A stretch of 25,271 nt of DNA, from positions 1-25,271 of the forward strand of contig CALKWZ010000014.1 in assembly GCA_938003985.1 (NCBI GenBank), read 5' to 3'. Both the position numbers and the translations under genes were made by a program. The stretch is from an uncultured Verrucomicrobiota bacterium (lineage in GTDB: Bacteria; Verrucomicrobiota; Kiritimatiellia; CAIQIC01; Lenti-01). The notes beneath the pieces are model-generated. The model was given only the letters and a program-made list of their open reading frames with translations. It did no database searches and was not told the origin of the DNA. This document shows, piece by piece, positions 1 to 25,271 of this stretch. How positions within the stretch are numbered: the first letter of the stretch is position 1; each line of letters opens with the position of its first letter.

Positions 1-71
1 GATTCGGCGGGCGCGGCGGTCCGCGCGGCGGCGGCCGGGGCGGCAACCGCGGCGGCCCGCGCCGGCGCTGA
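1..71 (+). CDS. 3' end of an upstream CDS with an Arg/Gly-rich (RGG-type) C-terminal tail. Partial; product not assignable (such tails occur on DEAD-box helicases and small RNA-binding proteins).
   Basis: Frame 3 reads FGGRGGPRGGGRGGNRGGPRRR followed by TGA at 69-71. Third codon positions are nearly all G/C, as in the other coding regions. Only about 22 codons are visible. Confidence 0.3.
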   Translation, partial: FGGRGGPRGGGRGGNRGGPRRR

Positions 72-90
72 ACCGCGCCGAAAAAATCCC

Positions 91-119
91 TTGCGCCGCC
101 GCCCGTCTGCTGGTAGGTT
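91..119 (+). promoter_or_regulatory. Putative sigma70-type promoter for the tRNA-Ala/tRNA-Tyr pair
   Basis: TTGCGC (91-96), a 17 nt spacer, then TAGGTT (114-119), about 35 nt upstream of the tRNA-Ala 5' end. Pattern match by eye only. Confidence 0.3.
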
Positions 120-153
120 GCGCGCTCGTTGATTGCCTAGGACACGTGCCGCT

Positions 154-229
154 TGGGGCAGTAGCTCAGTTGGTAGAGCATTACGTTCGCAACGTAGGGG
201 TCGAGGGTTCGAATCCCTTCTGCTCCACC
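154..229 (+). tRNA. tRNA-Ala (anticodon CGC)
   Basis: 76 nt cloverleaf. The acceptor stem GGGGCAG/CTGCTCC includes the G3:U70 pair diagnostic of tRNA-Ala. D arm is TAGCTCAGTTGGTAGAGCA. Anticodon stem TTACG/CGTAG carries loop TTCGCAA, giving anticodon CGC. T arm is GAGGGTTCGAATCCCTT, with an encoded CCA end. Confidence 0.95.
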
Positions 230-255
230 AAGCTATGCACGTGGCCTGAAGCCCC

Positions 256-340
256 CGGTGGGGTAGCGAAGTGGCCAACCGCAGCAGACTGTAAATCTGC
301 CCTCTATGAGTTCGATGGTTCGAATCCATCCCCCACCACC
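256..340 (+). tRNA. tRNA-Tyr (anticodon GUA), type II with a long variable arm
   Basis: 85 nt. Acceptor stem is GGTGGGG/CCCCACC. Anticodon stem GCAGA/TCTGC carries loop CTGTAAA, giving anticodon GTA. It has a long variable arm, T arm GATGGTTCGAATCCATC, discriminator A and an encoded CCA. Confidence 0.95.
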
Positions 341-450
341 ATTTTCATGAATGGGTTGGCCGATCAACGCGAAATCGTCTCGTCGTACCCCGAAGCGCTT
401 GCGCGCGAAGCATTCTTGAAATCGGGGCCGGGGCGGCAATGGCTTGTTCG

Positions 451-590
451 GCAGACTGTCTCGCCGTAGGCGAGCCCGCCACCGGCGGGAAATCTGACCT
501 CTATGAGTTCGATGGTTCCCCGTCCCGCGCAGTGGCGCGGGACGAGGCCTCGCCCCGGAAACGGGGCGGGGAATCCATCCCCCACCACCA
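451..590 (+). pseudogene. tRNA-Tyr-derived partial copy (anticodon arm to CCA end, no 5' half) interrupted by two hairpin-pair insertions
   Basis: Segments 451-459, 490-518 and 571-590 together reproduce tRNA-Tyr 283-340 with one substitution (c299 vs a497). A 30 nt insert (460-489) sits inside the anticodon, and a 52 nt insert (519-570) sits inside the T loop. No GGTGGGG acceptor 5' strand occurs between 341 and 450. Confidence 0.7.
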
Positions 591-733
591 TCCTGCGCTC
601 AGCGCTGCGTTTGATGACCGCCTAGCCTCCGTTTCTTTCCCGCAAGAACTCGCCTCTCGTTGGCAGTCCGAACTTGCACGCCCCCCTTGGGTTGCGGCAT
701 GATATACAAATATTGCGGCGAACGGAGCGAAGG

Positions 734-1465
734 ATGGCGGAAACAACGAAAACGGCGCTGGTGATCGGGGGGAGCCGCGGCATTGGCCGGGCCATCGTGG
801 AACGCTTGGCCGCTTCGGGTTTCGACGTCTGGCTGACGTACCGGGGCAACCACGCCGCGGCGAACGAAGCGAAAGCCGTCGTGGAGGCCGCGGGCCGCAC
901 CTGCCGTCTGCTGGCGTTCGACGTGGCCGACCGCGCGGCGACGCGCGCGGCGCTGGAGCCGCTGTTGCAGGAACGCTGCCCGGACGCGCTGGTCTACAAT
1001 TCGGGCATCGCGCGCGACAACCTGCTGGCGTTCATGCAGGACGCGGAATGGGACGACGTCCTGCGCACGAACCTGGACGGGTTCTTCAACGTGTCGAAGC
1101 CCGTCGTATTCGAGATGATCCGCAACAAACGCGGGCGCATCGTGGTGATTTCGTCCATTTCGGGCCAGATGGGACAGGCCGGGCAGATGAACTACGCGGC
1201 GTCCAAGGCGGGCCTGATCGGCGCGGCGCGGTCGCTGGCGCGGGAAATCGGCCGCAAGAACGTCTTCGTGAACGTGGTCTCTCCGGGGGTCATCGAAACG
1301 GAAATGACGGCGGATCTGCCGAAGGAACACGTGCTGCCGCTGATCCCCCTGAACCGCTACGGCACGGCGGCGGAAGTCGCGGCCGTGGTGGATTTCCTCT
1401 GTTCCGAGCCGCACATGTACGTTCACGGCCAGGTCATCGGGGTGAACGGCGGCATGGCCATATGA
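734..1465 (+). CDS. fabG: SDR-family 3-oxoacyl-ACP reductase (FabG-like; ketoreductase of the cluster, ApeQ-like role)
   Basis: ATG at 734 is preceded by GGAGCGAAGG. Motifs seen: TALVIGGSRGIG (NAD(P)-binding Gly motif), NSG, SSISG, and the YAASK catalytic YxxxK. The longer 674 start adds a non-conserved leader. 243 aa. Confidence 0.85.
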   Translation: MAETTKTALVIGGSRGIGRAIVERLAASGFDVWLTYRGNHAAANEAKAVVEAAGRTCRLLAFDVADRAATRAALEPLLQERCPDALVYNSGIARDNLLAFMQDAEWDDVLRTNLDGFFNVSKPVVFEMIRNKRGRIVVISSISGQMGQAGQMNYAASKAGLIGAARSLAREIGRKNVFVNVVSPGVIETEMTADLPKEHVLPLIPLNRYGTAAEVAAVVDFLCSEPHMYVHGQVIGVNGGMAI

Positions 1466-2967
1466 GTTCTCCCCGCCGAGAGCGCTACGACGACGTCGTG
1501 GTCGGCGCCGGCACGGCGGGCTTGGCTTCCGCCTTGCTCTTGGCGCGGTTCGGCCGGTCGGTGCTGCTGCTCGACCGCGCGCCCGCGCCCGGCGGCGCCT
1601 TGCGGCGGTTCCGGCGCGGCGGGGCCGCGTTCGACACGGGCTTCCACTTCACCGGCAGCATCCAGCCGGGGGAACTGTTCGACCATTTGCTGACCGTGCT
1701 CGGCATCCGCAGCGAACTGGACCTCGTGCCGTTCGATTCGGAGGCCGGCCATCGGTTCCGGTTCGCGGAGGCGGACGTGGAAATGGAACTGCCCTTCGGC
1801 CTCGACCGCTGCCGCGACCGCTGGCAGGCGCAGTTCCCGCAGGAACGGGAGGCGCTGAACTGGTATTTCGATGCGCTGCGGTCGATCGCGCAACGCACAA
1901 TGGGCATGGAAGTCGGTCGGCCGCTGACCGCGTTCGGGATGCTCGACGAGGATTTCGTTTCCCTGCGGTCGGTGCTGGATGCGCGCTTCCGCGACCCGGT
2001 GCTGAAAGGGGCGATCGGCGCGTTCGCGATGTGCTACGGATCGCCGCCGGCCAGCGTGTCGTTCGCGGCCCACGCGCGGGTGGCGTTCGGCTTCCACCAG
2101 TCGGGCGGCACGCTCGCGGGCGGCGGGGACGCGCTGGCGGATGCGCTGGCGCGCGCGGCCGAACGGGCCGGGGTGGAAATCTGCTGTTCGTGCGGATTGG
2201 AATCCTTTGCGCCGGGCGCGGACCGGCAGGCCGGCGCCGCGACGTTGTCGAACGGCGCGGAGGTCGCCTTCGAGCGCTGCCTGCTGACCATCGATCCCTT
2301 TGCGATCCTGGATCTGCTGGAGCCGCTGGGCCTCACGCCGGCGTTCCGCGAACGGGTGCAGGCGTTCACGCCTTCGGTCGGATTTTTCGCCGCCTACGGC
2401 ATCGTGGACGGCCCGGAGCCGGCCGGATTCGGCCGCTCGGCCCACTCGGAATTCGCCGGCACGGATTTCGATGCGATGATGGATCCGGCGTATCCGGGCG
2501 ACCGGCCGCTGGTCCTGATCGAAGTGCCCGGCGATCCGGCCACGGGCACGCCGCCGTCCGTCTCGGCGCTGGAACTGTCGTTCGCGCAGGACGTGGCGGC
2601 CTGGGCGGGCACGCGCCGCGGCCGCCGGCCGCCCGAGTACCGGGCCTACAAGCAGACCCGCGCGGCGGCGATCGCGCGGCGGCTGGCCGGCCGCGCGTCC
2701 TATGCGGACCGGATCCGCTGGGTGGACACGGCCTCGATGCTGACGTTCCGGGATTATCAGCATTCCCGCAGCGGCAGCGCCTATGGCATCATGCTGAAAA
2801 CCGGCCAGTACGGCCTGTTCGGCCGCCTGCCGGTCCGGAATTGCTATGCGGCGGGCCAAAGCGCTTTGTTGCCGGGCGTGCTGGGCGCGATGATGTCCGG
2901 GCTGTTCGTGGTACGGCAGATGGTCGGCAAGGAAATCTTCGACGCAGCGACGGCAGGAGCGCGGTAG
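1462..2967 (+). CDS. NAD(P)/FAD-dependent oxidoreductase of the phytoene-desaturase (CrtI)/amine-oxidase-like type
   Basis: Start is an ATGA overlap with the fabG stop. The N-terminus DVVVGAGTAGLASALLLARFGRSVLLLDRAPAPGG has a GxGxxG dinucleotide fold followed by an acidic residue and GG. Length of about 501 aa is typical of CrtI-like enzymes. Family assigned by motif and length only. Confidence 0.7.
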   Translation: MSSPRRERYDDVVVGAGTAGLASALLLARFGRSVLLLDRAPAPGGALRRFRRGGAAFDTGFHFTGSIQPGELFDHLLTVLGIRSELDLVPFDSEAGHRFRFAEADVEMELPFGLDRCRDRWQAQFPQEREALNWYFDALRSIAQRTMGMEVGRPLTAFGMLDEDFVSLRSVLDARFRDPVLKGAIGAFAMCYGSPPASVSFAAHARVAFGFHQSGGTLAGGGDALADALARAAERAGVEICCSCGLESFAPGADRQAGAATLSNGAEVAFERCLLTIDPFAILDLLEPLGLTPAFRERVQAFTPSVGFFAAYGIVDGPEPAGFGRSAHSEFAGTDFDAMMDPAYPGDRPLVLIEVPGDPATGTPPSVSALELSFAQDVAAWAGTRRGRRPPEYRAYKQTRAAAIARRLAGRASYADRIRWVDTASMLTFRDYQHSRSGSAYGIMLKTGQYGLFGRLPVRNCYAAGQSALLPGVLGAMMSGLFVVRQMVGKEIFDAATAGAR

Positions 2968-2972
2968 GGCAC

Positions 2973-4211
2973 ATGAAACGGGTGGTCATCACGGGCATGG
3001 GGGCGGTTTCGCCGGTGGGCGGCACGGCGGCGGAACAAGCCGACGCGCTGGACGCCGGGCGGCACGGATTGCGCGCGATGCCGGAGTGGGCGGCCTACAA
3101 GGGGCTGCGCAGCTTGGTGGCGGCGCCGGCGGAGCTGAAGAACGAAAAGGCCATTCCCCGGCAAAACCGCCGCTCGATGAGCCGCATGAGCATCTTCGCC
3201 GCGCAAGCCGCCCAGGAAGCGCTGCGCGACGCCGGCTTGGCGCCCGAGGGGCTGGGCGACGGCCGTACCGGTTGCGTGGCGGGTTCGACGACGGGCAGCG
3301 CCATCGCGCTGGCCCAGGTCTACGAGACGATGTTGCCGGAAAAGGATTTCTCGATCCTGCAATCCATGCAGTTTTTCCAATGCCTGTCGCACACCGTAGC
3401 GATGAACCTCGCGCAATTTCTGGGATTGCGCGGCGTGCTGCTCGCCACGAACGCGGCCTGCGCTTCGAGCCTGCAGGCCATCGGCGCGGCGTTCGATCTG
3501 GTGCGGTCGGGCCGGCAGGACGCCGTGTTCTGCGGCGGGGCCGAAGAAGTCCATGCCACGGTCACGGGCTCGTTCGACATGCTCATGGCAGCGTCCACGC
3601 GCTACAACGACCGGCCCGAAGCGGCGTCGCGCCCCTTCGACGCCGCGCGCGACGGCCTCGTCTGCGGCGAGGGCGCCGGCATCCTCGTGGTGGAGGAACT
3701 GGAGCGGGCCTTGGCCCGCGGCGCGCGGATCCGCGCGGAAATCCTCGGATTCCACACGTGCAGCGGGGGCTCCCACATCAGCGAATCGAACCGCGACGGC
3801 ATCGCCGCCTGCATGCGCGCGGCGCTGGCGGACGCGCGGTTGGAGCCCGCCGCGATCGAATACGTCGGCGCCCACGCCACGGCAACCCTGCAGGGCGACG
3901 GCGAAGAGGCCGCCGCCATCCGCGCGACTTTCGGTGGCCAGGTGCCCGTCAGCAGCCTGAAGGGGAATCTGGGCCACACGCTGGGCGCATCCGGCGCCAT
4001 CGAACTGGCCGCGATCCTCGCCGGGCTCGAACGCGGCCACCTGTATCCCACGCGGAACCTGGAAACGGTGGCGGCCGAATGCGCCGGCATCCGCCACGTG
4101 ACGGCATTGGAGCCGACTTCCGCCCGCACGTTCCTGAAAAACAGTTTTGCGTTCGGCGGCATCCACGCGTCGCTCGTGTGCCGCCGCTGGACCGAGGGAG
4201 ACCCCGCATGA
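2973..4211 (+). CDS. Beta-ketoacyl-ACP synthase (FabF/FabB-like KS, Cys-His-His)
   Basis: MKRVVITGMGAVSPVG N-terminus. Active-site Cys in ATNAACASS, His in GAHATAT, His in GNLGHTLGASG, and C-terminal SFAFGGIHASL. 412 aa. Confidence 0.9.
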   Translation: MKRVVITGMGAVSPVGGTAAEQADALDAGRHGLRAMPEWAAYKGLRSLVAAPAELKNEKAIPRQNRRSMSRMSIFAAQAAQEALRDAGLAPEGLGDGRTGCVAGSTTGSAIALAQVYETMLPEKDFSILQSMQFFQCLSHTVAMNLAQFLGLRGVLLATNAACASSLQAIGAAFDLVRSGRQDAVFCGGAEEVHATVTGSFDMLMAASTRYNDRPEAASRPFDAARDGLVCGEGAGILVVEELERALARGARIRAEILGFHTCSGGSHISESNRDGIAACMRAALADARLEPAAIEYVGAHATATLQGDGEEAAAIRATFGGQVPVSSLKGNLGHTLGASGAIELAAILAGLERGHLYPTRNLETVAAECAGIRHVTALEPTSARTFLKNSFAFGGIHASLVCRRWTEGDPA

Positions 4212-4465
4212 CCCGAGAAGAAATCATCGCCAAAACCAACGCCGTGTTCGCCGAATCCTTCGAGATCGAGCCCGAGCGCCTGAAACCCGAAGCCAACGTC
4301 TTCCTCGATCTGGGGCTCGACAGCCTCGACACGGTGGATCTGGTGGTGGCGATCCAGAAGAAGTTCGGCGTGCAGATCCGCGACGACGAGCGCGTCCGGT
4401 CCATCCGCACGCTGGGCGACGTCTACGACTTCATCGCGACCATCCAGCAAGAAAAGCAGGGATGA
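4208..4465 (+). CDS. Acyl carrier protein (ACP-1)
   Basis: 85 aa, acidic. The LGLDSLDTVDLV motif contains the phosphopantetheine-attachment Ser. ATGA overlap with the upstream KS. Confidence 0.9.
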   Translation: MTREEIIAKTNAVFAESFEIEPERLKPEANVFLDLGLDSLDTVDLVVAIQKKFGVQIRDDERVRSIRTLGDVYDFIATIQQEKQG

Positions 4466-5211
4466 GGCGGGCTTGGGGCATCTGCTATTCGCTGGCGTTC
4501 TACCCTCTGCTGGCGGTCTACACCGTGTCGGCGGTGGCGGGGATGACGTTGTGGATGCTCCTCGGCGCGCCGTTCCATTCGCACCGGGGCAACATGCGCC
4601 GCTTTCGCCGCGCGATCATCTGGTACGGCGCAGGGGTCGTCCGGATCGTGGCGCGGCCCGTGCTGAAAACCGTCTACGAATCGCCGCCGCGGGACGTGCG
4701 GATCCCCAAGTTTTTCGTCGCCAACCACGTTTCCTCGCTGGATGCCTTCCTGCTGGCCCTGGTGCCCGAGGAGGGCGTGGAGGTCGTGAAGGCCTGGCCG
4801 TTCCGGTTGCCGATTCTCGGCGTTTTCGCGCGTCTGGCGGGTTTCTTGAACGTCGAGCGGATGGAGCCGGACGAATTCCGGGCGGCCGTGGAGGACCTGC
4901 TGGGCGAGGGCTATTCGATCGTGGTGTTTCCCGAAGGCACCCGCTCCGGCAGCCGGCAAGTGGGACCGTTCCACGGGGCGATGTTCCGCCTGGCGCTCGA
5001 GCTGCGCGTGCCCCTGGTGCCGGTGTGCATCGTCGGCAACGAGCGGACGCCGGCCAAGGGCTCCTGGATCCTGGAACCGGCGACCGTGCGGATGCGCTGC
5101 TTGCCGGAAATGGCGTGGAACGAGTTTAGCCACATGACGCCCTATCAGTTGAAAAACCACGTGCGCCGGCTGATCCAGGACGAAGTGGACCGCATGGGAG
5201 CGACCGCATGA
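4462..5211 (+). CDS. PlsC/LPLAT-family (lysophospholipid/1-acylglycerol-3-phosphate type) acyltransferase with an N-terminal membrane segment
   Basis: HX4D motif in NHVSSLD and an FPEGTRS motif. Hydrophobic N-terminus WGICYSLAFYPLLAVYTVSAVAGMTLWMLL. ATGA overlap with the ACP stop. Confidence 0.8.
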   Translation: MRRAWGICYSLAFYPLLAVYTVSAVAGMTLWMLLGAPFHSHRGNMRRFRRAIIWYGAGVVRIVARPVLKTVYESPPRDVRIPKFFVANHVSSLDAFLLALVPEEGVEVVKAWPFRLPILGVFARLAGFLNVERMEPDEFRAAVEDLLGEGYSIVVFPEGTRSGSRQVGPFHGAMFRLALELRVPLVPVCIVGNERTPAKGSWILEPATVRMRCLPEMAWNEFSHMTPYQLKNHVRRLIQDEVDRMGATA

Positions 5212-6518
5212 AGCCGTTGCCGCAAGACTTCGATCTGGCTTTCCGTTCCGCCGACGAAATCCAAGCCGTGCAGGAGCGGCGGTTGGCCGCGCATCTGCGG
5301 CAGTGCCGTCGCGCGCCGTTCTATCGAAAGACGCTGGCCGGCGTGGCAAAGCCTGCGCTGCGCCGCTTCCCGCTGGAAGCGCTGCGCGACTTGCCGCTGA
5401 CGACCAAAGCCGATCTGGAAGCGCGCAACGACGATTTCCTCGCCGTGCCGCCGGAGACGGTGCGCGACATCGTGCAGTCGTCCGGCACGACGGGCCGTCC
5501 TACGCGGGTGATGTACACGGCGCGGGATCTCGAGCGGCTGGCCTACAACGAGGCGGTCTGTTTCCGGGGCTGCGGCATGGGGCCGGGGGATCGCGTGCTG
5601 CTGACCTGCACGCTGGACCGCTGTTTCGTGGCCGGCTACGCCTACCACCTCGGCGCGCAGGCGGTCGGCGCATGCACGATCCGCAGCGGGCTCAATCTGG
5701 CGGAAGGCCACGCCGCGGTCATCGCGCTGCAAAGCCCGACGTTCGTCGTGGGCGTTCCGGGGTTCCTGCGCAAGCTCGGCAAGCACCTGCACGACCTGGG
5801 CCGGCCGCCGCAGGGCATCCGCGGACTGATCTGCATCGGCGAACCCCTGCGCGACGCGGAATTGCGTCCGACGGCGCTTTCGCAGGATCTGGAGCGCCTG
5901 TGGGGCGCACCGGCGTACTCGACCTATTCCTCGTCCGAAATCGTGACGTCGTTCTGCGAATGCGCCGCGCGGTGCGGCGGCCACGCCGCGCCCGATCTGG
6001 GCATCGTGGAAATCGTGGATGCGGACGGGAACGTCCTGCCGCCGGGGCAGGCGGGCGAGGTGGTCGTGACGCCGCTGGGCGTCGAGGGCATGCCGCTCGT
6101 CCGGTTCCGCACGGGCGACATCGGTTACTTGGCGGCCGAACCGTGCGCGTGCGGCCGGCAGACGCCGCGGCTGAGCCCGATCCTGGGCCGCCGCGCGCAG
6201 ATGCTGAAGATCCGCGGCACCACGTTCTACCCGGCCACCGCGTTCGAGGTGCTCAACGACGTGCCCGAAATCGGCGAATACTATCTCCAGGTCGAAACGA
6301 CGGGCGGGGAGGACCAGGCCAGCGTCCATCTGAGCCTCAGTCCCGACCGGCCCGAGACGCGCCGCAAGATCGAAGACCGGTTGCTGGCGCGCCTGCGCGT
6401 GCGGGTCCAGCTCTGCGTGGAGCCGGAAGACGACGTGCGCCGGCAGGTCTACGTGGCCCATTCGCGCAAACCCATCCGGTTCATCGACCGGCGCGGAACA
6501 ACGGCAGCCAAGGCTTGA
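5208..6518 (+). CDS. Adenylate-forming ligase of the phenylacetate-CoA ligase (PaaK)/coenzyme F390 synthetase-like type; probable starter- or acyl-activating enzyme
   Basis: SSGTTGRPTRV (P-loop-like AMP motif), YSSSE, and VRFRTGDIG (adenylation core motif). 436 aa. ATGA overlap with the upstream gene. Confidence 0.75.
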   Translation: MKPLPQDFDLAFRSADEIQAVQERRLAAHLRQCRRAPFYRKTLAGVAKPALRRFPLEALRDLPLTTKADLEARNDDFLAVPPETVRDIVQSSGTTGRPTRVMYTARDLERLAYNEAVCFRGCGMGPGDRVLLTCTLDRCFVAGYAYHLGAQAVGACTIRSGLNLAEGHAAVIALQSPTFVVGVPGFLRKLGKHLHDLGRPPQGIRGLICIGEPLRDAELRPTALSQDLERLWGAPAYSTYSSSEIVTSFCECAARCGGHAAPDLGIVEIVDADGNVLPPGQAGEVVVTPLGVEGMPLVRFRTGDIGYLAAEPCACGRQTPRLSPILGRRAQMLKIRGTTFYPATAFEVLNDVPEIGEYYLQVETTGGEDQASVHLSLSPDRPETRRKIEDRLLARLRVRVQLCVEPEDDVRRQVYVAHSRKPIRFIDRRGTTAAKA

Positions 6519-6520
6519 TC

Positions 6521-6877
6521 ATGGAAATCCTTGCCATCCATACCAATGAAGCCCGCGTGCGCTTTCCGGCGAACGCACCGTACTTCGCGGGGCATTTCCC
6601 CGGCCAACCCATCGTGCCGGGGGTCGTGCTGATCGACGCGGCGGTCCAGATCGCGGCGCAGGCGACCGCCCGCCCGTTGCGCCTCCTCCGGCTGGCCCAT
6701 GCCAAGTTCGTCCAGGCGGTCGGACCGGATCAGGAAGCCCTTTGGCGTTTCCAGATTGCGCCGGACCCGGACCGTTCGGAATGGCTCAAGGTTTCCGGCA
6801 AGTGGAGCCAAGGCGAGACCCGGATCGCCGAAATGCAATTCACCGCGGCAGACGAAGGAGATCGCGATGGCCCGTAG
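6521..6877 (+). CDS. FabZ/FabA-like hotdog 3-hydroxyacyl-ACP dehydratase (ApeI-like)
   Basis: 118 aa. FAGHFPGQPIVPGVVLIDA matches the HFPxxPxxPG catalytic-His motif of FabZ-type dehydratases. Confidence 0.75.
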   Translation: MEILAIHTNEARVRFPANAPYFAGHFPGQPIVPGVVLIDAAVQIAAQATARPLRLLRLAHAKFVQAVGPDQEALWRFQIAPDPDRSEWLKVSGKWSQGETRIAEMQFTAADEGDRDGP

Positions 6878-7355
6878 GCGCGAACAAGCCATGTCGTTCC
6901 CGGACGAACCGGCCTATCCGCCGATCCAGGCGGCGGTGCAGCACCGGGTCGGGTTTTCGGAAGTCGATCCGATGCGGATCGTCTGGTTCGGACGCTACGC
7001 GACGTTTTTCGAGCAGGCCTCGGCGGCGCTGCGCGACCGGTGCGGACTGTCGCACGAAGATTTCTTCCGCGCGGGCATCCAGCCGCCCATCGTGCGCTAC
7101 GAGGTCGAATATCTGCGGCCGTCGCGCCTGGACGAGCAGTTGAAGATCGTGGCGCGCCTGCACGGGACCGAAGCGGCGCGGCTGAACACCAGCTATCAGG
7201 TCTTCGGTCCGGACGGGGCGCTGCGCGTGGCGGCGCGCACGGTGCAGGTGTTCACGGAAATCCACACGGGCATCGTCTGTTTCGTGCCGCCGAAAATCTG
7301 GCTCGATTGCCTGGAGCGCTGGCGGAAAGGGGAATTCGCGTGCCTGCAGGCGTAG
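6867..7355 (+). CDS. 4HBT/YbgC-like hotdog acyl-CoA/acyl-ACP thioesterase (ApeK-like)
   Basis: GAAGGAG RBS at 6854-6860. VGFSEVDPMRIVWFGRY matches the YbgC-type catalytic Asp region. About 162 aa. Overlaps the dehydratase gene by 11 nt. An alternative ATG lies at 6891. Confidence 0.7.
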   Translation: MARRREQAMSFPDEPAYPPIQAAVQHRVGFSEVDPMRIVWFGRYATFFEQASAALRDRCGLSHEDFFRAGIQPPIVRYEVEYLRPSRLDEQLKIVARLHGTEAARLNTSYQVFGPDGALRVAARTVQVFTEIHTGIVCFVPPKIWLDCLERWRKGEFACLQA

Positions 7356-9028
7356 AGCCCGTTTGCCTCGTCGCGCAGGAGCTGCTCTCCGCCTATGGGC
7401 GGGGCGTGGCGCGCTGCGCGGACGGCTTGCTGGCCGGCCAAAGCGCCTTGCGGCCGGCGGTTGGCCGGGAGGGGCCGGCCGCGGTGACGGCGCAATTCAC
7501 GGGCGCGATTCCGCCGGGCGAACTGCCGGTTGCCGGAGTCGGCCGGTTCGCGGCGTTGCTGCGCGCGGGAATGGCGGGAATGGACGTGCCGGCGGATGCG
7601 CCCATCTACCTGGCCACGACGGCCGGCGCGGTCGATGAATTGGAATCCGCCGTTTTTGCCGGCGCCGAATTCGCGGGGCAGGGCGGGTTCTCGCAGTTGC
7701 CTGGACTCGCCGCCGCGGCGCTCGGCGTGGCGCCGGAACGGATTCAAGTCGTTTCCTCCGCCTGCGCGTCCTCGACGGCCGCGCTGGCGTTGGCGGCCGG
7801 CGCCATTCGCCGCGGCGAAACCGAATGCGCGCTCGTGGTCGGCGCCGATATCGTGTCGGAATTCGTGCTGGCGGGGTTTTCGGCGTTGATGGCGGTCGAT
7901 CCGGACGGCGCGCATCCGTTCGATGCGGACCGCAAGGGTGTCGCGCTGGGCGAGGCTTTCGCCGCGGCTTTGCTGATGCGCGGCGACCGGGCCGCGCGCG
8001 AAGGTCGGTCTTGCCTCGGCGCGGTGGCGGGCTGGAGCCTGACCTGCGAGGCCAACCACCTGACCGGACCGTCGCGCGACGGCGCGCCGCTGGCGGAGGC
8101 CATTTGCGGCGCTCTGGACATGGCCGGCGCTGCGCCCCTCGACGTGGCCGCCATTTGCGCGCACGGCACGGGGACCGTCTACAACGACCAGATGGAGCTG
8201 CTGGCGTTCCGCCGCGCGTTCGGCGCGGCGCCGCGGCCGACGTTTTCGGTGAAGGGCGGCATGGGCCACGTGCTGGGCGCCGCCGGTTTGGCGGAAGCGC
8301 TGCTCGTGCTGGAATTCCTGCGGCGCGGCCGGGTTCCGCCGACGGTCGGCTTGCGCCGCGCCGCGGACGATGCGGCCGGCTGGGTTTCTGCGGAACCGCG
8401 CCCGGTGGATTCCGCCGGCATCGCGATTTCCACCAATTCGGGCTTCGGCGGAACCAACGCGGCCGTGGCGCTGACCTTGGCGCCGCGCGGTCTTCCGGCT
8501 CCGCAGGCGAAAACGGAGCCGCAACGGGTGAGCACCGTCCGGGTGGCCGCGGCGGATGCCGCGGCGACGCCGGAGGAAACCGCTTCCTTGCCGCGCAATT
8601 TCAACCGGTTCGGACCCGACGTGCGGCGGGCCTATTTCGCCGTGCGCCGGGCTTTGGCCGCGGCCGGCTTGGCGTCCGAAGCCGGGCGCATCGGATTGAT
8701 CGCCTGCGACCGGGCCGGCAGCGAACGGGCCAACTGGGCCTATTTCGCCGATTACGCGAATTCGGGCCGGACGTTGGCGCGCGGCCAGATGTTCGCGTAT
8801 ACTTTGCCGACCGCGATCGCGGCGGAGTGCGCCATCGCCTGCCGGCTGACGGGACCGTTGCTTTCCGTGGCGGCCGCGGACGGCTCGCCGCGCGCCGCCG
8901 AGTGGGCCGCGCGCGGCCTGCTGGCGGACGGATTGTGCGATGCGGTCGTTTTGCTTTCGACGGATTCCGCCGAAACCCACGCGGCGGCGTGGGGCGCGGC
9001 GGGAGCCCAACCCAAGGAACATCCATGA
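7340..9028 (+). CDS. Beta-ketoacyl synthase (Cys-His-His) fused through an Ala/Pro-rich linker to a C-terminal Cys-less KS-N-terminal-like (CLF-like) domain
   Basis: GTG start at 7340, with no in-frame ATG near the N-terminus and GAAAGGGG upstream. KS motifs: VVSSACASS, CAHGTGT, GMGHVLGAAG, SGFGGTNAAV. Linker at about 8485-8590. The C-terminal ~145 aa (RIGLIACD...FAYTLPTAIAAECAIACRLTGPLLSVAAADG...CDAVVLL) parallels the N-terminal half of the CLF-like protein at 14118 and has no Cys at the catalytic position. Confidence 0.8.
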   Translation: MPAGVEPVCLVAQELLSAYGRGVARCADGLLAGQSALRPAVGREGPAAVTAQFTGAIPPGELPVAGVGRFAALLRAGMAGMDVPADAPIYLATTAGAVDELESAVFAGAEFAGQGGFSQLPGLAAAALGVAPERIQVVSSACASSTAALALAAGAIRRGETECALVVGADIVSEFVLAGFSALMAVDPDGAHPFDADRKGVALGEAFAAALLMRGDRAAREGRSCLGAVAGWSLTCEANHLTGPSRDGAPLAEAICGALDMAGAAPLDVAAICAHGTGTVYNDQMELLAFRRAFGAAPRPTFSVKGGMGHVLGAAGLAEALLVLEFLRRGRVPPTVGLRRAADDAAGWVSAEPRPVDSAGIAISTNSGFGGTNAAVALTLAPRGLPAPQAKTEPQRVSTVRVAAADAAATPEETASLPRNFNRFGPDVRRAYFAVRRALAAAGLASEAGRIGLIACDRAGSERANWAYFADYANSGRTLARGQMFAYTLPTAIAAECAIACRLTGPLLSVAAADGSPRAAEWAARGLLADGLCDAVVLLSTDSAETHAAAWGAAGAQPKEHP

Positions 9029-10296
9029 ATTTGAAGCTGATCTATCCGCGCTGGCCGAAGCTGCAGCACCAAACGGAATTCCATTTGCCGCCGCACGGGC
9101 CGGTGTGCTTCGCGGCCACGTTGCCGCCGGACGTCCAGGTGACGTTCGTCGACGAGAACGTGGACCCGCTGGATCTCCAGGATTCGCCGGAACTGGTCGC
9201 GATGTCGGTCATGCTGACCTGCCAGATTCCCCGCGCCTGGGAAATCGCCGACGCCTACCGCGCGCGCGGCATTCCCGTGATCTTCGGCGGCATCGCCACG
9301 ATGCTGCACGCGGAGGAAACGCAGGCCCACGCGACCAGCGTGTTCCTCGGTGAGGCCGAGGGCCGCATGGAACAGGTGCTGGCCGACTTCCGGGCGGGGC
9401 AATTGAAGCCGGTCTACGATTTCCTGCGCAATCCGCCGGACATCCGGCGGGTGGGGCCGGCGCGCCGCGACATCCTCAACCGCCCGCGGTACAACTTCCG
9501 GGGCGTGCAGATGGTCGATCTGATCCACGCCTCGCGCGGCTGCAAGTTCAAGTGTTTCCCGTGCTGCACGCCGTATCTGGGCGGGTGTTCCTTCCGGCCG
9601 CGCCCGCTCGACGTCGTGGTGGCGGAAATGGCCGCGATCCCGAACAACCGGTTCTTCATCGTCGACAATTCGCTGGCGCAGGACGGCAAGTGGGAGAAGG
9701 AACTGTTCAAGGCCATTGCGCCGCTGAAGAAGAAATGGGTGTCGCATCCGATCTACGACACCGACGAAGTGCTGTCGCTGGCGGCGGACGCGGGCTGCTG
9801 GTACGTCTACCAGGCCGTGGCGGGCATCACGCAGGGCATCCGGCGCCGGATCGAACGGCTGCACGCGCACGGCATCGGCATCGAGGGGACGATCCTGCTG
9901 GGGTTGGACGACCAGACCGAAGACGACGTCAAGCGCATGGTCGACTTCCTGCTGGAAATGAAGTTGGACATGGCGGAGTTCACGGTGCTGGTGCCGTTTC
10001 CGCACACGCCGGTGCGCGAGCAGCTGGAGCGCGAAGGGCGCATCCTGCACAACGACTGGGTGCGCTACACCGGGTCGGAAGTGGTTTACCGTCCCGCCAA
10101 GATGTCGCCGGACACGCTTGAAAAGATGTACCACTACGCCTGGGATGCCTTCTACAAGGAAGCCGACGCCGCGACGCGGATGGCGCGCCTGTTCCTGAAG
10201 GTCATCCACAAGGAAATGAAGGACGGCACCAATCCGGACGTCGGCCGGCGCCGCGACCGGAAGGGCTGGGGCGCGGGAGCCGGCGGGGCGCCATGA
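9025..10296 (+). CDS. B12-binding-domain (class B) radical SAM enzyme
   Basis: N-terminal Rossmann-like B12-binding-type region (VAMSVMLTCQIPRAWEIADAYRARGIPVIFGG). CX3CX2C in ASRGCKFKCFPC, with Cys codons at 9541, 9553 and 9562. 423 aa. ATGA overlap with the upstream gene. Confidence 0.8.
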   Translation: MNLKLIYPRWPKLQHQTEFHLPPHGPVCFAATLPPDVQVTFVDENVDPLDLQDSPELVAMSVMLTCQIPRAWEIADAYRARGIPVIFGGIATMLHAEETQAHATSVFLGEAEGRMEQVLADFRAGQLKPVYDFLRNPPDIRRVGPARRDILNRPRYNFRGVQMVDLIHASRGCKFKCFPCCTPYLGGCSFRPRPLDVVVAEMAAIPNNRFFIVDNSLAQDGKWEKELFKAIAPLKKKWVSHPIYDTDEVLSLAADAGCWYVYQAVAGITQGIRRRIERLHAHGIGIEGTILLGLDDQTEDDVKRMVDFLLEMKLDMAEFTVLVPFPHTPVREQLEREGRILHNDWVRYTGSEVVYRPAKMSPDTLEKMYHYAWDAFYKEADAATRMARLFLKVIHKEMKDGTNPDVGRRRDRKGWGAGAGGAP

Positions 10297-11651
10297 AGAT
10301 CCTGCTGGTCGCCTGCAATCCGGTCGTCGCGCCATACCCGGTCTATCCGCTGGGCATGGCGGTGATCGCCAGCGCCCTGAAGCAGGCCGGCCACGACGTG
10401 CGCCAGCACGACATGCTGGCCGGCAGATTTTCGCTGGATACGCTGCGGGAGGTCTTGGCCGCGGATCCACCCGGCCTGATCGGCGTGTCGTTCCGGAATC
10501 TCGACAACGTGAACGCGTGCAACGAAGCGTGGTACGTCGACCAGCTGGCCGAACTGGTGGCGGCGCTGCGCGCGGCGAGTTCCGCGCCGATCCTGTTGGG
10601 CGGTCCGGGTTTTTCCGTGATGCCGGAACAGGTGCTGGCGGCGTCGGGCGCGGATTACGGCGTGGTGGGGGAAGGGGAACGCCTGGTGGTCGAACTGGCG
10701 GATCGGTTGGCGCGCGGGGAGCGTCCGGAGCAGCGCATCTGGCGCGCCGGGGCCTCGCTGGACGCGGCCGGCATGGCGGCGCCCGCCTACGACGAGGCGA
10801 TTTTGGCTTTCTACCAGGGTTCTGGCGGCGTGACGCCGCTGCAAAGCAAGCGCGGTTGCCCGCACCGCTGCGCCTATTGCACCTATCCGCTGCTGGAGGG
10901 CCACCGGCTGCGCCCGCGCGATCCCGAGCAAGTCGTCGACGATATCGTGGCGCTCCAGGCGCGCGGCGCGAAACAGATCTTCTTCACCGATTCGATTTTC
11001 AACGACCAGGCCGGCCAATACCGCGCGCTGGTGGCGGCCATGCGGCGGCGGGGCGTCCAGATTCCCTGGACCGGATTTTTCCGTCCCGAAATGCTGTCGC
11101 CGGAAATCCTCGCGGACATGAAGGCGACGGGACTGAATTCCGTCGAACTGGGCTCCGACGCGACGTCCGACGCGACCCTGCGCGGCATGGGGAAGGATTT
11201 CACCTTCGCGGAGGTCAAGGCCGTTCATGATCGCTTTCTGGCGGCGCAACTGACGGTATCGCACTATTTCATGATGGGCGGTCCCGACGAAAGCCGCGAG
11301 ACGGTGGAAGAGGGCATCGCCAACGTCCTGCAACTGAAAGGCGCCGCCTCGTTCATTTTCCTCGGCGTGCGGATCCTGCCCGATACGCCCTTGGCCGCGC
11401 GGGCGCTGGCCGAGGGCCTGATCGGTCCCGATACCGATCTGCTGCATCCGATCTACTATTTCTCGCCCGCGCTCGATCGGGATTGGCTGCACGAGCGGTT
11501 GCAGGCGGCGTTCAAGCCCCATCGCCACGTGGTGTATCCGCCGGACGCGATGGACAGCGGTTTGGCCTTTTTGCATCGGTTGGGCTACACGGGCATGTCG
11601 ATCGATCTGCTGCTCAAGCGGGGCGACCGGCGCGGCCAGCGCGCGCAATGA
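10293..11651 (+). CDS. B12-binding-domain (class B) radical SAM enzyme. It resembles what I recall being annotated as the lipid biosynthesis B12-binding/radical SAM protein family.
   Basis: MKILLVACNP...YPLGMAVIASALKQAGHDV...IGVSFRNL...LLGGPG forms the B12-binding-like N-terminus. CX3CX2C in KRGCPHRCAYC, with Cys codons at 10857, 10869 and 10878. 452 aa. ATGA overlaps at both ends. Confidence 0.8.
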   Translation: MKILLVACNPVVAPYPVYPLGMAVIASALKQAGHDVRQHDMLAGRFSLDTLREVLAADPPGLIGVSFRNLDNVNACNEAWYVDQLAELVAALRAASSAPILLGGPGFSVMPEQVLAASGADYGVVGEGERLVVELADRLARGERPEQRIWRAGASLDAAGMAAPAYDEAILAFYQGSGGVTPLQSKRGCPHRCAYCTYPLLEGHRLRPRDPEQVVDDIVALQARGAKQIFFTDSIFNDQAGQYRALVAAMRRRGVQIPWTGFFRPEMLSPEILADMKATGLNSVELGSDATSDATLRGMGKDFTFAEVKAVHDRFLAAQLTVSHYFMMGGPDESRETVEEGIANVLQLKGAASFIFLGVRILPDTPLAARALAEGLIGPDTDLLHPIYYFSPALDRDWLHERLQAAFKPHRHVVYPPDAMDSGLAFLHRLGYTGMSIDLLLKRGDRRGQRAQ

Positions 11652-12583
11652 CCATGGCTGCCGCAGAATCCACGGCCACCGCCCCCGCCGCTCCGGCGCG
11701 ACCTCGTCCCCGCGGGCGGGGCAACGCTCTGGGATTCTGGTTTTTCCGGACGGCCCTGCGGCTCACGGGACTGCGGGGAGCCTACGGTCTGCTCTACTTC
11801 GTGGCGCCTTACTATGCCTTGTTCGATCGCGCGGCGATTGCCGCCGCCGGGGCCTATTTGCGGCGCCTCTTTCCGCGGCAATCGCCGTTGGCGCGGCGGC
11901 TGGCGATCTGCCGCCTGTTCATCCGCCAAGGCCAATGCCTCATCGATCGCGGCGCGCACAACGCCGGAGCCGTCGAATTCCGGTTCGACACGGCGCAGGT
12001 GGAGCAAGCCGGCGTCGCGCTGGCGGGGAATCCGGGCGGTTTCATCCTGCTGCTGTCGCATTTCGGCGGCTGGCAACTGGCCTTGCCCCATCTGCGAAAC
12101 CTGACCGCGGCCCGGCCGGTGTCCCTGCTGATGAACGCGGCGGAAACGCCGGACGTGCAGGCGCACGTGCGCGGCGACGACGCCGGATTCAACGTGATAT
12201 CGCCCGATGCCGGACCGGCCTGCGTGGTCGAGATGGTCGCCCGCCTCCAGCAGGGAGAAATCGTGTCCATCATGGGGGATCGCGCCTACGGCGGCCAGAC
12301 CGCGGTCGTGCCGTTTCTGGGCGAACCCGCCCATTTTCCCGCCAGCGCCTTCGCGGTGGCGCGGGCCGCCCAATGCCCGGTGCTGGCCTTGTTCGCCGTC
12401 AAAACCGGCGGCCAAACCTATGCGTTGGAAACGCGCTTGTTTCCGCCGCCCGCCCGGGACGACCGGCAATCGATCCGCAAGGGCGTGGCCGATTACGCCG
12501 CAACGCTCGAGGCGTACGTCCGCCAACATCCCTTTCAAGGTTTCCTTTTCGACGACGTGTGGCGCCATCCGGAGGCCGGCTGA
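11648..12583 (+). CDS. LpxL/HtrB-like (lipid A late acyltransferase family, LPLAT superfamily) acyltransferase
   Basis: 311 aa with a membrane-proximal N-terminus (ALGFWFFRTALRLTGL). LLLSHFGGWQ is the His-containing catalytic block. IMGDRAYGG...VPFLGEPAHFPASAFAVARAAQCPVL has a layout typical of LpxL-type enzymes. Family assigned from recalled motif layout. Confidence 0.65.
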   Translation: MTMAAAESTATAPAAPARPRPRGRGNALGFWFFRTALRLTGLRGAYGLLYFVAPYYALFDRAAIAAAGAYLRRLFPRQSPLARRLAICRLFIRQGQCLIDRGAHNAGAVEFRFDTAQVEQAGVALAGNPGGFILLLSHFGGWQLALPHLRNLTAARPVSLLMNAAETPDVQAHVRGDDAGFNVISPDAGPACVVEMVARLQQGEIVSIMGDRAYGGQTAVVPFLGEPAHFPASAFAVARAAQCPVLALFAVKTGGQTYALETRLFPPPARDDRQSIRKGVADYAATLEAYVRQHPFQGFLFDDVWRHPEAG

Positions 12584-12599
12584 GCCCGGAAACGAGGCT

Positions 12600-12627
12600 T
12601 TGCGCCTTCGGGCAATTGGAGTATAAG
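12600..12627 (+). promoter_or_regulatory. Putative internal sigma70-like promoter in the only sizeable intergenic gap of the first half of the cluster
   Basis: TTGCGC (12600-12605), a 16 nt spacer, then TATAAG (12622-12627), within the 71 nt gap 12584-12654. An AAGGAG RBS lies at 12644-12649 ahead of ATG 12655. Confidence 0.3.
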
Positions 12628-12654
12628 GACCGAAAATCGGATCAAGGAGCGACT

Positions 12655-12933
12655 ATGGACCCCCGCGAGCAAGCCCTGGCAGAAATCAAGAAGAAGCTGA
12701 AAGCCCAGTTGATCGATCACCTGAATCTCCAGGACGTCGCGCCGGAGCAGATTAAAGACGACGATCCGCTGTTCGGCGGCGGGCTGGGCTTGGATTCGCT
12801 GGACGCCGTGGAAATCGTGGTCGTCCTGCAGCGGCATTTCGGGGTGGAAATCAAAGACATGGAAGTCGGCCGCAAGGTCTTCCAGACGGTGAATTCGCTG
12901 GCCGATTTCATCTACGAAAAGACGCATGCCTAG
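12655..12933 (+). CDS. Acyl carrier protein (ACP-2)
   Basis: 92 aa. GLGLDSLDAVEIVVVLQRHF contains the attachment-site Ser. Strong AAGGAG RBS. Confidence 0.9.
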   Translation: MDPREQALAEIKKKLKAQLIDHLNLQDVAPEQIKDDDPLFGGGLGLDSLDAVEIVVVLQRHFGVEIKDMEVGRKVFQTVNSLADFIYEKTHA

Positions 12934-12936
12934 CGC

Positions 12937-14121
12937 ATGCCTCCGGCCGGCATGAAGGCGGAGATCGCGATTTCAGGTCTGGGCGTCGTGTCCGCGGCGG
13001 GCGGCGACGTGGCCGCTTCGCTCCGGACCTTGCGCGCCGGCCGGCGGCCGGAATGGATCGTCTGTCCTTTCGCCAAGCTGCCCGTGGAATTGCCGATGTT
13101 CGCGGTGCCCGGCGGACCCAACGTCGATCGCACGTTCCATCTGGCCATGCAGGCGGTCGGCCAGGCGCTGGCGGATGCCGGACTCGATTCTTTGCCGGAG
13201 GGATTCCGTCTCGGGGTCTGTCTGGGCACGACTGTGGCGTGCCAGTTGAACGACATTCCGTTCTATGCCGAGTATCGCGCCACGGGCAATCCTTCGCTGG
13301 AACCCGTCGAACGGTTTGCGGCGGGCAGCTTGGCCGAACGCGTCGCGCGGGAAACGCGGGCGACCGGTCCGGCCCTGACCGTGGTGAACGCCTGTTCGTC
13401 GGGGACGGACGCCATGGGCGTGGCCATGGCGTGGCTGCGGGCGGGGCGGTGCGATGCGGTTTTGGCCGGCGGGGCGGATGAATTGAGCCCGATTCCCACC
13501 GTGGGCTTCCATGCGCTCGGCTTGACCAGTCCGGAACCGTGCAAGCCTTTCGATCGGACGCGCCGCGGACTGAACCTGGGCGAGGGGGCCGGCATCGTCG
13601 TGCTGGAACGGGCCGACAGCGCCGTCCGGCGCGGCCGGAAAGGCAATCTGTTCGTCGCCGGGTTCGGCGGCGCTTCGGACGGCTATCACCTGACCGCGCC
13701 CCATCCCGAAGGGCTCGGCTTGGAAATTTCCATCCGCGCCGCTCTGAACGAGGCGGGCATCGAACCCGCCGAGGTCGATTTCGTCAACGCCCACGGCACG
13801 TCGACGCCGGAAAACGACCGCATCGAAGGTGCGACGCTGGCCCGGATTTTCGGGGCCGGAGTGCGGGCCATCTCGACGAAGGGCGCCACGGGCCACACGC
13901 TGGGTGCGGCGGGGGGCATCGAAACGGTGTTTACGGCCTTGGCCCTGCGCGAGGGTTGGATTCCGCCCAGCATTGGTTTCGCGGAACGGGACGAGGGGAT
14001 ACCCTTTGCGCCGTTGACGGAAGTTACGCCGGTCGTCCGGCGGCATGCCCTGTCCACCTCGCTGGCGTTCGGCGGCAACAACGCGGTCGTGGTATTGGAG
14101 CGACGGGAGAATCCGGCATGA
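12937..14121 (+). CDS. Beta-ketoacyl-ACP synthase (KS, Cys-His-His; ApeO-like partner of the downstream CLF-like protein)
   Basis: VVNACSSGTDA (Cys), NAHGTSTPEND (His), GATGHTLGAAG (His), LAFGGNNAVVVL. The alternative start ATG 12952 (MKAEIAISGLG) is equally plausible. Confidence 0.9.
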   Translation: MPPAGMKAEIAISGLGVVSAAGGDVAASLRTLRAGRRPEWIVCPFAKLPVELPMFAVPGGPNVDRTFHLAMQAVGQALADAGLDSLPEGFRLGVCLGTTVACQLNDIPFYAEYRATGNPSLEPVERFAAGSLAERVARETRATGPALTVVNACSSGTDAMGVAMAWLRAGRCDAVLAGGADELSPIPTVGFHALGLTSPEPCKPFDRTRRGLNLGEGAGIVVLERADSAVRRGRKGNLFVAGFGGASDGYHLTAPHPEGLGLEISIRAALNEAGIEPAEVDFVNAHGTSTPENDRIEGATLARIFGAGVRAISTKGATGHTLGAAGGIETVFTALALREGWIPPSIGFAERDEGIPFAPLTEVTPVVRRHALSTSLAFGGNNAVVVLERRENPA

Positions 14122-15143
14122 ACCTTGCCGGACTAGGCATCGTGTTTCCCGGCGGAGCGGGCGTGCCCGCGTTGCGGGAGGCGTTGTCCGCCGGCCGCCC
14201 GTTGGTGGGCGAAATGTTGGCCAAAGAACAGGTCCCGGTTTTGAAGGTGCCGGCCGCGGCCCTGACCGGGAATCCCGTGCTGGCGCCGGCCCGGCGGGCG
14301 GATCGCTTCTGCAAGATGACCCTGCTGGCGGCGACGGAAGCGCTGGCCGGCTGCCAAGCGGCGCCGGACCGCATCGGGATCATCCTGGCCACCGCGTTCG
14401 GTCCCCACGGCACGGTGTTCAAGTTCGTGAACGATCTGTTGGAATTCGGCGACGAGCAGGCGTCGCCGACGGTGTTTTCCCAATCCGTCCACGCCGCGGC
14501 GGCCTCGATGGTCGCGGCGGCGGCGCATCTGCACGGTCCGGCGCTGACCGTCGCGGATCTGGCGTTCCCGTTCGAGGAAGCGCTGGCGCTGGCGGATACC
14601 TGGTTGGCCGACGGCCGTTGCGACGCGGTGCTCGCGGGTGCGGTGGACGAAACCTCGGACGTGCTGGCCCACGTGGTCCGGCGCAAATGGGCGCCGGCGC
14701 CCGACGGGATCGCCCGTCCGGCGCAAGCGGGCCAGCCGGCCTACGTGCCCGGCGAGGGCGCCGTGTTCGTGCGCCTGGAACGCGGCAACGGCCCGCTGCT
14801 CACCGTGGCGGATGCGCCGGACGTTTCGGCCGCCGCGAATCTATTCAATGCCGGCGCGCTGGGCGGCGACGACGCGGCGCTCCGCAGGCTGGCGCAATCG
14901 GCCGTTTCCGCGCAAACGTTCGTGTCGCTGCTCGGCAACGTCCGCATCGGCAGCGCCTTCCATTTGGCGGTCGCCGGACTGATGCGCCAAGACGACCGAT
15001 TCTACCCCGACGTGCTGCCGGCGGACCAAACCGGGTTTTCCGGCGGCGGGACCGGTGCGCCCAAGGGACCGATCCAAGTGATTTCCGCATGCGGATCGCG
15101 CGTTCGCGCGATATCGCTCCAGGCGCATGGCGAACGAGGATGA
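14118..15143 (+). CDS. KS-like protein lacking the active-site Cys and His residues (chain-length-factor-like)
   Basis: ATGA overlap with the KS. It shows thiolase-fold-like sequence (RIGIILATAFGP...SPTVFSQSVHAAAASMVAAAAHLHGPALTV...CDAVLAGAVDE). The catalytic position reads ADLAFP rather than a Cys, and no HGTGT or GH motifs are present. Confidence 0.75.
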   Translation: MNLAGLGIVFPGGAGVPALREALSAGRPLVGEMLAKEQVPVLKVPAAALTGNPVLAPARRADRFCKMTLLAATEALAGCQAAPDRIGIILATAFGPHGTVFKFVNDLLEFGDEQASPTVFSQSVHAAAASMVAAAAHLHGPALTVADLAFPFEEALALADTWLADGRCDAVLAGAVDETSDVLAHVVRRKWAPAPDGIARPAQAGQPAYVPGEGAVFVRLERGNGPLLTVADAPDVSAAANLFNAGALGGDDAALRRLAQSAVSAQTFVSLLGNVRIGSAFHLAVAGLMRQDDRFYPDVLPADQTGFSGGGTGAPKGPIQVISACGSRVRAISLQAHGERG

Positions 15144-15399
15144 TATGGCGACGACCCCTGACGAAACGTTGTTGAAGCTGAAGGAACACGTGGCTTTCCT
15201 GCTGGGCGTGGAAGCCTCCGGCATCGCCGCCGACCAACCCCTGCACCTGCTCGGAATCGATTCGATGGGGTTCGTCGATCTGCTGGTGTTCATCGAAAAG
15301 CAATTCGGCCTGTCGCTGATGAACTCCGGCCTGTCCCAGGACGATTTCGCCTCGCTGGCGGTTCTGGCGGGCCGGATCGCCGGGGCCCGGCCATCATGA
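15127..15399 (+). CDS. Acyl carrier protein (ACP-3)
   Basis: LLGIDSMGFVDLLVFIEKQF contains the attachment-site Ser. The alternative start ATG 15145 lies just after the upstream stop and is preceded by GAGGA. Confidence 0.85.
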   Translation: MANEDDMATTPDETLLKLKEHVAFLLGVEASGIAADQPLHLLGIDSMGFVDLLVFIEKQFGLSLMNSGLSQDDFASLAVLAGRIAGARPS

Positions 15400-16748
15400 A
15401 GGTTCCGAGTTCTTCGCGCAAACGCTACTTGGGCGGAGCCGACTGGTGCGTGGCCGCGTTGCGGCAGGGCACCCTCGAAACCACGGGCAGGCCCATCACG
15501 TTCCACGTGGCGGTTTTCATCGCGGGGCGTCTCGATCCCGCCCGTCTCCAAGGTCGTTTCCAAGACTATTGCGCCCGTTTTCCGCTGCTTTGGGGCCGGG
15601 CCGCCCGCTGCTGGTGTCTGGCCCCGTATTGGAAAAGCCCGGCGAATTCCGCGGAGCGCAAGGCTCCTTTCCGGCACGTGGCGGACGGCGACGCAGCGAC
15701 TCCGGCCGCCGTGGCCCGCCGGATCGAAGAACTGGCCAACGATCCGGATCGTCTGCGCGGGTGCGCCGTTGCGTTGGAATTTCTGCAGGACGCCGCTGCG
15801 GCCGGCGCGCTCGTGTTTTCGTTCGACCATCTGTTGTTCGACGCGGCCGGCGCCGAGCGGTTCATCGACCTGTTCTGTCGATTTGCCGACGGTCGGGCGG
15901 CGGATGCCGAGTTCCCCGATCCGCAGGCGCCGGAGCCGGCGCACCTCGACCAATGGAGCAAGCGCTTCGCCAGCGGGCAGCAACTGAACCGCTCGCTGCG
16001 CGAATTGCTGCCCGGCGCGACCGCCAATCTGGAGTTGCCGGCAAATGCCCGGCGGCGTCCGTTCCGGTTCCGGGTCCTGTCCCTCACGGCGGAGGAAACG
16101 CGCCGCGCGCAGGAACAGGCGTTTGCGACGGCCGGCTACCTGATGTTCACGCCCTACGTGTTGGCCACGGCGGCCGCGACGTTCCAGCCGCGGTTCGCCC
16201 GGCGCGTCGCGCCCAACGCCGACTTCATCGTCACGGTTTCGACCAGCCGCCTGCGGCCGCCCGGCGAGCGCGCGCCGCACGTGTTTTTCAACGATCTCTC
16301 GTTTCTCTATTTCGGATTTCCCGTGGCCGAAGCGGGGGAGCGCGACGAGTTGGCCCGGACCTTGCGCGACCAGATGATCGCGCAGGTCAAGGCGGGCATG
16401 CCCGCCGCCGTAGAGGATTCCAACTTGCTCATGCGGATCTTGCCGCCGCGCGCCTTTTGGAAATTCATGTTCACGTTTTTCCGCAACCGGCTGTCGTCGT
16501 TCGCGCTGACCTGTCTGGGCGATCCCTTGCTCAAGACGAACAGCGTTCTGGGCGGCACGATCCGCACCCACGTCCATTTTCCCGTCATTCCCGTGCCGCC
16601 GGGCTTGGGGCTGATCCTGAACCGCAGCGGCGACGTTTACCACGTCGTGTTGTCCTATTTGGAGGGCGTCCTGTCCGAAGACGAAGTCGCGACGTTGCTG
16701 GACGAATTTCGCCAGCGCTTGCTCAACGGAGCTTCGCCGGAGCCATGA
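15396..16748 (+). CDS. Protein of unknown family with an HxxxD motif; putative condensation-domain/WS-DGAT/CAT-superfamily acyltransferase
   Basis: 450 aa. FSFDHLLFDAAGAERF places His145 (15828-15830) and Asp149 (15840-15842), resembling the HHxxxDG condensation motif. Size fits a C-domain fold. ATGA overlaps at both ends. Function inferred from one motif plus context. Confidence 0.45.
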   Translation: MKVPSSSRKRYLGGADWCVAALRQGTLETTGRPITFHVAVFIAGRLDPARLQGRFQDYCARFPLLWGRAARCWCLAPYWKSPANSAERKAPFRHVADGDAATPAAVARRIEELANDPDRLRGCAVALEFLQDAAAAGALVFSFDHLLFDAAGAERFIDLFCRFADGRAADAEFPDPQAPEPAHLDQWSKRFASGQQLNRSLRELLPGATANLELPANARRRPFRFRVLSLTAEETRRAQEQAFATAGYLMFTPYVLATAAATFQPRFARRVAPNADFIVTVSTSRLRPPGERAPHVFFNDLSFLYFGFPVAEAGERDELARTLRDQMIAQVKAGMPAAVEDSNLLMRILPPRAFWKFMFTFFRNRLSSFALTCLGDPLLKTNSVLGGTIRTHVHFPVIPVPPGLGLILNRSGDVYHVVLSYLEGVLSEDEVATLLDEFRQRLLNGASPEP

Positions 16749-17914
16749 AGCCCAAGGTCGAGCGCTGCGACGTCGCGATAGCCGGTGCGGGGACGGCCGG
16801 CATCGTGGCGGCGCTCGCGGCGGCCCGCGGCGGGGCCCGCGTGGTTCTGATCGAAGCCGGCCATCGGGTTGGGGGCATCGCGATCCATGGCCTGCACCGG
16901 TTTGTCTGCGGCCTGTTCCGGAACGGCGGCGCGCGTCCCGGCGAGCCGCTGCACGGATCCGCGACCATGGAATTCTGCCGGCGGCTGGCCGGCGGCGATC
17001 CGGAGCAACTCGCCGTGCGGCGGGGACGGGTCTGGCTGTTGCCGTTCGCAGGCGGCGAGGCGTTGGCGGCCTGCGCGGAAGCGGAAATCGCCGGCTGCAA
17101 GAACATCCGGTTGATCGCAGGCGATCCGGTCGTTCGCGCGGAGCGCGCCGGGAATGGGCTGACGGAAATCGGCTTGGCTTCGGGGCTCGTGATCCAGCCC
17201 GCATGGGCGATCGATTGCACCGGTTCCGCCGCGTTGTGTCGGTTGGCGGGCGCGCAGGTCGATTGGCCGGAGCGGCCCGCCATGGCCGGATACGGATTCG
17301 AAGTGGAGGCTGCCGACGAATCCAAGGCCGGACCGCTGGGCTTGACCCTGGCGGTGCCGTATCTGTTGCGGCAGGCGGCGGATGCCGGCCGGCTCGCGCC
17401 CCATCTGGCCTATGCGACCTGGGAGCCGGCCGGAAAGACGGGGCAGGGATGGATCAAGTTGGCGTTGCCGGCGGCTGCCGTTTCCCGGGCCCGGGAACAG
17501 GCGGATGCCGTTTGGGATCTGTTGAAAACCTCGCCGGTTTTTGCCCACGCCCGCATCCGGCGCCACGTGCCAACTCCCTTGGTCCGGGAAACCGGCCATT
17601 TGCGCGGCGAGCACGTGCTGACGGAAAACGACGTGCTTTGTGCCCGGGATTTTCCGGACGCGGTTGTCCACAATGCCTGGCCCATCGAGAGATGGGAAGA
17701 AGGGCAAGGGGTCTCGTATCGCTACCTGCCCGATGGCCGGGCGCATGGCATCCCGTTGCGGTGCCTGCGGCCGCAAGGCGGGCCCGGCAACTTGCTCTGC
17801 GCCGGCGCGGCCATTTCGGCGGAGCCCGCCGCCGCCGCATCCCTGCGCGTCATGGGCGTCTGCATGGCGCTGGGCGAGGCCGCCGCGCGGCATTGCCTTG
17901 CGCCGGCGCGATGA
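16745..17914 (+). CDS. FAD-dependent oxidoreductase
   Basis: CDVAIAGAGTAGIVAALAAARGGARVVLIEAGHRVGG has GxGxxG, an acidic residue and GG. C-terminal LLCAGAAISAEP...MGVCMALGEAA is typical of the FAD-binding closing segment. 389 aa. Confidence 0.7.
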   Translation: MKPKVERCDVAIAGAGTAGIVAALAAARGGARVVLIEAGHRVGGIAIHGLHRFVCGLFRNGGARPGEPLHGSATMEFCRRLAGGDPEQLAVRRGRVWLLPFAGGEALAACAEAEIAGCKNIRLIAGDPVVRAERAGNGLTEIGLASGLVIQPAWAIDCTGSAALCRLAGAQVDWPERPAMAGYGFEVEAADESKAGPLGLTLAVPYLLRQAADAGRLAPHLAYATWEPAGKTGQGWIKLALPAAAVSRAREQADAVWDLLKTSPVFAHARIRRHVPTPLVRETGHLRGEHVLTENDVLCARDFPDAVVHNAWPIERWEEGQGVSYRYLPDGRAHGIPLRCLRPQGGPGNLLCAGAAISAEPAAAASLRVMGVCMALGEAAARHCLAPAR

Positions 17915-17922
17915 GCTATACT
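17893..17922 (+). promoter_or_regulatory. Putative sigma70-like promoter for the small secreted-protein gene
   Basis: TTGCCT (17893-17898), an 18 nt spacer, then TATACT (17917-17922), straddling the end of the upstream CDS. The locally AT-rich gap 17915-17951 ends in a GGAGAAG RBS. Confidence 0.35.
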
Positions 17923-17951
17923 TCTCTTAACAATACAACCGGAGAAGACCG

Positions 17952-18494
17952 ATGAAAACATCCCTGAAAACGATCTTTGTTGCGTTGATTGCCGTTGTCG
18001 CCCTCGTTGCCGTCGGATGGGCGGACGAAGTCGTCGGCAAGGTGACCGACACGGGATTCGGATCGTTCATGCTCGACGACGCCGGCACGCTGCGGCAATT
18101 CAATCTGTCTTCGCGGAACACCGCCTACGAGCCGACGAGTTGGCGGCCTACTTCCGGGGATGAAATCCGCGTGGCCTACACGCCCATTCAAAATCGGCGC
18201 GGAACGACGGTCTTGGCGGTGGATCAAGCCACCTTGGTCAAAGCGGGTCCCCACACGCTCGTCGACTTGGCCAGTCCCGTCGAAGTTGAAATCACCGAAA
18301 CGGGCCGCAGCGGCATCCGCGGCAAGATCCCCAGCGGCCAGATCGTGCGGTTCGCCTACGACCGCGGCGTGCAGCGGATCCCGGCCGGCTGGGTGCCCGT
18401 CGTCGGCGAAAAAGCCCGCGTAACCTTCCGTCTGGACGCCGAGCGCGGCTTCACCGTCGGATATTGGGCGCAAAACCTCGAAAAGCTGCCGTAG
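17952..18494 (+). CDS. Secreted/periplasmic protein of unknown function with an N-terminal signal peptide and two tandem ~65 aa repeats
   Basis: MKTSLKTIFVALIAVVALVAVGWA/DE signal-peptide-like N-terminus. GGAGAAG RBS at 17941-17947. The two halves share T[DE]TG...[QR]F...P..W.P..G[DE]..RV.[YF]. No Cys residues. Confidence 0.8.
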   Translation: MKTSLKTIFVALIAVVALVAVGWADEVVGKVTDTGFGSFMLDDAGTLRQFNLSSRNTAYEPTSWRPTSGDEIRVAYTPIQNRRGTTVLAVDQATLVKAGPHTLVDLASPVEVEITETGRSGIRGKIPSGQIVRFAYDRGVQRIPAGWVPVVGEKARVTFRLDAERGFTVGYWAQNLEKLP

Positions 18495-18496
18495 TC

Positions 18497-18525
18497 GACC
18501 ATTCCGGCCGGTTTCGGGTCTTTTT
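18497..18525 (+). terminator. Weak candidate intrinsic terminator after the secreted-protein gene
   Basis: GACC (18497-18500) pairs with GGTC (18517-18520), with an inner CCG/CGG pairing, followed by TTTTT (18521-18525). The alternative stem CCGGCCG (18504-18510) with CGGCCGG (18527-18533) is short and imperfect. Confidence 0.25.
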
Positions 18526-18552
18526 GCGGCCGGATCGGATTCCGGCGGCCAT

Positions 18553-18561
18553 TGCTAGAAT
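18553..18561 (+). promoter_or_regulatory. Candidate extended -10 promoter element for the downstream rSAM-export sub-operon
   Basis: TGCTAGAAT (TGn + TAGAAT) at 18553-18561, within the 136 nt gap between 18494 and 18631. No convincing -35 element. Confidence 0.3.
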
Positions 18562-18630
18562 GCCGTTGCGGGCGGGGCGGGTTTGGCATATGTTTTCTCG
18601 ACGCTATTTTTGCCATTTCCGCTGTCCCAA

Positions 18631-20115
18631 ATGAGTTGCGCATCACTATTGTTCGGCCAGGAATTCTCCCCGGAGGAGATCGCCCAAACCAAGGCCGCCC
18701 ATGGCCTCCTGACCATGGAAGTCGAAGTCGGGACGGCCTGCAATTTCCGCTGCAAGTACTGCTACGTCGGCGACGGGAATTCCGTCGGCAACGGCAAATG
18801 CGCGGAATTGTCGCTGGACGAAATCCGCGACGTGATCGGGCAGGCCCAGGCGCTGGGGGCGCGCAAAATCATCCTGCTGGGCGGCGAACCCATGATCTAC
18901 GGTTTCACGCCGGAACTGTGCGAATGGATCCGCGGACGCGGCCTGGGCGTCGAGCTGTTCACCAACGGCACGAACATGACCGCCGAGATGGCCGCGCGGC
19001 TGTTCAAGCTGGGCGTGCACGTGGTCCTGAAATGGCATACCTCCGACCACCAGATCCAGGATTGGCTGGCGGGAGTGCCGGGCGCGGCCGCCATCATGTC
19101 CGACGCTTATCGCCATTTGCGCGCCGCCGGCTATCCCTCGACGGAGGCGAAGATGGCCTTGAGCACGGTGATCTGCCGCCAGAACGTCGCGGAACTGCCC
19201 AGCCTCTGGAAATGGATGCGCACCGAGGGCATCGAGCCGTATTTCGAGATGATCACCCCGCAAGGCCGCGCGCGGAACAGCGCCCACGACCTGTCGCCTT
19301 CGGTCGAAGAAGTCCGGCAGTTGTTCGAGACGATCCGCACGATCGATCGCGACCAATTCGGGCGGACTTGGGAAGCGCAGCCGCCGTTGGTCGGCAATGC
19401 CTGCCTGCGGCACTCGTTTTCCTGCTTGGTGGCGGCCTCGGGCGACGTCATGCCGTGCGTCGGGGTGTCGCTGCCGGTAGGCAACGTCCGCGAGCGGCCG
19501 CTGGCCGACATTTTGGCCGACAGCGAAGTCATCGCCGACCTGCGCGACCACGAAAACACCATCCAGGGCGCCTGCGGCGCCTGCGACAAGGCGGCGACCT
19601 GCTACGGTTGCCGCGGCGCGGCCTTCCAGTTGACCGGCAACTATCTGGGTTCGGATCCGCTTTGCTGGCGCAACCAGGCGGAAACCGTCGATTGCGGCCA
19701 GTTGCCGATCGATGCCGCGCGGCTGGTGCCGCATCAGGCGCCCGCCCGGATGGTCGCGGCGCTGGAGGCGGTGGGCGAACGGACCGCCACGGTTTCGGCC
19801 GTCATCGCGGACGACAATCCCCATTGCCGCGCGGGCCGGCTGGCGGAAGCGGCGCACGTCGAGTTGATGGCCCAGGCGGCGGCCGCCCTGCACGGGTATC
19901 GCTCCGCGACGCGGCCGGAGGCCGCTCCGCAGCGCGGGATGCTGGTCGGCGCCCGCAACCTGGAAATCCATGCGGACGTCCGCGTGGGCGATCGGCTGAC
20001 CGTGCGCCTGCACAAACAGGCCCGGCTCGGCACGTTCGGCGTGATCGACGCGGAAGTGCGCCGCGGCGAAACCGTGGTTTCGAAAGCGGAGCTGAAAACA
20101 TGGCACGCAGGATGA
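18631..20115 (+). CDS. Radical SAM enzyme with a SPASM-type auxiliary Fe-S domain, fused to a C-terminal hotdog (ApeP/FabZ-like dehydratase) domain
   Basis: CX3CX2C in GTACNFRCKYC, with Cys codons at 18739, 18751 and 18760. SPASM-like Cys pattern: CLRHSFSCLVAASGDVMPC (CX12GX4C), then CGACDKAATCYGC, then DPLCW. The C-terminal ~135 aa from about 19700 (LVPHQAPARMV...MLVGARNLEIHADVRVGDRLTV...GETVVSKAELK) looks like a hotdog dehydratase. Start ATG 18631 was chosen over in-frame TTG 18583. Confidence 0.75.
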   Translation: MSCASLLFGQEFSPEEIAQTKAAHGLLTMEVEVGTACNFRCKYCYVGDGNSVGNGKCAELSLDEIRDVIGQAQALGARKIILLGGEPMIYGFTPELCEWIRGRGLGVELFTNGTNMTAEMAARLFKLGVHVVLKWHTSDHQIQDWLAGVPGAAAIMSDAYRHLRAAGYPSTEAKMALSTVICRQNVAELPSLWKWMRTEGIEPYFEMITPQGRARNSAHDLSPSVEEVRQLFETIRTIDRDQFGRTWEAQPPLVGNACLRHSFSCLVAASGDVMPCVGVSLPVGNVRERPLADILADSEVIADLRDHENTIQGACGACDKAATCYGCRGAAFQLTGNYLGSDPLCWRNQAETVDCGQLPIDAARLVPHQAPARMVAALEAVGERTATVSAVIADDNPHCRAGRLAEAAHVELMAQAAAALHGYRSATRPEAAPQRGMLVGARNLEIHADVRVGDRLTVRLHKQARLGTFGVIDAEVRRGETVVSKAELKTWHAG

Positions 20116-20744
20116 GCCGTCGGCCACGTCGGATGGCGGGACTGATCTGCGGCCTGCTCGCCGTTCAGGTCTCCCTCGCCGCGGAACCCGCAACCGACGT
20201 CTTGGGTCAGATGGAACAGGCCATGGCGGACGTCAAAACCGTCAAAACCCGTTTCGTGCAGGAAAAGAAGATGGCCCTGTTCAACCATCCGCTGGTCACG
20301 CGCGGCAGCATCTGGGTCGAACCGCCGGAGCACTTGCTCTGGCGGGTGGAAAGCCCGATGCAGTACGCCCTGGCGCTCGACGGCTCCCGCGTCCGGCAAT
20401 GGGACGGCGAGACCGGCAAAACGACCAGCCTGTCCATGGACGGCAATCCCGTCTTCGCCGCCGTCACCGAGCAGCTCAATGCCTGGTTCGGCGGGCGCTA
20501 TGGCCTGCTGGCCCAGGATTACGACGTCGAGCAGCAGGTCGCCGCGCCCGCCACGTTCGTCTTCGTTCCCAAGCCGACCGCGCCGTCCGCGAAAATGCTG
20601 AAATCGGTGACGGTCGTTTTCCGCGCGGACGCGCGCTACATCGCGTCCATCCGGATCGACGACCGCAGCGGCGACGTCACCACGCTGACGTTCACCGAGA
20701 CCGAGATCAACGTCCCCTTGGATCCGAAAGCCTGGGAGCTGTAG
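20100..20744 (+). CDS. LolA-like outer-membrane lipoprotein-carrier family protein (ApeL-like), secreted
   Basis: Signal peptide RRMAGLICGLLAVQVSLAAEP. VKTVKTRFVQEKKMALF and a length of about 214 aa are typical of LolA-fold proteins. GGAG lies 8 nt upstream of ATG 20100. The alternative ATG 20112 forms an ATGA overlap with the upstream stop. Confidence 0.7.
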   Translation: MARRMSRRPRRMAGLICGLLAVQVSLAAEPATDVLGQMEQAMADVKTVKTRFVQEKKMALFNHPLVTRGSIWVEPPEHLLWRVESPMQYALALDGSRVRQWDGETGKTTSLSMDGNPVFAAVTEQLNAWFGGRYGLLAQDYDVEQQVAAPATFVFVPKPTAPSAKMLKSVTVVFRADARYIASIRIDDRSGDVTTLTFTETEINVPLDPKAWEL

Positions 20745-23161
20745 TGGCCGGGCCGTTTCGGGACAAGCTGCGGGCGGGTCTGCGGCGGCGGTCGGCCGTC
20801 TTGGGCTTGGTCGCGCTGGTCTTGCTGCTGTCCGCTGCCGCGTTGCCGTTCAGGAGCTTCAACGGGCGCATCGACGTCATGCTGCCGGACCGTTCCGAAC
20901 TGCGGGACGTTTTCGGTTTTCTGCGCGACATCCACGTCGCCGACAAAGTGCTGGTGACGCTTTCCATGCGCGCCGGGACGGTCGATCCCGACGCGTTGGC
21001 CGCGGCGGCCGATGCCTACGTCGCCGGTCTCGATCCGGCCTGGGCCGCGCCTCTGGCGGCGGGGAGCCCGGTTGCCGACGTGGCGGGGGACTTCGACCGC
21101 TTGGCGCGGCGGTTGCCGGACTATCTCGCCGCGGAAGATCTGGCCCGATTGCGCGACGGCGCGGCGTCGGCCGCCGGCATCCGGGCCTCGCTGCAGGCCC
21201 TGAAAAGCCGCCTGCAACGCCCGGAAGGGATGTGGTCCGCCGTTGCCCCCGGAGCCGATCCGCTGGACTGGAACGGCCGGCTGGCGGCGGGCATCCTCCA
21301 TGCGGTGTCCTCCTTCGGCTACCGCGCGGTGCCGGTGGGCAACCATCTGATGGACCCGGAGCGGCGCCATCTGCTGCTGGTGCTGCAAACACCCGTCCTG
21401 ATGACGGATACGGCCCGGGGCCGCGGCCTGCTGGAGCATCTCGCCGCGCGCGCCGCGGAACTGCCGCCGACGGTCGAAGCGCGGCTCGTGTGCGGGCATC
21501 TGCATACCGCCGGCAACGAAACCCTCATCCGGTGGGACGTCCAACGCACCGCGCTGGCGATTTCCGCCGTTTTCCTGGCGCTCTTTTGGGGCGTTTACCG
21601 CGATCCGCGCGCGCTGGCGATCATGCTGATCCCGATGCTGGCCTGCGTGCCCGCGCTGGCGTTGGCGGCGGCGTTTTTCGAGAGTTTTTCCTTCATCGTG
21701 CTCGGGTTCGGTTCGGTGATCGCGGGTATTGCCGTGGATTACGGCATCCATAGCTACGTCGCGGCGCGCAGCGCGCAGCCCGACCGCAATCTGGCGGCCA
21801 TTCGCCGCCCGGTTGCGCTGAGCGCGCTGACCACGCTCTGCGTGTTCATCGCGTTCTGTTTTTCCAGCATTCCGGCCTATCGGCAACTCGGGGCGTTCGC
21901 TTCGTTCGCCATCGTGATTTCGCTGGTGTACGCCTTCTGGGCCTTGCCCCCGTTCGTGCGTCGGCGCGCAACTGCGGTGCCGGAGCCGGTGCCGGCGGCG
22001 AGGGGCAACGGCTCGCGAACGCAGGCCGCCTGGATCGCGCTGGTCGCGGCGGCGGCGTTGGCGGCGGGGATTGGCTTGCTGGCCCGGCTGTCGCTGGATC
22101 CGGACGTTTCCAAACTGGACGGCACGCCGCAAGCGGTTCTCGACGAGGAGGCCCGGGCCATGGCGATCTGGGGCGGGGGGCAATCCATGGCCGCCATCCT
22201 CGTCGTGGAGGCTCCGGACGAGCAGGAAGCCCTACATCTGAACGACCGGCTGTACGAGGATTTGCAGGCCGCCGGGTTGCCGGCTTCCGAAATGTCCAGT
22301 CTGGCACCGCTGTGGCCCTCCGCCGCGACCCGCCAGGCGCGCCGCGCGGCTTGGAACGAAGCGTGGACGGACGAACGCATCGCCGAATTGCGCCGGACGC
22401 TGGCGACGGAAGCCGCCGCGCTCGATTTCTCGGAAGCCGCCTTCGCCGCCTTCTGGGAGCGGTTCGCGGAGTGGCGGGACCTGGCCGCCGAACAGGAGTC
22501 CGTCGGTTTCCTGGAGCCGCTGCGCCGGCAATTCATCCACGCGCAGGACGGCAAGGTGCGCGTGACGACGTTCGTCCCCGACGAGCCGCGCTGGATCGCG
22601 GCGGCCCAGGAGTTGCAACAAGAGCTGGCGGCGCTGCGCGTGATTTCCAGACGGGCGTTTTCGGCGGACTTGTCCGCGGCGGTGCTCGGCGAAATGCTGC
22701 GGACGACGATCTGGGCGGGAACGTTCATCCTGCTTGCGACGGGGCTGGTGCTGCGGCGCGCCGGCATGCTGGCGCTGGCCATCCTCCCGGCCGTGGCCGG
22801 CATGGTCTGGGGCGGGGCGGGCATGGCGTTGTGGGGACTGTCGCTGAACGTGTCCAATCTGGTCGCGGGCATCCTGGTCTTCGGTTTGTGCATCGACTAC
22901 GGCATCTGCATGGCCTATGCCCAGCGGCGCGGGATGCGGCGCGACATGTCCCGCGCGGTGACGCTGTCGGCGCTGACGACGGCGCTGGGCGCGGCGGTGC
23001 TGTTGATCGCCGACCATCCGGCCTTCCTGGCGATCGGCATCACGCTGGTGTTCGGCGTGAGCGCGGGTTACGTCTACGCCCGGTGGGTGTTGCCGGCGCT
23101 GCAAATCCTGTTCCCGCGCCTCAATCCGCCCGATGAATGCGCGGCGGAGGAGGGCGCATGA
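20744..23161 (+). CDS. MMPL/RND-superfamily membrane transporter (ApeM-like exporter)
   Basis: GTG start at 20744 overlaps the TAG stop, with GGGAG 6 nt upstream. 805 aa with two homologous multi-TM blocks, each preceded by a soluble loop and each containing a G[IL]xxDYGI motif (IAGIAVDYGIHSY and VFGLCIDYGICMAY). Confidence 0.8.
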   Translation: MAGPFRDKLRAGLRRRSAVLGLVALVLLLSAAALPFRSFNGRIDVMLPDRSELRDVFGFLRDIHVADKVLVTLSMRAGTVDPDALAAAADAYVAGLDPAWAAPLAAGSPVADVAGDFDRLARRLPDYLAAEDLARLRDGAASAAGIRASLQALKSRLQRPEGMWSAVAPGADPLDWNGRLAAGILHAVSSFGYRAVPVGNHLMDPERRHLLLVLQTPVLMTDTARGRGLLEHLAARAAELPPTVEARLVCGHLHTAGNETLIRWDVQRTALAISAVFLALFWGVYRDPRALAIMLIPMLACVPALALAAAFFESFSFIVLGFGSVIAGIAVDYGIHSYVAARSAQPDRNLAAIRRPVALSALTTLCVFIAFCFSSIPAYRQLGAFASFAIVISLVYAFWALPPFVRRRATAVPEPVPAARGNGSRTQAAWIALVAAAALAAGIGLLARLSLDPDVSKLDGTPQAVLDEEARAMAIWGGGQSMAAILVVEAPDEQEALHLNDRLYEDLQAAGLPASEMSSLAPLWPSAATRQARRAAWNEAWTDERIAELRRTLATEAAALDFSEAAFAAFWERFAEWRDLAAEQESVGFLEPLRRQFIHAQDGKVRVTTFVPDEPRWIAAAQELQQELAALRVISRRAFSADLSAAVLGEMLRTTIWAGTFILLATGLVLRRAGMLALAILPAVAGMVWGGAGMALWGLSLNVSNLVAGILVFGLCIDYGICMAYAQRRGMRRDMSRAVTLSALTTALGAAVLLIADHPAFLAIGITLVFGVSAGYVYARWVLPALQILFPRLNPPDECAAEEGA

Positions 23162-23835
23162 AACGGTTGCGGACCGGAGTCATGGTTATGGCCGGGCTGT
23201 GGCTGACGGGGTGCGCGACGGCGCCGTTCCAGCGGCCGGAACCGTTTGCGGCGACCGGACTCGCGCCGGAACGGGTTCCGGCGGCTTTCGCGGAACGCTT
23301 GGCGCCGCGCTACGAACAAGCGCAAGCTCTCGTGTTTCGCTTCTATCTGCGCGAAATCGCCGCGCTGGGCTATCTCTCCGTGGACGTGCCCGCCCGCTCG
23401 TTCGCGATGGCCTGCCTGAATCCGGTCGGCATCAAGTTGTTCGAGCTGGTCGGAACGAACGGCGAAGTCGAGGCCCGGTTCGTCGCGCCGGAAATCGAAA
23501 AGCACGGCGGCGAACTGGCGCAAGCGGCGGGGGCGGACTTGGCGCGGGCCTACTTCGATTGGCTGCCGCCGGCCGGCGCGACGTGCCGCCGCGCTAAAAA
23601 CCGGCTGATTTTCACCGCCGCGGATGCCGCGGGGCGCACGGAATACCGCTATGCCGGCCGCGACGGGTTTTTGGCCGAAAAAATCCGCATCGAAGCCGGC
23701 CGCGTTCGCTGGAAGGTGGACTATCGCGATTATCGCCGCGGCGCGGAGGGCTGGATCCCGACCGGACTGGTGATCCACAACCGGCGTTATGGCTATCGCC
23801 TGGTCGCCATCGCGAAAGAGTCGGAGGCTCCATGA
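23158..23835 (+). CDS. Lipoprotein of unknown function (position and size match the DUF3261-type lipoprotein that follows the MMPL gene in APE clusters)
   Basis: MKRLRTGVMVMAGLWLTGC contains a lipobox (LTGC). GGAGGAGGG RBS. ATGA overlap with the MMPL stop. The family call rests on synteny recall only. Confidence 0.7.
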   Translation: MKRLRTGVMVMAGLWLTGCATAPFQRPEPFAATGLAPERVPAAFAERLAPRYEQAQALVFRFYLREIAALGYLSVDVPARSFAMACLNPVGIKLFELVGTNGEVEARFVAPEIEKHGGELAQAAGADLARAYFDWLPPAGATCRRAKNRLIFTAADAAGRTEYRYAGRDGFLAEKIRIEAGRVRWKVDYRDYRRGAEGWIPTGLVIHNRRYGYRLVAIAKESEAP

Positions 23836-25271
23836 AAGTCCTGTTGGTGCGCCCCCATCTGATCCTGGCGCTGTCGCGCCGCTTCAATGCTTTCCTGCAT
23901 CTGGAGCCGTTGGATTTGGAGATCGTCGCCGGCGGCGTGGAAGCGCCGCACGAGGTGGAAATCCTGGACCTGTCGCACGGCCGGCGGCCGTTCGCCGCGC
24001 TGCGGCGGAAACTGCGCGACATGCGGCCGGATCTGGTGGGCTTCGGCTGCTACTCGAACCAAGCGGCGGCGGTGCGCGAGCTGGCTGGCCTCGTCCGGCA
24101 AGTCCTGCCGACCGCGAAGATCGCGGTGGGCGGGGTCCACGCCAGCATCGCGCCGCAGGACCTGAACCGGCCCGAATTGTACGATTTCGTGGTGCGCGGG
24201 GAGGGCTCCGTGGCCATCCGCCGCCTGCTGGCGGCGCTGGAGCGGGGCGCGGCCATCGCCGACGAAGGCGTGCTGCCCGTCGGCGCGCCCGAATTCGCCG
24301 CCTTGGCGGAAGGACCGCCGCCGGCCCATCCCGACTACCGCGAAGTGGCCAAGCCCCGCCGGGACTTGGTCGATCGCTCGAAGTATTTCTGCATCTGGTC
24401 CGGCAAGCCGGATGAAAGCCTGGCCACGCTCTATCCGCGCACGGCGTCCATGCGCACCAGCGTGGGCTGTCCGCGGCGGTGCAGCTTCTGCGTCGTGCAT
24501 TTCCTGGCCCATGGGCGCTATATCCAGCGGGATCCCGCCGACGTCGTGGACGAAATCGCGTCGATCCCGGAGGATTACGTCTATTTCGTGGACGACGAAA
24601 TGTTCATCAATCCCGTGCGCGCCGAAGCGATCGCGCGCCTGCTGCTCGAACGGGGCGTGCGCAAGCAGTACGTCAGCTGGGCGCGCAGCGACACCATCTG
24701 CGCGCATCCGGAGCTGTTCAAGCTGTGGCAGCGGGCCGGCCTGCAAGTCGTCTACGTCGGGTTGGAATCGATGGAAGCGGATGCCCTGAAAAACTTCAAC
24801 AAGGGCGTCGATCCGGACACCAACCGCCGGGCCGTGGCGATCCTGCGCGAGGCCGGCATCGTGCTGCATTCGGCGCTGATCGTGAATCCCGATTTCACCC
24901 AAGCGGATTTCCAGCGGCTGCACCGGACGGTCGCGGCCATCGCGCCGGCGGAAATGTCCTTCACGGTGCTGGCGCCGTCGCCGGGCACGGACTTCTGGCG
25001 GGAAACCCGCGCGCGGTTCATCGCGCCCGATCCGTACGCCTTCTACGACTGCATGCACACGCTGTTGCCGACGCGCCTGCCCATGCGCACGTTCTACCGC
25101 TATTTTTCGCTGCTGTACCTGCGCGGATTCCAGCACAATCCCTGGCGCGCGCACCGCGTGAAGGTGCCGTTCCGGGATCTGCTGCGGCTGATGTGGAGCG
25201 GAGCGCGCACCGGCTGGACCCTGCACGGGCTCCACCGCGATTATCCGCCCGAAGCCCGCGCGGCGTGCGGG
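23832..25271 (+). CDS. B12-binding-domain (class B) radical SAM enzyme, 3'-truncated by the window end
   Basis: GGAGG RBS and an ATGA overlap with the upstream stop. MKVLLVRPH...LVGFGCYSNQAAAVRELAGLVRQVLPTAKIAVGGVH forms the B12-binding-like N-terminus. CX3CX2C in SVGCPRRCSFC, with Cys codons at 24468, 24480 and 24489. The frame is open for 480 codons to 25271. It is absent from the ORF track only because it has no stop. Confidence 0.8.
   Translation, partial: MKVLLVRPHLILALSRRFNAFLHLEPLDLEIVAGGVEAPHEVEILDLSHGRRPFAALRRKLRDMRPDLVGFGCYSNQAAAVRELAGLVRQVLPTAKIAVGGVHASIAPQDLNRPELYDFVVRGEGSVAIRRLLAALERGAAIADEGVLPVGAPEFAALAEGPPPAHPDYREVAKPRRDLVDRSKYFCIWSGKPDESLATLYPRTASMRTSVGCPRRCSFCVVHFLAHGRYIQRDPADVVDEIASIPEDYVYFVDDEMFINPVRAEAIARLLLERGVRKQYVSWARSDTICAHPELFKLWQRAGLQVVYVGLESMEADALKNFNKGVDPDTNRRAVAILREAGIVLHSALIVNPDFTQADFQRLHRTVAAIAPAEMSFTVLAPSPGTDFWRETRARFIAPDPYAFYDCMHTLLPTRLPMRTFYRYFSLLYLRGFQHNPWRAHRVKVPFRDLLRLMWSGARTGWTLHGLHRDYPPEARAACG

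Follow-up and report, generated by a model that had tools for sequence, protein, structure and literature searches.

An aryl-polyene-like, probable lipid gene cluster with built-in radical SAM enzymes and flavoproteins in an uncultured Verrucomicrobiota bacterium

Gene content of the cluster

The window, i.e., the whole stretch of 25,271 nucleotides that was analysed, holds 24 genes (g01 to g24), all on the plus strand and running from position 734 to the window end, as judged from third-codon-position GC and reading-frame analysis. The coordinates give 4-nt overlaps of the ATGA/GTGA type at 13 or 14 of the 23 gene junctions, in agreement with the co-directional, overlapping arrangement described in the first-pass annotation. 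The lengths of g14 to g24 match the precomputed gene calls of the source contig; in these, g24 has a full length of 484 amino acids, so that just four of its codons lie outside the window. The gene of a second, FadD-like ligase is located just beyond the window. The window probably comprises almost the whole of a single operon-like biosynthetic gene cluster, a member of a conserved family with about 25 genes. Domains were assigned by Pfam and NCBIfam profile searches of the predicted proteins, and every domain named in the first-pass annotation was found.

The chain-building core contains three ketosynthases (KSs) with Cys, His and His in place: the ApeR-like g03 (2973–4211), the ApeO-like g14 (12937–14121) and the N-terminal part of g09 (7340–9028). 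The C-terminal 180 or so residues of g09 are KS-like and chain-length-factor-like without the active-site Cys (Pfam ketoacyl-synt, 28.7 bits) and occur as a separate protein of 234–250 amino acids in two related loci (L084 and L090). In g15 (14118–15143), a chain-length-factor-like KS homologue matching only the N-terminal domain PF00109, together with PF13723, the active-site Cys is replaced; E. coli ApeC also lacks this residue. The three acyl carrier proteins (ACPs), g04 (4208–4465), g13 (12655–12933) and g16 (15145–15399), match PF00550 and each carry a DSL/DSM serine motif. The active-site motifs thus uphold the predicted set of three intact KSs, two Cys-less KS-like domains and three ACPs. 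Profile matches do the same for the FabG-type, ApeQ-like 3-oxoacyl-ACP reductase g01 (734–1465; NF004200, 283.5 bits, cutoff 273), for the ApeK-like 4HBT thioesterase g08 (6867–7355; PF13279/PF03061) and for two hotdog domains of the dehydratase type, namely the FabA/ApeI-like subunit g07 (6515–6877; PF07977, PF22818) and the ApeP-like C-terminus of g20. Enoyl reductases had been reported absent, and indeed none of the cluster proteins matched the FabI, FabK, FabV or MDR-type families in Pfam or NCBIfam.

The expected ligase, acyltransferases and export trio are also present. The adenylating ligase g06 (5208–6518) is of the PaaK/FlxY type; its nearest model is that of the flexirubin ligase FlxY (NF053551; 385 bits, cutoff 520), and it scores 152 bits with the PaaK model. 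The acyltransferases are the PlsC/LPLAT-type, ApeD-like g05 (4462–5211; PF01553) and the LpxL-family g12 (11648–12583; PF03279), which resembles the C-terminal half of ApeJ. The trio consists of the LolA-like, ApeL-like periplasmic carrier g21 (20112–20744, with an alternative start possibly at 20100; PF03548), the RND/MMPL-type, ApeM-like transporter g22 (20744–23161; TIGR03480 HpnN, 2e-22) and the lipoprotein g23 (23158–23835), which has the lipobox LTGC and is weakly DUF3261/ApeN-like (PF11659, 18.6 bits, under the cutoff).

All four radical SAM proteins contain the CxxxCxxC motif. The B12-domain enzyme g10 (9025–10296; DUF4070, weak Pfam scores) shows the highest conservation of all cluster proteins: 177 of its 423 positions are at least 95 % identical among 63 orthologues, C173, C177 and C180 are invariant and the median identity in distant lineages is 65 %. 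From this conservation, g10 is judged to be under strong purifying selection. The B12-binding g11 (10293–11651) scores 577.8 bits (cutoff 360) with TIGR04072, a model named 'rSAM_ladder_B12' and described as 'lipid biosynthesis B12-binding/radical SAM protein'. Its nearest solved structure is TsrM (6wte, 8e-33) and it scores 189 bits with the BzaD model; BzaD and TsrM, the characterised enzymes nearest to it, methylate aromatic carbon and are known for sp2-carbon chemistry. In g20 (18631–20115), a radical SAM/SPASM protein (PF04055 and PF13186) with invariant cysteines in both domains is fused to the ApeP-like hotdog domain (PF22817; PDB 6qsr_B matches residues 358–491). The fourth protein, g24 (23832–25271, cut by the window end), is a B12-binding, HpnR/BchE-like enzyme (TIGR04367, 234 bits, cutoff 650), a relative of which follows g18 in many distant loci.

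Two flavoproteins accompany these enzymes: g02 (1462–2967; PF01593, 2e-14), an amine-oxidase protein of the CrtI/CrtD family that scores far under the cutoffs of TIGR02733/02734, and the FAD-dependent oxidoreductase g18 (16745–17914; PF12831, 2e-52). The standalone protein g17 (15396–16748) matches no Pfam or NCBIfam model and was recognised as an acyltransferase-like protein of the condensation (HxxxD) fold by its invariant D144-H145-x-L147-x-D149 (DHxLxD) motif and by its AlphaFold2 model (pLDDT 90.4), for which Foldseek returned AzeD (8s6l, 7e-20), NRPS C domains, PapA5 and Tri3. Its homologues form 385 representative clusters at E ≤ 1e-30. The tailoring set announced in the first-pass annotation, i.e., three B12-radical SAM enzymes, the radical SAM-SPASM-hotdog fusion, both flavoenzymes and the HxxxD protein, was therefore recovered in full from profiles, fold and motif. 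Lastly, the secreted protein g19 (17952–18494) is lineage-specific: it gave no match in Pfam or NCBIfam and, apart from a small number of other loci, occurs only in PVC relatives.

Relation to aryl-polyene clusters and conservation across phyla

The proteins were compared gene by gene with the annotated ape cluster of E. coli CFT073 using tblastn and hhalign; experimentally supported roles of the Ape proteins are described in PMC8253772. At least 11 cluster proteins have Ape homologues, which substantiates the proposed Ape-like core: two KSs, a chain-length factor, the ketoreductase (KR), the ApeI/ApeP dehydratases, the thioesterase, ACPs, two acyltransferases and the export trio. Identities are 43 % for g01 with ApeQ, 41 % for g03 with ApeR, 34 % for g14 with ApeO, 27 % for g08 with ApeK, and 39 and 41 % for g04 and g13 with the CFT073 ACPs. 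The hhalign probabilities are 97 % (g05 with ApeD), 98 % (g07 with ApeI), 96 % (g21 with ApeL), 99.5 % (g22 with ApeM) and 99 % (g12 with residues 257–553, the acyltransferase half, of ApeJ). The C-terminus of g20 corresponds to ApeP, the match of g23 to ApeN is weak (39 %) and g06 shows only weak similarity to ApeH. For g02, g10, g17, g18 and g19, neither method found a match in the CFT073 cluster, which, as stated for canonical ape clusters in the first-pass annotation, contains no radical SAM gene and also lacks flavoprotein and C-domain genes, whereas the cluster described here has all three kinds and is without an ApeB-type methyltransferase.

The gene order g01–g18 plus g20–g24 is syntenic in Verrucomicrobiota/Kiritimatiellia/Lentisphaerae, Nitrospirota, Omnitrophota, Desulfobacterota, Hydrogenedentota, Acidobacteriota and Brocadiia. 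Relatives of g11 are encoded in at least 566 species genomes, and at least 465 metagenome relatives of g20 were found. Each of g10, g11 and g12 is present in 34 of 34 full loci, g17 in 28 and g18 in 24 of them; g20–g23 occur in 12 of 12 loci and g01–g05 in 9 of 12. Co-conservation extends to g02 (median identity 39 %) and to the FadD-like ligase gene, which again follows g18/g24 in 12 distant loci. Near the cluster, DUF4410 and a gene of an outer-membrane MipA-like protein were also seen repeatedly. Conservation stops at g01, upstream of which the genes vary. In at least seven phyla, the genes of the radical SAM enzymes and flavoenzymes are thus conserved together with the KS/ACP core, contrary to the chance juxtaposition by which, according to the first-pass annotation, its reading would have been refuted.

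Alternative readings of the product

An ordinary aryl-polyene pigment cluster, in which radical SAM enzymes replace the SAM-dependent methyltransferase ApeB and yield a methylated aryl polyene lipid, would account for the Ape homologues, for the missing methyltransferase, for the aromatic-carbon methylases among the relatives of g11 and for the proximity of g06 to FlxY. It is nevertheless unlikely, as a single methylation does not call for the nine other conserved genes that have no equivalent among the Ape genes (g02, the extra KS/CLF of g09, g10, g16, g17, g18, the radical SAM half of g20, g24 and the second ligase). Moreover, no gene for an aromatic starter, such as that of TAL or chorismate lyase, is present in the window, g06 is only weakly similar to ApeH and none of the cluster proteins reaches the NCBIfam equivalog cutoffs of FlxB, FlxY or LolA2.

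A second alternative is an anaerobic route to polyunsaturated fatty acids or hydrocarbons, put forward as a hypothesis by Rattray in 2009 (PMC2649909), in which double bonds would be introduced into ordinary acyl chains by radical SAM enzymes and the CrtI-like flavoprotein and would not stem from omitted enoyl reduction. The co-conservation of g02, g18 and the FadD-like fatty-acid ligase fits this route, as does the presence of polyunsaturated hydrocarbons in Desulfotalea psychrophila, which has a syntenic cluster (PMC2649909). It appears improbable because a complete Ape-type KS/CLF-KR-dehydratase set without enoyl reductase already provides unsaturation, so that desaturases are not needed. 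In addition, a cluster with its own thioesterase, acyltransferases and outer-membrane export trio is more in keeping with a specialised envelope lipid than with bulk fatty acids. The Kuenenia proteins kuste3336 and kuste3607 also did not display CrtI activity. Polyunsaturated hydrocarbons are usually made by Pfa/Ole pathways.

Clusters of this type have been observed before: the family was noted by Rattray in 2009 (PMC2649909), has been known since then as 'ladderane-like' and in non-anammox phyla receives the antiSMASH label 'ladderane' (PMC9902471). Its culturable carriers named in PMC2649909 include Geobacter, Pelobacter carbinolicus and D. psychrophila. Synthesis of ladderanes, the concatenated cyclobutane lipids of anammox bacteria, is, however, very unlikely. 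In its favour are the TIGR04072 score of g11 (578 bits), the same cluster in a Brocadiia-class MAG and Kuenenia candidate genes homologous to g11, g20, g10 and g02. Compared with the Kuenenia proteins of Javidpour 2016 (S6 and S2 Tables), g11 is 34 % identical to kuste3342, g20 41 % to kuste3343 (a protein without the hotdog domain), g10 27–30 % to kuste3608 and kuste2803, g02 23 % to kuste3607 over 390 amino acids, g06 35 % to the N-terminal 128 residues of kuste3344 and g13 43 % to kuste3340. The resemblance noted in the first-pass annotation is thus real but distant: orthologues in unrelated phyla are closer (61–82 % for g10 and about 48 % for g11, against 27–41 %), and the Kuenenia proteins look like diverged relatives or paralogues. 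To our knowledge, ladderanes occur in anammox bacteria only, yet the family is found in at least seven other phyla. D. psychrophila, with its syntenic cluster, has no ladderanes (PMC2649909). Ladderane synthesis is now ascribed preferentially to the anammox-specific Cluster I (amxACP, amxFabZ, FabF2/FabFmut), compared here through two of its six genes, kuste3607 and kuste3608, both of which are distant (23–30 %).

Chance juxtaposition of unrelated radical SAM and flavoenzyme genes with an Ape-like operon, favoured by nothing beyond their absence from canonical ape clusters, is refuted by the synteny analysis and has a negligible probability, given the identical gene order in distant phyla, the single strand with its 4-nt overlaps, the covalent fusion in g20 and the variable genes upstream of a conserved cluster.

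Proposed pathway

There is good reason to regard the family as an Ape-type lipid pathway of the type II PKS/FAS kind that incorporates a constant complement of radical SAM and flavin enzymes. The route proposed here builds on Ape homology, intact active-site motifs and cross-phylum co-conservation of the gene set, from which we infer its mechanism; the literature yielded no assigned product for the family, as had been supposed for the non-anammox relatives, and no intermediate or enzyme activity for any member, and attempts to express the Kuenenia relatives in a foreign host were without result (PMC4790861). The ligase g06 would load an acid starter onto an ACP, after which the KS/CLF pairs g14/g15 and fused g09, plus the third KS g03, would extend the chain with malonyl units. 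The β-keto groups would be reduced by g01 and dehydrated by an ApeI/ApeP-type heteromeric dehydratase of g07 and the g20 hotdog domain; lacking an enoyl reductase, the chain would stay unsaturated and polyene-type.

Because the radical SAM/SPASM domain of g20 is fused to a dehydratase subunit, it probably acts on the nascent ACP-bound hydroxyacyl or enoyl intermediate, for which there is a precedent in Jaw5, a radical SAM enzyme whose substrate is an enoyl intermediate formed by an iterative PKS (review PMC13459092). The B12-radical SAM enzymes, with g11 closest to TsrM and BzaD and g24 HpnR-like, may modify the chain or head group, with C-methylation as the most probable reaction and C–C bond formation as an alternative. 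Methylation is only the prior, since enzymes of this class, such as BchE, AprD4 and OxsB, also carry out other reactions. The flavoproteins g02 and g18 may adjust the saturation state; CrtI-family/PF12831 proteins could also work as reductases, and then no polyene chain would result. The condensation-fold protein g17, encoded directly after the ACP g16, may couple an acyl chain carried on an ACP with another moiety. Release and attachment to a lipid anchor would involve g08, g05 and g12, and transport to the outer membrane g21, g22 and g23. A GT2-DUF2062 gene that lies between g11 and g12 in most relatives is absent in this lineage, so the head group may differ here from that of the rest of the family.

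In conclusion, the gene content suggests that the likely product is a radical-tailored, polyene-type lipid of the outer membrane and not a ladderane.

Gene content and limits of the cluster

The G+C content of the window varies between 63 and 73%. By third-position GC and frame analysis, 24 genes were found, all on the forward strand and running from position 734 to the end of the window, as the first-pass annotation had described; 13 to 14 of the 23 gene junctions are 4-nt overlaps. The lengths of g14 to g24 agree with the precomputed gene calls on L085, the 41-kb metagenome contig from which the window comes. On this contig g24 is 484 aa long, and therefore just four codons of it are cut off by the window. 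Genes for tRNA-Ala(CGC) (155-230, + strand) and tRNA-Tyr(GTA) (257-341, + strand) are located some 400 bp upstream of g01. These were the sole matches in an Rfam scan, in which no cobalamin or SAM riboswitch was detected; there is therefore no RNA-level link to B12. A scan of positions 1-1000, including the stretch from the tRNA genes to g01, for promoter and terminator consensus sequences gave no match. The genes upstream of g01 are conserved solely among close relatives, which places the 5' boundary of the cluster at g01.

Pfam and NCBIfam searches, combined with an alignment of the ketosynthase (KS) active sites, recovered every item of the gene list drawn up in the first-pass annotation. 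The first part of the cluster encodes a FabG-type ketoreductase above its NCBIfam cutoff (g01), a CrtI/CrtD-family flavoprotein (g02), a KS (g03), an ACP (g04), a PlsC-type acyltransferase (g05), a PaaK/FlxY-type ligase (g06), a FabA/ApeI-like hotdog dehydratase (g07), a 4HBT thioesterase (g08) and a KS with a C-terminal KS-like domain (g09). It is followed by a B12-domain radical SAM enzyme with DUF4070 (g10, 9025-10296), a second B12-radical SAM enzyme (g11), an LpxL-type acyltransferase (g12), an ACP (g13), a KS (g14), a KS-like protein with the N-terminal domain only (g15), a third ACP (g16), a protein without a family (g17) and a PF12831 FAD oxidoreductase (g18). The remaining genes specify a 180-aa secreted protein with a signal peptide and without a family (g19, 17952-18494), a radical SAM/SPASM protein with an ApeP-like hotdog domain (g20; PF22817, PDB 6qsr_B), LolA (g21), an RND/HpnN-like transporter (g22), a lipoprotein (g23, which scores below the DUF3261 cutoff) and an HpnR/BchE-like B12-radical SAM enzyme (g24). 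Alignment with the E. coli aryl polyene proteins ApeR, ApeO and ApeC revealed that the Cys, His and His residues are kept in g03, g14 and the N-terminal part of g09, and that the catalytic Cys is absent from g15 and from the C-terminal part of g09. No enoyl reductase family was matched by any protein of the window in Pfam or NCBIfam, in line with the earlier observation. PDB sequence searches with g02 and g18 returned the dinucleotide-binding motif as the sole match, which is uninformative.

The g17 protein had no match in Pfam, NCBIfam or PDB by sequence and was identified by its predicted fold alone. Its AlphaFold2 model (pLDDT 90.4, pTM 0.92) resembles AzeD, the condensation/cyclisation domains of NRPSs, PapA5 and Tri3, and a D-H-x-L-x-D motif is invariant in an alignment of 30 homologues. 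A profile search with g17 yielded 385 representative clusters at E ≤ 1e-30. By its predicted fold, g17 is thus a standalone condensation-fold enzyme, and the earlier guess, made from an HxxxD motif, has held.

Correspondence with aryl polyene clusters

The window was compared gene by gene with the annotated ape cluster of E. coli CFT073 by tblastn (identities) and by profile-sequence hhalign (probabilities). Most proteins of the Ape core have a counterpart, which bears out the Ape-like character proposed before. Identities were 43% for g01 and ApeQ, 41% for g03 and ApeR, 34% for g14 and ApeO, 39-41% for g04 and g13 and the Ape ACPs, 27% for g08 and ApeK, and 24% for the C-terminus of g20 and ApeP. 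Using hhalign, g05 was matched to ApeD (97%), g07 to ApeI (98%), g12 to the C-terminal half of ApeJ (residues 257-553; 99%), g21 to ApeL (96%) and g22 to ApeM (99.5%). The matches of g23 to ApeN (39%) and of g06 to ApeH (27%, and none in tblastn) are weak. For g02, g10, g17, g18 and g19 no counterpart was found in the CFT073 cluster with either method.

In the Ape pathway, ApeH loads the starter, ApeR initiates, ApeO/ApeC elongate and ApeI/P dehydrate; ApeD/J serve lipid attachment and ApeL/M/N export (PMC8253772). The KS/chain-length factor (CLF) pair ApeO/ApeC and the second KS, ApeR, correspond to g14, g15 (Cys-less like ApeC) and g03. A ketoreductase, the ApeI and ApeP dehydratase pair (ApeP solely as a fusion), an ApeK thioesterase, two ACPs, the ApeD acyltransferase, the acyltransferase half of ApeJ and the LolA/RND/lipoprotein export set of g21, g22 and, weakly, g23 are shared with the clusters of CFT073 and Xenorhabdus doucetiae, as are the co-directional, overlapping operon and the missing enoyl reduction.

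Unlike Ape clusters, the window cluster lacks ApeA, ApeG and the SAM-dependent head-group methyltransferase ApeB; no SAM-dependent methyltransferase at all was detected in the window by Pfam and NCBIfam. The ligase g06 is PaaK/FlxY-type and not clearly of the ApeH type, which loads an aromatic starter (4-HBA), and the GT2 half of ApeJ is missing from this lineage. Beyond the Ape set, the cluster contains three B12-radical SAM enzymes, a radical SAM/SPASM domain fused to ApeP, two flavoproteins, the predicted condensation-fold protein, a second KS/CLF (fused), a third ACP and a second ligase. The CFT073 cluster is devoid of any radical SAM or flavoenzyme gene, and the statement that canonical Ape clusters have no radical SAM genes is thus true of it. 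The Cys-less KS-like part of g09 (8480-9028) occurs elsewhere as a separate protein of 234-250 aa, for instance in L084 (8044-8748) and L090 (16756-17508), two related loci, where it matches E. coli ApeC in size. This gives the cluster two KS/CLF pairs, one of which is fused here.

Conservation of the gene set across phyla

One genome per species was scanned with an alignment of g11 relatives, and at least 566 genomes were found to encode one. The best 80 of these at least 566 loci belong to Verrucomicrobiota, Kiritimatiellia, Lentisphaerae, Nitrospirota, Omnitrophota, Desulfobacterota, Hydrogenedentota, Acidobacteriota and Planctomycetota; the closest genomes among the matches listed are MAGs labelled Spartobacteria, Verrucomicrobia UBA2281 and Kiritimatiellia, with identities of 92-97%, from which the window can be assigned to an uncultured PVC lineage. 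In all those loci, tblastn with the 24 proteins gave a single order, g07-g08-g09-g10-g11-(GT2)-g12-g13-g14-g15-g16-g17-g18(-g24). A second scan, of metagenomes and centred on g20, yielded at least 465 relatives and, in distant lineages, the order g01-g06, g20-g23, g07-g11 and onwards. Taken together, the orders from both scans mean that the whole set of g01-g18 plus g20-g24 is conserved. The alternative that the radical SAM and flavoenzyme genes lie beside the KS/ACP core by chance is excluded, as they are co-conserved with it in the same order across phyla. Among loci with full flanks, g10, g11 and g12 were present in 34 of 34, g09 in 33, g17 in 28 and g18 in 24 of them; g20-g23 were found in all of 12 such loci and g01-g05 in nine of the 12. 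By far the most conserved protein is g10, with a median identity of 65% in distant lineages and 61-87% across phyla. In 63 orthologues, 177 of its 423 positions are at least 95% identical and the CxxxCxxC motif is invariant. Despite this strong conservation, g10 scores only 22 bits, below the cutoff, with the Pfam Radical_SAM model.

Relative to distant lineages, the export block alone has changed place in the lineage of the window: g20-g21-g22-g23 (18631-23835) follow g18/g19 here, but separate g06 from g07 in loci of Nitrospirota, Omnitrophota and Desulfobacterota (L113, L130 and others). In one locus (L091) the cluster is seemingly split; g13-g24 adjoin unrelated genes and g01-g12 are not nearby. 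The g19 gene is flanked by gaps of 37 and 136 bp, and no other gap between genes downstream of g13 is as wide. Apart from a few other loci, g19 is confined to relatives in the PVC group; it lies on the opposite strand in L062, L067 and L139.

A GT2-DUF2062 glycosyltransferase is encoded between g11 and g12 in most relatives (e.g. L020, 11223-12560). It is wholly absent from the lineage of the window and its closest relatives (L004, L006 and L007), and g11 and g12 are joined in the window by a 4-nt overlap (11648-11651). This absence suggests a sugar-free anchor. E. coli ApeJ is itself a GT2::acyltransferase fusion, and kuste3335 of Kuenenia stuttgartiensis is 31% identical to the GT2 of the sister lineages. 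In L042, L067 and L081 a MipA gene is found between g11 and g12.

Past g24, at a distance of about 240 bp, L085 carries a gene for a 473-aa FadD-like AMP-binding ligase on the minus strand (12368-13789), converging on the cluster. As it recurs after g18/g24 in 12 distant loci with 43-54% identity, it probably counts as a 25th gene of the cluster, outside the window. DUF4410 and MipA-like outer-membrane genes lie next to it in L085 and recur near other loci.

Relatives of the cluster and a proposed mode of action

Membership of the flexirubin clusters was rejected: FlxY, FlxB and LolA2_flexi are the best or near-best NCBIfam matches of g06, g01 and g21, but the scores of 385, 273 and 78 bits all fall short of the equivalog thresholds (520, 340 and 125), and the window lacks the dialkylresorcinol genes DarA/DarB and the TAL gene. 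Flexirubin clusters are not known to contain radical SAM genes. In flexirubin a polyene acid is esterified to a second polyketide moiety, and a two-part lipid of this sort might serve as an analogy for the role of g17.

The resemblance to candidate ladderane clusters, noted in the first-pass annotation, was confirmed but is remote. Rattray et al. described Kuenenia clusters in which radical SAM enzymes and a phenylacetyl-CoA ligase occur together with FabF paralogues and phytoene-desaturase-like genes. They reported that these clusters are syntenic with loci of Desulfotalea, Geobacter and Pelobacter, and found no ladderanes in Desulfotalea (PMC2649909). With 577.8 bits against a cutoff of 360, g11 belongs to TIGR04072 ('rSAM_ladder_B12 / lipid biosynthesis B12-binding/radical SAM protein') and is flanked by KS g09 and ACP g13. 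A second radical SAM enzyme (g20), the phytoene-desaturase-like g02, the PaaK-like g06 and multiple FabF paralogues complete the ladderane type; the FabF paralogues, which in that type include a non-canonical one, are represented by three KSs and two Cys-less KS-like domains. KS paralogues, ACPs, FabG, the PaaK-like ligase, a B12-radical SAM and a radical SAM/SPASM enzyme, the phytoene-desaturase-like flavoprotein and, in sister lineages, GT2 are shared with the extended FASII clusters kuste3335-3352 of Kuenenia and DP1853-1860 of Desulfotalea psychrophila.

The comparison with Kuenenia covered a subset of its proteins, those whose sequences are given in the supplementary tables of Javidpour et al. 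The matches were kuste3342 to g11 (34%, E 2e-82), kuste3343 to the radical SAM/SPASM part of g20 (41%, E 2e-101), kuste3340 to g13 (43%), kuste3341 to g01 (28%), the first 128 aa of kuste3344 to g06 (35%), kuste3608 and kuste2803 to g10 (30 and 27%) and kuste3607 to g02 (23%). The N-terminal 128-aa fragments of kuste3337, 3339, 3345 and 3346 had no significant match in the window; with fragments this short, homology is still possible. No close g10 orthologue was present among the Kuenenia sequences compared. The anammox-specific Cluster I (amxACP, amxFabZ, amxFabF2/FabFmut, PDH and a B12-radical SAM enzyme; kuste3603-3608) was compared through kuste3608 and kuste3607, whose similarity to g10 and g02 is distant. 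The Kuenenia proteins are just 23-43% identical to those of the window, their genes are arranged in another order, kuste3343 has no hotdog domain like that fused to g20, and the Kuenenia cluster has two extra SAM methylases. Since proteins from unrelated phyla are more similar to those of the window than this, the Kuenenia genes look like diverged relatives.

The host belongs to a non-anammox PVC lineage. A typical member of the family is carried by a Brocadiia-class MAG (L084); it was rejected as an anammox example because its NCBI classification goes no further than unclassified Brocadiia bacterium, and there are other orders in that class. In a 2023 survey, antiSMASH 'ladderane' clusters that are expressed and have no assigned function were reported from Verrucomicrobiota, Omnitrophota, Desulfobacterota and others (PMC9902471). 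Heterologous expression of Kuenenia genes gave no product (PMC4790861). A review and a preprint, both from 2026, state that the ladderane pathway has yet to be worked out and that direct evidence is lacking for every enzyme. Literature searches revealed neither an assigned product for the family, including its non-anammox members, nor literature on TIGR04072, in agreement with the earlier statement. The cluster belongs, with small variations, to a family that is known but has yet to be characterised; it is not a new kind of system, and its interpretation in the first-pass annotation is supported.

From the homologies, motifs and co-conservation observed, we infer the following course. An Ape-type assembly line without enoyl reduction would build one or more unsaturated chains on ACPs of its own; that there are two KS/CLF pairs and three ACPs suggests either two chains or a synthesis in two stages. 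The fusion of the radical SAM/SPASM domain of g20 to an ApeP-like dehydratase subunit speaks for a radical reaction on the intermediate while it is tethered. This may be comparable to the logic of Jaw5, a radical SAM enzyme of jawsamycin proposed to act on an α,β-unsaturated acyl intermediate during chain growth (PMC13459092). Jaw5 and g20 have no sequence relationship and the partner of Jaw5 is a type I iterative PKS, so that the likeness, hinted at by the fusion, would lie in the working principle alone. The nearest characterised relatives of g11, BzaD and TsrM, methylate an aromatic carbon; this kinship and the HpnR-likeness of g24 make C-methylation the default expectation. The gene for g17 comes immediately after that for ACP g16, and the protein probably forms an ester or an amide from an acyl-ACP. 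Release and anchoring of the product would then be brought about by g08, g05 and g12, and its export by g21-g23.

A bolder reading, which as a whole we consider unlikely, is that this family of some 25 genes is the anaerobe's counterpart of the aryl polyene system and makes an undescribed class of lipids. The dehydratase-docked radical SAM/SPASM domain and the highly conserved g10 would form C-C bonds on the growing ACP-bound polyene, perhaps giving rings or cross-links and not methyl groups alone; the product would go to the outer membrane, and anammox bacteria would have derived their ladderane machinery from this family as a specialised branch. If this were true, culturable non-anammox carriers would offer a tractable route into ladderane-type chemistry.

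The question of ladderane biosynthesis remains important, and the family provides a comparative handle on the anammox genes. The window itself adds a member from a PVC lineage and some variant features; it makes the question no more tractable than do the cultured carriers, known since 2009, which are the practical route. Clusters of this kind, widespread and tightly conserved and with four radical SAM enzymes on an Ape-type polyene pathway, probably hold new lipid chemistry of anaerobes.

Follow-up and report, generated by a model that had tools for sequence, protein, structure and literature searches.

The analysis argues for a model in which two adjacent genes, rSAM-A and rSAM-B, encode a conserved, co-translated pair of distinct radical-SAM tailoring enzymes that have different jobs in a lipid cluster of anaerobic bacteria, an aryl-polyene (APE)-like type II PKS/FAS system of the type that antiSMASH labels 'ladderane'. 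We put the probability of this explanation as a whole at about 0.5. The cluster type with its adjacent radical-SAM genes is already known, and the pair described here is a further member.

Gene content of the cluster

The window, by which we mean the whole stretch of 25,271 nucleotides that was analysed, contains the following genes.

674..1465, +, FabG-like short-chain dehydrogenase (ketoreductase)
1480..2967, +, phytoene-desaturase/CrtD-like FAD amine-oxidase family protein (start approximate)
2970..4211, +, FabF-like ketosynthase, KS1 (start approximate)
4220..4465, +, acyl carrier protein, ACP1 (start approximate)
4468..5211, +, PlsC-type acyltransferase (start approximate)
5208..6518, +, PaaK/FlxY-like AMP-dependent ligase (FlxY model 385 bits, below the cutoff of 520)
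6522..6877, +, ApeI-like hot-dog dehydratase homologue
6873..7355, +, 4HBT-type thioesterase (start approximate)
7340..9028, +, ketosynthase with a C-terminal KS-N-like fragment of ~180 aa at about 8480-9025 (start approximate, GTG at 7340)
9025..10296, +, rSAM-A, 423 aa; Rossmann-like N-domain, TIM-barrel core and helical C-terminal region (weak DUF4070 match)
10293..11651, +, rSAM-B, 452 aa; TIGR04072 member with a TsrM-like model
11648..12583, +, LpxL-type (lipid A biosynthesis family) acyltransferase, ATGA-coupled to rSAM-B
12679..12933, +, acyl carrier protein, ACP2 (start approximate)
12937..14121, +, FabF-like ketosynthase, KS2
14118..15143, +, chain-length-factor-like KS partner (true CLF), ATGA-coupled to KS2; Pfam Ketoacyl-synt_2 on homologues
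15127..15399, +, acyl carrier protein, ACP3
15396..16748, +, conserved 450-aa protein with no assigned function that co-occurs with the rSAM pair
16754..17914, +, FAD-dependent oxidoreductase, PF12831 (start approximate)
18583..20115, +, radical-SAM/SPASM enzyme with a weak ApeP-dehydratase-like C-terminus (14 bits; clear in homologues)
20112..20744, +, LolA-like lipoprotein carrier homologue (start approximate)
20741..23161, +, RND/MMPL-type (HpnN-like) transporter (start approximate)
23137..23835, +, conserved 232-aa protein with a weak DUF3261 match
23835..25271, +, third B12-binding/radical-SAM gene, HpnR/BchE-like but below family cutoffs, running past the window end

The APE-type gene set is complete in the window: KS/CLF, two or more ACPs, an SDR ketoreductase, ApeI/ApeP-like dehydratases, a 4HBT thioesterase, a PaaK/FlxY-like ligase of the aryl-acid type, an LpxL-type acyltransferase and LolA-like and MMPL/RND export genes, all of which, together with extra KS genes and a DUF3261-like protein, are shared with APE clusters of the E. 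coli/Xenorhabdus and flexirubin types. Beyond this set the window holds four rSAM genes, two FAD enzymes, the KS-N-like fragment and the conserved 450-aa protein; radical-SAM genes are not known from characterised APE clusters. Among the window ORFs scanned there was neither a class I methyltransferase gene nor a match to the tyrosine/histidine ammonia-lyase family.

The gene immediately upstream of rSAM-A had been read in the earlier note as a KS-CLF fusion. Its ketosynthase part is as described, with the ACASS active-site Cys and both His residues present, but its partner is the ~180-aa fragment, which resembles the N-terminal half of a ketosynthase, and not a full CLF. In other phyla the fragment has a small gene of its own, located immediately upstream of rSAM-A.

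Relation to known clusters

The arrangement itself has precedents in the literature: adjacent radical-SAM genes in the Kuenenia/Desulfotalea 'ladderane' cluster have been discussed since 2009 (PMC2649909, PMC4790861). Rattray et al. (2009) were the first to describe the cluster type, in these two organisms (PMC2649909), and the 'ladderane' cluster is a class detected by antiSMASH (PMC4489286, PMC9902471). Kuenenia stuttgartiensis kuste3335-3352 contains the adjacent 'SAM radical' genes kuste3342/kuste3343 (PMC4790861), and the Desulfotalea psychrophila counterpart contains DP1853/DP1855. In common with the window, these clusters have FabG, two neighbouring radical-SAM genes and a phenylacetyl-CoA-ligase-like gene (PMC4790861, PMC2649909), as well as several FabF paralogues, including non-canonical ones, ACPs and a phytoene-desaturase-like gene. 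The likeness to Kuenenia is one of published gene inventory. The Kuenenia cluster also has class I SAM methylases and a glycosyltransferase, both of which the window lacks, and its host is an anammox bacterium whereas the host here is a Verrucomicrobiota/Kiritimatiellia-type MAG. In the literature up to 2026 reviews we found no experiment on any member, and the radical-SAM enzymes of the cluster are uncharacterised (PMC13459092).

A conserved and tightly coupled gene pair

Both reading frames translate without internal stops, giving the two adjacent ORFs of 423 aa (9025-10296) and 452 aa (10293-11651) that the earlier note had described, and its claim of ATGA coupling to the neighbours on each side is borne out by three 4-nt start/stop overlaps, at 9025-9028, 10293-10296 and 11648-11651. 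Among species-representative genomes, at least 557 loci hold homologues with 62-99% identity, and the two rSAM genes are therefore real and not chance ORFs. Alignment of rSAM-A with rSAM-B gave 24% identity over 182 residues, which excludes a recent duplication, as had been supposed. Domain analysis likewise agrees with the earlier description of two distinct radical-SAM enzymes with class-B architecture, and the tight coupling of the pair within an acyl-ACP/type II PKS-like operon was confirmed.

The pair is kept well beyond this genome. The 77 testable loci represent Omnitrophota, Nitrospirota, Desulfobacterota, Kiritimatiellia and further phyla, and in 76 of them rSAM-B is the next gene downstream of rSAM-A; the gene order KS-N-like fragment, rSAM-A, rSAM-B is retained across phyla, and the 4-nt overlaps recur in two further loci (L084, L085) and on one more contig. 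Homologous loci carry genes for ApeI-like, ApeP-like, LolA, MMPL, LpxL-type acyltransferase, GT2/DUF2062, KS/CLF and ACP proteins. The distribution of the pair looks restricted to anaerobes. At 98-99% identity, the closest genomes are MAGs of Verrucomicrobia/'Spartobacteria', and the family spans many non-anammox phyla; on these host grounds the cluster was not assigned to anammox ladderane biosynthesis. A MAG placed only as far as the class Brocadiia also carries the pair (locus L083).

rSAM-B is a TIGR04072 protein resembling TsrM

rSAM-B belongs to NCBIfam TIGR04072 ('lipid biosynthesis B12-binding/radical SAM protein'), which it matches over its full length (residues 2-441 on model positions 1-442 of 443) with 577.8 bits and E = 1.3e-173 against a cutoff of 360. 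Its Pfam matches to B12-binding PF02310 (62.9 bits) and Radical_SAM PF04055 (73.5 bits) are both above gathering scores, and its domain order is that of class B, with a Rossmann-type cobalamin domain at the N-terminus and, after it, a radical-SAM barrel containing CX3CX2C. The motif GCPHRCAYC, recognised earlier, contributes C189/C193/C196, which are invariant in 48 aligned homologues.

The best solved or curated relatives are BzaD and TsrM, a tryptophan C2-methyltransferase (PDB 6WTE/6WTF) that is the closest solved protein by sequence (E = 8e-33) as well as by fold (TM-score 0.84 between the cobalamin-bound structure and an AF2 model of pLDDT 87.4). The N-terminal cobalamin domain matches that of TsrM at E = 1.5e-17, and the CX3CX2C motif is common to both, although overall identity is only 23% and the setting is a lipid/polyketide line here and an amino acid in TsrM. 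Residue roles in TsrM are taken from PMC12931638. Its corrin-facing Arg69 is kept as R68 in 48/48 sequences, but Glu236 is replaced by Tyr (Y198) and Glu273, which caps the cluster and blocks radical chemistry in TsrM, by V (30/48) or I (18/48) at position 235. These exchanges predict that radical chemistry is possible in rSAM-B, unlike in TsrM. The residue evidence is mixed, because a TsrM-like Arg under the corrin, associated in a 2026 review with enzymes that lack radical methylation (PMC12931638), is combined with Y198 and an open iron site that look like those of radical methylases. Assignment of rSAM-B as a TsrM-type non-radical Csp2 methyltransferase was rejected: there is no Glu at the E273 position, and the Trp C2-methylase model TIGR04428 gives 145.5 bits (cutoff 500), after 189 bits for BzaD TIGR04385 (cutoff 450), these being the next-best NCBIfam models.

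rSAM-A is a separate orthologue group with an AprD4-like fold

rSAM-A has the canonical cluster motif that had been pointed out, GCKFKCFPC, and its cysteines C173/C177/C180 are invariant in 53/53 aligned homologues, as are C181 and a DNS motif. Its placement in the radical-SAM superfamily follows from CX3CX2C in a partial TIM barrel matching AprD4, TsrM and MiaB, in an AF2 model (pLDDT 88.9) whose barrel fold is modelled with high confidence. Profile scores are low: B12-binding PF02310 gives 27.7 bits (gathering score 32.1), Radical_SAM PF04055 22.4 bits (gathering score 29.5) and DUF4070, an additional Pfam match, 22.1 bits. TIGR04072 membership, found for rSAM-B, does not extend to rSAM-A, which matches the model partially with 35.5 bits, under the cutoff of 360, and neither rSAM-A nor the family representatives P0241 and P0242 reach any NCBIfam cutoff. 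rSAM-A thus falls into an orthologue group of its own, which has no name and is unusually well conserved, with 62-69% identity across phyla in at least 550 genome loci. At 50% clustering its relatives comprise only two full-length representatives, after which identity drops to 40% or less, and median identity across phyla is 65% for rSAM-A, compared with 48% for rSAM-B and 29-54% for the other cluster enzymes.

The best fold match is AprD4 (PDB 6FD2; TM-score 0.76-0.79 over the whole length), followed by MgmA, TsrM and MiaB, and AprD4 is also the best PDB sequence match of the family profile (E = 1.7e-08). In both proteins a Rossmann-like N-domain precedes the radical-SAM barrel. AprD4 is the radical-SAM 1,2-diol dehydratase of apramycin biosynthesis, acting on an aminoglycoside, and its cluster motif carries an insertion (CPYPCRFYC), in contrast to that of rSAM-A; the score of rSAM-A against the AprD4 family model NF033070 (radical-SAM diol dehydratase) is 33.3 bits with a cutoff of 500. 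At 20% identity the resemblance is one of fold only and leaves the chemistry of rSAM-A unfixed.

These comparisons bear on the earlier claim that both enzymes bind B12, which is supported for rSAM-B and is in doubt for rSAM-A. AprD4 has been reported not to bind cobalamin (PMC12931638), and because it is the closest fold to rSAM-A, B12 use is supported for at most one enzyme of the pair; rSAM-A may use no cobalamin at all. Its SxxL...GG stretch, like those of true cobalamin domains, is kept, and rSAM-A may by this feature bind cobalamin after all, although its alignment with a cobalamin-binding protein reaches only E = 0.09.

Model for the pair and alternatives

In our model, rSAM-B would bind cobalamin in the manner of TsrM, since the Arg under the corrin is kept, and would leave the unique iron free for SAM, making a 5'-deoxyadenosyl radical possible, in contrast to TsrM. 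Its most likely job would be to methylate, by way of cobalamin, an unsaturated or aryl carbon in the growing chain, because its nearest characterised relatives, TsrM and BzaD, methylate sp2 carbons. rSAM-A, with its own cluster and SAM, would carry out a non-methylating radical step, e.g. dehydration, rearrangement or C-C bond formation, on an intermediate on which rSAM-B also acts and which the KS/KS-N-like product of the adjacent upstream gene probably presents. The product would then follow the aryl-polyene route, in which the LpxL-type enzyme performs the acyl transfer and LolA/RND the export. That the substrate is an ACP-bound chain, as opposed to a free starter acid or a finished lipid, we infer from operon position only. 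The third B12-type, HpnR-like rSAM (23835 onward) is an equally good methylase candidate. The earlier proposal of methyl branching or C-C bond formation on a carrier-bound chain is a reasonable conjecture.

Both enzymes might instead be cobalamin-dependent radical C-methyltransferases that place methyl branches on the carrier-bound chain. Their shared class-B domain order, the fact that methylation is the commonest class-B reaction (PMC12931638), the SxxL...GG alignment of rSAM-A and the lack of a class I methyltransferase gene among the ORFs scanned are in line with this. However, rSAM-A falls under the Pfam B12-binding gathering score, reaches no methylase family cutoff and is structurally closest to a non-cobalamin enzyme, and paralogues at 24% identity in a strict pair suggest two different jobs; we consider dual methylation unlikely. 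Action of one or both enzymes before loading, on a free small molecule such as a starter acid activated by the PaaK/FlxY-like ligase, is suggested by TsrM, BzaD and AprD4, which act on small free molecules, and by the presence of an aryl-acid-type ligase with no obvious starter-unit pathway. It is quite improbable given that the pair sits between KS/KS-N-like and acyltransferase/ACP/KS genes, with 4-nt overlaps with the KS-N-like gene, and that the class-B enzymes CysS and TokK, according to structure-match descriptions, accept pantetheine-linked substrates.

HpnP/HpnR hopanoid methylases, HpnJ, GDGT ring synthases and BchE resemble rSAM-A and rSAM-B in class-B architecture and work on hydrophobic substrates in reactions that need no oxygen, but their substrates are isoprenoids or tetrapyrroles and scores against the pair are weak, all far below family cutoffs. 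By analogy to GDGT ring synthases and BchE, the pair could form C-C bonds or rings in a polyunsaturated chain, as a cyclase system from which ladderane formation arose or which runs parallel to it. Both the literature and the name of the family link TIGR04072-type enzymes to ladderane candidates, the two FAD desaturase-like cluster genes could supply a polyene, and a preprint describes cyclisation of archaeal lipid tails by B12-type rSAM enzymes (bioRxiv 10.1101/2025.10.20.683597). Yet the hosts are not anammox bacteria, Desulfotalea, whose cluster is syntenic, produced polyunsaturated hydrocarbons that were acyclic, but not ladderanes (PMC2649909), and the nearest characterised rSAM-B relatives are methylases, making ring formation very unlikely. 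Least probable to us is a role with the FAD enzymes in oxygen-independent desaturation or polyene formation, following Rattray's idea of an 'anaerobic PUFA/PUHC pathway': KR and DH enzymes (SDR, ApeI-like, ApeP-like) already yield a polyene without a desaturase, and no known desaturase is among the class-B enzymes near rSAM-B in sequence. This is set against the apparently anaerobe-restricted distribution, the co-occurrence of the pair with phytoene-desaturase-like and PF12831 FAD oxidoreductase genes, and archaeal lipid desaturation reported for rSAM enzymes.

Compared with our preferred reading of a pair with different jobs, a more far-reaching extension is a long shot: rSAM-A and rSAM-B might dock on the KS/KS-N-like protein and work there only together, as a two-enzyme radical machine that forms a C-C bond in an ACP-tethered polyene or rearranges its skeleton. 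If this were true, many anaerobic phyla would make a class of branched or carbocyclic lipids that is new and undescribed, and the pair would represent the ancestral chemistry of anammox ladderane synthesis.

Results

A coupled radical-SAM pair in an aryl-polyene-like cluster

The window is, on its gene content, a predicted aryl-polyene-like type II PKS/FAS lipid cluster with extra radical-SAM and FAD enzymes, four of the former in all. Genes were called by homology, a GC3 frame filter having been discarded as too crude, and all of them lie on the + strand in the following order.

Gene order of the window
155-230, +, tRNA-Ala (cgc)
257-341, +, tRNA-Tyr (gta); the two tRNAs stand immediately before the first cluster gene
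+, FabG-like SDR
+, CrtD/phytoene-desaturase-like FAD protein
+, ketosynthase KS1
+, acyl carrier protein ACP1
+, PlsC-type acyltransferase
+, PaaK/FlxY-like AMP ligase
+, ApeI-like dehydratase
+, 4HBT thioesterase
7340-9028, +, ketosynthase (KS) with a C-terminal fragment of ~180 aa (about 8480-9025) resembling the N-terminal half of a ketosynthase (KS-N-like)
9025-10296, +, rSAM-A (423 aa)
10293-11651, +, rSAM-B (452 aa)
+, LpxL-type acyltransferase
+, ACP2
+, KS2
14118-15143, +, chain-length factor (CLF)
+, ACP3
15396-16748, +, conserved 450-aa protein
16754-17914, +, PF12831 FAD oxidoreductase
+, 180-aa protein
18583-20115, +, radical-SAM/SPASM enzyme with a weak ApeP-like tail
+, LolA-like protein
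+, RND/MMPL transporter
+, DUF3261-like protein
23835-25271, +, third B12-binding/radical-SAM gene, cut by the window end

Both rSAM-A and rSAM-B translate without internal stops, and each contains one CX3CX2C motif (GCKFKCFPC and GCPHRCAYC). ATGA overlaps join rSAM-A to the gene upstream (9025-9028), rSAM-A to rSAM-B (10293-10296) and rSAM-B to the next gene (11648-11651), so that translation and overlap coordinates bear out the earlier note's description of two ORFs with these motifs, coupled on both sides. That note also held the two to be too different for a recent duplication; in agreement with this, their identity is 24% over 182 aligned residues, which argues that they are old paralogues. 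Promoter- and terminator-like sites within 8500-12700 are not above the shuffled expectation, which is consistent with a single operon, and an Rfam scan of the window found two tRNAs only, with no cobalamin riboswitch or further Rfam family. The pair consists of two different radical-SAM enzymes that are co-transcribed and set as a unit inside an acyl-ACP assembly line, and they are probably co-translated.

The KS-N-like fragment directly upstream of rSAM-A has no active-site Cys and carries the motif ...YTLPTAIAAE.... In other phyla, its homologue is a separate gene of 183-234 aa that always lies immediately upstream of rSAM-A and often overlaps it by 4 nt; examples are 9453-10004 in an Omnitrophota locus (L001), 8044-8748 in a MAG of the class Brocadiia (L083) and 9363-10004 in the cultured Desulfosarcina sp. 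BuS5 (L084). Because the C-terminal 180 aa of the KS are fused in the window and encoded separately elsewhere, cooperation between KS and fragment is suggested, and we suggest that KS, KS-N-like fragment and rSAM-A act jointly.

Several other genes of the cluster merit description. CLF was located directly after KS2 by tblastn with homologues; an alternative frame for this gene (14045-15175) was rejected, having no domain matches and disagreeing with the tblastn placement. The 450-aa protein, which has no domain matches, and the PF12831 FAD oxidoreductase accompany the rSAM pair in most loci, with 26-37% identity across loci, and are additions relative to ordinary aryl-polyene clusters. The enzyme at 18583-20115 is AhbD/NirJ-like below cutoffs and has a weak ApeP-dehydratase match in its C-terminal region; this domain is clear in the homologues from Omnitrophota and Brocadiia, and the protein is a putative fusion of a radical-SAM enzyme to a polyene-pathway dehydratase partner. 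The third B12-binding/radical-SAM gene matches PF02310 (60 bits) and PF04055 (64 bits) and resembles HpnR with a score of 233 bits, short of the 650 cutoff; its Omnitrophota counterpart (20693 onward) encodes 980 aa comprising a tandem of two B12-rSAM units.

Strict pairing of rSAM-A and rSAM-B across phyla

Relatives of rSAM-A are encoded at no fewer than 557 loci in a scan of species-representative genomes, with hosts including Omnitrophota, Nitrospirota/Thermodesulfovibrionia, Desulfobacterota, Kiritimatiellia, Lentisphaerae, Verrucomicrobiota, Elusimicrobia, Acidobacteriota and Spirochaetota; the window protein is 98-99% identical to those of MAGs labelled Verrucomicrobia bacterium UBA2281 and Spartobacteria bacterium (L003, L014). 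Across phyla, the two genes hold together strictly: among the 77 loci with enough sequence downstream of rSAM-A, 76 have an rSAM-B homologue directly downstream on the same strand. The sole exception, an uncultured Spirochaetota MAG (L033, 10001-16035), has a rearranged cluster copy with rSAM-B ~3.5 kb off on the opposite strand. In the reverse check from rSAM-B homologues, rSAM-A lies directly upstream with a 4-nt overlap in two of three contigs, the third being rearranged. No natural rSAM-A/rSAM-B fusion occurs among the 150 best library representatives.

The Brocadiia MAG and Desulfosarcina sp. BuS5 share a core order of ApeI-like protein, thioesterase, KS, small KS-N-like protein, rSAM-A, rSAM-B, (GT2/DUF2062), (LpxL-type acyltransferase), ACP, KS, CLF, ACP, unknown protein and FAD oxidoreductase; the Brocadiia locus lacks the two bracketed genes and has an ACP gene directly after rSAM-B. 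In most phyla, a GT2/DUF2062 glycosyltransferase gene divides rSAM-B from the LpxL-type acyltransferase (12617-13810 in L001; 12615-13796 in L084). It is absent from the 11648-11651 junction of the window, tblastn over the whole window found no copy, and it is also missing from the closest relatives, L003 and L014.

Of all enzymes of the cluster, rSAM-A is the best conserved when distant loci are compared: its median identity is 65% and that of rSAM-B 48%, while the ketosynthases reach 42-58% and the majority of the remaining proteins 29-50%. Multiple protein partners are one possible reason for this conservation.

rSAM-B has features of TsrM and of radical enzymes

rSAM-B is a full-length member of TIGR04072 (rSAM_ladder_B12, 'lipid biosynthesis B12-binding/radical SAM protein'; 577.8 bits, cutoff 360), a membership proposed earlier as a test for both proteins and one that does not extend to rSAM-A (35.5 bits). 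It passes the Pfam B12-binding (62.9 bits) and Radical_SAM (73.5 bits) models, and the runner-up curated models, BzaD (189 bits) and tryptophan C2-methylase (145 bits), stay well under their cutoffs. TsrM is its best solved relative both by sequence (E = 8e-33) and by fold (TM-score 0.84; AF2 model pLDDT 87.4). In TsrM, Arg69 sits beneath the corrin, the unique iron is capped by Glu273, which is believed to prevent radical chemistry, and Glu236 occupies the position between the cofactors that is usually hydrophobic in radical methylases (PMC12931638). Opposite TsrM Arg69, Glu236 and Glu273, a HMMER alignment places R68, Y198 and I235 of rSAM-B; in the rSAM-B family (n=48), neither R68 nor Y198 varies, and V or I stands at position 235 throughout. 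This residue comparison suggests that in rSAM-B a cobalamin site like that of TsrM goes together with an open radical-SAM site of canonical type, and we predict that the enzyme binds cobalamin and can cleave SAM to a radical.

rSAM-A belongs to a tight family with an AprD4-like fold

rSAM-A reaches no NCBIfam cutoff (best, TIGR04013, 48.8 bits versus 251), falls below the Pfam gathering scores for B12-binding (27.7 bits) and Radical_SAM (22.4 bits), and lies at that for DUF4070 (22.1 bits; gathering score 22). Its family is large and tight, with 6034 matches among 8000 scored candidates, the best 120 of which are 65-91% identical and come from many phyla. A library clustered at 50% holds just two full-length representatives (63% and 51% identity), after which there is a steep fall in score to generic class-B paralogues of ≤40% identity, which likewise reach no curated cutoff. 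Invariant are C173, C177, C180, C181, the D214-N215-S216 motif and C258, together with H24-G25, S61-x-M63-L64-x-C66, G88-G89, H95 and H102. A MiaB-like auxiliary Fe-S cluster in the N-domain, via C28, C66 and H95, was considered and rejected, since 4 of 53 sequences, that of Desulfosarcina sp. BuS5 among them, have Val in place of C28.

The AF2 model of rSAM-A is confident (pLDDT 88.9, pTM 0.86), and its top PDB fold match is AprD4 (TM-score 0.76-0.79, 20% identity), followed by MgmA/QCMT, TsrM, MiaB, CysS and TokK. Published work states that AprD4 binds no cobalamin (PMC12931638). In rSAM-A, a short SxxL...GG stretch gives a weak alignment to a cobalamin-binding protein (E = 0.09). With sub-threshold Pfam scores, no family cutoff reached and an AprD4-like fold, rSAM-A looks like a cobalamin-free enzyme, yet it may bind the cofactor after all; of the two B12-binding enzymes that the earlier note had described, at most one is supported.

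Discussion

The pair is a further member of an already known, functionally unsolved cluster type, and the gene arrangement is not new, being present in the literature on Kuenenia and Desulfotalea and in antiSMASH 'ladderane' clusters. Strous, Rattray and colleagues described radical-SAM and phytoene-desaturase-like genes in Kuenenia fatty-acid clusters that are extensively syntenic with Desulfotalea psychrophila, which makes polyunsaturated hydrocarbons and not ladderanes (PMC2649909). Kuenenia cluster kuste3335-3352 lists glycosyltransferase, phytoene desaturase, FabG, phenylacetyl-CoA ligase, FabF paralogues and ACPs, with the adjacent 'SAM radical' genes kuste3342 and kuste3343, whose expression in E. 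coli was unsuccessful (PMC4790861); compared by published gene list, this inventory closely matches the window. antiSMASH calls 'ladderane' clusters from version 3 on (PMC4489286), and their presence and expression are documented for Desulfobacterota, Omnitrophota, Verrucomicrobiota and further non-anammox phyla, including expression of the cluster family in anoxic waters (PMC9902471). Reviews from 2022 to August 2026 describe ladderane-associated radical-SAM enzymes as still uncharacterised (PMC9204698, PMC12931638, PMC13459092), and our literature search on TIGR04072, or on aryl polyene plus radical SAM, found no characterisation. A protein search that started from the Brocadiia homologue yielded no named anammox genus.

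The nearest characterised relatives of rSAM-B methylate sp2 carbons, and C-methylation is therefore its most likely reaction; by this analogy, we put at roughly one in three the probability that rSAM-B, acting with cobalamin, would C-methylate an unsaturated or aryl carbon of the chain. rSAM-A would carry out a separate, non-methylating step started by a SAM radical, perhaps with no need for cobalamin; rival readings are that the pair methylates twice, or that it performs cyclisation or anaerobic desaturation. For both enzymes the substrate would be a carrier-bound intermediate on which the neighbouring KS/KS-N-like protein acts, the rival being action on the free starter acid. The product would then undergo acyl transfer and LolA/RND export, as in the aryl-polyene route. 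We consider it improbable that the pair is a two-enzyme radical machine that builds a new lipid skeleton and is ancestral to ladderane chemistry.

What our analysis adds is the strict pairing, the unusual conservation of rSAM-A with its AprD4-like fold outside curated families, and the mixture in rSAM-B of a TsrM-like cobalamin site with a radical-type open site. Loci of the cluster family are very widespread among anaerobic bacteria (no fewer than about 550 in species-representative genomes), and the family is the non-anammox counterpart of candidate ladderane clusters, whose chemistry has been a standing question since 2002-2006. Its cultured carriers include Desulfosarcina sp. BuS5, found here, and Desulfotalea psychrophila, according to Rattray et al. 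(PMC2649909); work on this chemistry is therefore possible outside the genetically intractable anammox bacteria.

Follow-up and report, generated by a model that had tools for sequence, protein, structure and literature searches.

A conserved fusion of a SPASM radical SAM enzyme to an ApeP-type hotdog domain in a lipid-type gene cluster of a Verrucomicrobiota bacterium

The fusion gene, its cluster and its relatives

The window, by which we mean the whole stretch of 25,271 nucleotides analyzed here from an uncultured Verrucomicrobiota bacterium, was found to hold KS/CLF genes, ACPs, a KR, an ApeI/ApeP dehydratase, an adenylating ligase, a 4HBT thioesterase, acyltransferases, and LolA-like, MMPL-like and DUF3261 genes (Table 1). 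By this gene set the cluster would be classed as an aryl-polyene-like type II PKS/FAS, the product of which may or may not be an aryl polyene. The genomic context consists entirely of ACP, ketosynthase, acyltransferase and lipid-export genes. Among them lies a gene that encodes a radical SAM (rSAM) core, a SPASM region and a C-terminal ApeP-type hotdog domain. An earlier note, made from the letters of the sequence, had described a fusion of these three elements, and all of its motifs were located in the single ORF. The frame is uninterrupted on the + strand from 18583 or 18631 to 20115 in the ORF list; the ATG at 18631, which gives 494 aa, was taken as the start because the N-termini of homologues read MSC... 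A terminator-like hairpin was noted at 18503-18518, 3' of the preceding gene.

Table 1. Features of the fusion gene and its cluster, with nucleotide positions counted from the first letter of the window
Feature	Position	Strand	Basis or remark
ACP 1 (PP-binding)	4220..4465	+	
PaaK-like AMP-dependent ligase, ApeH-equivalent	5208..6518	+	directly 5' of the fusion gene in most related loci
ApeI/FabA-like short hotdog protein, 118 aa, GHFP His codon 6593-6595, Asp at His+14	6521..6877	+	profile, alignments
Other two ACPs	~12640-12933; 15127-15399		
Sigma-70-like promoter match TTGGCA-16-TATTTT, just 5' of ATG 18631	18583..18610	+	consensus match only, weak evidence
Whole ORF, rSAM + SPASM + ApeP-type hotdog, 494 aa + stop	18631..20115	+	ORF list, homologue N-termini, GC3
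Radical SAM core, Pfam PF04055	18724..19194	+	70.4 bits, E 2.6e-19; cut-off 29.5
CX3CX2C motif CNFRCKYC, C37/C41/C44, predicted ligands of the rSAM [4Fe-4S] cluster	18739..18762 (aa 37-44)	+	motif scan; 119/119 conserved
SPASM region, C258 C265 C276 C315 C318 C324 C327 C345 + G271	19402..19665	+	Pfam, motif scan, conservation
Short interdomain linker	19666..19701	+	pLDDT <50 at residues 351-355; position equals the Desulfonatronum split-gene boundary
ApeP-type hotdog domain, aa 358-494	19702..20112	+	profile, fold, model
Arg403 codon, aligned with the His of DGHLP in ApeP 6qsr_B	19837..19839	+	alignments
Glu411 codon, V-E-LMAQ, central helix, FabZ-type catalytic Glu position	19861..19863	+	alignments
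LolA-like, MMPL-like exporter and DUF3261 genes	20133..23835	+	directly 3' of the fusion gene wherever a related locus has enough flank

We found that approximately 20 related loci share all or most of the gene order SDR-PDS-KS-ACP-PlsC-AMP ligase, then the fusion gene, then LolA-MMPL-DUF3261-ApeI-4HBT-KS-B12rSAM-B12rSAM. The gene directly upstream of the fusion varies among loci, being an AMP ligase, a PlsC or a FAD oxidoreductase gene, and the 180-aa ORF that occupies this place in the window is missing from the closest locus (L001). Most related loci possess no ApeP-like gene besides the fusion, and one locus (L018) carries an extra stand-alone ApeP-like/ApeI-like pair.

The fusion is genuine and ancient. 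The architecture of rSAM, SPASM and PF22817 is common to 118 full-length homologues of about 490 aa (48-92% identity), and fused loci were encountered in Nitrospirota, Omnitrophota, Desulfobacterota, Planctomycetia, Brocadiia, Phycisphaerales, Lentisphaerota and Verrucomicrobiota/Kiritimatiellia (at least eight groups, counted as phyla). The earlier note had warned that a sequencing frameshift could have created an artificial fusion of two genes. Such an assembly or sequencing artefact would be in keeping with the natural occurrence of split versions, and with the many database entries of the lone C-terminal domain that are short contig-end fragments. However, the 118 independent full-length sequences of the same architecture come from many phyla and sources, the exact protein was found on 6 contigs, and GC3 remains at 0.79-0.87 in the same frame throughout 18601-20100, with no frame switch. 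The ORF is also unbroken in the genome of an isolate, Victivallis vadensis DSM 14823, which is a cultured gut bacterium. Artificial joining was ruled out by these homologues, the continuity of GC3 and the isolate ORF, and we give it a negligible probability.

Split orthologues, which the earlier note had proposed to look for by Rosetta-stone logic, were encountered in Desulfonatronum. In Desulfonatronum sp. SC1, an rSAM-SPASM protein (354 aa) and an ApeP-like protein (156 aa) are encoded by separate neighboring genes in the same syntenic cluster, and the stand-alone ApeP-like protein (P0181) begins MIQLPHSAADLMPH. An orthologous rSAM-SPASM clade without the hotdog domain was also found in Desulfobulbaceae, Desulfobacteraceae and Allochromatium (50-55% identity). 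No ApeP-like gene was recovered by tblastn within 10 kb of the Desulfobulbaceae and Allochromatium orthologues, the clusters of which are a different, smaller variant. Since these hotdog-free orthologues exist, the radical enzyme can work without the hotdog domain.

Domain and residue patterns of the fusion protein

Conservation was counted across 119 full-length family sequences. All three rSAM cysteines are invariant (119/119). The SPASM region was compared with the spacing CX9-15GX4C ... CX2CX5CX3C ... C, which is associated with two auxiliary clusters; from nt 19402 we found C258-X12-G271-X4-C276 with an additional cysteine, C265, between them, followed by a second group, C315-X2-C318-X5-C324-X2-C327, and then C345. 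The constellation is thus present, with a last spacing of X2 rather than X3. Seven of its eight cysteines are conserved in 119/119 sequences and C265 in 117/119, and the Pfam SPASM model PF13186 scored 32.4 bits, above its cut-off of 21.5. The rSAM motif and the full SPASM-like cysteine set claimed in the earlier note were therefore both located, each within a region that matches its Pfam model above the cut-off. On the basis of these cysteines, the SPASM region is predicted to hold two auxiliary [4Fe-4S] clusters on top of the SAM cluster.

For the rSAM core, a fold search returned SkfB, SuiB, BlsE, PqqE and anSME. The nearest NCBIfam models were AhbD (138.5 vs a cut-off of 500) and NirJ2 (109.7 vs 500), with MftC (99.1 vs 265) and PqqE (91.4 vs 381) among the others, and the protein falls outside all four equivalogs; these nearest models describe SPASM enzymes of small molecules and cofactors. 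As all NCBIfam scores lie far below their cut-offs, the radical reaction is not transferable from any characterised enzyme. NCBIfam holds no specific model for the fusion, ApeP or ApeI.

The C-terminal domain is an ApeP-type hotdog, an identity that rests on profile and fold and not on its weak Pfam match. It comprises two strands, a long central helix (406-421) and four long strands. The family profile of the domain matched the ApeP chain of PDB entry 6qsr (6qsr_B) at E 6e-17, with 134 of 145 positions covered, compared to E 1.7e-4 for the single sequence from the window, and the AlphaFold domain model (pLDDT 90) gave 6qsr_B as its top Foldseek match (TMq 0.79), followed by FabZ structures. 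The Pfam ApeP-like model PF22817 reached 14.0-17.8 bits with the window sequence, below its cut-off of 27, and was matched by 17/20 family members at E<=0.1 (best 4.7e-8). The domain check that the earlier note had proposed thus placed Radical_SAM and SPASM above their cut-offs and the ApeP-like model below. A weak Pfam 4HBT match (E 0.11) would fit a thioesterase of the 4HBT type that frees the product after its radical modification, and hotdog thioesterases likewise rely on an acidic residue close to the central helix. However, both profile and fold point to ApeP and FabZ rather than to thioesterases, 4HBT was matched weakly by 2/20 family members compared to 17/20 for ApeP-like, and the cluster already encodes a dedicated 4HBT thioesterase; we consider a releasing thioesterase extremely improbable.

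The earlier note had recognized an ApeP/FabZ-type hotdog from an LVPH signature; the domain assignment held, but the His of this signature is not the FabZ catalytic His. In FabZ, the catalytic His lies in a GHFP motif ahead of the central helix. The LVPHQAPARMV stretch is found at aa 365-375 (from nt 19723), and across the family its His position is occupied by H or Q (73/46); the LVPH His was ruled out as a catalytic residue by this variability and by the GHFP location of the FabZ His. Position 403 is R, T, V, A, S, K, E or G, with His in 0/119 family members, and His occupies the equivalent position in just 2/147 of the closest ApeP-like representatives. Glu411 and Gln415 are each conserved in 119/119, and in alignments Glu411 falls on the Glu of IEMMAQ (6qsr_B) and of IIEAMAQ (FabZ). 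Because the catalytic His is absent in 119/119, the hotdog domain cannot be a self-sufficient dehydratase, which would need His and Glu or Asp in one polypeptide type; a self-sufficient FabZ-like enzyme was ruled out on this ground. The NCBIfam FabZ model scored 22 bits (cut-off 113).

A candidate split-site dehydratase and its rivals

In FabZ, each active site draws its His from one protomer and its Glu from the other. The window encodes a separate His-bearing ApeI-like protomer in the same cluster as the fusion, and its family profile matched ApeI (6qsr_A) at E 5.6e-13. Across 26 related loci the GHF His of the ApeI-like orthologues is invariant, and at His+14, where the acid would stand, Q, L, A or G predominate. 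Because the fused hotdog has lost the His and kept Glu411, it is proposed to pair with the ApeI-like protein, and it may contribute the Glu to an ApeI:ApeP heterodimer that has one dehydratase active site. The proposed contact is suggested by this residue complementarity and by tandem ApeP-ApeI fusions. When the 150 nearest ApeP-like representatives were surveyed, 12 proved to be proteins of 275-315 aa that carry this domain N-terminally; an ApeI-like half was recognized by Pfam in 3/4 of those checked, the fourth giving a weak FabA match, and at the motif level Glu-only and His-bearing halves were found in 12/12. ApeI and ApeP have been described as "heterodimeric dehydratases with a single active site" (PMC8041823). 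ApeI is joined to the ligase ApeH in A. baumannii (PMC8041823), so Ape dehydratase protomers are already known as fusion partners. In the crystallised X. doucetiae pair, each protomer carries both residues (His and Asp in ApeI, His and Glu in ApeP), which counts against the split-site reading.

The hotdog could instead be a non-catalytic docking module, or pseudo-dehydratase, that presents the acyl chain or ACP to the rSAM domain and has no ApeI-like partner. The loss of the catalytic His in 119/119 is compatible with this, orthologous rSAM-SPASM proteins do without the domain, and the extra ApeP-like/ApeI-like pair of L018 could carry out dehydration at that locus. We nevertheless regard a docking module as unlikely. 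The invariance of Glu411 and Gln415 is hard to square with mere binding, the Glu-only/His-only split recurs in stand-alone and tandem-fused relatives, and most related loci are without another ApeP-like gene.

A further question is the substrate of the radical domain. Most SPASM proteins are peptide maturases, and the fusion might likewise mature a RiPP or cofactor peptide, with the lipid genes being coincidental or secondary; the closest folds include SkfB, SuiB, PqqE and anSME, and MftC, PqqE and several RiPP maturases are among the nearest NCBIfam models. However, the best NCBIfam matches are the tetrapyrrole enzymes AhbD and NirJ2, just 36 aa lie N-terminal of the cluster motif, and no RRE/PqqD domain was detected by Pfam in the fusion protein or its neighbors. 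No precursor peptide gene was seen near the fusion in a non-exhaustive survey of small ORFs, and the upstream position, where the window has its 180-aa ORF, is variable. The radical enzyme is fused to a subunit of an acyl-ACP dehydratase, and the synteny with KS, ACP, acyltransferase and export genes is kept across phyla. A peptide substrate therefore appears highly improbable. The lipid-directed SPASM enzyme proposed in the earlier note, acting in an acyl-ACP pathway, remains the best reading because of the ACP, ketosynthase, acyltransferase and export context and because no RRE or precursor was seen.

Proposed mechanism and comparison with known systems

We consider it fairly probable that the fusion is the ApeP-type subunit of an ApeI:ApeP beta-hydroxyacyl-ACP dehydratase with an N-terminal SPASM rSAM enzyme that acts on an ACP-bound intermediate. 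The ApeI-like protein would supply the GHFP His and the hotdog Glu411, giving one composite dehydratase site, and the fusion would place the rSAM active site where the ACP brings the growing beta-hydroxyacyl or enoyl chain. By analogy with other SPASM enzymes, the radical step on this ACP-tethered intermediate may begin with abstraction of an H atom, followed by electron removal via the auxiliary clusters, and its net result may be a two-electron oxidation or the formation of a C-C bond; the radical cross-linking, or oxidation tied to dehydration, that the earlier note envisaged is likewise hypothetical. Domain identities, residue patterns, the pattern of fusion and fission and the synteny were observed, whereas heterodimerisation, a substrate bound to ACP and the kind of radical chemistry are inferred. 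The neighboring thioesterase, acyltransferases and LolA/MMPL/DUF3261 proteins would then serve product release, attachment and export.

More tentatively, and with somewhat less than even confidence, we suggest that the fusion and the ApeI-like protein form a dehydratase-rSAM complex that carries out an anaerobic radical desaturation, or C-C cyclisation or cross-linking, on an ACP-tethered polyene or beta-hydroxyacyl chain, and that the fusion is a signature enzyme of exported outer-membrane lipids linked to the ladderane-candidate clusters considered below. If so, ACP dependence would be seen for the first time in a SPASM enzyme, which would be the signature of a hitherto undescribed class of outer-membrane lipids exported by anaerobic PVC, Nitrospirota, Omnitrophota and Desulfobacterota bacteria, and an evolutionary tie would exist to the rSAM-rich FAS-like clusters proposed for ladderane synthesis. 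The interest of the architecture is that an rSAM-SPASM enzyme appears permanently coupled to a dehydratase that serves an ACP-dependent assembly line, with partners co-conserved over many anaerobic phyla. It opens tests of how radical chemistry couples to type II PKS/FAS elongation, of the products of widespread ladderane-candidate-like clusters, and of the recruitment of extra enzymes by split-site ApeI:ApeP dehydratases. If matters prove otherwise, the assignment is still a clean annotation upgrade over the database label "radical SAM protein".

Literature searches on SPASM-hotdog, FabZ or ApeP-radical SAM fusions returned nothing relevant. The earlier note knew of no characterised example, which stands for a SPASM enzyme coupled to an ACP or dehydratase and falls for lipid-directed SPASM enzymes in general, as Tes is known. 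AhbD, NirJ/NirJ2, MftC, PqqE and anSME share with the fusion the CX3CX2C motif and the cysteine set for two auxiliary clusters; unlike the fusion, they have neither a hotdog domain nor an ACP-linked substrate. Tes, and probably also Gms, of archaeal tetraether synthesis possess a SPASM domain (review PMC13459092), and these rSAM enzymes act on lipid chains, as is proposed here for the fusion. By description, the likeness extends to this point, whereas their substrates are isoprenoid membrane lipids, with no ACP-bound acyl chains and no dehydratase domain.

The cluster type resembles the "ladderane-candidate" FAS-like clusters, such as Kuenenia kuste3335-3352 and Desulfotalea DP1853-1860, which have been reported from deltaproteobacteria besides anammox bacteria (Rattray 2009, Javidpour 2016). 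The shared mix comprises FabF paralogues, ACPs, FabG, FabZ-like, phytoene-desaturase-like and phenylacetyl-CoA-ligase-like genes, a membrane protein and several radical SAM genes. This likeness was drawn from descriptions, in which the rSAM genes, including the candidate orthologues Kuste3342/3343 and DP1853/1855, are given only as "SAM radical enzyme" and no SPASM-hotdog fusion appears. The hosts of the fusion are mostly non-anammox, with one unclassified Brocadiia MAG (L017) among them.

The nearest characterised system is Xenorhabdus doucetiae ApeI:ApeP (PDB 6QSR), of which the ApeP chain B is the best profile and fold match of the C-terminal domain. The aryl polyene system in which it occurs has the same accessory set as the cluster described here (ligase, KS, ACPs, KR, 4HBT, LolA, MMPL and DUF3261). 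Compared to X. doucetiae ApeP, the fusion carries a 355-aa rSAM-SPASM portion on its N-terminus and lacks the His (AGRL vs DGHLP), and its cluster additionally encodes a phytoene-desaturase-like flavoenzyme together with two to three B12-radical SAM enzymes. In Acinetobacter baumannii ApeH-ApeI, one dehydratase protomer is likewise fused to a pathway enzyme and the other is separate; there the fused protomer is ApeI with an adenylating ligase, whereas here it is ApeP with an rSAM-SPASM enzyme.

The fused radical SAM-SPASM and hotdog ORF

The window is 68% GC over its 25,271 bp, and GC3 frame analysis placed every gene on the + strand. The fusion ORF spans 18583..20115, and its start was set by the starts of homologues at ATG 18631 (MSCAS...), giving a protein of 494 aa. 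All of the motifs named in the earlier note were recovered from the single ORF at 18631-20115. Radical_SAM (70.4 bits) and SPASM (32.4 bits) exceeded their Pfam cut-offs on this protein, and the ApeP-like match was weak (14-17.8 bits, where the cut-off is 27). Across 119 aligned full-length sequences, the three SAM-cluster cysteines were all invariant, as were seven SPASM cysteines and Gly271, with Cys265 present in 117/119. It was noted that two cysteines outside the Fe-S motifs were also kept, Cys3 in 98 of the 101 family sequences having the N-terminus and Cys182 in 116/119, and these may be catalytic or hydrogen-atom-donor residues.

Searching 5.8 billion proteins yielded 1,559 relatives; of the top 120, almost all were approximately 490 aa, and all but two carried Radical_SAM, SPASM and PF22817. 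The GC3 signal keeps one frame across the domain junction, the identical protein is present on six contigs (its 90% cluster has entries titled "radical SAM protein [Kiritimatiellia bacterium]"), and the fused ORF is intact in the type strain Victivallis vadensis DSM 14823. A frameshift artefact, which the earlier note had considered, was excluded on these grounds. Through a scan of GTDB species genomes, fused genes were found in Nitrospirota/Thermodesulfovibrionia, Omnitrophota, several "Deltaproteobacteria", Planctomycetia, a Brocadiia MAG, Phycisphaerales, Lentisphaerota, Spartobacteria, and further PVC lineages.

Larger related proteins were also observed as rarer architectures. P0062 (727 aa) and P0303 (720 aa) combine Radical SAM, SPASM, ApeP-like and C-terminal LolA domains in one ORF (compare window 18631-20744), where either the LolA-like gene downstream has joined in a triple fusion or a stop codon was missed, and P0300 (717 aa) has a PlsC acyltransferase fused at its N-terminus.

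Motifs of the fusion protein and genes of the window and of related loci
Feature	Position	Strand
CNFRCKYC	aa 37-44	+
C258-X12-G271-X4-C276, extra Cys265		+
C315-X2-C318-X5-C324-X2-C327		+
C345		+
LVPHQAPARMV	aa 365-375	+
Cys3 codon	18637-18639	+
Cys182 codon	19174-19176	+
Genes 1-6: SDR/KR; phytoene-desaturase-like flavoenzyme; KS; ACP; PlsC-like acyltransferase; PaaK-like ligase		+
Genes 7-11: ApeI-like dehydratase; 4HBT thioesterase; KS; two B12-radical SAM enzymes; LpxL-like acyltransferase		+
Genes 12-17: ACP; KS-CLF; ACP; 450-aa unassigned protein; FAD oxidoreductase; 180-aa secreted unassigned protein		+
Genes 18-22: fusion protein; LolA-like; MMPL-like exporter; DUF3261; third B12-radical SAM enzyme		+
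ApeI-like gene	6521-6877	+
KS gene with C-terminal extension	7400-9028	+
B12-binding radical SAM gene	9031-10296	+
B12-binding radical SAM gene	10293-11651	+
450-aa ORF	15396-16748	+
180-aa ORF	17952-18494	+
B12-binding radical SAM gene, continuing past the window end	23898-25271	+
Stand-alone ApeP-like gene adjoining an ApeI-like gene, Nitrospirota MAG	L018:5279-6200	
PIN/DUF6364 pair, Desulfonatronum sp. SC1	L082:7242-7897	opposite to the split genes
Unfused variant, Allochromatium palmeri DSM 15591	L048:9995-11056	

Fold and catalytic residues of the C-terminal domain

A profile built from 20 C-terminal domains matched chain B (ApeP) of 6QSR, the Xenorhabdus doucetiae ApeI:ApeP dehydratase heterocomplex, over almost its full length (E = 6e-17), followed by the anammox amxFabZ and then canonical FabZ structures. 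As a single query, the hotdog domain of the fusion protein matched 6qsr_B at E = 1.7e-4. AlphaFold modelled the full-length protein with pLDDT 80.3 and pTM 0.80 and the hotdog domain alone with pLDDT 90, both confident, and the hotdog topology in the models comprises two strands, a long helix (406-421), and four long strands. Foldseek placed 6qsr_B at the top for this domain (TMq 0.79), then approximately 50 FabZ chains, and the fold matches of the N-terminal part were SkfB, SuiB, BlsE, PqqE, viperin and anSME. Since the profile, single-sequence and Foldseek matches were all to 6QSR chain B, the hotdog assignment made in the earlier note is correct, and the domain is specifically ApeP-like.

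FabZ has its catalytic His in a GHFP motif directly before the central helix and its Glu on the helix (IIEAMAQ), the two being supplied to the active site by opposite protomers. His48 of amxFabZ is given as a mutated residue among the PDB matches. The "LPHRxPF"-like motif recognised in the earlier note forms the N-terminal strand and not the active site, and its His position carries H in 73/119 and Q in 46/119 sequences. We found that Arg403 aligns with the His of "DGHLP" in ApeP (6qsr_B). This position is R, T, V, A, S, K, E or G in the family alignment, with His in 0/119, and His occurs there in just 2 of the 147 closest ApeP-like representatives from a 1.84-billion-protein library. Glu411 and Gln415 were invariant among the 119 family sequences. 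The proposed acyl-ACP dehydratase domain therefore holds as an ApeP type with an invariant Glu411, but with the His absent it would correspond to half of a split active site.

The ApeI-like protein of the window reads ...AGHFPGQPIVPGVVLIDAAVQ..., and its family profile matched ApeI (6qsr_A) at E = 5.6e-13. Across 26 related loci the GHF His of ApeI-like proteins was invariant, and the acid position at His+14 was mostly Q, L, A or G among related loci; the window protein has Asp there, the same as X. doucetiae ApeI. Glu alone in the fused hotdog and His in the ApeI-like subunit is the pattern that would be expected of a heterodimer with a single composite active site. The literature describes ApeI/ApeP as "heterodimeric dehydratases with a single active site", and the A. 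baumannii ApeI is itself joined to the ligase ApeH (PMC8041823).

Split, tandem and unfused relatives

The Rosetta-stone check for split orthologues suggested earlier identified Desulfonatronum sp. SC1, where the same syntenic cluster encodes rSAM-SPASM (354 aa) and ApeP-like (156 aa) proteins as separate genes with a PIN/DUF6364 toxin-antitoxin pair between them. The split point coincides with the low-confidence linker of the fusion-protein model. Another PIN gene comes after MMPL at this locus.

An exhaustive profile search gave 4,260 ApeP-like representatives (E <= 1e-3). Among the best 150 of these, 90 were stand-alone, 48 had at least 90 residues before the domain (28 of the 48 were at least 440 aa, the fused type), and 12 were 275-315 aa long and carried the domain N-terminally. 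Pfam on four of the 12 recovered an ApeI/FabA-like second half in three, with only a weak FabA match in P0405; by motif, all 12 have Glu-only and His-bearing halves. These tandem ApeP-ApeI proteins give independent Rosetta-stone support for ApeP-ApeI contact. An extra stand-alone ApeP-like gene was also noted in the Nitrospirota MAG locus, besides its fused protein.

Desulfobulbaceae, Desulfobacteraceae and Allochromatium palmeri possess rSAM-SPASM orthologues (50-55% identity) without the hotdog domain, in a smaller cluster of B12rSAM, LpxL-like, ACP, KS, PlsC, B12rSAM and rSAM-SPASM. Within 10 kb of these orthologues no ApeP-like gene turned up; a FabA/ApeI-like gene does occur at some of the loci, among them L022, L030 and L052. 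Because hotdog-less orthologues exist and fall among the fused clades in a rough neighbour-joining tree, the radical enzyme can work without the hotdog domain; the fusion most likely serves to keep it together with the dehydratase and ACP. Both fused and unfused forms are accompanied by KS, ACP and acyltransferase genes, which supports a lipid or acyl-ACP substrate. A. palmeri is a gammaproteobacterial purple sulfur bacterium, whereas the unfused variant is otherwise typical of Desulfobulbaceae, and the grouping of its copy with Desulfobulbaceae in the tree suggests horizontal transfer.

Gene cluster, proposed reaction and known systems

Approximately 20 loci of other phyla keep all or most of SDR-PDS-KS-ACP-PlsC-ligase-[fusion]-LolA-MMPL-DUF3261-ApeI-4HBT-KS-B12rSAM-B12rSAM, and the gene upstream of the fusion varies by lineage. 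No RRE domain was seen in the fusion protein or its neighbours, nor was a conserved precursor-peptide gene seen. The 180-aa ORF matches no family, and its N-terminus resembles a signal peptide (MKTSLKTIFVALIAVVALVAVGWA); L001, the nearest of the related loci, has no counterpart at the equivalent place, so the ORF is neither a partner nor a precursor conserved with the fusion enzyme. The 450-aa ORF has good coding signal, no Pfam/NCBIfam family, and 45% identity in L001. The extended KS gene carries approximately 220 C-terminal residues with no Pfam/NCBIfam match, and its orthologues appear as two separate tblastn segments. The B12-binding radical SAM genes might, at a guess, serve in C-methylation.

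The SPASM radical SAM enzyme is complete and is tied by a stretch of approximately 12 residues to an ApeP-type hotdog with Glu alone, a His-bearing ApeI-like partner is encoded in the same cluster, and this combination is kept over long evolutionary distances. We propose that the hotdog domain would pair with the ApeI-like protein as the pathway dehydratase, and that an ACP-bound beta-hydroxyacyl or enoyl intermediate would pass to the neighbouring radical SAM site. There, the 5'-deoxyadenosyl radical would strip the chain of a hydrogen atom and the second electron would leave through the two auxiliary clusters, with oxidation (desaturation) or C-C bond formation as the putative net outcome by likeness to anSME, AhbD, MftC and PqqE. 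Among NCBIfam models the fusion protein was most similar to AhbD and NirJ2, which are small-molecule enzymes; as all scored far under cut-offs, the radical reaction is not transferable from these.

Public databases show the architecture labelled only "radical SAM protein", NCBIfam has no model for the rSAM-SPASM-hotdog fusion, and a literature search over 8 million full texts found no paper describing it. The reading of a lipid-directed SPASM enzyme without a characterised example is partly supported. Besides the non-catalytic His of the LVPH motif and the proposed halving of the active site, it takes a third correction from Tes and probably Gms, which are lipid-directed SPASM enzymes (PMC13459092); it stands in that the full-text search found no characterised radical SAM enzyme coupled to a dehydratase that depends on ACP. 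Each component is of a known kind (SPASM radical SAM enzymes, ApeP dehydratase subunit, APE-like cluster), and it is their combination that is new. The cluster is also similar to the FAS-like clusters rich in radical SAM genes from Kuenenia and Desulfotalea (ladderane or PUFA candidates), from whose published descriptions the SPASM-hotdog fusion is absent. Compared to the aryl-polyene gene set, the same set is found here with the addition of the flavoenzyme, the B12-radical SAM enzymes, and the SPASM domain.
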